From: an uncultured Hormoscilla sp. | GTDB lineage: Bacteria; Cyanobacteriota; Cyanobacteriia; Cyanobacteriales; Desertifilaceae | Direction: 5' to 3' | Assembly: GCA_963921275.4 (NCBI GenBank) | Contig: OZ001293.3 | Span: 448,001-512,000, forward strand | Length of the DNA stretch: 64,000 nt | Shown here: positions 1-64,000 of the stretch, piece after piece | Layout: each line of letters opens with the position of its first letter | Numbering within the stretch: the first letter of the stretch is position 1 | Translations under genes and position numbers: made by a program | The notes under the pieces: generated by a model | What the model saw: only the letters and a program-made list of their open reading frames with translations | The model's database searches: none | What the model was told of the DNA's origin: nothing

Positions 1-403
1 ATTTGTGCAAACATCCCGGGGGGTCGCCTGCTGCTCAACCCCAAGCTGAGTTTGGATTTCAGCACAAAAACGATTATTGCACGACTCATTTAGACTTGCT
101 ATATGTGCCATTCGACGATCGGTAGTCAGTTGTTAGCAGTCAGTTGTCCGTTGACGGTCTGCCAGAAATCCTCACAGATAAAGGATTTCTGCCAATTTTA
201 CAATTAATTGACAAGGTATAAAAACTTATGTATGATGACTTATTAAGAAAATATAATTGTTGATGATCGCCCTCCCCTGGCTGATAAAATTGGATAATTG
301 ACAAAACTTAAGACTGGATGACTAGGTTATGACCAGTCGAATCACACCCAACTGCCAGTACGGGTAGTGGGTGTTAAATATTATGGTTGCTAGGCAAGTG
401 ACA

Positions 404-2344
404 ATGGTTTCATCTTTGACAAATCCCCCCACAGCAAAAAAATCTTCCAAGTTAGAAGGCATAAAGGAACGCAGTAATTTCCTGCGGGAACCAGTAGCCT
501 CAGAACTGCTCTTAGACACAACTCATTTCTCAGCAGACGGCATCCAGATTCTCAAATTTCACGGTTCCTACCAGCAGGATAACCGAGATAACCGCCAGAT
601 GGGACAGTCGAAAGACTACCAAATGATGCTGCGCACCCGCTCTCCGGGGGGCTTTATTCCCCCACAGTTGTATCTTACTCTCGATCGCCTGTCGGAGGAG
701 TATGGCAACGGGACAATCAGAGCAACCACCAGGCAAGGTTTTCAACTCCACGGGGTGCCCAAGCAAAATCTCAAGACAGTATTAGCCTCGATTATAAACA
801 GTATGGGGTCAACTCTGGGAGCCTGTGGCGACCTGAATCGCAATGTCATGGCCCCAGCGGCACCATATAAAGATCGCCCAGAGTACCAGTATGCTTGGGA
901 GTACGCTAATAATATTGCTGACTTGCTGACGCCCCAAACAGGAGCTTACTATGAAATATGGCTGGATGGCGAAAAGGCGATTGAGGCAGAGGAAGCTCCA
1001 GAAGTGAAAGCGGCGCGGCAGCGGAATGGTAACGGCACGGTCCTACCTAACAAGGAAGAACCGATTTACGGGGAACATTATATGCCCCGCAAGTTTAAAA
1101 TATCTGTTACGGTGCCAGGGGATAATTCAGTCGATCTGCTGACCCAAGATATAAGTTTGGTGATCCTAACAGATGACAGTGGTCAATTGGAAGGGTTTAA
1201 TATCTATGCTGGGGGAGGTATGGGCCGCACTCACGGGAAAGAGGAGACATTCCCCAGAACAGCTGACCCGATCGGGTATGTGGCCAAAGAAGATGTTTAC
1301 GATCTGGTGAAGGCAATTGTAGCAACTCAGCGGGACTATGGCGATCGGGTGAATCGGCGTCATGGGAGAATGAAATATCTCCTGCACGACTGGGGGGTAG
1401 AGAAGTTCCGCAAGGTAGTCGAGGGCTACTTCGGTAAACCCTTATCACCCTTCCGGTCCCTGCCAGAATTTAAATACCTGGACTATCTGGGCTGGCACGA
1501 ACAGGGAGATGGTAACCTTTTCCTGGGCATCTCGATTGAAAATGGTCGGATTAAAGATGAAGGAACGTTGAATCTGAAAACGGCTTTGCGCGATATTGTG
1601 CAAAAATTTGAGCTGCCCATGCGGCTGACGCCTAACCACAATATCATCTTATATGAGATTGAACCCCAACAGCAGTTGGAAATCAACCAAATTTTGATCT
1701 TAAATGGGGTGGAAGTCGATCCAGGTAAAATTGATAGCTTAGTCCGTTATTCAATGGCTTGCCCAGCTATGCCCACCTGTGGTTTGGCGATTACAGAATC
1801 AGAAAGGGCGCTACCCGGGATTTTAGATCGCATCCGATCGCTGCTGAATAAGTTGAGGTTAGAAAAAGAGCATTTTGTGGTGCGGATGACGGGCTGTCCG
1901 AATGGCTGTGCGAGACCTTATATAGCAGAATTGGGGTTTGTCGGTCAAGGGCCAGAGTCCTATCAGGTTTGGCTGGGTGCCGACCCAAATCAAAACCGTT
2001 TGGCCCAGGCATATTTGGAGAAGATGCACGTAAACGCTCTAGAAGAGACTCTAGAACCGTTGTTTGTCTATTTTAAACAAGAACGAAAATCAGGGCAAGT
2101 AGCAGAAAGCTTTGGAGATTTTTGTCATCGAGTGGGGTTAGAGGCCCTCCGCAGCTTTGCAGCCAGCTATCAACCAGGGGAAACTTCTGCCAATGGCAAG
2201 ACTGCTGCTAGTAAGACGCGCTATCGGGTGGGGGTGCGCAATACGACATATAAGCGCCTCAAGGATCTTGCTACTCAGCAAGGTAAGTCCATGACTCAAC
2301 TGGCAACAGAGGCGATCGACGCTTATTTGCGAGAAAATGGCTAA
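404..2344 (+). CDS. sir: Ferredoxin-dependent sulfite reductase with C-terminal ribbon-helix-helix-like extension
   Basis: [21 protein letters not shown], siroheme/4Fe-4S motifs [11 protein letters not shown] and [14 protein letters not shown] 404 chosen over the longer ORF start. Confidence 0.95.
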
Positions 2345-2413
2345 TGAAGAATGGTTAATGGTTAATAAAGAATGGAAAAGGAGAGTATATTAATTGCAAG
2401 TTAGCCATTAGTC

Positions 2414-3012
2414 ATGAATCATTATCAACTGCAACGGTTGGCGATCTCGCCGACACAGATACAAGAGGATCGGGTTTGCTTGACGCCCCAGCAACAGCAT
2501 TATCTGGGGCGAGTCTTGCCCTTGCAGACTGGCGATCGCTTTATTGCAATAAACGGACAGGAGACTTGGTGGCTGTGCGAACTCCTAGCAGCAGCAACTG
2601 CTAAGATTATAGAATCCATTCCTGTGCAAACTGAGTTGCCGGTAGCAGTAACCATGATGGTTGCCTTGCCCAAAGGTAACGGATTTGACGATGGTTGTGC
2701 GCTGCTGTACGGAGTTGGGAGTCAGTTCCATTATCCCAGTGGTGAGCGCTCGCACTTTACTCAAACCCAGTCCCCAAAAGCTCTCCCGCTAGCAGCGCCT
2801 TGCTGCTGAAGCTGCCGAACAATCCGAAGGTCAGATCCTGCCCGGGATCTTAGAACCTGTGGCATTCGCTACAGCTTTGTCAGATTTTATTTCAGTTAAG
2901 TTAGAAAATAATCTCTTGACAAAAGAGAGAAAATATATTTGCGTGGCGCGGGGCTACTCTCCCCATTTATTGGATAGCTTGCAGGACCGTTAGCAAGAGA
3001 AAATTGTCATTA
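2414..3012 (+). pseudogene. rsmE: 16S rRNA m3U1498 methyltransferase, frameshifted and truncated
   Basis: QQHYLGRVL, ALPKGNGFDD; frameshift near 2695, then CTELGV..AAEQSE in another frame with stops; 3' end missing. Confidence 0.8.
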
Positions 3013-3372
3013 TCTCTCGCAGATCGGAAAGTGATTGGGATCCTGCTTTTCAGTTATACAGCGCTCTGGTCTTTCTCAAAACTCTACAGCATCGTTAACC
3101 AAGCGTAGTAGCTCGTCTAGTTTAAAATGGTTAGCAAACATTTCTAGCCAATATGCTCTATCTTCAGAAAAACATTTGGCAATGCTGACCATTTTAGCCC
3201 AGACGAACTAGGGCGAGTAGAGGCAGATCCTCTAGAGTACATGAGCCTTCGTCAGGGAACGAGAGGAACATCACTGTCAACTGACAACTTATATCAAGTC
3301 GGGGTAATGACCCATAAGAAAGCCACCTCAAAGGGCTTTCACGCCTAGACTGTCTCGCGTTACTCAAATGGC

Positions 3373-3401
3373 CGTTGGGTTTCGTGCCTCAACCAACCTA
3401 C
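3373..3401. repeat. REP-like hairpin
   Basis: CGTTGGGTTTCGTGCCTCAACCAACCTAC, an imperfect palindrome ending CTAC (GTAG on the minus strand). Confidence 0.55.
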
Positions 3402-3421
3402 AGATGCTGTCAACTGACCAG

Positions 3422-3928
3422 TTATTTTTTGGTTTTGGGTAGCTTGGGTGTTACCTTAGGGATTTTCACCTGACGAGCCATGGTCATAAACGAGTTCATG
3501 CTGGGACCCGGACGTCGGCGTCCAGCATTCAGAGCATTAGCCGGGTTTAAGTATGTGGGAGCAAAATTGGCGCTCTCTGGTTCGGGAGCCTTCGCCGCCG
3601 TCTTGGCAGCAGTTGGCTGAAACTGCTTTGGTGCAACAGTTTTGCCTTTCTTGGCGGCGGCCTTTTCAGCTTTGATCGCCGCCATTTTGGCTTTCTTCGC
3701 CTGGAGAGCCTCCGCTTTGGCTTTCTTAGCAGCATCCGCTTTGTCAGCTGTAGCTAGTGACACTGCTGGGGTTGTTTCTGCTGTGGCTGGCGCTGCTGCG
3801 GCTGCTAGTTCGGGCGCTGGCGCTGCCGGTTCAGCTGACTTCCCCTGGTCGTCGAATTTAACGGAGAACTTGGTGTCTTTATCTGATTTGGCCTTTTTTC
3901 CACCAAACAGATTTTTTAATGGTCCCAT
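3422..3928 (-). CDS. Conserved cyanobacterial Ala/Lys-rich hypothetical protein
   Basis: Low-complexity ORF with C-terminal FAPTYL...RRRPGPSMNSF motif. Confidence 0.7.
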   Translation of the reverse strand: MGPLKNLFGGKKAKSDKDTKFSVKFDDQGKSAEPAAPAPELAAAAAPATAETTPAVSLATADKADAAKKAKAEALQAKKAKMAAIKAEKAAAKKGKTVAPKQFQPTAAKTAAKAPEPESANFAPTYLNPANALNAGRRRPGPSMNSFMTMARQVKIPKVTPKLPKTKK

Positions 3929-4248
3929 GATTACAATTGCTCCTATGGTTTTTTCTGATGTAGTTCCTGACTGCGGTGGCAGACTCATTCAATTATCAAG
4001 CCCCACCGAGAACGCAGACAAGAAAAGTTAATACTTCTTTATAAAACTTTACTTTTCCCTCATACAGCGTATAAATACTTAAGTGCGATCGGGATCTGGG
4101 CTTTATGGGTTGAAACTGCGGTCACTTTTGATTATACTGACATCTGTGCTTTAGATATGGCATTAGAGGCAGGATCCTCTAGAAACTCGTTCCCAGACAG
4201 ATCCTGGGAAGGAAGGTATGAGATGGCAGGAAAACTGTAAAATATTCT

Positions 4249-4854
4249 ATGAAGTGCAATCGAGTATTGCTGATCCACGGCATAGACGACACAGTAGCTG
4301 TCTTCGATACAATGTCTGCATACCTGAAGCAGCTGGGTTGGAATGTCTACGGTCTGGACTTGATTCCCTGTAATGGTGATTGTGGTCTGGACCTGTTGGC
4401 CAAACAAGTGGCTGATTATGTGACCAAAACTTTCCTGCCAGATGAGCCTTTTGACTTGGTTAGCTTTAGCATGGGAGGAATTATCAGTCGCTACTATGTC
4501 CAGCGCCTGGGAGGGATATCGCGGGTACAGCGCTTCATTACCATATCTGCTCCCCATCATGGCAGTTGGTTGGGCTATGCACGCCAAAATCCAGGTTGCA
4601 GGCAGTTGCGTCCCGAGAGTGATTTTCTCCAAGATTTGAATCGAGATGCGGCTATGTTGGCAAGGTTGAATTTTACCTCCATCTGGACGCCTTTTGATTT
4701 GATGATCTTGCCAGCTAATAGTTCCTCTATGCCAGTAGGTAAGGAGATAAAAGTGCCGATTTTGGTCCATTCCTGGATGGTGAGAGACTCCCAGAGTTTA
4801 AGGTTGGTGGCCCAGGAGTTAATGGAACCTTTAAGGAATAAACATGAAGCGTAA
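4249..4854 (+). CDS. Esterase/lipase alpha/beta hydrolase
   Basis: LLIHG, SFSMGG nucleophile elbow, SAPHHGS, SIWTPFD, H. Confidence 0.88.
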   Translation: MKCNRVLLIHGIDDTVAVFDTMSAYLKQLGWNVYGLDLIPCNGDCGLDLLAKQVADYVTKTFLPDEPFDLVSFSMGGIISRYYVQRLGGISRVQRFITISAPHHGSWLGYARQNPGCRQLRPESDFLQDLNRDAAMLARLNFTSIWTPFDLMILPANSSSMPVGKEIKVPILVHSWMVRDSQSLRLVAQELMEPLRNKHEA

Positions 4855-5452
4855 TCAAGTATTGTTGATTCACGGTATCTTTAGAAAATTGGGCGTGTTT
4901 AATAAAATGTCAGCCTATCTCACTCAGGGGGGTGGGCAGGTTCACCGCTTTAATCTGCAACCGCATAATGCTACCTTGGAATTAGATCAATTGGCCCTTC
5001 AGGTGGCTGATTATGTGGATAGCAACTTTTCCCCAGATGAGAAGATAGATTTGCTGGGTTTGAGTATGAGGGGTTTGGTGACTCGCTATTACATGCAGCG
5101 CCTGGGAGGAATCGATCGCGTCGAGCGTTATATTACAATATCCGCACCCCATCATGGCACTTGGATGGCCTACTTGCTACCTTGCCGGGGCTGCGTGCAG
5201 ATGCGTCCGTCAAGTGCATTCTTGGAGGATCTGAATGGGGATATTGAGGTTTTGCAGCAGGTTAATTTTACTTCGATTTGGACTCCCTACGATTTTATCA
5301 TTGTACCGGAAAGGAGTTCGCAAATGCCCGTGGGCAAAAATGTCAAGCTGCCTGTATTTGCTCATGCTATGATGGTGAGAGATGCTCGGGCTCTGGAGGC
5401 TGTGGTAGAGGCCCTGGAAGCACCGGTACAGTTACCAGTTGCCCGTTTGTAG
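4844..5452 (+). CDS. Esterase/lipase alpha/beta hydrolase (tandem paralog)
   Basis: LLIHG, GLSMRG, SAPHHGT, SIWTPYD; colinear with the upstream ORF. Confidence 0.85.
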   Translation: MKRNQVLLIHGIFRKLGVFNKMSAYLTQGGGQVHRFNLQPHNATLELDQLALQVADYVDSNFSPDEKIDLLGLSMRGLVTRYYMQRLGGIDRVERYITISAPHHGTWMAYLLPCRGCVQMRPSSAFLEDLNGDIEVLQQVNFTSIWTPYDFIIVPERSSQMPVGKNVKLPVFAHAMMVRDARALEAVVEALEAPVQLPVARL

Positions 5453-5542
5453 TAAAGACTTTAGTCCTTTTTCTGTGGGAATGGTTTCACTCTTTTGCCC
5501 AGAAAACAGGTATATGGGAAAGAGATGGTTTCTTAATGATTG

Positions 5543-5724
5543 TATAACAGTTCTCTTTCTTAGTGTGATATGCTGTTGGGGAGATTGCTAGCCCTCCTGG
5601 CGTCGGGCCGCTGCGCTAGCGGGGGGTAACTCTATAAAAGCATAAGTTACTCGCTAGTCTCCCCCCCCTCGCTCCGGACAAATAGGCTATTGTGCTATAC
5701 CACATAAATTTGAGAAATGCTATA
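5543..5724. mobile_element. MITE with TATA(A/G)CA.TTCTC termini
   Basis: Left TATAACAGTTCTC versus reverse complement of right GAGAAATGCTATA; imperfect ~30 bp TIR, TA-flanked, no transposase. Confidence 0.55.
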
Positions 5725-5737
5725 TTTCGGACTTTCA

Positions 5738-6110
5738 ACTTCAATGCAGCTGATGCTTCAGCTAGGGACTCTCGCCCTTGGGGAAATATTTTTGCCATAT
5801 TGGTAAATCCGTGAATCGCACTTTGATAGCGAGTAATCTTAACTGGCACCGCTGCTTGCCTCAGGCGATCGCCATAGGCTTCCGCTTCATCTCGCAGGGG
5901 GTCTAACTCAGCAGTGATTATCAATGCGGGGGGCAAGTTACTCATATTTTCTGCTAGCAAGGGAGAGGCATAAGGATTTTTTCCCTCAAGGGGTAGGTAG
6001 ATAGTGATTCCAGAACCAAACCATGATATCCGTAGTCAAAAGATAATCCTTACCATACTGTCGATAGGACTCGGTATCAAAGCCATACTGGGTGACTGGA
6101 TCGAACAGCA
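5738..6110 (-). pseudogene. C-terminal remnant of HSL-family alpha/beta hydrolase
   Basis: IMVWFWNHY, LPPALIITAELDPLRDEAEAY, HGF; N-terminus replaced by IS sequence. Confidence 0.8.
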
Positions 6111-6135
6111 AATAAATAAGTCCATGCATATGCTC

Positions 6136-7450
6136 ATTGAGAGCGAGTCGTTTGTAAGAGGCAACTCTTGAAACTCAACTCGCTCGGTTGCTGGTTGCGC
6201 CGGTTGCAAAGCTGCAAGGCGCGAGATTCAAGGCCGTTTCGATATCTCTGCCAGAGCTCTTGTCCCAGGGGACATGGCTGCGCCACGCTACGCGGACGGC
6301 ACACAGGAGACATCGAGGCTAACATTGACATGGGAATCGAGTGCCAAAGAGTGAACGAGCCTGACAATCGGCCAGTCCGGTAAACTGACGCGCCGGAGCG
6401 AAAAATAAATTCAATCTGGAACCGGGCTTTGTAGCAGCGTGCTTAATATCTGTGGGTCAATGTCGGTGGTCGGTTGAAAACAACAGCACATAGCTACGCT
6501 TGCCCCCTTGCTCTTTGAGTAAATAGACCAGACGGATGCGTCGCTTGAGGCTCACAGACCACACAACAGCAGCTATATTGCTCAATGCCATAATCAATGG
6601 TATCAATGAACTCAAAGAGACTGGGATCGTTTAAATCGACTTTACTGCCGTAGCGTCGACGTCGCCCCCTGGCCTTTTGAGGACCAATGCACTCGAAATT
6701 TGAGGTTGGCATCGAGTGCGTAGTTTGCCAATGGTGTGCAGCCCCAATTGCACCACCGGTGGAAACCCACTTGTACAAGCTAATTGAAGCTATCGGTGAC
6801 CACTCCCGCGCACTCAAGTCGGGAAATAGTTCTGACAGTAAGCCAAATGCCCCAGATAAAAATCTATCCGGTTGCCTTGATACCCCTGGTGAGTCGGGTG
6901 CTTTAGAGGTCTGAGTGGGTCAATTCGGCCTCGGGAAGTTGCGCGGATAAAGTATCGCCAGTGTTCTGCTCAAGGTCTACAATCGCCACGAAAGACAACT
7001 CCAGACCCCTTTCAGGACGCTGGGTTTTGCCGTTATCAAACCAATCGGTGTCCGTGGGTGTGACGACCACTTTTTTAAAGGAAGGTGCAATCCACAACGG
7101 CAATCTGCTGGTTCACAGACCCTCGAACTTGTTCGATCAGCCTTTGGTTCAAGCATTCAAGGCCCTTATCTTGCTCTCTTGTGACGGCGGTAGGTGCGTT
7201 CAGACAAGTGGCTATAACGAGTTTGTGATTCGTATAGTTGACTTTGCCTTTAAACCACGAAAATAGTGGCGAACAAGGTCAGTAGAAACTGCCGTTGGGG
7301 TTTGTGGAAATTGCCAGCAGTCTCCAGCAGACCAGTTATAATCCTCTTGAGGCTATCCATCGGTGCGGTGAGTATGAAAGTTTACTACCGCAGTCTACAC
7401 GGTGGATAGCTTTCCTTCAAGCTCCCCTGAAAAACTGTCCGGAGTATTGC
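6136..7450 (-). mobile_element. Degenerate IS4-like transposase with one terminal IR (CAATACTCCGGACAGTTTT)
   Basis: Broken frames with KPQRQFLLTLF, GKVNYTN, GLELSFVAIVD, RRRRYGSKVDL, ARFQIEFIFR. Confidence 0.65.
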
Positions 7451-7455
7451 CATAT

Positions 7456-8829
7456 CTATTCTTCCTTTGTCAAACCAGATCGCATACCTAATTGCTTGAG
7501 AATTTCAGTAGTGACAAAATTGCTTGAGTGCATCAGACCAGTCATTGTCGAATCGAATAGATAATCCCCAACAACGAACAAAAATGGATGATTTTTGGGT
7601 TCTGGTAAATGTCGCTCCTCTAAACTTTTAATCGGGCGACCGCCGGGTAAAGCGTTTATCGTTCCCACCCAACGATGCACCTGACCTTCTAAGAACTGTT
7701 TTTGACCGGATAGAAATGATTTTGGCAGGTTAGCAAGGGCTTTTTCAATAAGTTTGCTATCCTGAAAATTGTTCAGCATGAGGGCATCGTTTCCAGCTAA
7801 TAAGTAACTGAGAACGCCATATCCTCCCGCATTGTAACGAGAACTATCGTCATAGATGCAACAGCCCCCAAAAGCATCTGATGTGAAGTATGAATCTGCG
7901 ATCGTATCTTGCCAGAAACGGGATTCAAATAGCATTGATATCCGCAGATAGTGAGCGGGACGATCGTAATATTCGTAGTGTTTTTGTATGGCCATATTCA
8001 ATTGAGCTTCTCCCCATTCAATACTGGGAAACCAATAAATAGGTAAGGCGACAATAATTACGTCAAATTCTTGCAGTTCGATGGCTCGATCGCGACGATA
8101 GAAAACGCGATATGTGTCGCGGTCGCCTTTCTCGATCCGCACGACGGGAGAGTTGAGTTCGACCCCAGCAGAAATTTCTTTAGCGAGCACTTGAGCTAAA
8201 CGTTGGATTCCGCCTTCAATAGAGTACAACCGAACGTAGTTGGGATCGCTAATAAAAATGTTTTCCAAACCATAGAGACCGTTTGTTAAATGGGGTTCGG
8301 TGGCGAGATCGCTGCGAGAGAGAACCTTAAAGTAATGTCGGGCTTTCGCGTCGGGAATCTCGTCGAGTACGGATTGAAAAGAGCGTTTTGCCCAGATAAA
8401 ATCATTGTTGCGAGGCTCGTTTGGCTTGGCAAATTCAGTCGGACTTATAAGGGAGTAGATGCGCTCGTAAAAACGATCGATCGCCCCTCGCGTAGTTTCG
8501 CCTAAATAGCGGTTGATATCGGTGTTCGTCGTAATGAAGCTATCGCCGAATGCGATCGTTTTTCCTGACATGGGTATGACAGGTAAACCCAGTGTTTCGA
8601 TTAATTCTCGTAAGGGATCGAACCCGTTTTGGGAATAATCGTACAGTTCTGCTACACCGGCTTCAAAGAGGAGGGGAACCTTTTTAAATTGTTGGGAAAT
8701 AATTTTTCCTCCCAGGCGATCGCTCGCTTCAAATAGGGTGATTTCGAGAGAGTAGGAACTTTTCCGATCGAGTAAGTAGGCAGCCATCAGTCCTCCCGGG
8801 CCACCACCGATAATTGCAAATTTTTTCAT
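7456..8829 (-). CDS. FAD-dependent oxidoreductase (flavin amine oxidase family)
   Basis: IIGGGPGGL Rossmann motif, FEASDRLGGK, C-terminal VVGDY. Confidence 0.85.
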   Translation of the reverse strand: MKKFAIIGGGPGGLMAAYLLDRKSSYSLEITLFEASDRLGGKIISQQFKKVPLLFEAGVAELYDYSQNGFDPLRELIETLGLPVIPMSGKTIAFGDSFITTNTDINRYLGETTRGAIDRFYERIYSLISPTEFAKPNEPRNNDFIWAKRSFQSVLDEIPDAKARHYFKVLSRSDLATEPHLTNGLYGLENIFISDPNYVRLYSIEGGIQRLAQVLAKEISAGVELNSPVVRIEKGDRDTYRVFYRRDRAIELQEFDVIIVALPIYWFPSIEWGEAQLNMAIQKHYEYYDRPAHYLRISMLFESRFWQDTIADSYFTSDAFGGCCIYDDSSRYNAGGYGVLSYLLAGNDALMLNNFQDSKLIEKALANLPKSFLSGQKQFLEGQVHRWVGTINALPGGRPIKSLEERHLPEPKNHPFLFVVGDYLFDSTMTGLMHSSNFVTTEILKQLGMRSGLTKEE

Positions 8830-9215
8830 TTTTTCCTAGTGGATTTAGCTAGTTTTTCATTTTAGCAAGATATTTTAGTCTAGCATACATCGAGACCAAA
8901 GTCAACTTTGGGGAGCACGTAGGCAGCAGAGAATCGCGGTAAAAGTCAAGCCCCAAGCTAATGTAAAGCATCGAAACCCTTGCACCAATTGGCTTTCAAG
9001 ATTGTCAAGAATTATGTGAGTAATGGTAAACCCGAAAGAGATCTTTAGCTCTACAAATGTATTATGCAATGATTACAAATCTTAGGTAGCATCTTGAGTG
9101 CAAAACTGAACATATGACGAGGGTCGCGCCTACCACCAAATACGTATTACTTTAATGTTACTGGTGTAGTATGAAGGTGAGTCTCAAAACTGTCCGGACT
9201 ATTGTTCCATTATTC

Positions 9216-9647
9216 CTAAGTGCGATCGCCTATGGCGGTCAACTGGCGAGCGCCAAAAATCGCTTCAACATGACTATAATACTTGAACTCCATCAAATTA
9301 CCGAAGGGATCGGCTAAAAAGAAGGTACGATGTTCTGTCACCTGACCGGGAAAGCGGTGCTTTGGCTGCTCGTAGAATTGTAACTGCTGCTGTTGCGCTC
9401 TTTCCAGTAAAGCTTCCCAGTCCTCCGAAGCAGTGAAAATCAAGCCAAAATGTCTGGGATAAATTACCCGTTGAGGGGTCAGTGGTTCATATGTCATATG
9501 AGCGACAATTTGATGTCCGTACAAATTCATAATCACCGCCTGGTGGGTTTCCCGACCGACTTTACAGCCCAAGCCCTCGACATAGAATTCTTTGGTTTTG
9601 GCAATGTCCGTGACTGGGAAGGCAAGATGAAATAATACTGGGTTCAT
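9216..9647 (-). CDS. VOC/glyoxalase family protein
   Basis: FHLAFPV..FY..GLG, PRHFG, FLADPFGNLMEFK. Confidence 0.9.
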   Translation of the reverse strand: MNPVLFHLAFPVTDIAKTKEFYVEGLGCKVGRETHQAVIMNLYGHQIVAHMTYEPLTPQRVIYPRHFGLIFTASEDWEALLERAQQQQLQFYEQPKHRFPGQVTEHRTFFLADPFGNLMEFKYYSHVEAIFGARQLTAIGDRT

Positions 9648-9694
9648 GGCTAATGGCTAATGGTAAAACATTCATCAGCGAATAGTTATTAATC

Positions 9695-10459
9695 ATGCTT
9701 GATACTATCTTTTCCCTCAATCCTTGGATCGTTGCCGTTGCATTAAACACAGTTTTACTAGCTATTGTCTGGTTTGCCCCGAAGAAATTGCTTACCCTAG
9801 CAGGCATCTTTCATGCTTGGGTGTTGGGAGTGCTGATCTGGGGGACTCTGGGTTGGCAAGGCTATGTCATCGTTGCTTTCTATTTTCTGGTAGGTTCTGG
9901 CGTCACCCGCATCGGCATGGCCGAAAAGGAAGCAGCGGGAATTGCTGAAAAACGTTCCGGCGCCAGAGGACCGGAAAATGTCTGGGGTTCGGCCCTGACT
10001 GCTGCTATCTGTGCTGTGGGAGTCCTGGTTGTAGACTTTCTTGGACAACCACAGGCTGCCGTGTCTTTACTATTATTAGCCTATGTGACCAGTTTCAGCA
10101 CTAAACTCTCCGACACCTGCGCCAGCGAGGTGGGAAAAGCCTACGGTCAGCGCACCTTTCTGATTACCACTTTACAGCCAGTGGCCCGGGGCACGGAAGG
10201 GGCTGTCAGTCTGGAAGGAACTTTGGCCGGAATAGTCGCTTCGGTGGCGATCGCCCTTTTGGGTTGGGGCGTCGGCCTGATTTCCTTGACAGGCGTGCTT
10301 TTATGTGTTATATCTGCTTTTATAGCCACCAACCTGGAGAGTCTGATCGGCGCTACCCTGCAATCGCGATTTACCTGGCTCACTAATGAGGTGGTAAATA
10401 TTCTCAATACCGCGATCGGGGCCTGCGTTGCTGTCTTGTTAGCCTTAGTGGTGTCCTGA
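9695..10459 (+). CDS. DUF92 / TIGR00297 membrane protein (VTE6-like)
   Basis: GIAEKRSGARGPENVWGS, KLSDTCASEVGKAYG, GTEGAVSLEGT. Confidence 0.9.
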   Translation: MLDTIFSLNPWIVAVALNTVLLAIVWFAPKKLLTLAGIFHAWVLGVLIWGTLGWQGYVIVAFYFLVGSGVTRIGMAEKEAAGIAEKRSGARGPENVWGSALTAAICAVGVLVVDFLGQPQAAVSLLLLAYVTSFSTKLSDTCASEVGKAYGQRTFLITTLQPVARGTEGAVSLEGTLAGIVASVAIALLGWGVGLISLTGVLLCVISAFIATNLESLIGATLQSRFTWLTNEVVNILNTAIGACVAVLLALVVS

Positions 10460-10928
10460 TGGTAAGCAATCGCCCGCTCACTTGTCAGCGGTTATCAACC
10501 CACAACTAACAACTATCCATGGTTAATTGTTAAATTATTCTTACAATTTACCATCGTCAATTCGTAATTTATAATTGGAGAAAATCTAAAATTAAAGTTA
10601 AGTTTGGGGCGGATATCCTCGTACAACCTCCCCCGGATCGGTTGACAGATTCTCAGGGAAAAGAAGGAGCGATCGTCGCCTTTATCCATAGCTGAAAACT
10701 ATGTGTTTGCGAGATTTGGAGCTACTTGACTATTTTCGCTCCTGCCTTTGACGATCGAGACTAGAGAATGAGCAAAAGTCGTTTGCAGGCGATCGATTTT
10801 GTTACCTTTGATGCTGTTAGTCTCATTTAAAATCGATTATATTGTAATTGAGTTTGTGAGAAGGTAAACGATAGTTTTTTACCCAAACTATAGAATCTAA
10901 CAATCCTTCACTATTAGGAGCGAGATCG

Positions 10929-11357
10929 ATGAACGCAGCCGAACAGGTAAATAATTTTGAAGTTGCTAGCAAGGTTGCCGCTGTGGTGAATCTCTTTAAG
11001 TATGAGTTTCCCGATGTCAAAGTGGATTTAAAACCTTGGATGAACGACCCGGATACCAGAAAACATCTAGATCCAGATTCCATTGATATTGGCTTTCATT
11101 TTCCCGGGAGAAGCCGGTCATTCCAAAGCCGCAGTATCCTGATTCAGATTCGCTTCCATCAAGACCCCTTGGAGGGATACAGAAGGGTGATCGGGGTGGA
11201 AGCCGGTGGTTACGATCATCAAGGACAACAGTGGCGATTTTCCACCGTGGAGAATTGGCGGTTTGTGGGCGCTACCTCGCCGGTGCAGGAAGTAGCAGAT
11301 AAGTTAAAACAGTTTTGCCGCCAGACCTTTGAGCTGTTCAATGGCTCTGGCAAGTAA
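10929..11357 (+). CDS. Conserved cyanobacterial hypothetical protein
   Basis: AGGAG RBS; DLKPW..DPDSIDIGFHFPG. Confidence 0.75.
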   Translation: MNAAEQVNNFEVASKVAAVVNLFKYEFPDVKVDLKPWMNDPDTRKHLDPDSIDIGFHFPGRSRSFQSRSILIQIRFHQDPLEGYRRVIGVEAGGYDHQGQQWRFSTVENWRFVGATSPVQEVADKLKQFCRQTFELFNGSGK

Positions 11358-11603
11358 TTATAGCACTCTTCCGAAGAGGGCAAGTAGTCTCCTGGGACTA
11401 CCTTACCACCCCTCAAAATTCTGCTATAATTCCGAAGGGTACAAAAAAGCCGTTGCACAATTAGGGGATGAGATGGATTGTTGATGAGAGATGGTTTTTA
11501 GGGATAAATATCTATGTATGACATATTTGGGGAGTTAGCAAAACGGGAGCATCTGATGCTGCGGACTCCGCAAAAATACTATATTTGAAGTGCGTTAATA
11601 TAC

Positions 11604-12481
11604 TAGTGCGTGTCATCAATTAAGCCATATTACAGCTGCCGCGAGGTAGATGGCACCCAAGAAATTGCGAGCCGTTTTATCGTAGCGTGTCGCCAGAGCC
11701 CTGTATTGCTTGAGTTTTTGGAATAGATTTTCAATTAGATGCCGCCACTTGTACATTTCTTCATCGTATTCTCTGTGTTCTGTGCGGTTACTTTTTGGAG
11801 GAATGACAGCCATCCAATCCGCCTCTTTCAGGCGCTCGAGCACACGTTGTTCCGCATCATAGGCTTTATCTGCAAGCAGCGCGCCAATCTCACCGATTTT
11901 ATCCAATAGCACGTCAGCGCCTTTCCCGTCGTGGGCTTGGCCAGGGGTAAGATGAAATCCTGTGGGATTGCCTTGGGCAATCGCAAGTGGCATGAATCTT
12001 TGTCGATAGTCCCCCTTTACTACGGCCTATGGCTTGGGTTTCGCACGTATCTGAGGGTGTTTTTTTTTGCACCCGCACGCTCGTTGATGGGCACGCAGGA
12101 TGGTGGCATCAATCGCGGCGTATTCGTTATCGGCGTCTGAGGCCAAGACATCGAATACCTGCTTCCAAACTCCCTTTTCAGACCAACGGGTATGGCGGGT
12201 ATGAACAACCCGAAAATCCCCAAAACACTCCGGTAAATCCCGCCAGGGAATGCCAGCACGATATCGATATAACACGGCAGAACACGAATAATCTATTGTT
12301 CTTGGCTGTAGCGCCTGGGTCACCCTCTTTACCAGGTAAAAGGTGTTCGATCCGTTCCCACTGGTCGTCTCGCAAGCCATAGCGTCTCATATCATGCCCT
12401 CTTGATTGTTATTGCTGGATAAGGACTCCATACCGTATCCATCTATTTCTGTCAAGCAATTTGATTGATGACACACCCTAG
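11604..12481 (-). mobile_element. IS5-family two-ORF IS, degenerate (copy A)
   Basis: [40 protein letters not shown]; TIRs GTGCGTGTCATCAA/TTGATGACACACCC flanked by CTAG; extra frameshifts. Confidence 0.9.
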
Positions 12482-12926
12482 GAGTACCCACCAGTTTTGG
12501 CAGGCATTATGGAATCAGGTGGACTTTCTCAAAGAAGTGATGATATCGAGCGCAGATATCGAACAGCGGGATACAGGTCTGAGCAAACCCAGGGGACAAG
12601 GTTTGGCGAACTTGGTCGATTGCATGTTGTCTGAGAGGACTGCGAATCCAGGGTAATCGCAGCTATTTTGTATAAAATGTACTTGACAAAATGTTCGAGA
12701 ATGAGGGTGAGATCGAGGAATTGGTATCCTGGCTCTGAAAGCCTTTGGCAGTGAGCGTTTGGAAACTATTTTAGTAGAAATACTTATACTAAAAACGGCC
12801 GCAAGCCCTGTAAGCATCTCAAAAATAAGCGTTTGCCCATCGGTGAGATTGAGTATAGACAATCTCACCAACTTCTTGTCAACTGATCTCGAGCAGAGTA
12901 GGGACACTTGAGTAAAGTCAAAAATT

Positions 12927-14177
12927 ATGTCAAAAGGATTTGGATATGTTAGTAAACCCCTTCCTTTCAACAAGCTAAAAAATTTAAAAAAGAGCGTACT
13001 AAAAGAGTTTGAAGCATTAGATGACCCCAGAGTTAAACGCCAAGCATTTACTGATTGATATAGTGACCCGGAGCGATACTGGCAATTTTATGTGGCGCTG
13101 ACAACATAGTGGCCATAGAGACCTATGGCAAACGCTTCCCAGAAGTGGTTAGAGACCTTTGCGCGAGTTGCCTCACGGTATCCCTTCTCACGATACTTTT
13201 TCCAGGGTCTTGGCCATGGGAGACCCGCAGCAATTGCACGAGTGTTTTTTGGCTTGGAGCAAGCATTTGAGTTCCAAACTCGATATCAATGTGATCAGTA
13301 TCGATGGTAAAACTGCACGGGGTTCTTATGACCGGGAGAAGGGATTGAAAGCCTTGCATACCGTTAGTGCCTGGGCCGCTGTGTCCCCCGGTGCTGGGTC
13401 TCCTGGGAGCGCTAAAAGCACTACCCAGGAGACCCAGGGCGCTACTCGCACTACCCGAGGGACACAGCTGTGTTAGCTCAATAAATTGTCGCAAAGAAAT
13501 CGAATGAAATTACAGCTATTCCCGAGTTGCTGCAGCTAATAGATATAACTGGAGCGATCATCACCCTAGATGCTATGGGAACACCAAGAAAAATTGCCGT
13601 CCAAATAATTGACCAAAAGGGGGAATATATTCTTGCCCTCAAGGGCAATCAAGAGAATCTCTACAAAGAAGTGTCGGCATTTTTTCAACAGGTGCAAACC
13701 TTGGCAAGGGGTTGACTATAGTTATAGTGAGACTACAGGGACATCATCGTATTGAACATCGCGTTTGTATGGGCGGTATCCATAGACAAAATACTGAATT
13801 TAACAGTCGAAATGGAAGGGTTTGGCTACGGTGGTAATGGTAAAACGGCAAGGTCAACTGTGGAATAAGCGAACCACCGAAATATGTTTCTACATCAGGA
13901 GTCTACAAGCAGATGCCACTGTTTTGGCGAAAGCGATTCGCTCTCATTGGGGGGTTGAAAATAGTCTTCATTGGGTCTTAGATGTAACGTTTAAAGAAGA
14001 CTCGACGCAGATTAGAAGCGGAAATGGTCCTCAGAATATGGGACAATGGCGGCGATTATGTATCAATTTACTCGAAGCAAGCAGCCTTCAAAACAGAGTA
14101 TTGCAATGAAATCATCATACGCTGCACTAGATAATGACTATGCGCTTAAAGTTCTCTTGGGACATGAGGCTGCATAA
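12927..14177 (+). mobile_element. ISAs1-family transposase pseudogene
   Basis: GIPSHDTF, ISIDGKT, ITLDAMG, LKGNQ, HWGVENSLHWVLDVTF split over frames. Confidence 0.9.
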
Positions 14178-14510
14178 AATCTGTGGAATTACTATTGTCA
14201 ACATAAAAAAATATCAAGTCCCAAATTATTATCAAACCTATGAGTTCACATATAACTAGAGCAATAGCTAGTTTTTCTGGCAGAATTCATCCTGTTTTCA
14301 GGCACCCATCATGTTTTGATAATGCTGAAAATTGACTCTGAAATCTGGGTATTAAAAGAGGCCTTGCAGAATTTTTTGTTTGAGTTCAAGGACTTGTACG
14401 GTTATCTGCCGGTCCCCTATGGCCAGAGTCGGGCGATCGAGGGTGAGAGTTTTTCCCAAAAAGAAGTCACCAGACCTATAATCAAGATAGTTTTCACGAG
14501 GTCTGGTGTT

Positions 14511-15385
14511 ATGGAAATTAAAAATCGTCTTGAGCTTACTCAAATTTTTGGCTAAGTGGATGATTTTTGCCAAAATGAGAGAATACTACTGGCAGCAGCA
14601 ACCGCTGTTGACTTCAATAACCGGGCTCGGTGAAAAATTATGCCGTTCAAGAATGAGTTTGAGGGAAATGATGACCATTGCAATTGCTTTTATAGGTTGC
14701 TGGCTTTAGAAATTTAGGTGAGTTTTATACTCTACAAGTAATCCCCCACTGGCGTAAGGCAATCCCTGTATCTGGTCAGTTATAATCCTTTTGTAGATGC
14801 CTTAGTCATTAATGTTGTTGTGTTGTTTTTGACAGACTATAAGGGGTCAAATTACCGGTATTAGTTTCGTTGATTCGACTCCAATTGAAGTCTGTCATCC
14901 CTGCCATTCCAAATCTCATAAGGTATTTGAGGGTTTAGTTGGTTGGGAAAAAAATTCTCTGGGCGATATCACTTGACAGCCATGAGATCCTATGGTATCA
15001 TGGCTGTCAAGTGATATCGGGATGGCACTAAGGAAACAAAGCTGCATCTAATTATTAATGATCAAGGAGAACTGCTTGCATTTAAGCTCACACGGGCGCA
15101 ATGTTGACGAGCGCAAACTGGTGCCTGACTTAACCAAAGATATAATCGGTAAACTATTTGGAGAGCGTGGATATATTTCCCAAGAGTTATTTGAGAAATT
15201 ATAGGAGGGAGGTTTAGCAACTGTAAACCAGTCCGTGTCTCCTATGCATGTGCGATCGCCCAGGCCCACGTGCAGGGCATGTAGCGCGCTGCCGAAACGT
15301 GGGTAGTGCTCAACCGCGCTCCCACGTTTCGGCAGCACCAGGAGACACCGAAGCAAGAAAAATATGAAACAGAAATTAATTAAGT
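14511..15385 (+). mobile_element. IS982-family transposase pseudogene, cut by IS5 copy B
   Basis: SLREMMTIAIAF, ISFVDSTP, KLHLIINDQGELL, KLFGERGYIS in broken frames. Confidence 0.8.
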
Positions 15386-16285
15386 TAGGGCGTGTCATCA
15401 GTTAAGCCAAACAACAGTAGCAGCCAGGTAGATAGCACCCAAGAAATTCTGAGCCCTCTTATCGTAACGGGTGGCAATGGCTCGATATTGCTTGAGTTTG
15501 GCAAAAAAATTCTCAATCAAATGACGTGCTTTGTATAGATATTTGTCATAACGGCGTTGTTCTTTTCGATTGGATTTAGGCGGAATCACAGGTTCGCATT
15601 GCTGGGCTTCAAGACGTTTCAAAACCCGTTCGTCAGCATCAGAAGCTTTGTCTGCGAGTAACGCATCAGCCTTAATATTATCAAGTAACACATCAGCCCC
15701 TTCCAAATCGTGAGCTTGACCGGCTGTTAAATGAAAACCCGTTGGGTTCCCCAATGCGTCACAGGTCGCGTGAATTTTGGTACTCAAACCCCCTTTACGG
15801 CGTCCGATGGCTTGGTCGCAATCTTTTTTTTGAGCACCTGCACTATGTTGATGAGCCCTTTATATCGTGGCATCAATCATCGCATATTCGTTATCGGCAT
15901 CGGACGCAAGTACCTTGAATACTCTTTCCCATACCCCGGATTTTGACCACCTACTATGGCGCGTATGAATTACCCTCAAGTCCCCAAATCGCTCGGGTAA
16001 GTCCCGCCAAGGTATCCCAGCTCTATATCGATACAAGACAGCATAGACAAATAAGCGGTTATCCTTAGCTGTCCCCCCCACATAACCCTCCCGACCTGGC
16101 AATAGGTCCCTGATTCTCTCCCACTGGTCATCTCTTAAAGCATAGCGACGCATTTCTCAAATTCTCCTGCTCTAACCTTTACCCTCTTAGATCACACCAA
16201 TATATCCTGGTTGTCAACTCAATCATCTTGTTATATATTTTTGGTGGGAACCCATATCGTTAATCTAACTGATGACACGCCCTAG
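15386..16285 (-). mobile_element. IS5-family two-ORF IS (copy B), stop in ORF1
   Basis: MRRYALRDDQW..., STKIHATCDALGNP; TIR GGGCGTGTCATCAGTTA/TAACTGATGACACGCCC with TAG on both sides. Confidence 0.92.
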
Positions 16286-16289
16286 AGTT

Positions 16290-17711
16290 ATGTACGAAAA
16301 AATTACTCCTCCCGATACGGGTGCAAAAATTACCTTCCAAGATGGTCAACCGATCGTCCCTGACAACCCGATCGTGCCTTTCATTCGCGGCGACGGCACG
16401 GGGGTGGACCTGTGGCCTGCTTCCCAGAAGGTGTTTGATGCTGCTGTTCGAGCTGCCTACGGCGGTAAGCGCCAGATTACCTGGTTTAAGATCTATGCTG
16501 GGGACGAAGCTTGCGACAAGTACGGCCAGTTTCAATATTTGCCCCAAGATACTCTTAATGCGATCGCCGAATATGGGATTGCCATCAAGGGCCCCCTGAC
16601 AACCCCGATCGGGGGCGGTATCCGTTCCCTGAACGTAGCATTGCGTCAAATTAACGACCTCTACGCCTGCGTCCGTCCTTGTCGCTACTACCCGGGCACC
16701 CCCTCTCCTCACAAAACTCCGGAGAAACTGGACGTGATTGTCTATCGGGAAAACACCGAAGATATTTACCTGGGGATAGAATGGCGTCAGGGTACGGAAA
16801 TGGCTGATAAGTTGATTAAACTACTCAACAGCGAACTGATACCCGCTACTCCCGAACATGGAAAAAAGCAGATCCGCCTTGACTCTGGAATTGGTATCAA
16901 ACCCATTAGTAAAACGGGAAGTCAACGTCTGGTGCGCCGCGCCATCCAGAATGCTTTGCGACTGCCCAAATCCAAGCAAATGGTGACCTTGGTGCATAAA
17001 GGCAACATCATGAAGTATACTGAAGGGGCATTCCGGGACTGGGGTTACGAACTGGCGACGACGGAATTTCGGGTCTCATGCGTTACGGAACGGGAATCTT
17101 GGATTCTCGGTAATAAAGAAGATAACCCAAATATTACTCTGGAGGAAAATGCCCGTAAGGTGGAACCGGGATACAATGCCCTGACTCCAGAAAAACAGGC
17201 CGAAGCGCGATCGGAAGTGGAAAGCGTTCTCGATCAAATCTGGGATACCCACGGGAATGGCAAGTGGAAGGATAAGATCATGGTGAACGATCGCATTGCG
17301 GACAGTATCTTCCAGCAGATCCAGACGCGCCCGGGAGAATATTCCATCCTGGCGACCATGAACCTGAATGGAGATTATCTCTCGGATGCGGGGGCGGCCA
17401 TTGTCGGGGGTTTGGGCATGGGACCGGGGGCTAATATTGGCGATCAATGCGCTATTTTTGAGGCTACCCACGGCACGGCCCCCAAACATGCTGGTTTGGA
17501 TCGAGTTAACCCTGGTTCTCTGATTCTCTCGGGGGTGATGATGCTAGAATTTATGGGTTGGCAGGAAGCCGCCGATCTGATCGAAGAAGGCATCGGTAAG
17601 GCCATCTCTAATGGTGAGGTAACCTATGACTTGGCGCGGTTAATGGAACCCCCTGTGGAACCTCTGAAATGTTCTGAGTTTGCTGACGCGAGTATTAAAT
17701 ACTTCAAGTAG
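16290..17711 (+). CDS. icd: NADP-dependent isocitrate dehydrogenase
   Basis: [45 protein letters not shown] 16290 (MYEKITPP). Confidence 0.97.
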
Positions 17712-17720
17712 AAGTAAACA

Positions 17721-17741
17721 GTAGGGTGGGCACCGCCCACC
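17721..17741. repeat. GTAG-type REP hairpin GTAGGGTGGGCACCGCCCACC
   Basis: Related copies at ~45435 and ~56256. Confidence 0.7.
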
Positions 17742-17779
17742 TCGTCAGCAGCGCTGAGTACAAAAAGGACGGAAATGAA

Positions 17780-18058
17780 ATGGCAGAAGAGATAACATTG
17801 CTCCAAGTGAGAATACCGAAAGAGCTACAGGTCAGAAGTGAGGCGATCGCAGCTAGGGATGGTAAATCTATTCAAGAGTGGGTAACCGAAGCCATTAAAA
17901 TGAGGCTGCTATATTCAGAAAGCCAGGAAACAGAAATCTTAACTTCTGTAGAGAAAGCAGTAGTTTTTACTAACTGGGTAGAAAGCCACAGTCATAGTAC
18001 ACCGCTTCTAGACGATGCGGCGGTGAGTCGGGAGAGTATATACTTGGAGCGGGGCTGA
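17780..18058 (+). CDS. RHH-like antitoxin
   Basis: LQVRIPKEL...; SRESIY C-terminal motif; stop overlaps PIN gene start. Confidence 0.7.
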   Translation: MAEEITLLQVRIPKELQVRSEAIAARDGKSIQEWVTEAIKMRLLYSESQETEILTSVEKAVVFTNWVESHSHSTPLLDDAAVSRESIYLERG

Positions 18059-18501
18059 TGGCGTTTCTTATCGATACGAACGTTTTGCTCAGGAATGTTC
18101 AACCTCATCACCCAATGCACTCTTCTGGGGTCAGTGCAATTAGGATTTTATTGGCAAGGGATGAGGATCTTTGTATTGTGCCGCAAAACATAATTGAATT
18201 TTGGAATGTCTGTACTCGTCCTGTAGAGAGTAATGGCTTAGGGATGACCGCAGCACAAGCAGAGGCGGAAGTAAGAGAAATTGAGCGCATTTTTTCTATG
18301 CGGCTCGATCGGGCCCAGATGTATCAAGAGTGGCGAAGGCTTGTTGCTAATTATGCGGTCAAAGGAGTTAAGGTCCATGATGCTAAGTTGGTAGCCTCCA
18401 TGCTGGTTCATGGTTTGACTCACATCCTTACCTTCAATTTCAGAGATTTTGCTCGTTACTCAGAGGTTACCGCTGTGCATCCAGATGATGTGCAAGACTG
18501 A
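18058..18501 (+). CDS. PIN-domain (VapC-like) toxin, intact
   Basis: LIDTNVLL, EFW, VHDAKLVA, LTFNFRDF. Confidence 0.9.
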   Translation: MAFLIDTNVLLRNVQPHHPMHSSGVSAIRILLARDEDLCIVPQNIIEFWNVCTRPVESNGLGMTAAQAEAEVREIERIFSMRLDRAQMYQEWRRLVANYAVKGVKVHDAKLVASMLVHGLTHILTFNFRDFARYSEVTAVHPDDVQD

Positions 18502-18707
18502 GGAACAAGGGAATTATGGTTGTGCGGGATATCGACCGATCGCCCTTTGAGTTGCCCCTATTGACTGGGGGCGATCGCCATGACGTTTTTCCAGTCTCAC
18601 GGGATAGGCGATCGCTTGTTTATTGGGCGACTATGATTCTACCGAGAAGTATTGAAGGGGGGGTACGACTCACGTCAAAAATTAACCTTCTTAAATCTCT
18701 TATCCAA

Positions 18708-21235
18708 CTATTCCTCAAATTCTTGAGTCTTAAATTTTAGGGTTCGGCAATTCTCTGTGACTGTACGGACTATTTCATCGGGAAATCCTACCGTTCCGGA
18801 AAAATCGGGAATTTCTGCTTCGATTTCTAAGGTGACTTTTACGTTTGATCCATTCAGAGATGTTAGATGCTGGATGACTTCATTGGCGATCGCCGGGGAT
18901 GCAACGCCCTCTTTGATGGCTGCAAGTAGGACGTTTTGATTTTTTAAGCGGGGTAAGTAGGGGTATTGGGTGAGACATTCCCAGAGGCGTAAGAGTGAAA
19001 TGTGGTTACTATCGGACCACAGAAAACTGTCCAGGGCTTCCATCCGTAAGATGCTGGCGGCGCATTCGTCCAGCAGATCCCCTTCGTGGACTGCCTTTTT
19101 ACTCGAGCGATCGATCGGGGAGTCCTGTCCTTTTGGGAGTCGGGTTTCCTTCCATTCTATCGGCCCCTGGGGGTCTGGCTAGTTGGGCACCAGAAGCCAC
19201 TGATAAGTCTCCCGTCCGATATGATCGACATCCTGGGAAGATTGCTGGCGCTTGGTAGTTGCTTGTTTTTCCTGAAAAACATCCAGGTTGAGCACTTCCT
19301 TATCATTAACTATGGAGTTCCAAGCGAGGTATTGAGCGACATTTCGCTCTAGGTTCTCGATTTTGCTGTTGTCTGGTGCCAAAAATAATAGGGTGTTTTT
19401 GTGATAACGCTGACCGCTACCTTTGCGGTTCAAGACATTCTCTACCCATTGGCGGGCTGGGCTATCATTGCTATTGCTTATGTGGGGATACTGTGGATTA
19501 ATTACTACAAGTCGCACTCCTCTGGGGTCATCGAGAATATCGGCACTCTCCTTTGGTGCGATGTGGACTGCACAGAATTCTCCCTTTGATTTATCTTTTC
19601 TCAGGCGATCGCTAATTTCTTTCTTAATGCGTTCCTTCTCATCCAGGAACTGATGGGCCCGTTCTTGAGCTGTGCGGTTAACATTCGGTTGGGTGGAAAC
19701 CCAGTAGCGGTTACCATCAAGGTAAAGGTATGTTGCCCGATCGGTCAATCTTCGCAGGGCATCTCCGAAGATAGCAGCATTTTCCCCTGGTTGAACGCAA
19801 CCCAGCTTGATTTGATTGTCTTCTAGTCCACGGTTGGCCCCACGCAGTGTGGGGGCTGAACCCATATAAATGGTGCGGGCCACCCGGCGACAGGCGGAGT
19901 AACGACCCAGGTTGGGATTTTCCGAGTCCATCTCCAGGGGTAAAGAGTTGGGACCATCCACATCTTTTTCGATGATGGGAGTCCAGTTATCTTCTAAGTA
20001 GCGGGTTAGTTCCGACTGGACTCGCGGATCGTCCATGGCCATATCTGCTGGCACGATCGCCAGACTTGTGTTATCTCGTTCCCACAGATTATGAATCACT
20101 CTGGCCATTAGTCGCAACACCCCACGGGTGCGCTGGAATTTCTCTAAGCTGGACCAGTCCGAGTAGAGGCGATCGAACAGTTCGGGGTGAATGGGATAAG
20201 CATCTTTCATTCGCTGTTCGTATTTCCTTTCCTTGCATTTAATGGGAAACTCTTGGCTTTGAGTACGGTACATCTCGGAGAACGCCCGGACCACCGCATC
20301 CCGGTGGACTAACTTCTCGGGGTCCGTAGTCTGAAGAAATAGTCGCCGTCGCACAATTTCAAAACTCTCTTCTGCACTCGCAGGTTGCCAGGGAGACTCC
20401 ACTCGCCCGATCGCATTTTTCAACCGTTCCGTAGCTTCATGTCCTTTTTCGCCACCTTTCTCAATATCGGAGGACGGAATGCTAACCACTAGCAAAGTAT
20501 TCCGGGCATTTTTAGCTGACTCGCTTAGGGTTTGGGCAAAGGTAAACTGGGTGTCAAAACTGCCGGATGCCATATTGCTTTGTTCGTTTAACTGTCGGGC
20601 GTAGGAGACCCATTCATCTATTAAAATCAGACAGGGAGAAAAGCGATTAAACAGTACCCTCAGGGCATCACCGGGGTTAGTTGAGGTTTCGTCGGCCTTG
20701 CGAACTAACTGGTAACCTTCCGCCCCACCGAGTTGCCACGCTAGTTCCCCCCAAGGGTTTTGTAGGGAGTGATGCCGCTGGGTGGGAGTTTATTACCCAC
20801 CAGAACCGCGATGTTGATGTTTTGAAGCGGTTCTTTTAACTGGGTTGTTTGAAAGATCTGTTCTGTACCCGGAAGATCAGAGATTAGTCGGGCCTGACAG
20901 AGGTGATAGAGGGCCAGCATGGCGTGAGTTTTCCCACCGCCGAAGTTGGTTTGCAGTTCAATCACTGGGTCGCCGCCCTTACCACTCAACCGGAGTAGGG
21001 CATTACTCAAAAGTTGTTTCAACCCTTCCGTGAGATAGGTGCGACGGTAAAACTCACCTGCGTCCCGGTATTCATCGGAACCTTCATCCAGATAAACCTG
21101 CCAGAGGTCGGCGGCAAATTCTGCCTGCTGGAAGCGACCGGAGGCAACATCGGGGTGAGGTGTGGCAATTTCCCGCCAGGGTTTGAGTCCAGCAAGGGGT
21201 TGTCCTTCCGTGGGTTCGTGGTTGCTTATTGTCAT
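18708..21235 (-). pseudogene. DUF499 AAA ATPase, fragmented
   Basis: LKPWREIATPHPDV, FAADL, TNFGGGKTH, YPIHPE, FQRTRGVLRL; frameshifts, stops, internal deletion. Confidence 0.88.
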
Positions 21236-21273
21236 AGGTTCCTCCTTCTGTTTGGGTAGTCAAAATAGTTTTA

Positions 21274-21301
21274 CTCGTTCCCAGGCTCCGCCTGGGAACG
21301 A
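21274..21301. repeat. REP-like hairpin CTCGTTCCCAGGCTCCGCCTGGGAACGA
   Basis: Related copies at ~60398-60445 and ~63092-63119. Confidence 0.7.
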
Positions 21302-21442
21302 ACACCGGAGGCTCTGCCTTCAAGGGGGTGCAACACGGTTTGCCCGCAAGTCCAGCGGTGGGCGTCACAACAGCCTGAGTCTTAGTTCTGGGGAGGGTAC
21401 TTTGACCTCAACCGGCACCCAACTGCAAACCTGTGCCCTACT

Positions 21443-21674
21443 GTTGAGGTTTTGGACCTCTCAGTTGGGGGGTTTAAAACCTCTCGGTTGAAGTTTTGAA
21501 CCTCTCGGTTGAGGTTTTAAACCTCTCGGTTGAGGTTTTGGACCTCTTAGTTGGGGTTTTGGACCTCTCGGTTGGGGTTTTGGACCTCTCAATTGAGGTT
21601 TAAAACCTTTCACTTGGGGTTTTGGACCTCTCGATCTGGGTTTTGGACCTCTCGGTTGGGGTTTAAAACCTCTC
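21443..21674. repeat. 21-nt tandem array (~11 units, GGTTGAGGTTTTGGACCTCTC)
   Basis: Period-21 repeat read directly from the sequence. Confidence 0.92.
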
Positions 21675-21771
21675 AAGAAGCCAGCATGTCTCTATATGTT
21701 CCTCCTTCTAACCGAGAAGCCTCTCACCAGACCCGATCGGACTATTGTTGAAATTGGGTTAATAACCAATT

Positions 21772-22383
21772 TCAAACTTGAATTTGATTCATCTTCCGAC
21801 TCATGCGAAAGGCTTCATTTAGCAAAGAAATTTCTAATCCGGGCAATACTCTTGACTCTCGAATTTTCTCGCTACTGCCATCTGCGATAGCAAAAGCAAT
21901 AACTTGTACATTGACCACGTCAACGATCCAGTATTCAGCGACTTGAAGTTCTTCATAGAGTTGGCGCTTTCTGCCTTTATCGTCAACAATTGAGGTGTTA
22001 GCGACTTCTATGGCTAAAGTCGGCGGTGGATATCTATCTAAATCAATAATAGAGGTTCCCCAAGGCACGACATCGGCGTTTTCGCCTGTATAACATGATA
22101 CATCAGGTTGAGCTTTTTTAACCCCTGTTTTGCGGTACGTGCAGTTATCTTTGACAGTGAGAGTCATGCTTTTAGTTGTGGCGAAGAAGCAGATCGCAAC
22201 AGTAATAAATGAATGGTCATTGGCGTGGTCATTACCTACTGGTGACATTTCAATTCTCAGTTCTCCGTTGTGATAGTAACCTTTTTCTTTTCTCTCGGTC
22301 TCATTTTCAAGGGCTTGGATGTACGAGTCCCAAGTAGCTTTAACCCAGGTCTCGGTCGGTATTTTGGTCTTTAATTTACTCAT
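21772..22383 (-). CDS. Uma2-family endonuclease
   Basis: EMSPVGNDH, QPDVS, PTLAIEVA, EYWIVD. Confidence 0.85.
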   Translation of the reverse strand: MSKLKTKIPTETWVKATWDSYIQALENETERKEKGYYHNGELRIEMSPVGNDHANDHSFITVAICFFATTKSMTLTVKDNCTYRKTGVKKAQPDVSCYTGENADVVPWGTSIIDLDRYPPPTLAIEVANTSIVDDKGRKRQLYEELQVAEYWIVDVVNVQVIAFAIADGSSEKIRESRVLPGLEISLLNEAFRMSRKMNQIQV

Positions 22384-22504
22384 GACTCGCTTCTATTAAA
22401 AAACAGTTTTTAGTCAATCCTATCGCGCAGTTACCGATAGCGCAGTGGTTCATATCCTAAATATTTTTCCTATGCTATATGTCCCTCCTTCTGTTTGGGT
22501 AGGC

Positions 22505-24919
22505 TTAAAACAGGCTGCCTTGAACGGGCTGAGATTGAAACTCTCTTGCCAAGCGGCTGATTTCTGGCCAGGAAATCACCAGACTATTATACTGAATGGC
22601 CTCTTGCCCCCAGCCTTTTCTGTCGCACAGGTTGTAAAGGCGATAGGCTAAGTCTCGGGCTATTTCGCCCCGGTCCCAGATTGCTTCGTTCCTCGCAACG
22701 CTGCGCGGTTTGGCCAGGAGTTCCGCAGCACCCTGTTCGCCCTTTTTATCCAGTTCGCGGATCAGGTATTGGGTTATTCCCCAGTCCGGCACATTGTCTT
22801 TAGGAACCCAGTCTGCAAGGAGTTCTTCTCGCTTCAGCAAACGCACTTTGCCGCTTACCGCTTCTAGCATGCCTGCTTCTACCATACCTTGAATGCTGGT
22901 ATTTTTCGCTTTGGATAAAGTTTCCGCTTCTCCATAGGACGCTGCCTTGTATTAATATTGCTCAAACCAGGTGAGGGCCCAGCGGGTATCGCTATCAAAT
23001 TCTTCTTCCTGTTCGCTGAGGAATTCGTCGAGAATTTGGTTGATCAGTTGTAAGGCCGTGCGGACCCCCATCCGGGAACCGTCGTTTTCCAGGACGGTGG
23101 CATATTTGGAGAAAACCTTCATCCCCGGTCCGATGCTAGCTTGGGCGAGGTCCACGGGGGCGATGTTGCCCTGTTGCAGGGTTTTGAGGGCTTTGGGAAG
23201 CGATCGTTTTAGTTGGCTGAGGAATTGGCGGCGGGTAGTTTTGGGCGCGTTTTCCGGGCGCGGGCGACAGACGAGGACAATGGATGATGCGAGGGCATTG
23301 GAAGATTGAGCACGCATTCGGCCACTCCTTTCTGTTCGCAGTGGCCAGGTGCCATCAATGCTAAAGTTTGTCTGCATTAACGCTTCGAGAATCGTTTTCC
23401 AACCTGTCGAAGCAACTTCCCCATTACTATCTGTTTCAGTTTGTTTGAGAGCATAATAAACTGTGACTGGATAATGGTGGTGGTTGGTTTTGTTAAGGCG
23501 ATTAAAAACTTTAATCAGGCTAGATTCAAAAAACTCTTTTGCCTTTTGGTGGCTGCCATGTCTGAACTTATCGGCAACCATTTCCCGTTCTTTGGGTACT
23601 AATAGGGTGCTGAATATGTCTAGATAAATATTGCCGATTGATTTGCGCAGCCACACATAGAAAAAATCTGATATATCAGCATAGGGTACCGCATCGTAAT
23701 ATGGAGGATCTGTCGAAATTAGTTTGGCTGTAGAGTCATCTTTATGGTTGGATGTCGCTTCATGTTGAGTAACTTTGGCTTTGGTGTTAGGAAAATTATT
23801 TTCAAGAACTTTTGTAATCCACTCAATGGCACCATTAAAGCTTCCTGTAGAATCACTGAATGGATTTGCTTCTGCAAAGTCCCAAACCATTGGTATTGCT
23901 TGTCTTACAAATGTATGGCCAATTTTATCCGCAGTGATCTGCCAAGAGCAAATTGTTTAATTTCTATCTGCTAGTCGGTCTATGGAGAATCCCAAATAAG
24001 TGGCGATCGCCTCACCATAAGCCTTATTACCCGCTGCATCTTGGGTCGCCCTCTCCTTTGCTTCACTCACCAAGTCACTGAATGTCGTTAAGGCAATCAA
24101 TTGGCGATCGGTGAATAGATCGCTAAATTTTGTCATGCCATAGCGAGGAACTGCCATGTATTGAGAATGTGTAGACAATTCTGTTTCGGGTTTCCATTCT
24201 GGTTGGGCAGAAAACGCAATCTTTTCCTGTGCGTCCGTCGGTGATAAATAAATTCTGCCTGGATTTCCTTCAGCAACGATCGCCATCAACTGCTGACCCA
24301 TGCGCCCTGCCCTTTCCTCACTGCGAACATGTTCCAAGGGCACAGGCGTACCACAAGCAATACACCGCGCACCCTTTCGTCCCACCGTCCTTTCCGGTGC
24401 TTTCCCCTTTTCGGTTTTCACCTCAAACCTAATTTTGAGATCATTTGTTTTTTCTTCCTTCTCCACCATTGGATCAACCCAAGCCTCTTTCTTCGTCGAA
24501 AGCGAAAAACTCTTCACCAAGGGCATCTGACACCCACAGGCCGGGTTCGGACATTTCACTGTCCGGGCCCATATCCAGGCAATAACTGTCTTTCCCTCTA
24601 CTTGCGGGTACAAATGTTCAATGCGCTTAAATGCTTTATCCCGCATCCACTGGCCATAATATCGGACATCAGCAGCCAACCCCTGGGTACCTTTCCAAGA
24701 CTCCAATTCTTTCCGCTTCTGGTCTTCGGGGTTTACAGGAGGACGATCCTTAAACTTAGGCGGAATTTCAATCAGGGCCTTATTGATCGACACCGCCACT
24801 GGATTGAGATCGCTAGCATGGGCCTCCAATCCCAACCGTTGGGCCTCCAATGGGATAGTACCGCCTCCAGCAAAGGGGTCATAGGCAGGTGGGGCATACT
24901 TAGCAATGTATTCTCGCAC
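22505..24919 (-). pseudogene. DUF1156-type adenine DNA methyltransferase, fragmented
   Basis: DPFAGGGTIPLEA, WARTVKCPNPAC, TDPPYYD, SSNALASS; stops and N-terminal deletion. Confidence 0.88.
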
Positions 24920-24929
24920 TGCATCCGGG

Positions 24930-26175
24930 GTTGTCGGCGTAATTCACCATCAAATGGGCCCTTTGCAGATTTATCCCTTCCCCCGCTGCATCCGTAGCAA
25001 TCAAAACATCAACTGTAACATCTTGCTTAAAAATATCCTCCGCCTTCTTGCGCATCTCCCGACTCATGGTACCATGAATTGTTGTCACAACTGACGGACG
25101 TCCCAAAGTTAAACTCTTCCCTCACGTACTCAGTGACTCGTTTGTAGAAAATTGATTCTAGATCGGAGAGGGCATACTGGACCGTATGGGCGCGACGTTC
25201 GGGAAAAAGGGGTAACCCATCAAACTTAAGTAAATCTTCCTTCACCAGGCGACGGATCATGTCTAAATTATCGCAGAAATGCACCCCATCCCGAAAACGC
25301 CCTTCAAAGCGATCGCCGTCCAGGAGGGCCAGGAAAAGTTGAAAATCCTCTTCCTTGCCATTGTGGGGAGTTGCAGTCATCAACAGGAAATGACGAGTGA
25401 GAGTAGCCAGTTGCTTCCCCAGTTTATAGCGCTTAGTTTCCTTGATTTGATTACCATAAAACGAGGCAGACATCTTGTGGGCTTCATCCACAACCACCAG
25501 ATCCCAATCTGTTTGGTCAAGTTTAGCTTGGCAGATATCACTGCGACTTAACTGATCCAGTCGGGCAATGACCAGGGACATTTCCGCCAAAGCATTTCCC
25601 GTCCGTGCTGCTTCCAGGCGATCGTTCGTTAAAATCTCAAAGGGTAGATGAAACTTCTAAGATAACTCATCTTGCCACTGCACCGCCAAGCTACCAGGAC
25701 AAACGATCAAGCAGCGTTGCTGATCTCTTCGGATCAGCAACTCGCGGATAAATAGCCCGGCCATGATCGTTTTCCCGGCACCTGGGTCATCTGCCAGCAG
25801 AAAGCGGAGGGGCTGACGGGTCAGCATTTCCTCGTAAACTGCGGTAATTTGGTGAGAGAGGGGTTCCACGAGGGATGTATGGACGGCCAGCAGCGGGTCG
25901 AAGAGGTGGGCCAAGCGAATGCGGTGGGCTTCCATTACCAGTCGTAACAAAGCCCCATCACCGTCAAAACTCCAAGGTCGTCCGACTACTACTACTTCCA
26001 GATCCGGTTCGCGATCGCGATAGAGAATTTCCGTGTGGGGCTGCCCGTTCGTATCCTTATAAGTTAGCTCAACCACATCACTGCCGTGCCACTTGGCATC
26101 AATGACGGTGATATTGTGGTTTGGGAGGATACCTTTAACAGTTGCACCCTGGGTGAGGTATTCGAGTTTAGCCAT
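24930..26175 (-). pseudogene. SNF2-family helicase, fragmented
   Basis: [37 protein letters not shown]-terminus deleted. Confidence 0.88.
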
Positions 26176-26329
26176 GTTTGAGAGATTTCAGTAAACTTAC
26201 TCTGTGCAGGACTTTTTGCTTGACAATTTGTACAACACTATATCTAAATAGTATTAGATATAGGGATTCTTTGAGCAAGTGGACGAACAGACAGATGTAG
26301 TCATGATCGGGAGTGGGGTAGGTGGTACC

Positions 26330-26770
26330 TCCGGTAGAATCACAGCAATATCCTCTGGCTGCACCTGGCCCTGCTGTACTCCGAGAATAATCGCCTCGGC
26401 AGCTTGCCGCAACAGCTGCGATCGGGATATAGTTTGAATGGAATGTACGGTCCCGGCAGGCAAGTCCACGGCAGGTACAAACCCTCCACCCACTAACTTT
26501 ATACACCCAGTACTCAATTGGGGTGCCAAACCGCTGACAGGTTCCGATGCCAGGTTTTCCACTTGACAGCGCGAGGCCAGATCCTCCATATATAGGGGGT
26601 CGGCACCCAAACCCAATCGGATCCCCCCAGTCGAATTATAAGTAAAGACCCCTACCGCCCCCTGGTCAGAACCTGTTGATCGCGTAGGCGTAGCCGTGTG
26701 CGCGCAGCGCAATCCTCACGATCTCTCCCAGTCGCTGGATACTGTCGCTGGATACTTTTGAGCCGCACCC
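26330..26770 (-). pseudogene. Internal fragment of a conserved cyanobacterial protein
   Basis: GGIRLGLGADP and QVQPEDIAVI pieces in two frames, with small insertions. Confidence 0.45.
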
Positions 26771-27070
26771 ATCACTTGACGGGACAAAATGTCGATGTCT
26801 AAAGGGCAGTACTCGTACTGTACCCTTTAGACATCGAAGCCGACTCTGGGCTTTTTCCCTAAATGGCGTTGGCAGAAAAAGTCGCTGCCTGTGTTCACGC
26901 CCCTTAACGATAGAAATATTTTATCCGGGAATGACTTGCTCATTCCCGGGAGTGACTCAGTCATTCCCGGGAAAAATCACTTATTTCCAGAACTAACTAT
27001 TTATTTCCTGGAGTGACTGAGTCATTCCACCGAGTACGAGACTCATTCGGTGGCGGCAAAAGGTTACTCC

Positions 27071-27197
27071 TTGGCGGGAGTAAGCACCGCTTTGGCGGGA
27101 GTAAGCGCCGCTTTGGCGGGAGTAAGCGCCGCTTTGGCGGGAGTAAGCGCCGCTTTGGCGGGAGTAAGCGCCGCTTTGGCGGAAGTAAGCGCCTTGG
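27071..27197. repeat. 21-nt tandem array (6 units, TTGGCGGGAGTAAGCGCCGCT)
   Basis: Read directly; preceded by a degenerate ~21-nt periodic tract at 26920-27047. Confidence 0.92.
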
Positions 27198-27250
27198 CCG
27201 GGGTAAAATAGAGGTTTCGATGTTAAGATAGAGTAAGCTAGAACTAACAG

Positions 27251-28143
27251 ATGACTCAAAAAGCCGACATAGGTAGTAAACGCCTGATAGGTCTTGACCC
27301 AGATCGGTGGGTACAATGGGTGACCCAGATTCCCGGGGCCACCGCACAGGAAATAATTTCGACAGATTTCCAATGGGTAAGCAGGGCCTCAGATGTTTTA
27401 GTTCGTGCATCCAGTCCAGAAGACGGGGAATTTCTCGTCTTAAACGAACTGCAACTATACTAATACAACAAAATGCTTCGTCGGGTGCGGGCTTATACAG
27501 CACTGGCAGAAGAAAAATATTAAATACCGGTTTATCCGGTGCTGATTAACATCCTGAAACGGGGGGAAAATCCGGCCCCATACCCACATGTTACTCATTT
27601 CAATTCCGTAATATCCAGGCCCACCAAGACTATCGAGTCATTAATTTTTGGGAAGTGGATGTGGATCTAGTCTTCCAACAACCCATCCCTTCCCTACTTC
27701 CTTTCGTCCCCATTTTCAAGGATGGAAGGAAAGAAGCAACAGTCCGACAAGCATTGAAGCTGTTGCGAGAGGATGAAAAACTGAATGAGTTGGAGAATTT
27801 GCTAGCATTTTTTGCTACTTTTGTATTGGAGACAGAAATAGTACAACAAATCATGAGGTGAGATATGGCAGTATTACAAAAATTACCCTGGTATCAGCAA
27901 ATCTTGCAAGAGGGAATGAATATTGGAGAAAGTCGAGGACTCCAAATTGGAGAAAGTCTAGGACTGCTTTCTGGAATCACAATGGGATTGGAATTGAAAT
28001 TTGGTTCTTCAAAAAATGCACTGATTCCAAAAATTCGCGCTGTCAAAGATATCGAAGTGCTCTCAAGAATTATCGATGAACTGAAAACTGTCCAAACTCT
28101 TAAGGAATTGCGCCAAATTTACCAGCGGAATAACTTGATATAG
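27251..28143 (+). pseudogene. Rpn-family recombination-promoting nuclease / putative transposase
   Basis: ADIGSKRLI, FQWVSRASDVL, NELQL, LLPFVP, PWYQQILQEG; several stops. Confidence 0.85.
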
Positions 28144-28592
28144 GCGATAACCATTAAATTCCCTGTGTCAAATAGCGATCGCCCTCACTTTTCTGAGAGA
28201 AGAGGTGCGATCGCCAGTTTCCGGGATCGCCCTTTATCCTGAGAAGCGATCGTTATTATGCCACAGCCTCTATCCCCAGTACCGTCGGCCAATATCGGAA
28301 AGATTAATAAAAAATTAAAATAGTGAAAGACAAAACTTTAGATAAATTATCATTGTATATGTTAAGATAGAGTAAGCTAGGACTAACAGATGACCCAAAA
28401 AGCCGACATAGGTAGTAAACGCCTGATAGGTCTTGACCCCGAGTGGACGGGGATGTTGGTGGTGCTGGCATGGAAGAGTATTTATCCGAAGTTGTTGCAC
28501 TAGTGTAAAATTAGGGTAAGATGGGAAAATGCAAGGGGCGATCGGGCAATTTGCTTGTGGATTGCCCTTGACTACAGATAGAGTCCGAAATT

Positions 28593-29675
28593 ATGTTGCG
28601 ATCGTTTACAATCAATAATTTTCGTTGCTTTCAGCAATTAACGGTCACTCCCCTGGAACGGGTGAACTTAATTGCGGGCAAGAATAACCTTGGCAAAACC
28701 TCACTGCTAGAGGCGATTTTTATTTTCATCAACCCAACCAATCCCAAAGTGCTATTTCAGGTAAATCGCCTGCGGGGGATACCGGGTAAAGGGTCATTTG
28801 AAGCTATTGAAGCAATGAGAGGATTTTTATTCGACCAAGAGAGAAACAAAATTATTGAACTTAGCACAGCAGAGGAGAAAGACCAGACAGGTTTTCTACA
28901 GATTTTTTTAGATGAATCAGACTCGGAACATAATCCCGAGGATCCCAGTTTATTTGATGAAGATATTCCTGGTAATTTTCCAGCGAATCAATCACTAACA
29001 ACCGAAGTCAGGTCATACGATCGGTTAGTGCTAGAGTATCAAGACAAAACTGATGAAAAAAACACATCGCGCGTATATTGGCAAGCAGGATACCAGGCCC
29101 GGACTCGACGCGAAAAATTTCCTTTAGGGATATATATTACGAGTAGCACCCGCTCTCCAAAAGAAGATGCAGAGCGTTTTAGTAAGCTGGAACGAGTAGG
29201 GCGACAAGCAGAAATTTTAGAAACTCTACGCTTACTGGAACCTCGCCTACAGCGACTTAGCTTACTGGTTGTCGATGGCGAACCCATTATCCACGGTGAT
29301 ATCGGGATGAGCGAACTCGTGCCACTACCGCTAATGGGAGAAGGACTGGGACGTTTGCTTTCAATTATATTAGCGATCGCCCATGCTCAAGGTGGTACAA
29401 TTCTCATTGACGAGATTGAAAATGGTTTGCATTACTCAGTGATGACTGATGTTTGGAAGGCGATCGCCGATGCTGCACGCCGCGCGGATACGCAGATATT
29501 TGCTACCACCCACAGTCAGGAATGCATTCGCGCAGCGCACAAAGCATTTGATAGTAGCGAAACCTATGATTTCCGCTACCACAGACTCGAACTGGTCAAG
29601 AATGAAATTCAAGCAGTCACTTACGACCGGGAAACCTTGGCTACCTCTGATGAAATGGACTTGGAGATACGCTGA
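28593..29675 (+). CDS. ABC-type AAA ATPase (AAA_15/21-like)
   Basis: GKNNLGKT Walker A, MGEG signature, LIDEIENGLH, TTHS. Confidence 0.9.
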   Translation: MLRSFTINNFRCFQQLTVTPLERVNLIAGKNNLGKTSLLEAIFIFINPTNPKVLFQVNRLRGIPGKGSFEAIEAMRGFLFDQERNKIIELSTAEEKDQTGFLQIFLDESDSEHNPEDPSLFDEDIPGNFPANQSLTTEVRSYDRLVLEYQDKTDEKNTSRVYWQAGYQARTRREKFPLGIYITSSTRSPKEDAERFSKLERVGRQAEILETLRLLEPRLQRLSLLVVDGEPIIHGDIGMSELVPLPLMGEGLGRLLSIILAIAHAQGGTILIDEIENGLHYSVMTDVWKAIADAARRADTQIFATTHSQECIRAAHKAFDSSETYDFRYHRLELVKNEIQAVTYDRETLATSDEMDLEIR

Positions 29676-30286
29676 TGACTAGCAGTTCAAAACTCTCTAA
29701 ACCGAAACTACTTATTGGTGAAGGAAGAGAAGAAGTGCTATTTTTCAATGCATTGCTGACCCATTTTCACATCAGCGACGTGCAAGTCGAACAGTACGGC
29801 GGTAAACAAGCGCTTGGTAGTTATCTTAAAACCCTGAAGGTGCGATCGGGTTATCAGGAAGTTGTGTCCCTAGGGATCGCGCGGGACGCAGATGATTCTG
29901 CTCATAATGCATTCCAGAGTGTATGTGGAGCATTAAACCGTGCTGAACTAGCTGTGCCGAGTAAGTCTGGAGAACTTACTGGAAACAGTCCCCAAATCAG
30001 CGTAATAATTCTTCCAGATGATGAAAACCCCGGCATGTTGGAAGATCTTTGTCTAGAAGCAGTTCGTACCGATCCAGTTCTGCAATGTATAGATGAGTAT
30101 TTCCAGTGTGTTAATAATATAGCGGAACGACAACAACCGAAAAATATGGCAAAGGCACGGGTACATGCATGGTTGTCCTCACAGGTGGAGCCGGACAAAC
30201 GTCTGGGAGAAGCCGCGAAGGCTGGTTATTTGCCCTGGGATAGCCCTGGGTTTAATCGCCTCAAGCAATTTTTGCAAGCTCTGTGA
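29675..30286 (+). CDS. DUF3226 (TOPRIM-like) protein
   Basis: LLIGEG, GG, IARDAD, PGMLEDL; coupled to the ATPase. Confidence 0.75.
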   Translation: MTSSSKLSKPKLLIGEGREEVLFFNALLTHFHISDVQVEQYGGKQALGSYLKTLKVRSGYQEVVSLGIARDADDSAHNAFQSVCGALNRAELAVPSKSGELTGNSPQISVIILPDDENPGMLEDLCLEAVRTDPVLQCIDEYFQCVNNIAERQQPKNMAKARVHAWLSSQVEPDKRLGEAAKAGYLPWDSPGFNRLKQFLQAL

Positions 30287-30361
30287 TAATATATGGGAAC
30301 CCAGGCAATGGCCGATCGCACGTATAATCAGATCGGTTAAGTTAAGCGGAGATTGCTGAAT

Positions 30362-30592
30362 ATGTCGTCAGAAAACATTACCACAGTCATTCAAATGATG
30401 GAATCTTTACCGGAAGCTGCTCAAGCGCAACTAATAGATCATCTCCGAGAATATATCGAAAATTTGCGTGACGAGCTTGAGTGGGATAATTTATTCGAGA
30501 AAACCCAAAGTCAATTAATTAATGCTGCTCAACAAGCACGACAAGACATAGCGGCAGGAAAAGCACAACCAATGGACTATGACCAATTATGA
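30362..30592 (+). CDS. Putative antitoxin
   Basis: Small acidic ORF overlapping a toxin-like gene (ATGA). Confidence 0.6.
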   Translation: MSSENITTVIQMMESLPEAAQAQLIDHLREYIENLRDELEWDNLFEKTQSQLINAAQQARQDIAAGKAQPMDYDQL

Positions 30593-30849
30593 AATCTGCA
30601 ACCTTACCATCCTTTTGGAAAAATTACCGGTCTCTAGATTTCAAGATTCGACAACAAGCCAGAAAAGCTTATCGCTTATAAAGACAAAATCATTTTCATC
30701 CATCTTGGCGTTTTAAGTGTATCAATCGTGCCGAAAACATCTGGTCTGTTAGAATCACATTGGGTTATCGAGCGCTTGGTATTCTTGAAGATGATACTGT
30801 TACTTGGTTTGGGATTGGCAATCATGATTCTTATCAGCAATTTGTCTAA
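30589..30849 (+). pseudogene. RelE/HigB-like toxin with internal TAA (30679-30681)
   Basis: FW..Y..L...IRQQARKAYRL*...HPS..FK..WSVRITLGYRALG..WFGIGNHD. Confidence 0.75.
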
Positions 30850-30938
30850 GGATACTGCTTTATGCAAAATCTAACGCACCCGAAAATGTACCTACCATAT
30901 CCAGAGCGATGTTCAAGGAATTTTAGAAGGAGAAAAAG

Positions 30939-31167
30939 ATGAATAAAAAGCATCAAACCAAACTTGTCTATGAAGGAGAATATCTAGCTGAAGTTGACAT
31001 CTTTACGATCGCGCTGCGCGATCGAAACCCCTGAAGGATGGTCGCCCTACTTATCTTTAGAGGATGCTCAAAAGTTGGATGAAGTCCGCGAGGCACTTCG
31101 TCAAGGCGATCTGACCACAGCAACGAAATTGGCCCGTGTTTTCCATATTATTCCTGTTCCTGTTTAA
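30939..31167 (+). pseudogene. Small hypothetical protein frameshifted by a 13-bp insertion
   Basis: KLVYEGEYLAEVD...GWSPYLSLEDAQKLDEVREAL joins up when the GATCG-duplicating insert is removed. Confidence 0.6.
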
Positions 31168-31170
31168 GCC

Positions 31171-33031
31171 TTAAAACACGCTCAGATGCAAATTTCGTGC
31201 CAGTTGTTCTAACAGAAACAAACCCGCGACAGAGTTTCCTGCTGCATCGATCGGGGGACTGTAACAAGCGATCGCTCCCTCTCCTGGCACAACTGACAAT
31301 AGCGCCCCACTCACTCCTGACTTAGTGGGAAGTCCCACCTGCACTGCAAAGCTTCCAGAACTTTCATACAAACCGCAGGTAGTCATTAATGCCTTGACAA
31401 TGCGGCAGTTTTCTGCTAATACTCGATCTCCAAATGGTACTAGCAGCATGCCCAAACTGGCTAAATCCCCAACAGTTCCAGCCAGACAACATAGCTGATT
31501 ATAGGTATCTATAGTAACCGCTGCTGATGCTTGCAGATAACCAGCATCAGCTATTTCGTAGGCGATCGCGATATTGGTTTCATTCCGGAGACTGCGCACT
31601 GATTCTAATATTAACTGGTCGGGGTCGAGCTGGGAATCACTCCCCAACCCTCCAAGAGGGGAACCGGACTTGCGACTTTCACCGCTGGGGCTTGTCCTTA
31701 GGCATATCATCATCAATAATTAGGTTACCCCGTATTCCCCTTACCCTCTGTAATTTTACCCCTTATGGTCAATCCTATTGGACCGTTAATGATTTCAGCT
31801 CCGGAAGGTATGCGCTGCGCGCACGCTGCGCGATCGCGGAGGGTAGTTCAGCAAACCATTCTAGCCGCTCTTCTCTAACATTTCCCCATTCTGGCAATTT
31901 ATCGGGGCTCTGAACTTTACCCGGCTGAGACTCTAGTCCATATTCATACTTTTGGATTTCTCCTAAGTTTTGCGACGTGTTAGGGCTACTTTCACCAAAG
32001 GCTTCTTACCATATCCGTCCTACGTCTGCATATCCCAGGCATTACCCCAGGCGTTGGCTTCTTAGAACATCCTTCCTCTTCGCGGCTTGCGCTTTACATC
32101 TAACTGGTCCAAATGGGGACAGCTCACGTGAGGTTACTTCGTTCCCTAATATCATTTCTCGATGCTTGTAGGCCCCTGCTATACCCCGGGAGTTCTTTGG
32201 GTGCGATGCTGGCAATAGATGACTACCAACACTAACTACCATTTTCCCTTTTGGGCCAGCGTATAAGCCTTATTCCGCTGGTTCTATGTAACGAGGCTTT
32301 AACAGGTTCGCTTGTTCTAACCATGAGCATCTTTCCTAGCGGCGTCACTGGGTTAGGCTGCCAGCTATCCTACATTTAAGTCCTAGCGGAGCACCACGGC
32401 GATGTGACCCCGCAGCACTAAGGACCGGTAGTATCCTCGACCCCCCACACCTGGGGAGAGGGAATTTAACCCCCATGATAACCAGAGTTATCCGGCAAAT
32501 GAAACCAGACCAGACTTCACCGTCGCCAGTTTACGCCTGAACGAATCGCACCATCTAAAACTAGATGGCAATCGGCGTTTTTATTCAGTCACGCAGGTTT
32601 TCGCAGCGAGACGAACCATCTGTCCCCGGGAGTAGGGACATGAGGGCGATCGCCCCACTATTAAGCATGGGGTTGCGCGGGAAACCCTCATCTGCACGCA
32701 GTTGGGCCAGGGAATTGAAGGGGCGATCGCTCGGTAACATGCCCACGTGGTCAAATACCCTTTCTGCACCCAACTGCTCTAACAAGTATAGCAAAACAAA
32801 GGGCTTGACCGCACTCATTAACGAAAAAGACAGGGTCAGGTCTCCAGAGGTATAAATATCACCATTAACATTGCAGATATGCACGGCCAACCAGTCCGGC
32901 TGAGCTTCAGCTAGCCCCGGGATATAATCTGGTAGTTGACCCCCCGATCGGGCATGAATTTGTGCTTGCATTACCCAGGCATCAAGTTGCGACTGAGTCA
33001 GGGACTGTAGTCCAGTTGAGGGTACTTTCAT
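31171..33031 (-). pseudogene. glsA: Glutaminase, split by group II intron copy 1 plus a frameshift at ~32585
   Basis: YIPGLA, LMSAVKPF, PRNPMLNSGAI, TCGLYE, GLPTKSGVSG, GNSVAG. Confidence 0.88.
31617..32551 (-). mobile_element. ORF-less group II intron, copy 1
   Basis: 5' GTGCG; D5-like AAGCCCCAGCGGTGAAAGTCGCAAGTCCGGTTC; D6 ending CGACCCCGAC(C); upstream exon TAGATG matches EBS1. Confidence 0.92.
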
Positions 33032-33036
33032 CTTTA

Positions 33037-34155
33037 CTAATTTATCCCAACAATTTCTGGTAAGCCAGCAAATGCTTCGCCAACCGTTACATAGGGCTTA
33101 AGCTGAAACAGTTCTAACTCAGAACCATGAGTAGGCAGCGGTAAATGAATCATTCCCAGATCCTGGCGGCAACCGAGAAAGAACAAGCGACGCCGTAACT
33201 GGGGAGCCCCGAAATCCGCAGCCAGCAGTACACCCACCGATACATTATAGCCTAAATCCCCCATTTGATGCAAAATCTGTTGATAGAGGCTGCCGCCGCC
33301 CATCCCCTTCAGATTAGATACATTCTCCATCACAAAGAAGGGCGGATTTAACTGCTCTACAAACCGCAAAAACTCAAAGATCATTCTCCCTCGACAATCT
33401 TGTAAACCTCTCTGCTTGCCCGCCTGACTAAAAGCTTGGCAGGGCGGCCCTCCAAATACCAGATCGGGCCCTGCAACTGTACCAGATTTTTCCTGCCATA
33501 GACTTAATGGATCTTCTACAGCGGCAATGTCTTGTTCGAGAACGCAGACAGGAACCTGAAAAAAACCGCTTAAGGTAGCACAAGCATCTTGCCAACTATC
33601 GAGAGCAATGCGAATATCTATGCTGCCTGTATATTGGGCTCCAATATCCATTCCTCCCGCCCCACTGAACAAACTGAAAGCTTTCAGAGTCCGCCATCCC
33701 AAGGCCCGTGCAGCCTTAACCACCTGCTCGAACACGGCCTTGGCTAGAGGCACGGGTACGGCATTACCTACCTGAAGCTGCGTACTTGTTAGCGTCCCCG
33801 CAAATTTAACCTCATCGGGGAAGCCTTGTAAACGAGCTGCCTCTCGCACTGTAATGAAGCGGTTTTCGTAGGGGTGGACAAATTTATTGAAGATATAGCC
33901 CGTCACAGTCAAGGAGGGTCGATCGGGACCGACCCGAATCATTCTCAGGTTTGGTCCTCCCTTCCGGGTTGAGTCATGCTTAACGTAGAATTTAAAGCTC
34001 TCGTGCCAAAGCTCTTCGGGCAAATCCTGCATTTTTTGCCCGATTTTTAGAGCATCGATCCGCCTTTGCACATTGGCTCCCACGCGGCGAGCCACGTGAT
34101 TTGCCACAATTTGGCACGGAGTATTAGAATTGGAAGTTGCGTGCAATCCATTCAT
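33037..34155 (-). CDS. Circularly permuted C5-cytosine DNA methyltransferase
   Basis: TRD and motifs IX-X (TVREAARLQGFPD, QVGNAVP) precede I (FSGAGG), IV (GPPCQ), VI (ENV), VIII (PQLRRR). Confidence 0.9.
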   Translation of the reverse strand: MNGLHATSNSNTPCQIVANHVARRVGANVQRRIDALKIGQKMQDLPEELWHESFKFYVKHDSTRKGGPNLRMIRVGPDRPSLTVTGYIFNKFVHPYENRFITVREAARLQGFPDEVKFAGTLTSTQLQVGNAVPVPLAKAVFEQVVKAARALGWRTLKAFSLFSGAGGMDIGAQYTGSIDIRIALDSWQDACATLSGFFQVPVCVLEQDIAAVEDPLSLWQEKSGTVAGPDLVFGGPPCQAFSQAGKQRGLQDCRGRMIFEFLRFVEQLNPPFFVMENVSNLKGMGGGSLYQQILHQMGDLGYNVSVGVLLAADFGAPQLRRRLFFLGCRQDLGMIHLPLPTHGSELELFQLKPYVTVGEAFAGLPEIVGIN

Positions 34156-35401
34156 CTCTTACATAGCTATGGGTGAACGTTATTATACCATCAAACAGAT
34201 TGTATAGATTTTTTTCTGGTGGTAAGTCAGCTACTTGCTGCGCTTTCCCCGTTTCGTCTAGCGTCCAGACAATATCCTGAAGATCGCGCAGGTACTCGTC
34301 ATAATGCCGCACCGCATGAATGTTGGAAAGCAGAGCGGTTTTAACTGTCATCTTACTTGGTTTAGGCTTCCCTGCCGCTGCTATCTTTAATACTTGATAA
34401 ATTCCCTTCTTAATGTCATCAGTTCTATCCATTCCCACACTAGATTTTCCATCGGAAACAGACTCTTAGCCCTTGCCACTCTTTCGACGCGGCCAATTTG
34501 AAGGTCTAGGCATGGGTTGCCCGCAAGCATTAGTCAACCAATATACTGGTTGAGGTAATATATTACTTGACCAGAGGTTTTTGTTATAGGCAGAATAAGC
34601 CATATGCCAATATTGGAAATAACGATAAAATAATTGCTCGTCTTCTCTGAGGACTCTGCCAATTTGCTGATAGGTCCAGGTGGCATAATTTTCTTTACCT
34701 TTGACCCCTAAATAAACCAGATCGTAGCCCCAAGTTCTTTCTTGTAGTTTCGGAAGCAGAATATGCAGTTCGGATGATGTCAGAAACGGATTGTTTGTAG
34801 CTGCATGTCCGCAAGCAACTAATTCGTCCTCATCTTCAATAGACTTTTGAACCTCAGCAGGAACTGCTAGGGCTAGTGTAGTAAGTGGAGCCGCTTTGAC
34901 TTCCGCAAGCAATACTATGTTTTCGGTTTCATCATGAATGATAACATCAACTGGTTCGCAACCATAATGAATAGTTAAATTGCGCGAATAAATGTTAAAC
35001 AAATGCTGGAGAAATACACAAAGCAAACGACTTGTAGTTTTGCCAATAATTCCAGATGGCAGTTTATTAGCTTGATGAAAGTAAAAGTTACCTTTAAGGA
35101 CGCATCGCGGGCAAGTGTTCGTGTAGGGGTAGAGCAAAAGAGGATACTCGTCGCCGGGACAATAAAGCCATCCATTATGAGCTAGTTTGGTATAATATTC
35201 GACAGCGACAATCAGGTCAAAGGCGGCGGCAAGTGAAAGACCAGGAGCGGTAGAAGTCTGTCTGGCATTGTCCAGAGCTTGTTCGATCGCGATTTGAGCT
35301 AAGGCTGCTTCGTGCGGATGTACTTCGAGCGCTTTTGCTTTTGCTAAAAGGTTTTCTATTCCCTCAATATTAACTGGCTCTGGCTGGTGGCTTTCATTCA
35401 T
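34124..35401 (-). pseudogene. Putative type II restriction endonuclease with in-frame TAA at 34466-34468
   Basis: PD-(D/E)xK-like EPVD...AEVK; both ORFs in the same frame; overlaps the MTase start. Confidence 0.7.
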
Positions 35402-36717
35402 TTATTTTCCTCCTTCAGGAATGCTGCTTTTCTCACTTTCAGTGACAATATCCGGGATTTCCGATGCGATCGCATCTGGAGATGGCAAAATCTGCCGATA
35501 AGGGCGATCGCCCCAGAGATAGTCACAGATCCAATGATATAGCACGGCGAGGCGGTTGCGGAAACCAGGTAGATAAAACCAGCGAACCCCTAAGCAAAGC
35601 AACCAAGGGAGAAAACCAGTCAAATTCAGTTTTCCCAACTTAGCCACCCCAGCATTACGCTTAATAATAGCCGCCCTACCAATATCTCGATCGCGTAGGC
35701 GTAGCCGTGTGCGCGCAGCGCAATCCTGAAAAGGTAAAGGATCTTCTCTCTTTAGCTGCAACAGGATGTTTTGGGCCACCGCAACTCCAAGTTGCTGCGC
35801 TGTCGGGGCAACTCCAATTAATGCTTGCCCTTCCAGTAAGCTTAGATCTTCAATAGCATAAACTTCGGGATGTTCTGGCAACTGGAGAGTAGGTTCGACA
35901 GCAGTAGGATCTCGAAAGTGAGCTTCCACCCCTGCTGTCCAGACGATAGTCGAGGCATTAATAATCGTACCATCTTCTAAATATACGGCATTGGCAGTAA
36001 CTTCCCTCACCCTGGCCTGCAAATGTATCTTCACCCCCAGTTTCCGCAGTTGCTTTTGTGCATACTCCCCCAAGCGCCTAGGCAGGTGCGGAAGTAAACG
36101 GTTTGCAGATTGCAAAATTATCACTCGCACCTGCTGCCAATCTAGATGAGGATAATCCTTCGCTAATGGACCTTTAATCAATTCCATCCAAGCACCTGCT
36201 AATTCTACACCTGCCGGACCGCCCCCACGATCGCAAAGGTAAGGAGTTGGGGGAGTTGCGCTGGATCCCGAAAAGCAACTGTCCGTTCAAAACAATGGAG
36301 AAAGTGGTTGCGTAGGGTGAGAGCTTCTGCTATAGTTGTCAATGGTAGGGTATTTTCTGCCGCACCAGGAACTCCGAGAAATTGAGATTGACTCTCTGTA
36401 GCTAGTACGAGGAAATCATAGGGAATTGTTGGCCCGTCGGTTTCCAGAACCCGATCGGTAAAATCAATCTGCTTCACTTCGGTCATGAGAAAATGAACAT
36501 TATTCTGTCGCCGTAATATCCGACGGATGGGATAGGCAATCAACTCTGGTGGCAGTTGCGCAGCCGCTACCTGATAGATTAGAGGCACGAAGCTGTGGTA
36601 GTTGTGGCGGTCAACTAGCAACACCTCGACGCCAGCACTAGCAAGCGATCGGGCGGCCACCAGACCGCCAAATCCTGCTCCGACAATTACGATGGGAGAA
36701 CCTTGGGATGCTGTCAT
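35402..36717 (-). pseudogene. Type II NADH dehydrogenase-like FAD oxidoreductase, frameshifted
   Basis: IVGAGFGG, PLIYQVA, WTAGV; frameshift in the second GxGxxG near 36220. Confidence 0.85.
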
Positions 36718-36873
36718 TGTCTTTGTGAATGGGTGAGATATTCTAGTTTAAGATCTACAAGATGTTTTGATGGGGGCGCGATCGCATGACTGCTATTTTA
36801 CCGGATCTCGTTCCTGTCTAACAACTGACTGACAGGCGAGACAAGTCCTACCCAACTGACAACTTACATTAGT

Positions 36874-37793
36874 GGTCGGGGTCGAGCTGGGAATCACTCC
36901 CCAACCCTCCAAGAGCGGAACCGGACTTGCGACTTTCACCGCTGGGGCTTGTCCTTAGACATATTGGGTTACCCCGTATTCCCCTTACCCTCTGTAATTT
37001 TACCCCTTATGGTCAATCCTATTGGACCGTTAATGATTTCAGCTCCGGAAGGTATGCGCTGCGCGCACGCTGCGCGATCGCGGAGGGTAGTTCAGCAAAC
37101 CATTCTAGCCGCTCTTCTCTAACATTTCCCCATTCTGGCAATTTATCGGGGCTCTGAACTTTACCCGGCTGAGACTCTAGTCCATATTCATACTTTTGGA
37201 TTTCTCCTAAGTTTTGCGACGTGTTAGGGCTACTTTCACCAAAGGCTTCTTACCATATCCGTCCTACGTCTGCATATCCCAGGCATTACCCCAGGCGTTG
37301 GCTTCTTAGAACATCCTTCCTCTTCGCGGCTTGCGCTTTACATCTAACTGGTCCAAATGGGGACAGCTCACGTGAGGTTACTTCGTTTCCTGGTATCATT
37401 TCTCGATGCTTGTAGGCCCCTGCTATACCCCGGGAGTTCTTTGGGTGCGATGCTGGCAATAGATGACTACCAACACTAACTACCATTTTCCCTTTTGGGC
37501 CAGCGTATAAGCCTTATTCCGCTGGTTCTATGTAACGAGGCTTTAACAGGTTCGCTTGTTCTAACCATGAGCATCTTTCCTAGCGGCGTCACTGGGTTAG
37601 GCTGCCAGCTATCCTACATTTAAGTCCTAGCGGAGCACCACGGCGATGTGACCCCGCAGCACTAAGGACCGGTAGTACCCTCGACCCCACACCTGGGGAG
37701 AGGGAATTTAACCCCCATGATAACCAGAGTTATCCGGCAAATAAAACCAGACCAGACTTCACCGTCGCCAGTTTACGCCTGAACGAATCGCAC
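36874..37793 (-). mobile_element. ORF-less group II intron, copy 2
   Basis: Near-identical to copies 1 and 3; upstream exon CTATGT matches EBS2. Confidence 0.92.
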
Positions 37794-39020
37794 CAACCAG
37801 ACATAGACGGTTGTCACGAATGACAAACTCTTTCGGTATTGGTAGTCCATGCAGACTGCGGCTACGCTGCTCACGTAGGCACCCGATGCATTCAGGATCG
37901 CGCGATCGCCAACCTCTAGTCTTGCCATCTTTTCGTTAAGACAAAAATAATCTATCTCATAACAGATACAACCTGCGAGGTCATGCAGTAACATCGGTCC
38001 TTCTCTCAACGGGATCTGAGCAACTGCTGGACGCGGTGCCCAGAACATCAAGTTCCAAGCAGAGGTATCCAAAACAACAAGGCGATTCCCAGAAGGACGA
38101 TCGTCTGCTGCTTTGACTTCTGCAACCAGGTAGCCCGCCATCATCGTTAATAGCATTCCCGGCTCAATCACCAGCCGTACTGGTTGCTGGCGCTGGTCAT
38201 TTATGCGGGTAAGGGTCTTACCTACTCGATCCCAAACCCCTTGTGCGATCGGTCTTTGCATATAGAAGAGGTAAGTCCAACCGCCGCCGAGATTGATCGC
38301 TTCAACTGAGGGAAAGATTTCCAAGTAAGATACTAGCACATCGAGGGTCTGATGTAGATCTGCTTTTGAAAATTTTTCACCTTCATGAAGGTGAAGATGG
38401 ACTACCTCAAGCCCATGAGTTTGTATGAGGTCCTATAGACTGGGATCTAAAGGATCCACTCCAAATCTGCTCAACCTGCTGACTACATTCGTCCCCTTGG
38501 CATCTTCGGCCAAAGGAAGGCGAAGTCGAAGCCCGACTCTTTTGTTTCCGTTGTTTCCGTCAAGGCATTCGCACCAGAGACGCAACTGAGAGAGACTGCA
38601 CAAATCTGAAATCACGCCCTCAGTTGCCAAGCGCTTCAGGTCGGCAACTGAGAAGCCTGGTGCTGTAGAGTAGATTGGCGACAGCCCTGCTACAATGGCA
38701 GCATCTAGCTCTTGTATCGTCGAAATGTCTGCTCCCAGCCCAAGTTTAGCCATATGACGCAACACAGATGGGCAGCGGTTTGCTTTGACCGCCAAACAAA
38801 GATCGACATTGGAAATTTGTCTGAGGTCGTTTCGTAAAGCCGTTACAGTGTTAGTGATGGCATCTAGGTCGTACACAAGTGCCGGGGTGGGAATATCCCC
38901 GGCAATCTCTAACACTGTCTCCGGAATAGGTAGATGAATGTTCGTCCAATTTCTAAATTCTGCTACATCATCTCGCCACCAATCTTTGATTTCTTGGTTG
39001 CTATTGTCTTTGGCGCTCAT
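37794..39020 (-). pseudogene. PLP-dependent fold-III decarboxylase (LysA-like), with in-frame TAG and frameshift
   Basis: TPALVYD, AVKAN, SRFGV, INLGGG, IEPG, GCICYEID, GAY. Confidence 0.8.
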
Positions 39021-39063
39021 GCTACTATAAAAATGAATTTTCGTGATTTGTTTCTCGTTGCTG

Positions 39064-39812
39064 TCAGATAGATACCTTCTGGTAAACCATATATAGATCG
39101 TCGGGAGTTACCTCTTTCAACTTCAACCCTGCCCCCTTCATCGTCTCTTCTAGAAGTTGGCCGTGCAGCATTAAGAATTTATGGCGATCGCGAGCCAATA
39201 TCTCACCTTCTTTTTCGAAACGATAGTCAGTTTCCCAAAAGTACATTTCTTGATTCTCTAGGAAAGTGAGATGCTTTTGCTGAGCGTAAACCATGCCGTT
39301 ACCAATCTCTTGCTCGCCATCGGCATCGATTTCCTCTGCTTGAATGTTAATTACAAACAAGCCACCGTCAACTAAATGGCGGGCAATATTCTCGAACATT
39401 GTAACGCTGTCGGAAAAATTGGGCAGAAAACTGTATAAGTGGTAATCATTCCCAACCCGACATACACCTGCCGGGCCCCCATGGGAATAGATCCCATCAA
39501 AAGATTCTTGCAGGTCCATTGATAAGACATTACCTTCTACTAGCTTTGCCCGATTTCCCAAACGAGCTTTACCCGGTCTAACATAGCAGGAGTAAAATCT
39601 ATTCCAGTTATCTCATACTCGGGATCTAGTTCCAGCAGTTTTTCTACAACCAATCCCGTTCCTACCCCGATTTCGAGAAGTTTTTCCCGACCTTTGAGGA
39701 TAGAGTCGAGGGACTGAGCTGCTTTCGGATAGTCGTAATACACGCTCTCCACAGTGGTCTCATAATACTCGGCAATTTCATCGTATTTATTCATGGTCCT
39801 AGCTCTCCTCAA
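39064..39812 (-). pseudogene. Class I SAM-dependent methyltransferase, frameshifted
   Basis: LEIGVGTG, GIDF, HLVDGGLFVI across two frames. Confidence 0.75.
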
Positions 39813-39828
39813 GCAATTTTTTTTGACA

Positions 39829-40302
39829 TCAATGTTCTTTCGCCAAGCGCTGCTCTCTATGCTGCGCGAGTTGGTATTTTGTCAATATATCTAAGGGCAA
39901 GTAAGCCGCCCCTCTAATTTTACCCAGGCAATCTTTGCTTTGACAAAGACAATCAAATTCTCTATCCATCGACCATTCCGTCGATGGATAGAAGAAAGTC
40001 AGTTCCTCGCCAATTTCAATTTTACTCAAGGCCCTCAACGAGAGATCGCTCATATCAAAAAATACATTGGGAGCGCAGCTATGATTGATATACTGCAAAA
40101 AATCCGGGTCGAGCATAATATGTTGGAGATCGCCAATTTGGACGGTTAAATAATTGGGGCAATATAGGATATTTTTTGCGCCAAATTTACATATAACCTG
40201 TCCGGGCATAAACTCGACGGTGGCTTGCAGGGATTTGCTCCCAGTTGTAGGGCACTCCCGGATCTCGGCCCATGATGCAACTTTTATAGTTTTTTCCGCC
40301 AT
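39829..40302 (-). CDS. SET-domain protein
   Basis: YINHSCAPN, GEELTFFY, post-SET CLCQSKDC. Confidence 0.88.
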   Translation of the reverse strand: MAEKTIKVASWAEIRECPTTGSKSLQATVEFMPGQVICKFGAKNILYCPNYLTVQIGDLQHIMLDPDFLQYINHSCAPNVFFDMSDLSLRALSKIEIGEELTFFYPSTEWSMDREFDCLCQSKDCLGKIRGAAYLPLDILTKYQLAQHREQRLAKEH

Positions 40303-40493
40303 CTAGCTTTTCTCCAAGTCATCCTCTAATAGCGCTATAAAATAAAGGCACTTTTTCAGCTTACCGCATGTGACCGCAACCCGTTGCAGGCACTCTACCA
40401 CTATAAGGGGCAATCGCGCTCCTGTCAACATTACTGGACAAGTAATGAAGATCGATGGCAGTATGGTCGTAAGTCCTTTCAGGGTTGTCCCCC

Positions 40494-41424
40494 ATGAAAC
40501 CTCCCGTTTGGAAAATTACCCTTGTCTTGGCGATCGCCGTTTTGGCGATTTCCACTTCCGCTATTTTCAGCCGCTTGGCTTTTGAGGCTGCGGGCACCCG
40601 GGCCCTAGGGTTTAGCCTGGTACTGGCAGCCTCCCGCTTAACCCTGGCGGCCCTAATTTTGCTGCCCACTTGGGGTAAAGTCCGACTGAGCCAGCAATCT
40701 GCCCGGGCGATAGGGTTAGCTGTTGCCGCTGGCCTGTTTCTGGCCGTACATTTTCCCGCCTGGATTACCTCCCTGGGTTATACTTCCATTGCTGCTTCCA
40801 CGACTCTGGTGACTACTAATCCAATTTGGGTTTCTCTTCTTTCTTGGGTTTGTTTTCGGGAAAAAATTACCTCGACAAGTGCTACTGGAATTGCGATCGC
40901 CATTGCTGGGGGCATCCTGATTGGCTTTGGGGATGCTGGCAGCGGCGACCCGGGAAGCAATCCGATCTTGGGGGACTTTCTGGCTTTAATAGGGGCTTGG
41001 GCAATTAGCTTTTACTTGCTTCTCGGTCGGGAGGCCCAGCGTCAAGGGATAAGTCTGGGCGGCTATATGGCAGTTGCCTACAGTACTGCCGCTTTAGTTC
41101 TATTGCCAATGCCGTTCTTATTCGGCGGCACCTACGCGGGCCATTCTCCCCCAGTTTATTTCTATATTCTATTGATGGCGATTTTGCCCCAGTTGGTCGG
41201 CCACTCTGGATTGAACTGGGCTGTTCTCTGGATGTCCCCCACCTTGGTTACCCTCTCTATCCTCTTTGAACCCCTTGGCGCTAGTTTCGGAGGCTACCTA
41301 CCTCATCTTTGGCGAGGTTCCTACTATACAGGTATTTGCTGGTGCTGTTCTCTTGCTCGCAGGGGTGGCAGTTGTGGCGATCGGCCATGGAACTGGGAAA
41401 CCAAGGCACAAAAAAGAACTTTAG
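40494..41424 (+). pseudogene. DMT/EamA transporter, frameshifted by a 4-nt duplication at ~41295
   Basis: 10-TM EamA pattern; GGCTACCTACCTC duplication; shifted frame resumes YLIFGEVP. Confidence 0.75.
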
Positions 41425-41539
41425 GGGCGGTGACGGCGTAGTGACGAAGCTGGGGATAATCTCATTGTCTCGGTGAATGCAAATGAGCGAGATATTCTAG
41501 TTTAGGATCTACAAGACGTTTTCATAAAGGCGCGATCGC

Positions 41540-42439
41540 ATGACTGTTATTTTACCTGCTCTCGTTCCTATCGGCTTTATCATTATCATTGGTTTCATCG
41601 CTGCTCGCACCTTGACCCTAGAGAAGCAAACCCTTTCTCAACTAGCCATCTACATCCTCTCACCAGCTTTAATTGTCTCCAACTTGTACAATACAACCTT
41701 GTCTGCCGAAAGCACCGCCCTTTTGATTGCTGGATTTGCAATTACCTCTTGGCTAGTTTACCTGACGAGTCAGGGATTGGGCAAACTCTGCAAATTATCG
41801 CCACCAGTCCAAAAAAGCCTGATTGCTAGCACTGTGTTTCCCAATACCGGAAATTTCGGTCTTCCTTTCATTACCTTTGCTTTAGGAGAAGCTGGACTGG
41901 AAAGAGCTATTGTCTGCCTGATAGCAGCCGCTATCATATTATTTTCCGCAGGTCCAGCCTTGATCGAGGGAGGTGGTTTTCTTGCAGGGGTGCGCTTAAC
42001 ACTCAAGCTGCCTCTAGTTTGGGCAATGCTGACCGGATTAATTCTACGACTTTTCGCTATCGAACTCCCCTGGCAGATGGATAAAGGTGTGGAAATGCTA
42101 GGATATGCATCTATCCCCATTGCCTTGGTGATTCTGGGCATGCAATTAGCTAGCACTCGCTTTGCTCTGGGCATTTATGAAGCGAGTGCTGCTGCCCTGC
42201 GCTTGTTAGTATCGCCTTTAATTGCCTATCTCGTCGGTCGCTATTTGCTGCACATGGATGGGTTAGATGTGCAAGTCTTGGTGTTGGATTTGGCCATGCC
42301 TACGGCAGTGAATACGGTCGTGTTAGTTACCGAGTTTGGGGGAGATGCTCCCCGTGCCGCCCGCACTGTTGTTGTTTCTACGCTGATGAGTTTTTTCACT
42401 CTCCCTTTCGTTCTGTGGGCATCGACAAACTTCGGGTAA
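41540..42439 (+). CDS. AEC (auxin efflux carrier) family transporter
   Basis: PNTGNFGLP, SIPIALVILG, AMPTAVN. Confidence 0.9.
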   Translation: MTVILPALVPIGFIIIIGFIAARTLTLEKQTLSQLAIYILSPALIVSNLYNTTLSAESTALLIAGFAITSWLVYLTSQGLGKLCKLSPPVQKSLIASTVFPNTGNFGLPFITFALGEAGLERAIVCLIAAAIILFSAGPALIEGGGFLAGVRLTLKLPLVWAMLTGLILRLFAIELPWQMDKGVEMLGYASIPIALVILGMQLASTRFALGIYEASAAALRLLVSPLIAYLVGRYLLHMDGLDVQVLVLDLAMPTAVNTVVLVTEFGGDAPRAARTVVVSTLMSFFTLPFVLWASTNFG

Positions 42440-42487
42440 TTGCTTTTACGCAGTGCGCGTAGCGCTATGGTTAATGGTTAATTGCCA

Positions 42488-43087
42488 TTAACCTTTTCGG
42501 ATCGCCTGTAGGAATTCGTTCACCGCCTTGTATTGGTCGGGATGTCCGAGATACCGTTGCAACAGAGATAAATCTAAATCTGGCAGCAAGGTACTGCGAT
42601 CGACTTCTTCATACTCGCCCTCTCTCAAACAAAAGACCCTGAGTTGGTCTGATTTCCAGAACCAGATTTCAGGTACTTGCTTCGGTTTATATAACTCCTG
42701 TTTATCAATTGTACCACTCGTGAGTATGACTTCAATGACGATATCTGGAACTTGCTTGCGACTGCCAAAACTGTAAGCATCATCTGGTCTCCCAGATGCA
42801 TACCCAGGTTCGGAAATGGTAAAGCCCCCGAGAGCATAAAACTGAATGCCTTTCTCTCTCATGTATGCTTCTATCAGCAGGTTCAGAGTCCTTTTAATGT
42901 ACTCGTGTTCTGGGCCAATTGGTGACATGATTTCCAGCACTCCTCCTAAATATGTCAGTCTGACATTTCGGTTGTTCTCCAACTGTGCTGCTATTCCTTG
43001 GAACTGCTCCCAAGTGATGCCATTTAATGTGAGAATCTTTGACTCTACTGGCTGAATAGCTAGTTTTTATAACAAGTTTGTGGTCAT
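42488..43087 (-). pseudogene. Uma2-family endonuclease with early stop (codon 7)
   Basis: LEIMSP, PDIVIEV; ATG 43087 followed by in-frame TAA. Confidence 0.7.
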
Positions 43088-43178
43088 TTTTTACCTTCCT
43101 TTTTAATCATTGTGGCTTTGGCTTCAACAACTAAAAGTAGTTGCCTAAGTTATAGCATTTATTTCATCCGCTCGACAA

Positions 43179-44543
43179 CTATTTGCTTTCATCTTCTCTC
43201 TGCAACCGCCAACCCGGTTTCACTACTTGACGCGATCGGGCAATAACTAAGGCATCATCCCCCACATCTTCTGTCACTACCGAACCCGCTGCTACCGTCA
43301 CGTCTTTCCCCAAGGTCACGGGCGCAACCAACACGCTATTGGAACCGGTTTTAGAGCGATCGCCTATTGCAGTCCGATGCTTTTTCACCCCATCGTAGTT
43401 AGCAGTAATCGTGCCAGCACCGATATTAACTCTTTCCCCTAACTCTGCATCCCCTAGATAAGCAAGGTGGGCCACATTGGTGCGATCGCCCACCAAAGTA
43501 TTCTTGATCTCGACAAAATTCCCCAGACGACAGGACTCTCCCACCTCCACGTGACCCCGCAGATGAGTATAAGGGCCAACACGAGTCCCCGCCTTGACCA
43601 CGCTATCAGTCACCACCGAGTACAGCACCGTGACATTTTCACCAATCTGACTATTCTCGATCGAGCTACCCGGTCCAATGCGACTCCCCGACTGAATCAC
43701 TGTATCGCCGCGCAGATGGGTTTGCGGTTCAATAATCACATCTGACCCGATGCGCACAGTATCATCAATGGTAATGCTATCGGGGTTAACCAGGGTCACG
43801 CCCTGGGCCATCCACAGATCCTTCACCCGGTCTTGCAAAATATCATAGGCTGTCGCCAACTGCTTGCGGTCATTGATGCCGAAAATCTCTTGATAATTTT
43901 CCACATCCATTGCCATCACTGGACGCATCAAGCTACAAGCATCCGTCAGATAATACTCCTGCTGGTCATTTTCCGACTGTAGCTGAGGTAGCACCCGTGC
44001 CAGCTGTTGCCAGTTGAAACAGTAGACCCCAGCATTAACCCGGCGATTTTGCCGCTGGGCCGCCGTGCAATCTCGGTCTTCAACAATTTGTTGCAGAAAA
44101 TTGTCCTGGTCGCAAAACACCCGACCGTATCCTTTCGGATTAGGAATCTGGGCAGTTAGAATAGTGGCTGCATTCTGACGTGCCTTATGGGTTGCCATCA
44201 GCTGCTGAATCGTTTCCGGTCGCAATAAAGGCACGTCCCCGTTCAGAACCACCAGATCGCCGGTGAAGTCCTGTAGGTGGGGTAATAATTGCTGAATGGC
44301 ATGACCAGTCCCCAACTGCTGAGTCTGTTCGACAAACTCCAGGTCGGGATAGTCAGAAAGGGACTGTTTCACCCAATCTCCCCGATAACCGACGAGCACC
44401 AGACGGCGCTGGACCGACAGCAAACGACTGCTGTCCAGTACCCGGGCAATGAGGGTACGGCCCGCCAGGGAATGTAAAACCTTCGGCAGTTGGGACTTCA
44501 TGCGCGTCCCCCGTCCAGCCGCTAGAATTGCTACTGCTACCAT
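43179..44543 (-). CDS. glmU: Bifunctional UDP-GlcNAc pyrophosphorylase/acetyltransferase
   Basis: [29 protein letters not shown]. Confidence 0.97.
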
Positions 44544-44737
44544 TGCTGCTCCACCAGTCACCGACTATATTGCTTCTCTATACAAGCATGCCTGCTTTTC
44601 CAGTGTCTCCTGGGAGCGCCTTGAGCACAAAAGAGGAGACACTGGACCGCAGTTGACTGTAGCGACCGCCAGCGCAAATGTCAAGTTATTTAAACTTTTC
44701 TCTCCTAATGGGATGGACCGATCGCAGGCTGCGGTAA

Positions 44738-45046
<309 letters not shown>

Positions 45047-45070
45047 AATCCAGCGCACTGACATCGGTTG

Positions 45071-45094
45071 GGGGAGCGAATGCTCCCCTGTTTT
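45071..45094 (+). terminator. Intrinsic terminator after psaC
   Basis: GGGGAGC-GAAT-GCTCCCC followed by TGTTTT. Confidence 0.65.
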
Positions 45095-45276
45095 GTGCGA
45101 GAGCATCTCAATGCAAGAATAGCGCTCGGTCGCCCGTGTTGCGAAGAACGAAGCAATCCGCACTGCGTATAAAGAAACCCTGTTTTTACCCAAAACAGGG
45201 TTTCTGGGCTAGTGTATGTTTGGATAATTTAGGAGAGGAACTTGAAAAGACTCCCTTGTACGAGTTATCGATCGCT

Positions 45277-45412
45277 TTTTTGCCATATATCCAAGCTTTT
45301 TAGTCATATCTTCCAGCGTTTTTGTCACGTATAAGAGCATTTTTGCCATATTTGCCAGACTTTTGACCATATATCCAAGCATATTTGCCATATTTGCCAT
45401 ATTTGTGACCAT
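45277..45412. repeat. Degenerate 21-nt tandem array (~6 units, TTTTGCCATATATCCAAGCAT-like)
   Basis: Period-21 recurrence of TTT.(G/A)CCATAT. Confidence 0.75.
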
Positions 45413-45726
45413 GTCTGCCTTCGGTCCAGTTGCGGTAGGGTGGGCACCGCCTAGAGCAGGGATAGGTTTTTTACATTTTGGTTTGTTTGAGGGGGTGAAG
45501 GGGTAAGGGAGTGAGAGGGTGAAGGGGATTTTCTGGTAAATATACGTAAGAGTTGTATGGCTGTTTGTGATAAGTGACTGCTCCTACTTTCTCACAAATC
45601 ACGTATTTGCGAGTTCCAGAGCCACTTGTGTCAGGCAGCCAGGGTAATGAGTTGATTCACTCGCCAACTTTTCCGACCCTTAACCTGACAGCTGCTCAAA
45701 TTTTGGCGGCAAAACTGTAACAAAAC

Positions 45727-46647
45727 ATGTATCGGCGAGAGGATTATGTTAGTAAGAAAACTGTGGAGGCGATGAAGATAATGTGGAGATTTAAGTCCAA
45801 AGCGGCTATGAGTTGGCGGTGTGCCCGGGGTAGTGCGAGTAGCGCTCCCCGGGTACACCGGACTGTCGGGATGCTTTGTTTGTGTGTTTTGCTAGTCGGG
45901 TGTGGTACCGAAAATCAGTCGGAGGTGGCCAAAACTAAACAGGTGCGATTAACCATATCGGTTGCTGCTAGTCTCACGGATGCGATGAAAGCGATCGCGC
46001 CCCTGTACCAGCAGCACAACCAGGCGGTTAATATCGACTATAACTTCGCCAGTTCTGGCAGTCTCCAGCGGCAAATTGAACAGGGGGCACCGGTTGATGT
46101 TTTTATCTCTGCTGCTGCCAAGCAAATGGATGCCTTGCAAGCAAAAGGACTTCTACTTGCAGATACTCGCAAAAATATCCTGCGCAACTCTATTGTGTTG
46201 ATCGTACCGAAAACTTCTGCGGCTATTTCTGACTTCCAAGATTTAACCAGCAGCAGGGTGCAGAAAATGTCGATCGGGAAACCGGAAAGCGTCCCCGCTG
46301 GCAGATATGCGCGGGAAGTCCTGAACTCGTTGGAAATGTACGATCGCGCTAAGGGTAAAATTGTTTTTGCCAAAGATGTCCGTCAGGTGCTAGCATATGT
46401 GGAAACGGGAAATGTGGATGGGGGGATAGTCTACCAAACAGATGCGAAAATCTCAGATCGAGTCAAAATTGTGGCGATCGCCCCGGAAAACTCTCATGCA
46501 CCAGTACTCTATCCGGTAGCGGTAATTAAAGACAGTAAAAATGCCGATAATGCTAAGAAATTCGTCCAATTTTTGTCGAGCGATGCAGCGGGGAAGGTGT
46601 TTGCAGAATATGGGTTTACTCGCGTCCAAGAGGTGAAGAGTGAATGA
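45727..46647 (+). CDS. modA: Molybdate ABC transporter substrate-binding lipoprotein (start uncertain)
   Basis: LVGC lipobox, AASL, FASSGSLQRQIEQGAP, PESVPAGRYA, DVRQVL. Confidence 0.92.
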   Translation: MYRREDYVSKKTVEAMKIMWRFKSKAAMSWRCARGSASSAPRVHRTVGMLCLCVLLVGCGTENQSEVAKTKQVRLTISVAASLTDAMKAIAPLYQQHNQAVNIDYNFASSGSLQRQIEQGAPVDVFISAAAKQMDALQAKGLLLADTRKNILRNSIVLIVPKTSAAISDFQDLTSSRVQKMSIGKPESVPAGRYAREVLNSLEMYDRAKGKIVFAKDVRQVLAYVETGNVDGGIVYQTDAKISDRVKIVAIAPENSHAPVLYPVAVIKDSKNADNAKKFVQFLSSDAAGKVFAEYGFTRVQEVKSE

Positions 46648-47487
46648 GCAATAATAGTAATACAGAAAAGATATATTTTGCTGCTGTAGGAGACGTTCAC
46701 GGTCACTTCTACACCATGCTCAACTTGCTGAACAGTTGGGAAACTGAGCATTGCCAATCTCTGGCCTTCGTGCTGCAAGTAGGAGACTTCGAGCCCCACC
46801 GTCACCTAGCTGATATGATGACAATGGATGCTCCCAACAAATACAAGAAAGTCGGTGAGTTTCCCAGTTTTTGGACGGGAAGCGCTACATTTACCCGTCC
46901 AATTTGGTTCATTGGTGGCAATCACGAACCCTACGGCTTTCTGGATCTTACTCCTGGGGGAGCAGAGATCGTATTGTCATTATCTCGGCAGAGTTGGTAG
47001 GGTGGAATTGGCGGGATTTAAGGTGGTTGGAGTTTCGGGCATTTATAAAGAAGAGTTGTTTGGCCAACCTCGTCCTCCCGTCACAGAAATTGACAATCGT
47101 TCCAATTCTGACTATATTGGTTTTATTGCCGCAGACATCGATCGGGTTCTATCCTATGGCAAAACCGATATTCTGCTGCTGCACGAGTGGCCTGCGGATG
47201 CGATCGGGCCAGAAGATCGAGAAAAGTTTGACCCTAGTTGGTACGGAGGGGGCAACGAATATGCTAGAATACTAGTAGAAGAATTACAGCCAAAATTAGT
47301 GCTGTGCGGACATGGGCACAAACGCTATCGTCGCTCAGTTTTTGGAAGCCAAGAAAAACCGAGTTACCTCTGCTGCTTAGGTAAAATAACCCAGGGTAAA
47401 GATGCGATCGCCGTTTTTCAGGCGACACCAGATGGAGAAATCATAGAAGTAACTGATACCAGTTTGCAAAAACAATGCTACAATTAG
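46644..47487 (+). pseudogene. Metallophosphoesterase, Dbr1-like, frameshifted at ~46970
   Basis: GDVHG, GDF, FIGGNHE, HEWP, CGHGH. Confidence 0.8.
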
Positions 47488-47694
47488 TTTAATTTTTTTG
47501 TTGCACAACTAAGGTCTAATAGGGGTTATTAATTGTTGATTGTTGACGGTTAATTGAAATCGTCATAAATTTTCAGATATAGATGTATGAACTATTTTAT
47601 ATCATTTGCGAGTATCATCCCTGTGCAACAATTTTATATTATTAGTCGGTTAAAACCTTCCTTTAGCTATGACGCAGGGGTTTGAACCCTCCCT

Positions 47695-47922
47695 CAATAC
47701 CTCTCGGTTAAGGATATAGGTTGTCATTGCGAGGGGGGGGTACCGTGGCGATATGCTTATGCTCAAGCGAGTTAACCCCCCCATCCCCGTCGCCCCCTAT
47801 GAGATGAAGATCGCTGCGGCCTAGTTGGTGAGATTGCTTCGGGGGGATCCAAGCTTGGATCCCTAAAATGTTTGTTTTGGTTCCTCCCTCGCTCCGGACA
47901 GATTGTTAACCGAGAAGTATTG
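47695..47922. mobile_element. 228-bp MITE with 17-bp TIR and 11-bp TSD
   Basis: CAATACCTCTCGGTTAA / TTAACCGAGAAGTATTG (16/17); GAACCCTCCCT on both sides. Confidence 0.9.
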
Positions 47923-48096
47923 GAACCCTCCCTGTCTCCTGAGGAGACAGGGAAGGCGGGCTAACAGCGAAGTGAAAGAATTAGTTTTTTGACGGTAGAA
48001 TATATGAGATAATTAAGAAAAAATTAAATTATCCGGAAGGCAGTCAAAAAACATTGTTAAGAACGATAGGAATAGCCGAGTAGGAGTTAAAGTAAA

Positions 48097-50004
48097 ATGT
48101 GCGGAATAGTGGGCTATATTGGCACCCAAAGGGCAACAGAAATTTTGCTGACAGGATTGGAAAAACTGGAATATCGGGGTTATGATTCCGCTGGCATTGC
48201 CACAGTCTGGAAAGGTAAAATTGACTGCGTCCGGGCGAAAGGCAAACTGCACAATCTGCGAGATAAACTGGTTAATGTGGAAAACGCGGCCCAGATAGGT
48301 ATTGGACATACTCGCTGGGCAACCCACGGCAAACCTGCCGAACACAATGCCCATCCCCATACGGACATGGCCAGACAAGTGGCGGTGGTGCAGAATGGAA
48401 TTGTAGAAAACTATGCTTCGTTGCGTCAAGAACTAAAAGAAAAGGGATACGAGTTTCGTTCGGAGACAGACACGGAAGTTATCCCGAACTTGATCGCCGA
48501 AATTTTATCCACAAACTCCCCATCCACAAACTCCCCATATATATTTCTAGATGCAGTACGACAGGCGGTGAATAGACTGGAAGGGGCCTTCGCGATCGCG
48601 GTTCTGTCTGGGGACTATCCGGACGAATTAATCTTAGCGCGACAACAGGCTCCATTAGTGATTGGATTTGGGCAAGGGGAATTTTTCTGTGCCTCGGATA
48701 CGCCAGCTTTGGTGCCCCATACCCGGGCGGTGTTGCCCCTAAAAAATGGGGAAATGGCGCGTCTAACGCCTTTGGGAGTAGAGGTATATAACTTTGCCGG
48801 GGACAGGCTGAAAAAATATCCCTTCACTCTGAGCTGGAACCCCGTGCAGGTGGAAAAACAGGGATTCAAGCATTTCATGCTCAAGGAAATTCACGAGCAA
48901 CCAGGGGTAGTACGCAATTGTCTGGAGGCTTATTTGCAGACTGAGAAGCACCCCCAAGCAAGGGGTAATTCACCCATCGGCAATCCCGTAAATCTGGGTT
49001 TACCAGAAGAATTATTCCAGGATTTGGAGATGATTCAAATTCTGGCCTGTGGGACGAGTTGGCACGCGGGTCTCGTGGGCAAATACTTGCTGGAACAGTT
49101 GGCGGGGATACCGACGCAAGTGCAATATGCTTCGGAGTTTCGTTACGCGCCGCCGCCGATAACGGCAAATACCCTGACAATAGGGGTGACCCAGTCTGGG
49201 GAAACAGCCGATACTTTGGCAGCTTTGGGTATGGAACAACAGCGACGTGCGGATGGAGAAGCAAAATATCAGTCGCGCATCTTGGGAATTACTAATCGAT
49301 CGAAAAGTTCTCTAGCCCATATGGTGCCTCATATTATTAACACCCATGCGGGAATTGAAATTGGGGTGGCGGCTACAAAAACCTTTGTGGCCCAGTTGAT
49401 GGCCTTTTACTTTCTGGCTCTGGATTTGGCCTATCGGCGTCAGATTAAATCTATCTCGCAGTTGGAAGAAATTATCGATGGTTTGCGCCAGTTGCCCAGG
49501 GAAATTGAATTAATTTTGGAGACTCAGTCTCGCTACATTGAGGAGTTAGCTCGCGAGTTTAACGAAACTAAGTATTTCATCTTTGTGGGGCGAGGAATTA
49601 ATTTTCCTATTGCCCTAGAAGGGGCGCTGAAATTGAAGGAAATTAGTTATATTCACGCGGAAGGCTATCCCGCTGGGGAGATGAAACATGGCCCGATCGC
49701 ATTACTGGATTCTAAAGTGCCGGTGGTGGCGATCGCGATGCCGGGAAGCATTTACGAGAAAGTGCTCTCGAATGCCCAGGAAGCGAAGGCGCGGGATGCC
49801 CGTTTAATTGGGGTAACGCCGAAGGACGAGCCGCTTGCGGCAGAAATATTTGACGACTTGTTAGCAGTGCCGATGGTAGAGGAAATATTGTCACCAATCT
49901 TGACAGTAATTCCGCTACAATTATTAGCATATAACATTGCGGCGCTGCGGGGATTGGATGTGGATCAGCCGAGGAATTTGGCCAAGTCTGTGACTGTAGA
50001 ATAG
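48097..50004 (+). CDS. glmS: Glutamine-fructose-6-phosphate transaminase
   Basis: MCGIVG, HTRWATHG, EGALKLKEISY, PRNLAKSVTVE. Confidence 0.98.
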   Translation: MCGIVGYIGTQRATEILLTGLEKLEYRGYDSAGIATVWKGKIDCVRAKGKLHNLRDKLVNVENAAQIGIGHTRWATHGKPAEHNAHPHTDMARQVAVVQNGIVENYASLRQELKEKGYEFRSETDTEVIPNLIAEILSTNSPSTNSPYIFLDAVRQAVNRLEGAFAIAVLSGDYPDELILARQQAPLVIGFGQGEFFCASDTPALVPHTRAVLPLKNGEMARLTPLGVEVYNFAGDRLKKYPFTLSWNPVQVEKQGFKHFMLKEIHEQPGVVRNCLEAYLQTEKHPQARGNSPIGNPVNLGLPEELFQDLEMIQILACGTSWHAGLVGKYLLEQLAGIPTQVQYASEFRYAPPPITANTLTIGVTQSGETADTLAALGMEQQRRADGEAKYQSRILGITNRSKSSLAHMVPHIINTHAGIEIGVAATKTFVAQLMAFYFLALDLAYRRQIKSISQLEEIIDGLRQLPREIELILETQSRYIEELAREFNETKYFIFVGRGINFPIALEGALKLKEISYIHAEGYPAGEMKHGPIALLDSKVPVVAIAMPGSIYEKVLSNAQEAKARDARLIGVTPKDEPLAAEIFDDLLAVPMVEEILSPILTVIPLQLLAYNIAALRGLDVDQPRNLAKSVTVE

Positions 50005-50163
50005 ATAACAGCCGCCCGCCCCCGCCGCCCCAACCCCGCCGCCCCCGCCGCCCCAACCCTAAAGGGTGGGGCTAATTGAACAAAGCCTGCCTGCGCAGGC
50101 TGAAGCAGGAATCAGGATATGATAATTAGGACGCATGTTAATGTAAGAAAGGAGTAACCGGTT

Positions 50164-50356
50164 ATGAAGGGAGCCATGAAGCCAGAACGAGAGGGCGATC
50201 GCATTTACAAAGGGCGCTTTGAAGAACTGAAAAGAGAGGTAATGATTGGAATAAAAGCATCGTCACGGGGTGAGGTAGTAGATGGAGAGACGGCAATTCA
50301 AGAAATTCGGCAGAAGCTCGATCTTCGTTGCCAAGAAGCGTCGGGAGAACATCCGA
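50164..50356 (+). pseudogene. ParD-like antitoxin C-terminal remnant
   Basis: RIYKGRFEELKREVMIGI..RGEVVDGE. Confidence 0.5.
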
Positions 50357-50851
50357 GGCGGCGCAGTTGGGCAAATTCCGGGGCAAGAAGCATTAGCTGA
50401 GGTGAGGCGACTGGTGGCGCAATGCTGAGGCGGTCTATCCTGAAGAAGGACCGGTGCAAGTAGCAGGTCAGCTTCTACCTGGAGAATGTTAAGATTCTTT
50501 GCGAAAAGTTGACAGTAGCAGAATTGACGGGTTAAAGTTGTGTTGATGCATCATAAGCCTGGGTAAAAACGCAGGAGAATATGTCTAGTTGGGGCTTGTT
50601 CAATGGCGGCGCAGTTGGGCAAATTCCGGGGCAAGAAGCATTAGCTGAGGTGAGGCGACTGGTGGCGCAATGCTGAGGCGGTCTATCACGAGAAGGACCG
50701 GTGCAAGTAGCAGGTCAGCTTCTACCTGGAGAATGTTAAGATTCTTTGCGAAAAGTTGACAGTAGCAGAATTGACGGGTTAAAGTTGTGTTGATGCATCA
50801 TAAGCCTGGGTGAAAACGCGGGAGAATAGGTCTAGTTGGGACTTGTTCAAT
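50357..50851. repeat. Tandem duplication (2 x ~248 bp) containing degenerate dapL 3' sequence
   Basis: Units 50357-50604 and 50605-50851; translate to AEAVY..VSFYLENVKI..AWVKT..SSW. Confidence 0.85.
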
Positions 50852-50900
50852 ATTTCAGCGTTTAATAGTCGGGAGAATTAAGATTCAGGAGGTCATTCCA

Positions 50901-52489
50901 ATGTCTGATAACTACTTCTTCATTGAAGATTTAATTTATAAGATAAAAATGGGTATAATTAGAATTCCATCTTTCCAAAGAGGTTTTGTTTGGGATCGGG
51001 ATAGAGTTCGCAACTTTATAGACAGTATATATAAAGGGTTTCCTTTTGGGTCCGTATTAATATGGCGAACAAAAACTCCCCTAAGAACAGAAAGAAATCT
51101 TGGGCCTTATAAGCTGCCTGATAACGAACCAGAATATCCGATAGATTATGTTCTAGATGGTCAACAAAGAATCACATCTATTTTTGGTATATTTCAGAAC
51201 AGTATAGATCTAGAAAAAAATGAGAATACTGATTGGACATATCTGTACTTTGAAATCAATAGTCAGGACTCTATTCCTTTTTGTTACCTAGAAAGTAATG
51301 AAGACCATGACATGCACAAATATTTTCCGTTAAAGTATGTATTTGACTCTCGTAAATACAGAAATGTTACTCGACATATAGAGGAAGAATATGCAGAAAA
51401 AATAGACGAGTTAGTTGATAAGTTTAAAAAAGCCAATATACCGATTTAACGCTTTGAGACGGAAGAAAGAAACTATGTCGCAACTGTTTTTGAAAGAATT
51501 AATCGGCAGGGTTTGGAATTAAATACATTTGAATTATTGTCAGTGTGGAATTGGAGCGAAGATTTCGACCTGCAAGAAAAGTTTCGAGAAATTTTAGAGA
51601 GACTAGAATACTTTGATTTCAACGAAAGCAAATCAGATTTGCTTCTCAAATGTTGCTCTGCTGTGATAAAAAATAGTGCAGATCCTAAAGATTTTTTAGA
51701 CATGCGTAGCGATGAAGTAAGAGAAAAATTTAATGAAATAAAAACAGGAATATTTAGAGCTATAGATTTTCTCGAAAAAGAGCTGAGAGTTTTTTCTTTG
51801 AAACTACTACCTATGGAAAATATATTAATCGTTCTTTCTTCTTTATTTGCTGCTTCCAAAAAGCAGCCAGATCCTATACATCAAAAGCAATATGAATGTA
51901 TAAATAAGTGGTTTTGGCGTTCATGCTTTTCTGAAAGATATGCGAGAGGAGGAAAAAATATTGAAGTAGATCTGAAGGAGATCCAGAAACTGAAAAATGG
52001 TCGGGATAGTGACCTAGGAGAATTTAATATAGATATAGATAAAAATTACTTTCTGCGGAATAATTTGAGAATGAATACAATTGCTACAAAAACTTTTATT
52101 CTTATATTAGCAGATAAGGAACCTTTGAATTTTATTCAGGAAAAAAAATATCTTTAGATAATGTTTTGTCCCAAGGTAACAGAAAGGAATTCCATCATAT
52201 TTTCCCTAAAGCTTATCTACAGGGCCTAAAGGAGTATAATGACAATCAAATAAACTGCTTGGCAAATTTTTGTATTCTTTCAAGAACAGACAATAACAAA
52301 ATTAAGGATCGTCCTCCAAGTGAATATATATCCGAAATATCTAAAGACAATCAAAAGAAAATATTGGAAAGTCATTTCTGTTTTGAAGTTATTAAGGAAC
52401 TATTAAAGAATGATTTTGAAAGTTTTCTATATCAAAGAGCAAGTTTACTTTGTAAAAGAGCGCGGGAGTTGTCACAACTGCCGAACTGA
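50901..52489 (+). pseudogene. DUF262/HNH (GmrSD-like) nuclease, stop at 51447 plus poly-A frameshift
   Basis: PSFQRGFVW, VLDGQQRITS, FERINRQG, EFHHIFPK, LANF; AT-rich. Confidence 0.85.
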
Positions 52490-52564
52490 AAAGTGAGAAA
52501 GGTAAGCGAACTTCCTGAAATTAGCTTAAAATAGACATAGTTGCCTAGCAATTGCTTTACTCCT

Positions 52565-53248
52565 ATGGTTGTAAGTACCATCATCGACCTACCCCCTCTC
52601 GAAAGCGGCGATCGCCTGACAAGGGCTGAGTTCGAGCGTCGCTACACCGCATCTACAGACATTAAAAAAGCCGAACTGATTGAAGGAGTTGTATACGTGG
52701 CTTCCCCCGTCCGCGCGAGAAGACATTCCAGGCCCCACGCAATGATAATCCATTGGTTGGGAGAATATTGTGTAGCGACACCTGGCGTAGATTTACATGA
52801 TAACGCCACTGTCCACCTGGATGCCAATAACGAGCCTCAACCCGATGCCTTATTGCGCATCGAACCAGAAGTAGGGGGCAACTCTTTCATAAGTGAAGAT
52901 GACTACATTGAGGGTGCGCCAGAACTGATTGCCGAAATTGCAGCCAGCAGCGCCGCCTACGATCTGAATGACAAACTCAATGCCTATCGTCGCAATGGCG
53001 TACTTGAATATATTGTCTGGCAAACCTATGAGAACAGAGTTGATTGGTTCGCACTGCAAGCAGGCCGCTACGTCCCGATCTTGCCCGATGATAATTCCAT
53101 TATCGCTAGTCGAGTCTTCCCTGGTTTGTGGTTGTCCGTAGAGGCCCTGCGCCAAGGCGATCGCCGGAAGTTAAAGGCCGTTTTGCAGTCAGGTTTGCAA
53201 ACAGAGGCGCATCAAGAATTTGTTCGAGTACAACTGAAAGCCTTGTAG
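52565..53248 (+). CDS. Uma2-family endonuclease
   Basis: LESGDRLTRAEFERRY, EPQPD, APELIAEI, YRRNGV. Confidence 0.9.
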   Translation: MVVSTIIDLPPLESGDRLTRAEFERRYTASTDIKKAELIEGVVYVASPVRARRHSRPHAMIIHWLGEYCVATPGVDLHDNATVHLDANNEPQPDALLRIEPEVGGNSFISEDDYIEGAPELIAEIAASSAAYDLNDKLNAYRRNGVLEYIVWQTYENRVDWFALQAGRYVPILPDDNSIIASRVFPGLWLSVEALRQGDRRKLKAVLQSGLQTEAHQEFVRVQLKAL

Positions 53249-53257
53249 AGAAAGCCT

Positions 53258-53452
53258 TTAGTCCACTGGAAATTCAAGGCAGGCGAGAATGTCTTACTCT
53301 GTGAGTTCAGGAAAGTCCTCTAAAATCTCAGCATGAGACATTCCGGCTGCCAACCAGCCAAGCACGTCATAAACAGTGATACGCATACGCCGGATACAAG
53401 GCTTACCGCCTCGCTTATCCGGCTCAATTGTAATCAGGTCGCGATAGCTCAT
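53258..53452 (-). pseudogene. DUF433 antitoxin-like protein with internal stop
   Basis: ITIEPDKRGGKPCIRRMRITVYDVL..EILEDFPELTE*DI. Confidence 0.8.
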
Positions 53453-53501
53453 GGCCCATAGATGTTTAGGATCTAGTCTAGCTTAACACATCACGGCACT
53501 T

Positions 53502-53909
53502 ATGAATTTTGAACAGATTTGGCAGCAGTATGACTTTACCGAAGCTGAGTTGTTAAACATGGGTTGGCAACTCCCTGGCGATTACCTCCTGCATTTGAAC
53601 TATTATTGGGACGAATGGGGACAGGTGAGCGATCGCTCACGCCCCCTGACAGTAATTCTACTCGACTGCACTCGTCTCACCGTGCAGTTGAACCCGACGC
53701 GCCCAAAGTCAGGTTATCCATCTCACCTAGGAACCATCGTCGGTTGGGGCTTAGTCTCGCCGTCAGAGTGGTGGCTTCGTCAGCAACTTTCTGAGGACTT
53801 GTGGCTGCATTTGCGCTTTGAAATCGGTAGCGATAGCTTTATTGAAGCCCTCTGTCGTTCTCTAGCAGTTCAGCAGCAGGAATTTGCCCTTTCAGTTAGC
53901 AGTGCTTAA
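53502..53909 (+). CDS. Hypothetical protein
   Basis: 135-aa ORF with ATG, no recognised motif. Confidence 0.55.
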   Translation: MNFEQIWQQYDFTEAELLNMGWQLPGDYLLHLNYYWDEWGQVSDRSRPLTVILLDCTRLTVQLNPTRPKSGYPSHLGTIVGWGLVSPSEWWLRQQLSEDLWLHLRFEIGSDSFIEALCRSLAVQQQEFALSVSSA

Positions 53910-53935
53910 CAGCCTCAGATCCTACCCATGCTTGC

Positions 53936-54568
53936 TTAGTCATTAATTGCTAATTGACTGAGGCGTTTAAGAATGCTCAAAACCCGATACAAATCATTCC
54001 CGGGGTTGCGTAGGGAAAATTCAGCAGAAGTAGCGTATCGTGGTACTTCACCTTTGACTAATTTGATGAAAATGAACGTGCCTCCAGTGGCGATCGTGCC
54101 AAAGCAAGGTTTCTCTAGATCGGGGTTGGCCAGCATATAAGCTATAATTTGTGGGAGTCCAGCCTCGATCGAGAAGCTAGCCCGTTTGGACTCGATTACC
54201 ATTACCCACAATTGCTCTTGCAAAACTAGGGTGTCAATGCTACCCTTGATTACCACTTCTTCATCAGACACTGAAATCTCTATAGGATGTTCTGCTTTGA
54301 AGTGAAAAGGCGGAAGATAGAATTCCCCGATAAAGACAAGAGGGGAGACGATCGCTATGTTGACTGGCTTTTCGAGGAAAGGAGTTTTTCTAATCAAATT
54401 AAAATATCCAGCTTTTACCCGGTCTAACAGTTGTTTTTGCGAGTCGGTAATTTCTGGCAAGTTGTCTTGCCACTCGCGGAAAAATTGGTCATCGTCAACT
54501 AGCTGAAGGTGAAATATACGTTCTAAGTCGTCCAGGGTGACGTCTTTAGCTGAAATTGTTTCTGCCAT
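53936..54568 (-). CDS. HsdR-N-like PD-(D/E)xK protein
   Basis: GSID, VIESK, PQIIAYM, ATGG.FIF. Confidence 0.8.
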   Translation of the reverse strand: MAETISAKDVTLDDLERIFHLQLVDDDQFFREWQDNLPEITDSQKQLLDRVKAGYFNLIRKTPFLEKPVNIAIVSPLVFIGEFYLPPFHFKAEHPIEISVSDEEVVIKGSIDTLVLQEQLWVMVIESKRASFSIEAGLPQIIAYMLANPDLEKPCFGTIATGGTFIFIKLVKGEVPRYATSAEFSLRNPGNDLYRVLSILKRLSQLAIND

Positions 54569-54647
54569 AGTTGTGATTTGTCAGATGTTATGAATTAATA
54601 GTCCGATCGAGGAATATTATTGTCTGATCGGGAATGGTGCTCCGACA

Positions 54648-54914
54648 TTAGGTATTTTCCTGCTGTATCCCATGCTTGTCAAGTGAAACAGGGGAAAAAT
54701 TTCCCCACATCTCGCGACGTGCTTCAGTGATATCTGCTGCTGTAATCTTAATTCCCAAGTCAGCACACAACCCTTTGATGCTGCGACGCGGGCGCGAATA
54801 ATTACTCTTTTGCACGAGAAACTCCGCAAAGTCCAACAATTACTGTTGTTTGTCTGGGGGCAATTGTAGCAGTTTTTCTAATACTGCTTGCTGAATGTCT
54901 GTGGTTTTTATCAT
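54648..54914 (-). pseudogene. DUF2281-like antitoxin with in-frame stop
   Basis: LEKLLQLPPDKQQ*LLDFAEFL..GLCADLG..DITEARREMW. Confidence 0.7.
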
Positions 54915-55014
54915 TTTGATTACCGCTGTCCCACCCAAAAACTCCGATCGCCCCGGCGGGGTAACTACTGCAAACAGTGGTAAGCTAGTTGAGGAGTTTT
55001 GTAACAATCGGACT

Positions 55015-56250
55015 ATGGCAAAGATCAACGATAACTACCTGAAGCTCAAAGCTGGCTACCTGTTTCCCGAAATTGCTCGCCGGGTAAATGCCTTTGCTCA
55101 GGCCAATCCTGATGCTCAGATTATCAAGCTGGGTATCGGCGACGTGACTGAACCCCTACCAGAAGCCTGCTGCACCGCCATGATGAAGGCAGTTCAAGAC
55201 ATGGGCGATCGGGCCACCTTCAAAGGCTACGGTCCCGAACAGGGCTACCCCTGGTTGCGGGCAAAAATTGCCGCTAGTGACTTCCAAGCCCGGGGATGCG
55301 ACATCGATGCTTCGGAAATCTTCATCTCCGACGGTTCCAAGTGCGACACGGGCAACATTCTCGATATCTTTGGCCATGATAATGCGATCGCCATTACTGA
55401 TCCCGTATATCCAGTATACCTCGACACTAACGTAATGGCAGGCAATACTGGACCCGGCAACGATGCAGGCAAGTATGAGGGTATACGGTATCTGCCCATT
55501 ACCGCAGACAACAACTTTACCGCCGAGATTCCCTCAGAGAACGTCGATCTGATTTACCTATGCTTCCCCAATAACCCTACTGGGGCAACGGCGACCAAAT
55601 CAGATCTGAAAGCGTGGGTAGACTATGCTAACGCTAATGGTTCGATCGTTTTCTTCGATGCCGCCTACGAAGCTTTCATCACAGATCCGGATCTGCCCCA
55701 TTCTATCTATGAAATTGACGGGGCCAAATCATGCGCGATCGAGTTTCGTTCCTTCTCCAAAAATGCCGGGTTTACGGGTACTCGCTGTGCCCTAACGGTA
55801 GTACCCAAGACCCTCACGGCGAAAGCAGCGGATGGTTCTGATGTAGAATTGTGGAAGCTGTGGAACCGCCGTCATTGCACCAAGTTCAATGGCGTATCAT
55901 ACATCGTGCAACGGGGGGCAGAAGCGGTCTATACTGAAGCAGGACAGGCACAAATCAAAGCATTAGTCAGTTTCTATCTGGAGAATGCTAAGATTATTTG
56001 TGCTAAATTAACAGCAGCAGGATTGAAAGTTTATGGCTGCGTGAATGCACCTTACGTCTGGGTGCAGACCCCTGCTGGTTTGTCCAGTTGGGATTTCTTC
56101 GATAAGCTGTTGCATAACTGCAATGTGGTAGGAACGCCCGGTTCGGGGTTTGGTGCCGCAGGGGAAGGTTACTTCCGCATTTCGGCGTTTAATAGTCGGG
56201 AGAATGTAGAAGAGGCGACGCAGCGGATCACCGAGAAGTTTAAAGTGTAG
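55015..56250 (+). CDS. dapL: LL-diaminopimelate aminotransferase
   Basis: [38 protein letters not shown]. Confidence 0.97.
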
Positions 56251-56317
56251 AGATTGGGGTGGGCGATGCCCACCCATCCATTGGCAGGCAATTCGATCTA
56301 TGAAATTAAAGTGATAT

Positions 56318-56644
56318 GTGATGTTAACCTGTAACTATCGTGTATTTCAAGAAGCAAACGGCGATTACATTATTCGGGAAGTATTCTATGCAGAGAATGG
56401 CTCGATTCTCGCCTGCACGGAAAATGCAGTTGAACCCTGGGGGCGATCGCCAGAAGAATTAGCCAAAGATATTGAGTCCTTCCAGGAAGCATTAATGCTG
56501 CCCGTATTAACTCTAGCTGATATTCCGACCGATCGAAGTTATCAGAAGCACGAGGGCAAAAACAACATCTCCCGCGAGCAACTCATGGCTGAACTCGGCT
56601 TAAGTCATCTATCACTAACGAGTCTTGGCGATGAAACATCGTAG
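56318..56644 (+). CDS. Hypothetical protein
   Basis: NYRV..YIIREVFY..ALMLPVL. Confidence 0.55.
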   Translation: MMLTCNYRVFQEANGDYIIREVFYAENGSILACTENAVEPWGRSPEELAKDIESFQEALMLPVLTLADIPTDRSYQKHEGKNNISREQLMAELGLSHLSLTSLGDETS

Positions 56645-56670
56645 TATGACAAAATCGGAACGGAGGTATT

Positions 56671-56874
56671 ATGAACGACAAACATAGCCAGATTTCGCCG
56701 ATACCCGAAGAATTTGCTAGCTATGAAGAAGCGGCAGACTTTTGGGATACTCACGACACGACCGATTATTTAGATAGCTTGGAAACCGTATCTCTAGAAA
56801 CAGTGGATCTGAAACGGCGACAGTTTGAAGTTGAGGTGGATGCCGACTTGATGAAAGTGAGGTGTGGGGGTTAG
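56671..56874 (+). pseudogene. CopG/BrnA-like antitoxin, probably truncated
   Basis: IPEEFASYEEAADFWDTHDTTDY. Confidence 0.65.
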
Positions 56875-56996
56875 TCAATTGGTTAACGATCTGCTGCGAT
56901 CGACTATTGGCGATGTTGCCCAAAAACCAGGTTGATGGTTTAGGTGTAGAAGAGGCGATGCAGCGGATTACCGAGAAGCTTAAAAGGAAGAGGTAG

Positions 56997-57370
56997 ATGC
57001 CTACTGACATGCAGTTAAAGTGTTTGTACCGAATTGGCTATCAACTAACATATGTGATGTTTCAGCCGATTCACCTTATTTGTGTTGACGAGCGCACTCA
57101 AAATCTATTCATCCTGGCAGGTAACAACGAAGAAATTGAATTTGAAGTCACCGGGGAGGTACTGTAATGAGTAAAATTGAGTATGTGACAATGTCGGACC
57201 AGCAGTTAAGGCAATACTTTCTCGAACATCGTGACGATCTGGCGGCACTCGAAGCTTACCTCGATCGCCGCCAGATCGCGATCGACTGAAGTCATAACAA
57301 CCGCGAACGACCCCGACTTTGATGCCAAAATCATAGCTGCAATTCGTCAGCAGATGAGCGATAATATTTA
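56997..57370 (+). other. Small coupled gene pair (DUF6888/DUF6887-like); second gene frameshifted
   Basis: MPTDMQL..FQPIHL..DERT..ILAG, then TAATG overlap into MSDQQLRQYFLEHRDD. Confidence 0.55.
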
Positions 57371-57829
57371 ATCAAGCAAAAACTCAGGGTCGAGACTTTC
57401 TTCTGGGGAAAAAGTCGCCGACATTGGCAAAGTATCCAGGGGTAAACCAGTCTCTAAAGCGGCTAACTGTCTGGCATCAAAATAACATTCATCAAATACT
57501 TCCAGGAAGTAATTTTTCAGACTAGGACTATCTTGAAAGGCTTTTCTCAAGCGCCGACGATGTTCAAAAATAGTTGCCAGCCAGCTATTTGAACGTTTTT
57601 CGACCTGATATTGATACTTAAGGAGGTGCATCAATAGCACAACCAAATTGCTTTCTAGCGCCCGTCGTTCTCTTTTTCCCATATCTGTGAGTTCTTCAAT
57701 GAGATTAGCAATATCTAACTCAGCAAATTTACCTTGCTGCAACTGCTTAACCGTCCCTTGCAGCCAAAGATAGTAGTCTCGATCGTAAAGGCTGGAATGA
57801 CCAGTTGTTATGATTCGGGATACCGTCAT
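57368..57829 (-). CDS. DUF29 family protein
   Basis: LYDRDYYLW, NLIEELTDMGK, HLLKYQYQ, SPSLK. Confidence 0.9.
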   Translation of the reverse strand: MTVSRIITTGHSSLYDRDYYLWLQGTVKQLQQGKFAELDIANLIEELTDMGKRERRALESNLVVLLMHLLKYQYQVEKRSNSWLATIFEHRRRLRKAFQDSPSLKNYFLEVFDECYFDARQLAALETGLPLDTLPMSATFSPEESLDPEFLLD

Positions 57830-58003
57830 ATGTTCAACTTCTTAAGCGACCAAAGTTTGGCTACATTATAGCAGTAAAATTGGATTGGCGATCGGCTTGC
57901 CAGAAACCGGGTTGCGAAAATTAAACAAATCTTAACAAGCCCAGTTGCACGAGGTACAGATTTACGGTAGAATCAAAGAGCAGTAAATTTCAACTAAGTG
58001 GTG

Positions 58004-59117
58004 ATGGTGCGATTCGTTCAGGCGTAAACTGGCGACGGTGAAGTCTGGTCTGGTTTCATTTGCCGGATAACTCTGGTTATCATGGGGGTTAAATTCCCTC
58101 TCCCCAGGTGTGGGGGGTCGAGGGTACTACCGGTCCTTAGTGCTGCGGGGTCACATCGCCGTGGTGCTCCGCTAGGGCTTAAATGTAGGATAGCTGGCAG
58201 CCTAACCCAGTGACGCCGCTAGGAAAGATGCTCATGGTTAGAACAAGCGAACCTGTTAAAGCCTCGTTACATAGAACCAGCGGAATAAGGCTTATACGCT
58301 GGCCCAAAAGGGAAAATGGTAGTTAGTGTTGGTAGTCATCTATTGCCAGCATCGCACCCAAAGAACTCCCGGGGTATAGCAGGGGCCTACAAGCATCGAG
58401 AAATGATACCAGGGAACGAAGTAACCTCACGTGAGCTGTCCCCATTTGGACCAGTTAGATGTAAAGCGCAAGCCGCGAAGAGGAAGGATGTTCTAAGAAG
58501 CCAACGCCTGGGGTAATGCCTGGGATATGCAGACGTGGGACGGATATGGTAAGAAGCCTTTGGTGAAAGTAGCCCTAACACGTCGCAAAACTTAGGAGAA
58601 ATCCAAAAGTATGAATATGGACTAGAGTCTCAGCCGGGTCAAGTTCAGAGCCCCGATAAATTGCCAGAATGGAGAAATGTTAGAGAAGAGCGGCTAGAAT
58701 GGTTTGCTGAACTACCCTCCGCGATCGCGCAGCGTGCGCGCAGCGCATACCTTCCGGAGCTGAAATCATTAACGGTCCAATAGGATTGACCATAAGGGGT
58801 AAAATTACAGAGGGTAAGGGGAATACGGGGTAACCCAATATGTCTAAGGACAAGCCCCAGCGGTGAAAGTCACAAGTCCGGTTCCGCTCTTGGAGGGTTG
58901 GGGAGTGATTCCCAGCTCGACCCCGACCACAATCAAAGAACAAATCCTTGAGAAAATTGACCAGTTGCCAGAGTCAGCATTGCTGGAGGTATTGGAATTT
59001 GTGCGTTCTCTAAAAGCTAGGCACCAACCCCAGCTGCAGCAGAGTGATGCCTGGAAAGCTTATCTGGCTTCTAAGCAGGAAAGAAAGGAGGTATACCGTC
59101 GCCTTGCTAGTTCCTAA
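58004..59117 (+). CDS. DUF2281-like antitoxin interrupted by intron copy 3 (exons 58004-58006 and 58929-59117)
   Basis: Removing the intron gives ATG-ACA-ATC = MTIKEQILEKIDQLPESALLEVLEF. Confidence 0.75.
58007..58928 (+). mobile_element. ORF-less group II intron, copy 3
   Basis: GTGCG at 58007; EBS2 58269-58274; EBS1 58337-58342; D5 ~58852-58884; D6 to 58927/8. Confidence 0.92.
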
Positions 59118-59489
59118 GTTTATTACCTAGATGAAGTATTGGCAATTCACGCCGATCAAATTGCCAGCTTTGGGGGTACTGCGGGCATCCGCGATCGGGG
59201 TTTGCTGGAGTCGGCCTTGGCTCAACCCCAAGCTACATTTGCTGGGGAACTCCTGCACCCAACGATCTACGAGCAAGCAGCAGCCTACTTTTATCACCTG
59301 GCAATGAACCATCCCTTTATTGATGGCAACAAACGGACGGCGTTTGCGAGAATGGATGCCTTTTTGCGGATGAATGGCTATGGTCTCAATATTACCGATG
59401 ACCGGGCTTATGACCTGGTGATGCAGGTGGCCAGAGGAACTCTGAGCAAGTCGGAATTGGCCAGCTTTTTAGAGGGGGCGATCGCCTAA
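59104..59489 (+). pseudogene. doc: Death-on-curing (Doc/Fic) toxin, 1-nt frameshift near N-terminus
   Basis: GIRDRGLLESAL, NHPFIDGNKRTA; ..ATT ACC TAG ATG breaks PKFIT(L)DEV. Confidence 0.8.
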
Positions 59490-59564
59490 TTCAGGCTACA
59501 ATATAGATGGTGGTGCCCCCCGATCGCAAATCACCAGTCACCAGTTTATTTGGAGACATTCCTA

Positions 59565-60128
59565 ATGGTACAGATCGTTTCTAAACCTTTAACACTGGCA
59601 GAGTTTCTGAAGCTACCAGAAACGGAACCCGCTAGGGAGTACATTGATGAAGAGATTATCCAGAAACAAATACCGCAAGGAAAGCACAGTACAATTCAAA
59701 CAGAACTGTCCGCTACTATCAATGCAGTTCTGAAGCGTCAGCGGATAGGACGAGCTTTTTGTGAACTGCGATGTACCTTTGGCGGACGATCGATCGTTCC
59801 GGATATATCTGTGTTTGTGTGGGAAAGAATTCCTCGCGACGATCGTGGTGAAATTGCCAATGTTTTCTCCCTAGCCCCTGACTGGAATATTGAGATCCGA
59901 TCCCCCGACCAGAGTCAGACGCAAATTCTCGAAAAAATTTTGTACAGCCTGGAGTTTGAAACTCAGATGGGCTGGGCGATCGATCCTAAGGAGCAAACAT
60001 TATCAGTTTATCGTCCGCAGCAGCGTCCGGAAGTATTTGACGAATCAGCCCAGCAGCTTCCCGTGCCATTCTTTGCTAGCGATATCCAACTGACTGTGGG
60101 AGAATTATTTGGTTGGCTGTTAGCATAG
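59565..60128 (+). CDS. Uma2-family endonuclease
   Basis: LPETEPA, PQGKHS, ELRCTFGGRSIVPD, APDW.IEI.SP. Confidence 0.88.
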   Translation: MVQIVSKPLTLAEFLKLPETEPAREYIDEEIIQKQIPQGKHSTIQTELSATINAVLKRQRIGRAFCELRCTFGGRSIVPDISVFVWERIPRDDRGEIANVFSLAPDWNIEIRSPDQSQTQILEKILYSLEFETQMGWAIDPKEQTLSVYRPQQRPEVFDESAQQLPVPFFASDIQLTVGELFGWLLA

Positions 60129-60143
60129 ACAAATATTACTTAT

Positions 60144-60290
60144 TTGACAATAAGTAACAAAAAAACTAACATAATTCTTCTTGCTAGCGATAGGTCAACG
60201 AAACTTACCCCAGCAATGCGACAAGCTATGGCGATCGCGGAAGTCGGGGACGAGCAAAAAGGCGAAGATCCCACGGTGAACAAACTCAAC
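60144..60290 (+). pseudogene. N-terminal fragment of low-specificity threonine aldolase
   Basis: [34 protein letters not shown]. Confidence 0.65.
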
Positions 60291-60586
60291 AGATCGCTGC
60301 AGACTTGGGCGCTATCTGCCAGGTGGCTAAAAATCGCTCCCAGAGAATTCATCGAAACTCGCTGGGCATTAATTTTGCGAATGTAAAACTCGATTACTGG
60401 AGGCTCTGCCTCCCTCCGGTTCGTTCCCAGCCAGAGACTGGGAACTCCCATTGGGTGGGGCTACACAAACAACGCTGGCCTGCGCGGGCTATATTACAAT
60501 GCAGGAGATGCTCCCTAAGCAACCTCAGATAAACAGCATATCCTGAACAAGTTCGCTAGGCCCGAGAATGGAGATTAAGGGCTTGC

Positions 60587-60764
60587 GTCACGTGACTCTA
60601 TGGCAAAGTCACGCAACTTTATTGCAGAGTCACGCAACTTTATTGCAGAGTCACGCAACTTTATTGCAGAGTCACGCAACTTTATTGCAGAGTCACGCAA
60701 CTTTATTGCAGAGTCACGCGACTTTATTGCAGAGTCACGCGACTTTATTGCAGAGTCACGCGAC
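60587..60764. repeat. 21-nt tandem array (~8.5 units, GTCACGCAACTTTATTGCAGA)
   Basis: Read directly; a 12-nt repeat follows at ~60832-60870. Confidence 0.95.
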
Positions 60765-60877
60765 AATCGTCTCGAAGGCAGCACCGATGTCTTGCTAGTC
60801 CCATGGAAACAACTGTGATGCCTGTGGCCCTATTCATCCTCCCACTCATCCTCCCACTCATCCTCCCACGGATACTC

Positions 60878-61543
60878 TCACGGATCGCCACTGAGTTTTT
60901 GATAGGCATTACGGGCAGCGGCCTTTTCTGCATCTTGCTTCTTTTTACCGGTACCCCTTCCATAGACCTTACCTTTGACGCAGGCCACAGCCCTAAATCT
61001 ACGTGCATGATCTGGGCCCGATTCATTCACAATTCTGTAGGTTGGCGTTATGCCAAAACGGGCGAGAATTAGTTGCTGAAACTGGCTTTTCTCATCCACG
61101 ACTTGCACAGCAATTCCATCGCCATCATTGATTATTTCTTGTATCAGGGGTTCAATAAAGCTGCGTACTCTGTCCAATCCAGAATCGAGATACAATGCAC
61201 CGATATACGCCTCAAAGGCATCGCTGAGTATGGTTTCTTTATTGCGCCTGTCTTTTTTGACACTGTGACCGAGGTACAGGCGATTTCTCAAACGAAACTG
61301 ACGGGCAAAGGTAGCCAACTGGGACTTGTCCACCAGTTTTGAGCGCAGGATTGTCATATCACCTTCGTTCATATTGGGATAGGTGCGATACAGCAGATCG
61401 CCGACGATCAAGCCAAGGACAGCATCCCCGAGAAATTCCAGCCGTTCATTATCGGGACAGTCGCGATGTTCGTTGGTGTATGATGAATGGGTCAAGGCAC
61501 GCTTGCGCAAGTTGCGATCGGTAATTTCTGGCAGTTTCATCAT
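60878..61543 (-). CDS. rnc: Ribonuclease III
   Basis: ALTHSSY, NERLEFLGDAVL, DAFEAYIGALYLD, dsRBD. Confidence 0.95.
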   Translation of the reverse strand: MMKLPEITDRNLRKRALTHSSYTNEHRDCPDNERLEFLGDAVLGLIVGDLLYRTYPNMNEGDMTILRSKLVDKSQLATFARQFRLRNRLYLGHSVKKDRRNKETILSDAFEAYIGALYLDSGLDRVRSFIEPLIQEIINDGDGIAVQVVDEKSQFQQLILARFGITPTYRIVNESGPDHARRFRAVACVKGKVYGRGTGKKKQDAEKAAARNAYQKLSGDP

Positions 61544-61695
61544 GTTCAGTGCAGGGTCATCAAAAAATCTGATACTATTTTAAGACAGGATAAGAGATTA
61601 TTGAGCATTAGACATCTTGCAAAAATTTATTTTTGCTCCGCAATAGCAATTTAGCAGCAATTTTAGCATTTCTGCAAGAGGTCTATTGGTCATTC

Positions 61696-62112
61696 TCAAG
61701 GCGATCTCAACAAAGCATTGAACCCTGCTTGGGTAAAATGTTTATCGTGGGTGAGAACATCCTTAATTTTCCGCTCCTGCATAATCAGCATAGAAGCGCA
61801 GTCGGTCAGACTGTAACCCTTGTCCATCCTTTTTTGATAGAACTCAAGTGCCTGACGGAATTGTTCGGGAGTTTGTGGGACAATTTATGTAAGGCGATCG
61901 TTTCGCAGTTCTACCGTGAGTTCGACAGCTATCCGACGGAAATAAGCTCCCCTTTCACAAAAATAGTTGAGCAACTCGGTCAGAACCATCTCACTGGTGA
62001 CCGCAGTAAAGACACCTAACTCCTGCAATAATACTTTTGTACGCTGATGTAAGTTACTGCTTCGATCGCCGATGGCAATGAGATAAGAGGTATCGAGAAA
62101 AATACGCCTCAT
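61696..62112 (-). pseudogene. PIN/VapC toxin with a single in-frame TAA (61885-61887)
   Basis: FLDTSYLIA, VLTELL; the frame continues past the stop as DKGYSLTDCAS..LTHDKHF.QAGF. Confidence 0.85.
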
Positions 62113-62789
62113 TCTTCTTTTGGTGCTCCATACATATAATGTTCAAAATTGCGAGCCAAATCCCTCGGGAGTTTAGCCCATTCTTCGTCGGGAACCCGCG
62201 CACCTATTTCCATGAGTCGTTTCCAGAGAGGTTTCTCTTCGGGCTCAAGGGAAATTATCTTACCGTTGTCAGTCTCATCAATCAGCAGGTGCTTCTCTTT
62301 CCGTGCGCTCAGGATCTCCAAGCTGGCGTCAATGTAGGCGTTAACAAGTTTAGCCGCCCAGGTCGGCAAACCCCGATCGCCTTGAAGATAATTGAGGGCC
62401 GCGATCGCCCCATCAATCGGCAAATCAAAAAAACTATAGTCGATCGCCTGCCAACTCCCGGTCGAATTCGGCTGGATACTCGTCGCCTGAGCAACTAAAC
62501 GGTATTGTAGCTGGCGCAGATAAAAGGCCACCTCACGCAGGTACTTTTCCTTGGCGTCCGGTCTACAAGCATCCTCGGGCAAAATAGATGAGGCCGCTTG
62601 CACTGCACCCTCCATCAAATTTGGGGCATTTTCAGCCAAATACTTAGCCCCAGCAAAGTAAGCCGCTGCCCGTTCCAGCCTTTGGGCAACCAGTTCCAGT
62701 TCCCGATCGTCCAGAAAACGACCTTGACCGGTAGCATCGACGATCGCTTCTCTGATTGTAGTTTCCATAGCACTTTTCCAATTCACCAT
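62109..62789 (-). CDS. Phycobiliprotein-alpha-like domain fused to antitoxin-like C-terminus
   Basis: EAIVDATGQGRFL..GAVQA..KEKYLREVAFYLRQLQY.LVA; tail VPDEEWAKLPRDLARNFEHYMYG. Confidence 0.75.
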   Translation of the reverse strand: MVNWKSAMETTIREAIVDATGQGRFLDDRELELVAQRLERAAAYFAGAKYLAENAPNLMEGAVQAASSILPEDACRPDAKEKYLREVAFYLRQLQYRLVAQATSIQPNSTGSWQAIDYSFFDLPIDGAIAALNYLQGDRGLPTWAAKLVNAYIDASLEILSARKEKHLLIDETDNGKIISLEPEEKPLWKRLMEIGARVPDEEWAKLPRDLARNFEHYMYGAPKEE

Positions 62790-62828
62790 TTGAGTCTATT
62801 ATAATCAGAAGTTTTATAAACGCGAAGT

Positions 62829-62978
62829 ATGGACGTAAAAGCAGCAGTTGATTGGTACATGGAAGGTAAAATTAACATCGATGACTTGATTACCCACGTC
62901 ATGCCGATCGACCAAATTAATGACGCCTTTGAATTAATTGCACAAAGGCGAGTCTATCCGCACCGTTTTAACATTTTA
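62829..62978 (+). pseudogene. frmA: C-terminal fragment of S-(hydroxymethyl)glutathione dehydrogenase
   Basis: VDWYMEGKINIDDLITH..INDAFEL..GESIRTV. Confidence 0.75.
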
Positions 62979-63172
62979 ACAGCACAAAGGTTCGTTGTTG
63001 TACTTCAGCGCCAAGGTTCCCAATTCCTATGTTTAGCCCCTGCGCAGCGGAGGGGGCCCGGAGCGTGGGCTTTGTCCCTGTAGCCGCACCCCTCGTTCCC
63101 ACGGCTCTGCCTGGGAACGGGTGACGGAGATCGCGAATAATTTACAGCCCTGTTATTCCCCATTAGCAAATT

Positions 63173-64000
63173 ATGTCTACATCAGTCAACATTATTTCCG
63201 AACATGCCTGTTTCGGCGGCCAAGTCAGTTTTCACAGCCATCATTCGGAGACCTGTAACTGCGAAATGCACTTTGCAGTTTATCAACCACCCCAAGCAAA
63301 ATCAAAACCAGTGCCAGTCCTCTATTTTCTCTCTGGTTTAACCTCTACAGAAGAGAACTTTATCATGAAAGCCGGGGCGCAGCGGTACGCCGCAGAACAG
63401 GGGTTAATGTTAGTTATGCCAGATACCAGTCCGCGGGATACTGGCATACAGGGTGAAAACGACGAGTGGGATCTCGGTACGGGTGCAGGCTTCTACGTTG
63501 ATGCGACAATGGCACCCTGGGCGTCCCACTATCAAATGTACAGCTATGTGGTCCGCGAATTACCTGCAATCATAGCCGAAAACTTTCCAGCGATACCGGA
63601 AAAACAGGAAATTTGCGGTCATTCTATGGGCGGACATGGGGCCTTAGTCTGTGCCTTGAGAACCCAGAACAATATCAGTCACTTTCCGCTTTCGCCCCGA
63701 TCGCGGCACCGATGCGCAGTGATTTGGGACAGAAGGTATTTACCAATTACCTGGGTACCAAGCAGGAAACCTGGCGGGTTTACGATGCCAGCGAATTAAT
63801 CCTTACGGCTAAATATAGTCGTCCCATTCTGATCGATCAAGGAACGGCGGATGAATATCTCCCCCAACTGCTACCAGAAGTATTTTCCGAAGCTTGTCAA
63901 AAGGTCGGTCAACCCCTAACCTTACGCATGCAAGCAGGTTACGACCACGGCTACTACTTTGTCTCCACCTTCGTCGCAGACCACATCCGCCACCATGCTG
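63173..64000 (+). pseudogene. fghA: S-formylglutathione hydrolase, frameshift at ~63660; runs off the window
   Basis: LSGLTS, PDTSPR, GAGFYVDA, GHSMGGHGAL; then SAFAPI and GYDHGYYF in another frame. Confidence 0.85.

Follow-up and report, generated by a model that had tools for sequence, protein, structure and literature searches.

Probable non-autonomous group II introns with a degenerate domain V in a large ORF-less intron family of an uncultured Hormoscilla sp.

Three closely similar repeats in a window of 64,000 nucleotides from the genome of an uncultured Hormoscilla sp. are, with a probability that we put at nearly nine in ten, non-autonomous group II introns that recognize their exons in the IIB manner, have lost their intron-encoded protein and are presumably mobilized in trans. 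This reading is based on the exact borders of the repeats, on internal positions that covary with the flanking DNA, on a common fold and on relatives that are recognized by the Rfam model which misses the window copies themselves.

Results

Borders, insertion sites and host genes

As the first-pass annotation had proposed, the window contains three near-identical copies (table 1), which are 97–99% alike. By BLAST, copies 2 and 1 are 99% and 97% identical to copy 3, respectively, with a mean column identity of 89% for a three-copy alignment that includes 100-nt flanks. In this alignment, similarity begins exactly at GTGCG and stops at ...CGACC. All three copies carry the GUGYG-type 5′ end GUGCG, which is present at 426 of 429 5′ ends in the family. 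Group II introns usually end in AY. The window copies terminate in ...GACC instead, i.e. one C past the terminal 'AY' of the RF00029 model, and family 3′ ends read AUCC, GACU, GACC or UAAU; the 3′ border of the copies is fixed by empty sites.

Table 1. Positions within the window of the three introns, their targeting and catalytic elements and their host genes.
Feature	Position	Strand	Basis or details
Copy 1 (935 nt), ORF-less group II intron inside glsA	31617..32551	-	alignment, BLAST, precise empty site
Copy 2 (920 nt), ORF-less group II intron near 3′ end of LysA-like decarboxylase gene	36874..37793	-	alignment, BLAST; host by Pfam
Copy 3 (922 nt), ORF-less group II intron right after ATG of DUF2281-like antitoxin ORF	58007..58928	+	alignment; flanks contiguous in relatives
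EBS1 CAUCUA, copy 1	32216-32221	-	
EBS1 CAUCUA, copy 2	37460-37465	-	
EBS1 CAUCUA, copy 3	58337..58342	+	flank covariation; within 9-nt loop of 8-bp hairpin 58327-58351
EBS2 ACAUAG, copy 1	32284-32289	-	
EBS2 ACAUAG, copy 2	37528-37533	-	
EBS2 ACAUAG, copy 3	58269..58274	+	flank covariation
EBS3 (U), copy 1	32181	-	
EBS3 (U), copy 2	37425	-	
EBS3 (U), copy 3	58377	+	intron position 371; pairs with first 3′-exon base; mutual information with +1 base
Target of copy 1	32552..32564	-	IBS1 TAGATG (32552-32557), spacer, IBS2 CTAGTT (32559-32564); IBS3 = A at 31616
Target of copy 2	37794..37806	-	IBS1 TGGTTG, spacer, IBS2 CTATGT; IBS3 = A at 36873
Target of copy 3	57994..58006	+	IBS2 CTAAGT, spacer, IBS1 GTGATG; IBS3 = A at 58929
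Domain V, copy 1	31662-31693	-	
Domain V, copy 2	36919-36950	-	
Domain V, copy 3	58852..58883	+	AGC triad, tandem C-C mismatches in lower helix
Domain VI, copy 1	31623-31653	-	bulged A at 31625
Domain VI, copy 2	36880-36910	-	bulged A at 36882
Domain VI, copy 3	58892..58922	+	10-bp hairpin, GUGA loop, bulged A at 58920
glsA host	31171..33031	-	Pfam Glutaminase; exon 1 32552-33031, exon 2 31171-31616
LysA-like PLP decarboxylase host	36793..39020	-	Pfam Orn/DAP/Arg decarboxylase; N-domain 38436-39020, C-domain 37794-38432, 26 codons past intron
Remainder of antitoxin-like ORF (58929-59117), then Fic/Doc toxin-like ORF (59139-59489)	58929..59489	+	Pfam

Insertion is precise and, as had been claimed for all three hosts, in the sense orientation and without target-site duplication. 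When the flanks of sister copies are joined they correspond to uninterrupted sites (60 of 60 match), and two of the window sites are empty in relatives. Contigs from metagenome runs X5 and X6, which represent a related strain, join position 31616 to 32552 in glsA with 0 ambiguous letters at the join and with a count of 0 for 'both', and the flanks of copy 3 are contiguous in three of four congeners (G002, G003 and G004); no empty site for copy 2 was found in the relatives examined. The proposal that the insertions are recent holds up. Nor do the copies encode an RT, in agreement with the earlier description: their longest ORFs comprise 40–128 aa, and a tblastn search with a 592-aa intron RT from the same genome yielded no RT remnant in them, only matches at E >= 0.13 on the wrong strand.

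Copy 1 splits the Glutaminase profile into positions 1–117 and 140–286, and its exons join in frame (..VLD/E LILES..). glsA has a 1-nt frameshift, approximately 33 nt upstream of copy 1, that leads to a TGA at 32585–32587; metagenome contigs of runs X2 and X4 are identical to the window over 32528–35718, with 0 differences. The LysA-like gene carries an in-frame TAG at 38433–38435. The antitoxin-like ORF matches DUF2281 at 23.4 bits, which is under the Pfam cut-off of 26.5, and the IBS1 of copy 3 takes in its start codon (58004–58006). Precise excision restores domain continuity in Glutaminase and, in hosts of sister copies, in G6PD_C (137/138), SpoIIE (65/68) and a chromate transporter.

Target recognition

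EBS1, EBS2 and the IBS strings had been read correctly in the first-pass annotation, and EBS3 is added here. EBS1 had also been placed correctly in a hairpin loop, but the stem given for it was wrong; the actual stem has 8 bp (TGTTGGTA / TGCCAGCA) and closes a 9-nt loop, with compensatory changes at 8 of 8 stem pairs among 51 representatives. EBS1–IBS1 and EBS2–IBS2 pair at 6/6 and 4/6 positions in copy 1, at 5/6 (one of these a G-U pair) and 6/6 in copy 2, and at 4/6 and 5/6 in copy 3.

The covariation analysis included 335 of the 342 complete ORF-less elements found in the genome, with each element's own flanks compared with controls in 200 permutations. Own-flank pairing of IBS1 was 5.13 of 6 positions versus 2.62 in controls (maximum 2.75 in the permutations), and that of IBS2 was 4.11 versus 2.58 (maximum 2.84). 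The EBS3 column ranked first of all columns in mutual information with the +1 base (0.432, with the runner-up at 0.186) and pairs with this base in 91%: T occurs with A in 232 and with G in 35 cases, A with T in 32 of 38 and G with C in 11 of 13. Flank complementarity of other copies, which had been set beforehand as the test for the targeting idea, was therefore present across 335 family members, in which EBS1, EBS2 and EBS3 all covary with the flanks, over at least 25 EBS combinations. Since a single EBS3–IBS3 pair, rather than δ–δ′, recognizes the 3′ exon in subclass IIB, as set out in the review of Zimmerly and Semper (2015, PMC4424553), the covariation of position 371 with the +1 base assigns these introns to IIB.

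Fold, domain V and domain VI

A consensus fold for 51 representatives below 88% identity shows the six-domain secondary structure of group II introns, with 126 consensus pairs, 97.4% of cells paired and 81 pairs doubly compensated. Sliding the partners by 1–2 columns left 39–50% paired and 24–35 compensated pairs, a control that is lenient because the structure came from the same alignment. The minimum free energy (MFE) of a whole copy was no better than that of shuffles (z = +1.02).

Domain VI (DVI) forms a helix of 10 bp in which compensatory swaps occur (GGGA/UUCC, UCCC/GGGA and GUAC/GUAC). Its bulged A, placed by the RF00029 alignment of a 95% relative sharing the same DVI sequence, lies 9 nt from the 3′ end (−9), where the usual position is 1–2 nt closer to the end. 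Domain V (DV) retains the AGCC/GGUU base (AGC triad, four basal pairs), an AA bulge and the upper helix GCGGU-GAAA-GUCGC, with one extra upper-helix mismatch in copy 3 caused by a G>A change. In the window copies, however, the lower helix is not continuous but interrupted by tandem C–C mismatches; their DV is predicted to fold at −4.5 kcal/mol versus −14.4 for a canonical relative, and its minimum-energy fold is not the canonical hairpin. In the family, the lower helix is a perfect 8 bp, in three compensatory versions, in 280 of 338 parsed members, and mispaired in 56.

In the window, none of the Rfam families scores above threshold, and RF00029 (Intron_gpII, covering DV and DVI) gives no match to copy 3 even at E <= 10, so that the absence of a covariance-model hit, named in advance as evidence against a group II intron, formally applies to the window copies. 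A 95% relative, by contrast, scores 47.7 bits with the full model, a 92% sister is listed at the same score, and the DVI of the window copies has the same sequence as in the 95% relative; the Rfam D1–D4 models did not match the 95% relative at E <= 1. RF00029 misses the window copies because their DV is mispaired, with its 5′ strand replaced, and the miss does not refute the group II reading, given the scores of copies that are 92–95% identical. The group II identity originally proposed is thus supported by covariation, fold, empty sites and RF00029-positive relatives, and the membership of the window copies, which lack the regular DV helix and the RF00029 match, rests on descent, as it does for 'degenerated' organellar introns.

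MITEs, IS remnants or families of structured non-coding RNA genes could likewise lack an Rfam match in the window, an ORF and an exceptional whole-molecule MFE. Such dispersed repeats have, however, next to no probability here: the copies lack both terminal inverted repeats and a target duplication, start with GUGCG, have exact excision sites and contain three internal positions that covary with the flanks. Together with the RF00029-positive sisters and the restored frames and Pfam domains of the hosts, this effectively refutes all three.

The genome-wide family and its RT supply

The expectation of many more copies in the genome was borne out by the 342 complete ORF-less introns, with at least 25 targeting specificities among them, and by a genome total of 453–491 intron ends. 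The EBS1/EBS2 combination of the window copies defines a subfamily of eight. Subfamilies are mosaics that exchange blocks, including the EBS-bearing block. The genome also has 75 GIIM and 93 RVT_1 matches, with 58 near-full-length RT/maturase/HNH loci that span 500 or more of the 592 aa and two intact RT proteins with the arrangement RVT_N+RVT_1+GIIM+HNH. An RT-bearing parent with closely similar RNA did not turn up, as RT-bearing introns match only positions 184–309 at 72–77%. With introns that lack an RT ORF in DIV and related RT/maturase genes in the same genome, the family has the arrangement of the Thermosynechococcus elongatus TeI3 type.

Discussion

An obvious question is whether introns with such a DV are still alive. 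Judging by sequence comparisons, we lean slightly towards the window copies having stayed mobile and spliced, dependent on protein help, rather than being dead. Alternatively, they may be dead or dying, i.e. inserted while functional, or converted to the mispaired DV by gene conversion, and no longer splicing, so that they knock out their hosts, which then decay. This is a possible but rather unlikely scenario, to which several observations would correspond: the tandem C–C mismatches, with a lower helix predicted to be about 10 kcal/mol weaker; the missing RF00029 match; and the glsA frameshift and LysA-like TAG, as independent lesions in two of three host genes are expected if introns do not splice. 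Furthermore, the mosaic blocks reveal frequent exchange among copies, so that gene conversion could have carried the DV block into introns already in place. A second mispaired DV type combines two canonical DV alleles into a chimera; its 3′ strand pairs well with the 5′ strand AGCCUGGU, which occurs in G003 and G004 and, in one instance, in G000. Finally, the examined hosts of variant copies look dispensable, with no variant-DV copy in an obviously essential gene among the 14 host loci examined from L001–L030, whereas the genes for G6PD and class II RNR each hold copies with a canonical DV.

What speaks against death of the mispaired introns is that their 56 copies occupy 53 distinct sites, with good IBS matches. 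The window DV type accounts for 18 copies at 17 distinct sites (IBS1 pairing of at least 5/6 in 15 of 18) and the second type for 38 copies at 36 distinct sites (at least 5/6 in 32 of 37). In the second type, 93 of 703 pairs are at least 99% identical and, in its main subfamily, 9 of 16 copies have a sister that is 100% identical over the full length, mostly at another site. Most simply, RNAs already carrying the mispaired DV have retrotransposed, and these introns thus seem still mobile. Moreover, certain blocks are common to the seven window-type copies but absent from the single copy that combines this EBS type with a canonical DV, and several genes that host variant copies can be read through the junction as long intact frames (443, 408 and 393 aa). 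Behind the interrupted antitoxin, the Doc toxin ORF is apparently intact, which argues that the antitoxin is still produced.

That mispaired-DV introns apparently keep spreading would also be compatible with catalytically incomplete introns rescued by RNA in trans, e.g. by the DV of the approximately 280 canonical sisters, in addition to a shared protein. Very many canonical DV sequences are co-resident, and DV can act in trans in vitro, as found in the older literature. Degenerate Euglena introns, too, are presumed to need trans factors (Mohr, Ghanem and Lambowitz 2010, PMC2882425). Nevertheless, we regard this as quite improbable, since the AGC triad, basal pairs, upper helix, GNRA loop and 2-nt bulge are all kept in cis, so that partial function in cis with help from a protein is the simpler reading.

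For introns that remain mobile with such help, established group II biology suggests the following life cycle. A copy would be transcribed as part of the host mRNA, and an RT/maturase/HNH protein from an RT-bearing intron elsewhere would bind the copy's RNA in trans and help it to fold and be excised as a lariat. The RNA–protein particle would reverse-splice into DNA at a complementary IBS2-N-IBS1/A site, with site choice depending on sufficient complementarity to EBS1 CAUCUA, EBS2 ACAUAG and EBS3 U, and copying of the inserted RNA into DNA would complete a precise insertion that leaves the target unduplicated. Mobilization by an RT encoded elsewhere in the genome, the kind of protein that drives the window introns and their continued splicing are what we infer from the genome.

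The closest known counterpart is the TeI3/TeI4 system described by Mohr et al. (PMC2882425) in Thermosynechococcus elongatus, which is, like Hormoscilla, a cyanobacterial host in which ORF-less introns outnumber RT-bearing ones, twintrons occur, families have diverged EBS sites with good EBS/IBS matches at insertion sites, and 'driver' proteins are presumed to act in trans. Trans-mobilization was shown by experiment there, whereas in Hormoscilla it is inferred. T. elongatus has 28 introns, 17 of them ORF-less and in six families, far fewer than the complete ORF-less introns, EBS combinations and intron ends counted here. TeI3, the ORF-less partner of the RT-bearing TeI4, retains N- and C-terminal ORF remnants, of which none is detectable in the window introns. 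The Hormoscilla system also differs in that no RT-bearing intron has a closely related RNA, DV is mispaired in a substantial fraction of copies and the RT has an HNH domain.

Arthrospira platensis and other intron-rich cyanobacteria, as described by Miura et al. (2022, PMC8919778), represent a similar case of chloroplast-like group II introns that have expanded in a lineage-specific manner in filamentous hosts. This genome has about four times as many introns as the maximum of 101 per genome in that survey, whose detection by the Rfam DV/DVI model would not find the window subfamily, which fails this model. With 'degenerated' organellar and Euglena plastid group II/III introns, as portrayed in PMC4424553 and PMC2882425, the family shares ORF loss, a mispaired DV, a presumed need for trans factors and a very large number of copies per genome. 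Yet organellar degenerate introns are mostly immobile and vertically inherited, whereas here the host is bacterial, a setting in which the 2015 review (PMC4424553) calls ORF-less introns rare, and the degenerate copies are apparently still transposing. In comparison with RF00029 introns, it is the replaced 5′ strand of DV and the end one C beyond 'AY' that set the window copies apart. Overall, these elements are of a known kind, as in Thermosynechococcus, but on an unprecedented scale and with organelle-like degeneration.

Insertion borders and host genes

Aligned with 100-nt flanks, the three repeats lie where the first-pass annotation had placed them, with similarity beginning exactly at GTGCG and stopping after ...CGACC. 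By BLAST, copies 2 and 1 are 99% and 97% identical to copy 3, and the copies differ by a 13-nt indel and a few substitutions. They carry no reverse transcriptase (RT) ORF, as had been noted: no internal ORF exceeds 128 aa, and tblastn with an intron-encoded RT of this genome (592 aa) gave only matches of E ≥ 0.13 on the wrong strand, and no ORF remnant in domain IV (DIV). The reported lack of target duplication also holds, since the borders are exact at uninterrupted sites in the genome itself, in a metagenome relative and in congeners. Joined flanks of sister copies (30 nt upstream plus 30 nt downstream) recur uninterrupted elsewhere in the genome at 60/60 identity, seven of these sites being one target sequence and one site another. 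At copy 1, a contig of a close relative (sponge-metagenome runs X5 and X6, one study) joins 31616 to 32552 without ambiguous letters, skipping exactly 935 nt; at copy 3, the 400 nt before and the 400 nt after the intron are contiguous in three of the four congeners (G002, G003, G004). With both sites empty in relatives, the proposed recent insertion is borne out. No counterpart lacking the intron turned up for copy 2 in the congeners and metagenome contigs searched, where the LysA-like side of the flank is missing; metagenome contig matches around this copy end at about 36819. Although the copies end in ...GACC rather than AY, their 3′ border is secure because the empty sites fix it. The X5/X6 relative, which is 1.5–3% diverged from the window over 30933–35698, also has a 26-nt GC-rich insertion (CGATCGCG...) at window position 35283.

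Precise excision restores the reading frames and Pfam domain continuity of the hosts. Copy 1 interrupts Glutaminase (profile positions 1–117 and 140–286), and sister copies interrupt G6PD_C between positions 137 and 138, SpoIIE between 65 and 68, and a chromate transporter. The host of copy 2 encodes an Orn/DAP/Arg decarboxylase and has 26 more codons after the intron; copy 3 sits directly 3′ of the ATG of a DUF2281-like ORF (23.4 bits, under the Pfam cut-off) that, followed by a Fic/Doc ORF, makes an antitoxin–toxin arrangement. The last part of copy 3 contains the GTG start of an 84-aa ORF that continues in the reading frame of the antitoxin exon; conceivably, an antitoxin longer by 22 aa could thus be made even if the intron is not spliced. 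Two host genes are damaged independently of the introns: in glsA, the shift of frame by 1 nt some 33 nt 5′ of copy 1 leads to a TGA, with independent contigs of the same organism's runs agreeing with the window in this region, and in the LysA-like gene an in-frame TAG separates the N domain from the C domain.

Coordinates of introns, host-gene lesions, neighbouring genes and related loci (C1, chromosome contig of the same genome)
Feature	Position	Strand	Remark
Copy 1	window 31617-32551	-	in glsA
Copy 2	window 36874-37793	-	in LysA-like gene
Copy 3	window 58007-58928	+	in antitoxin ORF
TGA in glsA	window 32585-32587	-	lesion region 32585-32590
TAG in LysA-like gene	window 38433-38435	-	in frame
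84-aa ORF	window 58863-59117	+	starts inside copy 3
C-5 cytosine DNA methylase gene	window 33040-34155	-	adjoins glsA
DUF29 ORF	window 57371-57829	-	near antitoxin/Doc pair
Uma2 ORF (putative restriction endonuclease)	window 59550-60125	+	near antitoxin/Doc pair
Twintron	C1 1139670-1140612		EBS1 CUGUAC copy in RT-bearing intron
Twintron	C1 615671-616613		EBS1 CUGUAC copy in RT-bearing intron (L125 region)
871-bp insert	C1 5174204-5175074		inside sister copy 5173585-5175392
Intron locus L016	C1 847132-851045		in ribonucleotide reductase gene

A genome-wide family

The expectation of many more copies genome-wide holds. BLAST with copy 3 gave 804 HSPs and 37 full-length relatives at 70–100% identity, and profile searches raised the count of 5′ ends from 436 to 491 and that of 3′ ends from 405 to 453, with a GTGCG start in 426 of 429 5′ ends. 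All these ends lie on the 6.88-Mb contig and none of the 453–491 on contigs C2–C7 (9–52 kb). Pairing of ends yielded 342 complete elements of 600–1100 nt, an estimated 4% or so of the genome; overall, introns occur about every 15 kb in this 7-Mb genome, and some three quarters of them lack an ORF. A census of orientation that scored junction-spanning open frames of 120 aa or more, too coarse a measure to support conclusions, placed 95 of the 342 in sense, 73 in antisense and 174 in none, and the corresponding numbers for 2000 random sites were 629, 644 and 727. One canonical intron lies in a class II (B12-dependent) ribonucleotide reductase gene (L016), a locus that also gives a weak Intein_splicing match (27.7 bits vs a 35.8 cut-off). 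The expansion extends across the genus: of the four other species searched, three show it (first-look candidates: 365 in G002, 300 in G003, 352 in G004; the fragmented G001 has 28). Outside the genus, the 21 genomes searched had 6–20 such candidates each.

RT genes are plentiful in the genome, with 75 GIIM and 93 RVT_1 matches, 91 loci by tblastn (58 of them covering at least 500 of 592 aa) and two intact proteins of RVT_N, RVT_1, GIIM and HNH composition. An RT-bearing parent, which the first-pass annotation had proposed to look for, was not found: RT-bearing introns match the window copies only at positions 184–309 (72–77%) and at the DV–DVI end (about 80%), so that none is a close parent. 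The large upstream matches beside RT genes are nested ORF-less copies. In two such twintrons, some 165 nt separate the inner copy from the RT ORF downstream of it, and about 55 similar sites without an insertion, in other introns, match the joined flanks of these inner copies.

An RNAalifold consensus of 51 representatives (<88% identity) has 126 pairs with 97.4% of cells paired and double compensatory changes in 81 pairs; sliding the 3′ partner by 1–2 columns leaves 39–50% paired and 24–35 pairs compensatory, a lenient control given that the structure came from the same alignment. Its helices group into DI (about 65–408), DII (420–476), DIII (484–535), a long DIV (541–839), the DV upper helix and DVI, whose stem swaps are clean (GGGA/UUCC, UCCC/GGGA, GUAC/GUAC). 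The minimum free energy fold of a whole copy was uninformative at 922 nt (z = +1.02).

Targeting by three exon contacts

The assignment of EBS1 (CAUCUA, in a 9-nt loop on an 8-bp hairpin) and EBS2 (ACAUAG) was right; in other subfamilies these sites change together with the flanks. The EBS columns are free of gaps in 335 of the 342 ORF-less elements. These show at least 25 EBS1/EBS2 combinations, and in them IBS1 pairing is 5.13 of 6 with the own flank against a mean of 2.62 (maximum 2.75) with flanks of elements having a different EBS (200 permutations), and IBS2 pairing is 4.11 of 6 against 2.58 (maximum 2.84). These counts, like those for the third contact below, overstate independence, as kin share labels, but the pattern recurs over many distinct EBS classes. 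Within the window, IBS1 and IBS2 pair at 6/6 and 4/6 in copy 1, 5/6 and 6/6 in copy 2, and 4/6 and 5/6 in copy 3, exactly the perfect and partial matches described, a pattern that fits retrotransposition to imperfect sites.

A third contact emerges at position 371, the intron column most informative on the first 3′-exon base (mutual information 0.432 vs 0.186 for the next). With U at 371, this base is A in 232 cases, G in 35, C in 11 and U in 10; with A it is U in 32 of 38, and with G it is C in 11 of 13. By this covariation, position 371 forms a single-pair EBS3–IBS3 contact, the IIB/IIC mode of reading the 3′ exon set out by Zimmerly and Semper 2015 (PMC4424553). All three window copies have A as +1 base.

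A mispaired domain V

Rfam is silent on the whole window, with zero families at gathering threshold, and RF00029 does not find copy 3 even at E ≤ 10, where just chance-level LhrC and HOTAIR_2 matches appear. A covariance-model hit thus fails for the window copies themselves, whereas sisters 92–95% identical to them do match. In the genome, where 150 of the 867 first-look candidates were scored, RF00029 gave at least 151 matches, almost every one above the cut-off; one of the close sisters covers the whole model with 47.7 bits and shows the DV hairpin and a bulged A in DVI, and the Rfam D1–D4 models gave no match on a 95% relative. RF00029 misses the window copies because the 5′ strand of their DV, (A)AGCCCCA...GUCCGGUU, differs from that of canonical sisters, AGCCGGAU...GUCCGGUU. 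The AGC triad, four basal pairs, upper helix, GAAA loop and AA bulge are retained; there are, however, tandem C-C mismatches, predicted stability is −4.5 vs −14.4 kcal/mol in the canonical type, and the canonical hairpin is not the best predicted fold. Given this degenerate hairpin and the damage to two of the hosts, the window copies may or may not splice at present.

In 280 of the 338 elements parsed, the lower DV helix is perfectly paired over 8 bp, in three compensatory versions (GGAU/GUCC, GUGU/GCAC, GGGU/GCCC); of the others, 17 have the window type, 38 a second mispaired type (5′ GUGU vs 3′ UUCA) and one both mispairings. The second type is a chimera: a good partner for its 3′ strand is the 5′ strand AGCCUGGU, which accompanies it in G003, in G004 and once in the window's genome. 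The window type occurs 22 times in this genome, in at least three different DIV contexts; none turned up in searches of the other four genomes. Further mosaics involve the targeting region. The EBS1 AUUUGC subfamily equals the window subfamily except at positions 160–413, the stretch bearing EBS2 and EBS1, and the sole canonical copy with the window EBS differs just at positions 80–160 and 809–906; such block mosaics imply that targeting modules and the DV block were exchanged between lineages.

Have introns with a mispaired DV moved as such, or did gene conversion put the mispaired DV into copies after their insertion? They occupy 17 + 36 distinct sites, with good IBS1 matches in 15 of 18 (window type) and 32 of 37 (second type), and in the main subfamily of the second type 9 of 16 copies have a 100% identical sister, mostly at a different site. 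The simplest reading of these patterns is that RNAs already carrying a mispaired DV have retrotransposed very recently, with later gene conversion as the alternative.

The 871-bp insert in a sister copy is no nested intron; it has terminal inverted repeats (GGGYGTGTCATCAAT...) and CTAG on both sides and thus looks like a MITE or IS element, and a terminus similar to its own abuts an intron at 4063314 in the same genome.

Discussion

Overall, borders, empty sites, EBS covariation and genome-wide relatives support both the observation and the interpretation of the first-pass annotation. That first reading could not show how large the swarm is, nor the third exon contact, the module swapping and the degenerate catalytic hairpin of these copies. 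DV mispairs are tolerated in part, and DV can act in trans in vitro. Hundreds of ORF-less introns may be served by a shared trans-acting apparatus for splicing and mobility, recombination between sisters would shuffle targeting modules and even build chimeric mispaired DV hairpins, and driver proteins, perhaps also the DV of sister introns, could prop up the catalysis of degenerate introns in trans. That this lineage has entered an organelle- or Euglena-like stage, in which mispaired introns keep splicing and retrotransposing with help in trans, is a tentative reading to which we give a probability of roughly 0.3.

The closest precedent is Thermosynechococcus elongatus, previously the best bacterial model, for which Mohr et al. 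2010 (PMC2882425) describe 28 introns, 17 of them ORF-less from one deletion with ORF remnants visible, as well as six EBS families, twintrons and driver proteins shown to act in trans. Here, in contrast, there are at least 25 targeting specificities and 342 complete ORF-less elements. Likewise, the 453–491 intron ends in one genome stand against the maximum of 101 introns per genome in the survey of complete genomes by Miura et al. 2022 (PMC8919778), where detection used the Rfam DV–DVI model. Zimmerly and Semper (PMC4424553) describe ORF-less introns as rare in bacteria and treat a mispaired DV as an organellar trait. In open-access PMC and bioRxiv main texts, no literature joins Hormoscilla with introns, and the broader literature there yielded no report of this expansion.

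Surveys have a blind spot here, since copies of the window's kind escape pipelines that rely on the Rfam DV model or on RT ORFs. In the story that leads from intron to spliceosome, the central step still to be explained is how group II introns could reach high copy number and come to depend on a shared machinery acting in trans. In this genome, module swapping and twintrons are visible, as is a gradation of catalytic hairpins, from perfectly paired ones to mispaired ones. If the above reading is true, these bacteria would be a living prokaryotic model of the passage from self-contained group II introns to a common splicing machine.

Follow-up and report, generated by a model that had tools for sequence, protein, structure and literature searches.

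The question raised by this locus is what a phycocyanin-like domain does at the head of a protein that ends in an antitoxin-type tail and whose gene runs into that of a PIN toxin. The locus lies in the window, the whole stretch of 64,000 nucleotides from an uncultured Hormoscilla sp. that was analysed, and its features are collected in Table 1. The fusion protein is composed, from the amino to the carboxyl terminus, of a phycocyanin-alpha-like domain, a disordered linker and a tail of ~42 residues. Its residues are numbered here from the first ATG of the frame, while M8 (position 62768, giving 219 residues) is a possible true start to which both the database entries and the alignment with CpcA point. 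The fusion has 12 homologues, the closest named ones being from Hormoscilla MAGs (92–95% identity, annotated from M8); a search of the ESM Atlas gave no usable match. Genes for RNase III, the PIN protein and an esterase are its neighbours in the window, and Fic/DOC, Uma2 and DUF29 genes are also found among the window neighbours of the cassette. A promoter and terminator scan of positions 61500–63000 yielded counts not above those of shuffled sequences and no operator-like signal beyond chance.

Table 1. Features of the fusion–PIN cassette (positions in the window; aa, amino acids).
Feature	Position	Strand	Details	Basis
Fusion (antitoxin) gene	62109..62789	-	226 aa from first ATG	ORF list
Phycocyanin-alpha-like domain	62307..62768	-	residues 8–161	Pfam, NCBIfam, PDB, Foldseek, tree
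Linker	62238..62306	-	residues 162–184; low complexity, predicted disordered	AF2 pLDDT, dN/dS, variability
C-terminal predicted PIN-binding tail	62112..62237	-	residues 185–226; PLWKRLMEIGARVPDEEWAKLPRDLARNFEHYMYGAPKEE	conservation, profile search, co-fold
ATGA overlap of fusion stop and PIN start	62109..62112	-		coordinates of both ORFs
VapC-type PIN toxin pseudogene	61696..62112	-	138 codons	PF01850, ORF coordinates
Nonsense codon TAA	61885..61887	-	PIN codon 76	GAA in orthologues (DNA alignment, L001 and L003)

The affiliation of the amino terminal domain is supported by independent searches. PF00502 covers residues 15–156 of the fusion (E 1.7e-12; score 48 bits, cut-off 22.2), and phmmer against the PDB aligns residues 8–161 with residues 1–162 of C-phycocyanin alpha (E 2.8e-19), alpha chains of C- or R-phycocyanin filling the first 33 rows of its table. 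The AF2 model of the fusion is of moderate quality (mean pLDDT 71.5, pTM 0.60; 12 sequences) and its top Foldseek matches are all C-phycocyanin alpha (E ~2e-6, 30–36% identity, target-normalised TM ~0.6). In the tree, the alpha-like fusions group with the genome's own CpcA with support of 100/98. The score against TIGR01338 (68.4 bits) is far below the equivalog cut-off of 269.45. Alignment places Tyr83 of the 226-residue frame at the bilin Cys84 of CpcA, the bilin-attachment cysteine being absent, and the loop that precedes this site misses eight residues relative to the genome's own CpcA. No DNA-binding family of Pfam or NCBIfam matches the domain. On sequence and predicted fold, residues 8–161 are thus a divergent, pigment-less domain of C-phycocyanin alpha, and the first-pass annotation was right both in proposing such a domain and in reading a tyrosine at the place of the bilin cysteine. 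The domain is under purifying selection (dN/dS 0.22–0.58). A mis-assembled cpcA as the source of the match is ruled out because the true cpcA, in the cpcBA operon, is located elsewhere in the genome and the fusion, which lies outside any cpc operon, recurs at 13 loci. Two other divergent PF00502 genes (L050 and L051) are present in the window genome, both devoid of the tail. Note that some databases file relatives of the fusion as "phycocyanin alpha chain" or "beta chain", labels that could mislead surveys of pigment genes and that are corrected here.

The linker differs among homologues in both length and sequence (dN/dS 0.4–3.6), and pLDDT falls below 50 at residues 169–186. The tail is nearly invariant even where homologues share only ~40% identity overall; its dN/dS is 0–0.39, and the window tail has zero amino acid changes relative to L001 or to L002 copy 1. 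A profile of the tail retrieves 2124 protein clusters at E ≤ 1e-3, 353 of them at E ≤ 1e-10. Most tail proteins have 55–150 residues and are antitoxin-like, and stand-alone tail proteins of 64–90 residues exist, bearing out the resemblance to small proteins encoded upstream of PIN toxins that had been noticed from the DNA. A PIN of the same subfamily is coded directly downstream of the tail gene at 16 of 20 genome loci and at 51 of 69 metagenome loci (among the remaining metagenome loci, four had no room and 14 had none despite room), counts obtained with a PIN profile built from only four sequences that may miss divergent PINs. Across cyanobacteria, and likewise in metagenomes of other habitats, it is this one PIN subfamily that the tail module accompanies. 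The window genome itself holds a second pair, L049, with a related tail and a related PIN.

No family was found by Pfam/NCBIfam scans of the tail and of the small tail proteins; a rhamnosidase domain appeared on them at E 0.02–0.08, which looks like chance. Head domains were scanned in the best 150 of the 2124 clusters, where PF00502 is present in 12 and no family at all in 127. Antitoxin or DNA-binding families attain their cut-off in three of these best 150 (PhdYeFM in one, AF2212-like in two); AbrB-like and HTH_17 are also at or above cut-off in this set, and so is DUF2188. Four assignments are below it (a second PhdYeFM, ParD/RHH, NikA-like and DUF2281), and a NACHT fragment is just below. 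Larger proteins ending in the tail comprise S-subunit-like proteins of 554–559 residues, related to a methylation-associated system and found in five sampled genomes, and proteins of ~304–313 residues, of which P0071 (313 residues), the sole one scanned, matches PDC-M32A. The gene order at the two S-subunit loci examined is MAD2-like methylase, MAD5-like S subunit with the tail, PIN. A large carboxyl terminal module predicted to bind PIN proteins is thereby defined. It is absent from Pfam and NCBIfam, so that an HMM would improve annotation, and its heads include classic antitoxin domains, phycobiliprotein domains and defence-type proteins.

Co-folding of the tail with the PIN supports their binding, with ipSAE values of 0.82, 0.81 and 0.82 against 0.01 for the best control; at least 98% of contacts are shared between runs, and the partner pLDDT is at least 82. 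Of 157 solved complexes, 116 attain this ipSAE mark, as do 2 of 215 mismatched pairs, a calibration that holds only roughly here as the alignments were made for this analysis. Part of the score may also reflect likeness to known structures because VapBC complexes are solved. The contacts on the PIN include residues 8–22, 46 and 122–125, which adjoin D7, E46 and D123. The tail is thus predicted to wrap the PIN and to reach its catalytic pocket in the manner of VapB neutralisation, in keeping with the antitoxin-type tail that had been proposed for the PIN-coupled fusion.

The fusion is not unique to this genome, and versions with an intact PIN are present in other cyanobacteria. Its 13 loci comprise seven with an intact PIN (L001, L003, L006, L144, L145, L149 and L075), which is the combination that the first-pass annotation had suggested looking for, four with a broken PIN next to an intact fusion frame (the window, L002, L004 and L064), one that runs off its contig (L076) and one that has no PIN downstream (L005). 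The antitoxin gene is directly upstream of the PIN gene in a coupled arrangement at 12 of the 13 loci, and the four-base overlap of stop and start, correctly read at the outset, is also present in L001, L006, L075, L144, L145 and L149. NCBIfam assignments and the tree concur that alpha-like and beta-like phycobiliprotein domains came to this tail and PIN on separate occasions: as far as sequences tell, the antitoxin head is replaced by a phycobiliprotein domain at least twice independently. The bilin cysteine is kept in 6 of 20 members, namely four of the 13 alpha-like (P0031, P0036, L144 and L145) and two of the seven beta-like ones. The cassette neighbours vary among loci and are mostly housekeeping genes. 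In the openly accessible literature searched, and in a term look-up in the TASmania paper, no description of a phycobiliprotein-antitoxin fusion was found.

In antitoxins of the VapB type, the head is normally a small DNA-binding domain that dimerises. The locus is likely a type II VapBC-like cassette in which this head has given way to a pigment-less domain of C-phycocyanin alpha origin. The ATGA overlap couples translation of the antitoxin and of the PIN, and the tail, which in the predicted complex covers the PIN active site, would neutralise the toxin. The phycobiliprotein domain would supply oligomerisation through its alpha/beta-type pairing surface. It may also be where proteases take hold of the antitoxin, since cyanobacterial proteases act on apo-phycobiliproteins that are left unassembled, and the antitoxin level would then track phycobiliprotein turnover in the cell in place of DNA-bound autoregulation. 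The tail loci that lack a PIN (4 of 20 in genomes and, despite room for one, 14 of 69 in metagenomes) fit this explanation less well, as does the fusion locus L005.

The state of the toxin gene in the window bears on what is left of such a cassette. PF01850 matches the PIN over its full length (E 1.9e-10) when the stop is read as X, and intact orthologues have 138 residues. The frame holds exactly one in-frame stop, the nonsense mutation reported by the first-pass annotation, which arose from a G>T change (GAA>TAA). The standard acidic residues of PIN proteins (D7, E46, D104 and D123) show no variation among 17 PINs, and D104 and D123 are lost from the window PIN because the nonsense codon precedes them. 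Among the sequencing runs, all examined as contigs (X2, X4, X5 and X12 among them), the TAA is present in those of X2 and X4, and X5 also covers the PIN; the X4 contig, which stems from a different sample taken in the same study, is identical in this region, with 0 differences over positions 61600–62217. Judged from its sequence, the cassette of the window genome is no longer functional as a toxin-antitoxin pair, because its PIN ends prematurely at codon 76, and the antitoxin frame alone survives. Decay of toxin-antitoxin systems usually leaves the antitoxin outliving the toxin.

It could follow that nothing functional remains in the window genome, the toxin being dead and the antitoxin frame simply not yet decayed. 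This is a possible reading of the locus, though a rather unlikely one. The loss of the two catalytic residues fits it, and so do signs of decay around the cassette: the loci of Hormoscilla relatives have two tandem alpha-like paralogues, of which the second is missing here, and genes nearby also look broken, with an esterase split over two frames and a short fragment resembling a dehydrogenase. Comparison of the window with copy 1 of L001 points the same way, with a dN/dS of 0.55 based on no more than 9 non-synonymous and 5 synonymous changes. Against a mere relic stand the unchanged tail in comparisons with L001 and L002 copy 1 and the intact frame of the PIN-adjacent fusion copy in four of the five genomes of the genus. 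The contigs of the RNA library X12 hold a ~90%-alike relative of the fusion gene, which is a weak hint only because DNA may occur in such libraries.

A different reading assigns to the phycobiliprotein-like domain the role of a decoy or guard. NblA and ClpC–ClpP would recognise it, starvation or a cyanophage NblA would bring about loss of the antitoxin, and the PIN RNase set free would lead to growth arrest or abortive infection. This scenario is improbable, even if several observations suit it. Regulated proteolysis is how antitoxins work in general. That alpha-type and beta-type domains were each recruited on their own to this tail–PIN pair favours something specific to phycobiliproteins over just any dimeriser; the phycobiliprotein domain is under purifying selection, the window genome has two nblA genes, and the same tail ends defence-type proteins (the MAD5-like S subunit beside a MAD2-like methylase and the PDC-M32A-like protein). 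PMC12695635 describes NblA as an adaptor for proteolysis that contacts both ClpC and subunits of the phycobilisome, and several families of cyanophages carry it. On the other side, an alpha-like domain that stands alone and lacks the Cys may fail to present the site bound by NblA. Viral contigs scanned with the fusion alignment gave 245 pattern matches and 0 confirmed relatives, PADLOC had no match for the fusion, its PIN or one small tail protein, and the neighbours of the cassette are mostly housekeeping genes. The PIN is decayed in three of the five genomes of the genus, so that selection for defence appears weak there. Were the decoy real, bleaching would bring growth arrest or abortive infection with it as a built-in consequence: whatever dismantles the phycobilisomes, be it a lack of nitrogen or sulphur or an NblA from a cyanophage, would also destroy the antitoxin and release the PIN RNase, and alpha- and beta-type recruitment would amount to convergent baits for one adaptor.

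The domain could instead capture a partner, the alpha-like type pairing with CpcB and the beta-like type with CpcA as the two subunits do in an ordinary protomer, so that the antitoxin–PIN complex is tethered to phycobilisome rods, or the antitoxin is titrated against unassembled subunits, and the toxin reports on antenna assembly. This is highly doubtful. Pairing of phycocyanin alpha and beta is mediated by the amino terminal helices, and these are among the most CpcA-like parts of the fusion (50% identity over residues 1–20 versus 33% overall); however, the differences in identity between regions are slight and do not agree from member to member, making them an indecisive measure of a retained pairing surface. 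Alpha-like and beta-like fusions never occur together in one genome among those searched, so neither type needs a fused partner, but the tandem alpha-like paralogues of the Hormoscilla loci fit self-pairing equally. Retention of the bilin cysteine in some members of both types would agree with partner capture, whereas most members have lost it. One beta-like fusion, L075, is found just downstream of a CpeS-type lyase gene; this adjacency is a single case, as no phycobilisome or lyase gene adjoins the fusion in the five other contexts scanned (L144, L145, L146, L149 and the window), and linkage to such genes as a feature of the family is rejected.

Most improbable is a system that is not of the addiction type, in which the tail would be a general docking and inhibitory peptide that brings the PIN, as a regulated effector subunit, into larger assemblies, one scaffold of which, with its own function, would be the phycobiliprotein-like protein, a proposal in line with the tail on S-subunit-like proteins (five genomes; order methylase, S subunit, PIN at the two loci examined) and on the ~304–313-residue proteins (P0071) and with fusion frames that stay intact beside broken PINs, but opposed by the small size of most tail proteins, some of which have classic antitoxin domains, by a gene order, four-base overlap and variable context that are traits of type II cassettes, and by survival of the antitoxin being the usual order of decay. 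On the very large proteins (S subunit, PDC-M32A-like), the tail may be a docking peptide rather than a labile antitoxin.

The preferred reading, a VapBC-like cassette with a phycobiliprotein-headed antitoxin, touches on the long-standing open question of what switches on chromosomal toxin-antitoxin systems. The replacement head derives from the most abundant substrate of regulated proteolysis in cyanobacteria, and antenna turnover, host or phage NblA, and the availability of bilin or of a partner subunit are offered as candidate triggers.

With VapBC systems (e.g., Synechocystis VapBC10 and VapBC15), the cassette shares a PIN toxin with four acidic residues, an antitoxin gene that is upstream and translationally coupled, and an antitoxin carboxyl terminus that covers the PIN active site, the latter being a prediction here. 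It departs from them in that its head has a phycobiliprotein fold and not AbrB, RHH, PhdYeFM or HTH, in that its antitoxin has no evident DNA-binding domain, and in that its tail is outside the Pfam/NCBIfam antitoxin models. The likeness to CpcA (TIGR01338/PF00502) extends over residues 1–162, aligned in full with 33–36% identity, the same predicted fold and a neighbouring position in the tree. The fusion differs from CpcA by Tyr in place of Cys84, the eight-residue gap before it, a carboxyl terminal extension of 65 residues and its non-cpc location. Use of a phycobiliprotein or globin-like fold outside the antenna is also a property of the allophycocyanin-like Apl proteins and of the non-haem globin sensor domain of RsbR; we know of no Apl-type or RsbR-type paralogue that bears an antitoxin tail or whose gene is coupled to that of a PIN. 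In CapRel(SJ46), the fused antitoxin domain reportedly senses a phage capsid protein, and PrrC is said to be kept silent by the EcoprrI restriction complex. The neutralising part of these toxin systems is the part on which the invader or stress acts, as it could be here, where a sensing role of the phycobiliprotein domain is only hypothesised. PrrC–EcoprrI finds a parallel in the tail carried by a restriction-type S subunit.

The fusion gene encodes a phycobiliprotein-like head, a linker and a carboxyl-terminal tail, and is directly followed by a VapC-type PIN toxin gene. Its stop overlaps the start of the second frame in a four-base ATGA (62109-62112), as the first-pass annotation had read it. 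The true start may instead be Met8 (62768), where database relatives and the phycocyanin alignment begin. The phycocyanin-alpha-like character claimed for the amino terminus is borne out by Pfam (PF00502 on residues 15-156, E 1.7e-12, 48 bits, cut-off 22.2), by the end-to-end alignment of residues 8-161 with C-phycocyanin alpha 1-162 among PDB sequences (E 2.8e-19), a search whose first 33 rows are alpha chains of C- or R-phycocyanin, and by Foldseek. The AF2 model (12 sequences, mean pLDDT 71.5, pTM 0.60) is helical throughout to residue 173, has low confidence at 169-186 and ends in a tail of three short helices; it retrieves C-phycocyanin alpha chains (E ~2e-6, 30-36% identity, target-normalised TM ~0.6). 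The NCBIfam C-phycocyanin alpha model gives 68 bits, far under its cut-off of 269, and the head is therefore not a true CpcA. In the PDB alignment the bilin position Cys84 of CpcA is occupied by Tyr, as originally noted, and eight residues of the preceding loop are absent. Database labels of the relatives are "phycocyanin alpha chain", "phycocyanin beta chain" or "hypothetical". Ordinary phycobiliprotein genes are complete elsewhere in the window's genome, cpcBA included; its nblA genes number two. It also codes for two more divergent, tail-less PF00502 proteins (L050:977-1483 and L051:938-1399), one of which (168 aa) adjoins a phycobilisome-linker-like gene while the other (153 aa) is flanked by V4R-domain genes.

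The last ~42 residues are near-invariant among 12 fusion homologues, even at ~40% overall identity. A search for shorter proteins gave 12 matches, namely 10 stand-alone proteins of 64-90 aa with the tail and two fusion fragments. The tail has no model in Pfam and NCBIfam; with a profile built on 16 of them, a search through 1.84 billion representatives yielded 2124 proteins at E<=1e-3, of which 353 reach E<=1e-10. Among the best 150, Pfam finds PF00502 in 12, PhdYeFM (1), AF2212-like (2), AbrB-like (1), HTH_17 (1) and DUF2188 (1) above cut-off, a second PhdYeFM, ParD/RHH, NikA-like, DUF2281 and a NACHT fragment below it, and no family in 127. The profile is found in 44 of 401 sampled Cyanobacteriota genomes and 32 of 156 genera (E<=1e-5), and, within the order, in 75 of 401 genomes (E<=1e-10). 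A PIN gene of the same subfamily, detected with a profile built from four sequences only, lies directly downstream of the tail gene in 16 of 20 fetched loci (11 full length, 5 broken or fused) and is absent in the other 4. It is adjacent in 51 of 69 metagenome loci, the remainder having no room (4) or room yet no PIN (14). The resemblance of the tail to small proteins upstream of PIN toxins, recognized in the first reading, thus holds. A second pair is present in the window's genome (L049:1073-1824, contig C1, ~1.576 Mb), where a 110-aa protein with a related tail (...LPTDGAEQHDHYIYGTPKRKQ) overlaps a 140-aa PIN that is intact and belongs to the same subfamily. Two tandem tail-antitoxin genes precede one PIN in the small-protein loci L059, L061 and L063 and in Hormoscilla L001-L003; such copies may form a heterodimeric antitoxin.

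Co-folding, a check proposed at the outset, supports binding of the tail to PIN without being proof of it. A 48-aa tail and the intact orthologous PIN from L001 are predicted to bind with ipSAE 0.82, 0.81 and 0.82 (best control 0.01), at least 98% contact agreement between runs and partner pLDDT of at least 82. The score mark is attained by 116 of 157 solved complexes versus 2 of 215 mismatched pairs, a calibration only roughly valid here because custom alignments were used, and the score may partly reflect likeness because VapBC complexes are already solved. Predicted PIN contacts include residues 8-22, 46, 99, 101 and 122-125, flanking the catalytic acids.

Phycobiliprotein-tail fusions occur at 13 distinct loci, among them all four other sampled genomes of the window's genus. 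An intact PIN behind the same fusion, which the first-pass annotation had proposed to look for, is found at L001, L003, L006, L149, L144, L145 and L075.

Position of the window's gene pair, and fusion loci with their copy number and the state of PIN
Feature or locus	Source	Position	Strand	Fusion	PIN
Fusion ORF	ORF list	62109..62789	minus	226 aa	
PIN frame	ORF reading	61696-62112	minus		single in-frame stop after 75 codons, then normal end
Window	own genome			one copy	broken, TAA at codon 76
L001	named Hormoscilla MAG			two tandem copies	intact
L002	named Hormoscilla MAG			two tandem copies	frameshifted
L003	named Hormoscilla MAG			two tandem copies, first broken	intact
L004	named Hormoscilla MAG			one copy	ends at 106 aa
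L005	Microseira			one copy	none
L006	UBA11372			one copy	intact
L064	G246			one copy	internal deletion
L149	G680			one copy	intact
L144	G684			one copy	intact
L145	G637			one copy	intact
L075	metagenome			one copy	intact
L076	metagenome			one copy	cut by contig end

The window's fusion is of copy-1 type in the tree and that of L004 of copy-2 type, which suggests an ancestor with two copies, one of them lost separately in each lineage. Neighbours are unrelated in the five fusion contexts scanned besides L075 (L144, L145, L146, L149 and the window: MFS transporter, RuvA, sucrose-phosphatase, UvrA, DEAD helicase, RNase III). Such varied surroundings mean that the two genes behave like one mobile cassette.

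As a toxin-antitoxin pair the window's own cassette is a relic in which the toxin is dead and the antitoxin frame alone intact. PF01850 spans the whole PIN frame (E 1.9e-10, stop read as X), and the single nonsense mutation reported earlier is confirmed as a G>T change (TAA versus GAA in the orthologues). Contigs from runs X2 and X4, two samples of one study, match the window exactly across this codon, X2 being possibly the source of the assembly. D7, E46, D104 and D123 are invariant among 17 aligned PINs, and the truncation removes D104 and D123. Close upstream of the fusion lies a short ORF fragment (62829-63083), and an esterase (PF00756) is divided between two frames that overlap (63173-63999); both look like pseudogenes, which fits gene decay around the cassette. 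On the other side, a 21-bp unit is repeated 8.3 times (60587-60761, 96% matches) between the RNase III and Uma2 genes, with every forward frame and a single reverse one open throughout, and a small accessory cluster (57368-60128) codes for DUF29 (57368-57829), Fic/DOC (59139-59489) and a putative Uma2 endonuclease (59550-60128). Metatranscriptome contigs of run X12 hold a ~90%-alike relative of both genes (window 61600-62900) whose joint reveals the tandem two-copy antitoxin form; since carried-over DNA may account for them, they hint only weakly that a relative expresses the genes.

Fusion heads are of two types, exemplified by alpha-like P0031 (NCBIfam CpcA, 150 bits) and beta-like P0047 (CpeB 121 bits, CpcB 102 bits). 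In a tree with eleven antenna proteins of the window's genome, alpha-like fusions group with CpcA (support 100/98), two long-branch non-fusion paralogues among them being of unsure placement, and beta-like fusions form one clade (99/97) within the CpcB/CpeB group (99/97). On at least two occasions, therefore, the tail and PIN subfamily gained a phycobiliprotein head. Of 13 alpha-like members, 4 retain the bilin cysteine (P0031, P0036, L144, L145), as do 2 of 7 beta-like ones (P0047, L075); the remainder have lost it. At L075:1062-4028 a HEAT-repeat PBS-lyase-like gene and a CpeS-type bilin lyase gene (E 2e-35) precede a beta-like fusion retaining Cys82/Arg/Asp and an intact PIN. This adjacency, found only there among the fusion contexts scanned, is a hint of bilin-carrying members in the family. 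Across close and moderately distant pairs, with small counts in the closest, dN/dS is 0.22-0.58 in the head and 0-0.39 in the tail, against 0.4-3.6 in the linker; selection thus maintains the head, which is no passive spacer.

In such a VapBC-type pair the conserved carboxyl-terminal peptide is predicted to cover the PIN RNase active site, which would neutralise the toxin. The head would take the place of the dimerising DNA-binding head that ordinary members of the tail family have, and its most plausible role is to oligomerise by way of the alpha/beta-type pairing surface. It may add a route to proteolysis, since apo-phycobiliproteins unable to assemble are unstable in cyanobacteria. The first-pass annotation went further and took the head as bait for NblA-directed degradation, antitoxin loss then freeing the RNase. 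This is unlikely, even though antenna domains were recruited twice, selection acts on the head, and the tail also forms the end of a MAD5-like specificity subunit and of a PDC-M32A-like candidate defence protein: the fusion has no match on viral contigs, neither it nor its PIN has a PADLOC match, and PIN decay is common in the genus. In the passages of PMC12695635, NblA is said only to bind phycobilisome subunits and ClpC and to be carried by several cyanophage families, which also counts against bait.

A head that is unprecedented in antitoxins and a carboxyl-terminal module outside Pfam and NCBIfam are what is new in a system of known kind, type II PIN toxin-antitoxin. Full-text searches outside subscription journals and supplements, together with a look-up of terms in the TASmania paper, turned up no account of a phycobiliprotein-antitoxin fusion. 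Larger tail-ended proteins of 304-313 aa (P0071, P0073, P0086, P0138, P0141) also exist; P0071, the only one scanned against PADLOC, matches its candidate defence protein PDC-M32A (E 3e-42). Tail-bearing frames of 554-559 aa occur in five sampled genomes, of which two loci were examined in detail (L151:7516-11554 and L152:6830-10877; such frames also lie in G380, G648 and G494). A MAD2-like DNA methyltransferase (617 and 628 bits, cut-off 720) is followed there by a MAD5/HsdS-like S subunit of 554-557 aa ending in the PIN-binding tail and by a PIN of 138-140 aa. These units look like methylation-associated defence in which the tail tethers a PIN effector. The tail-bearing S subunit next to PIN recalls PrrC, which is held silent by a restriction complex.
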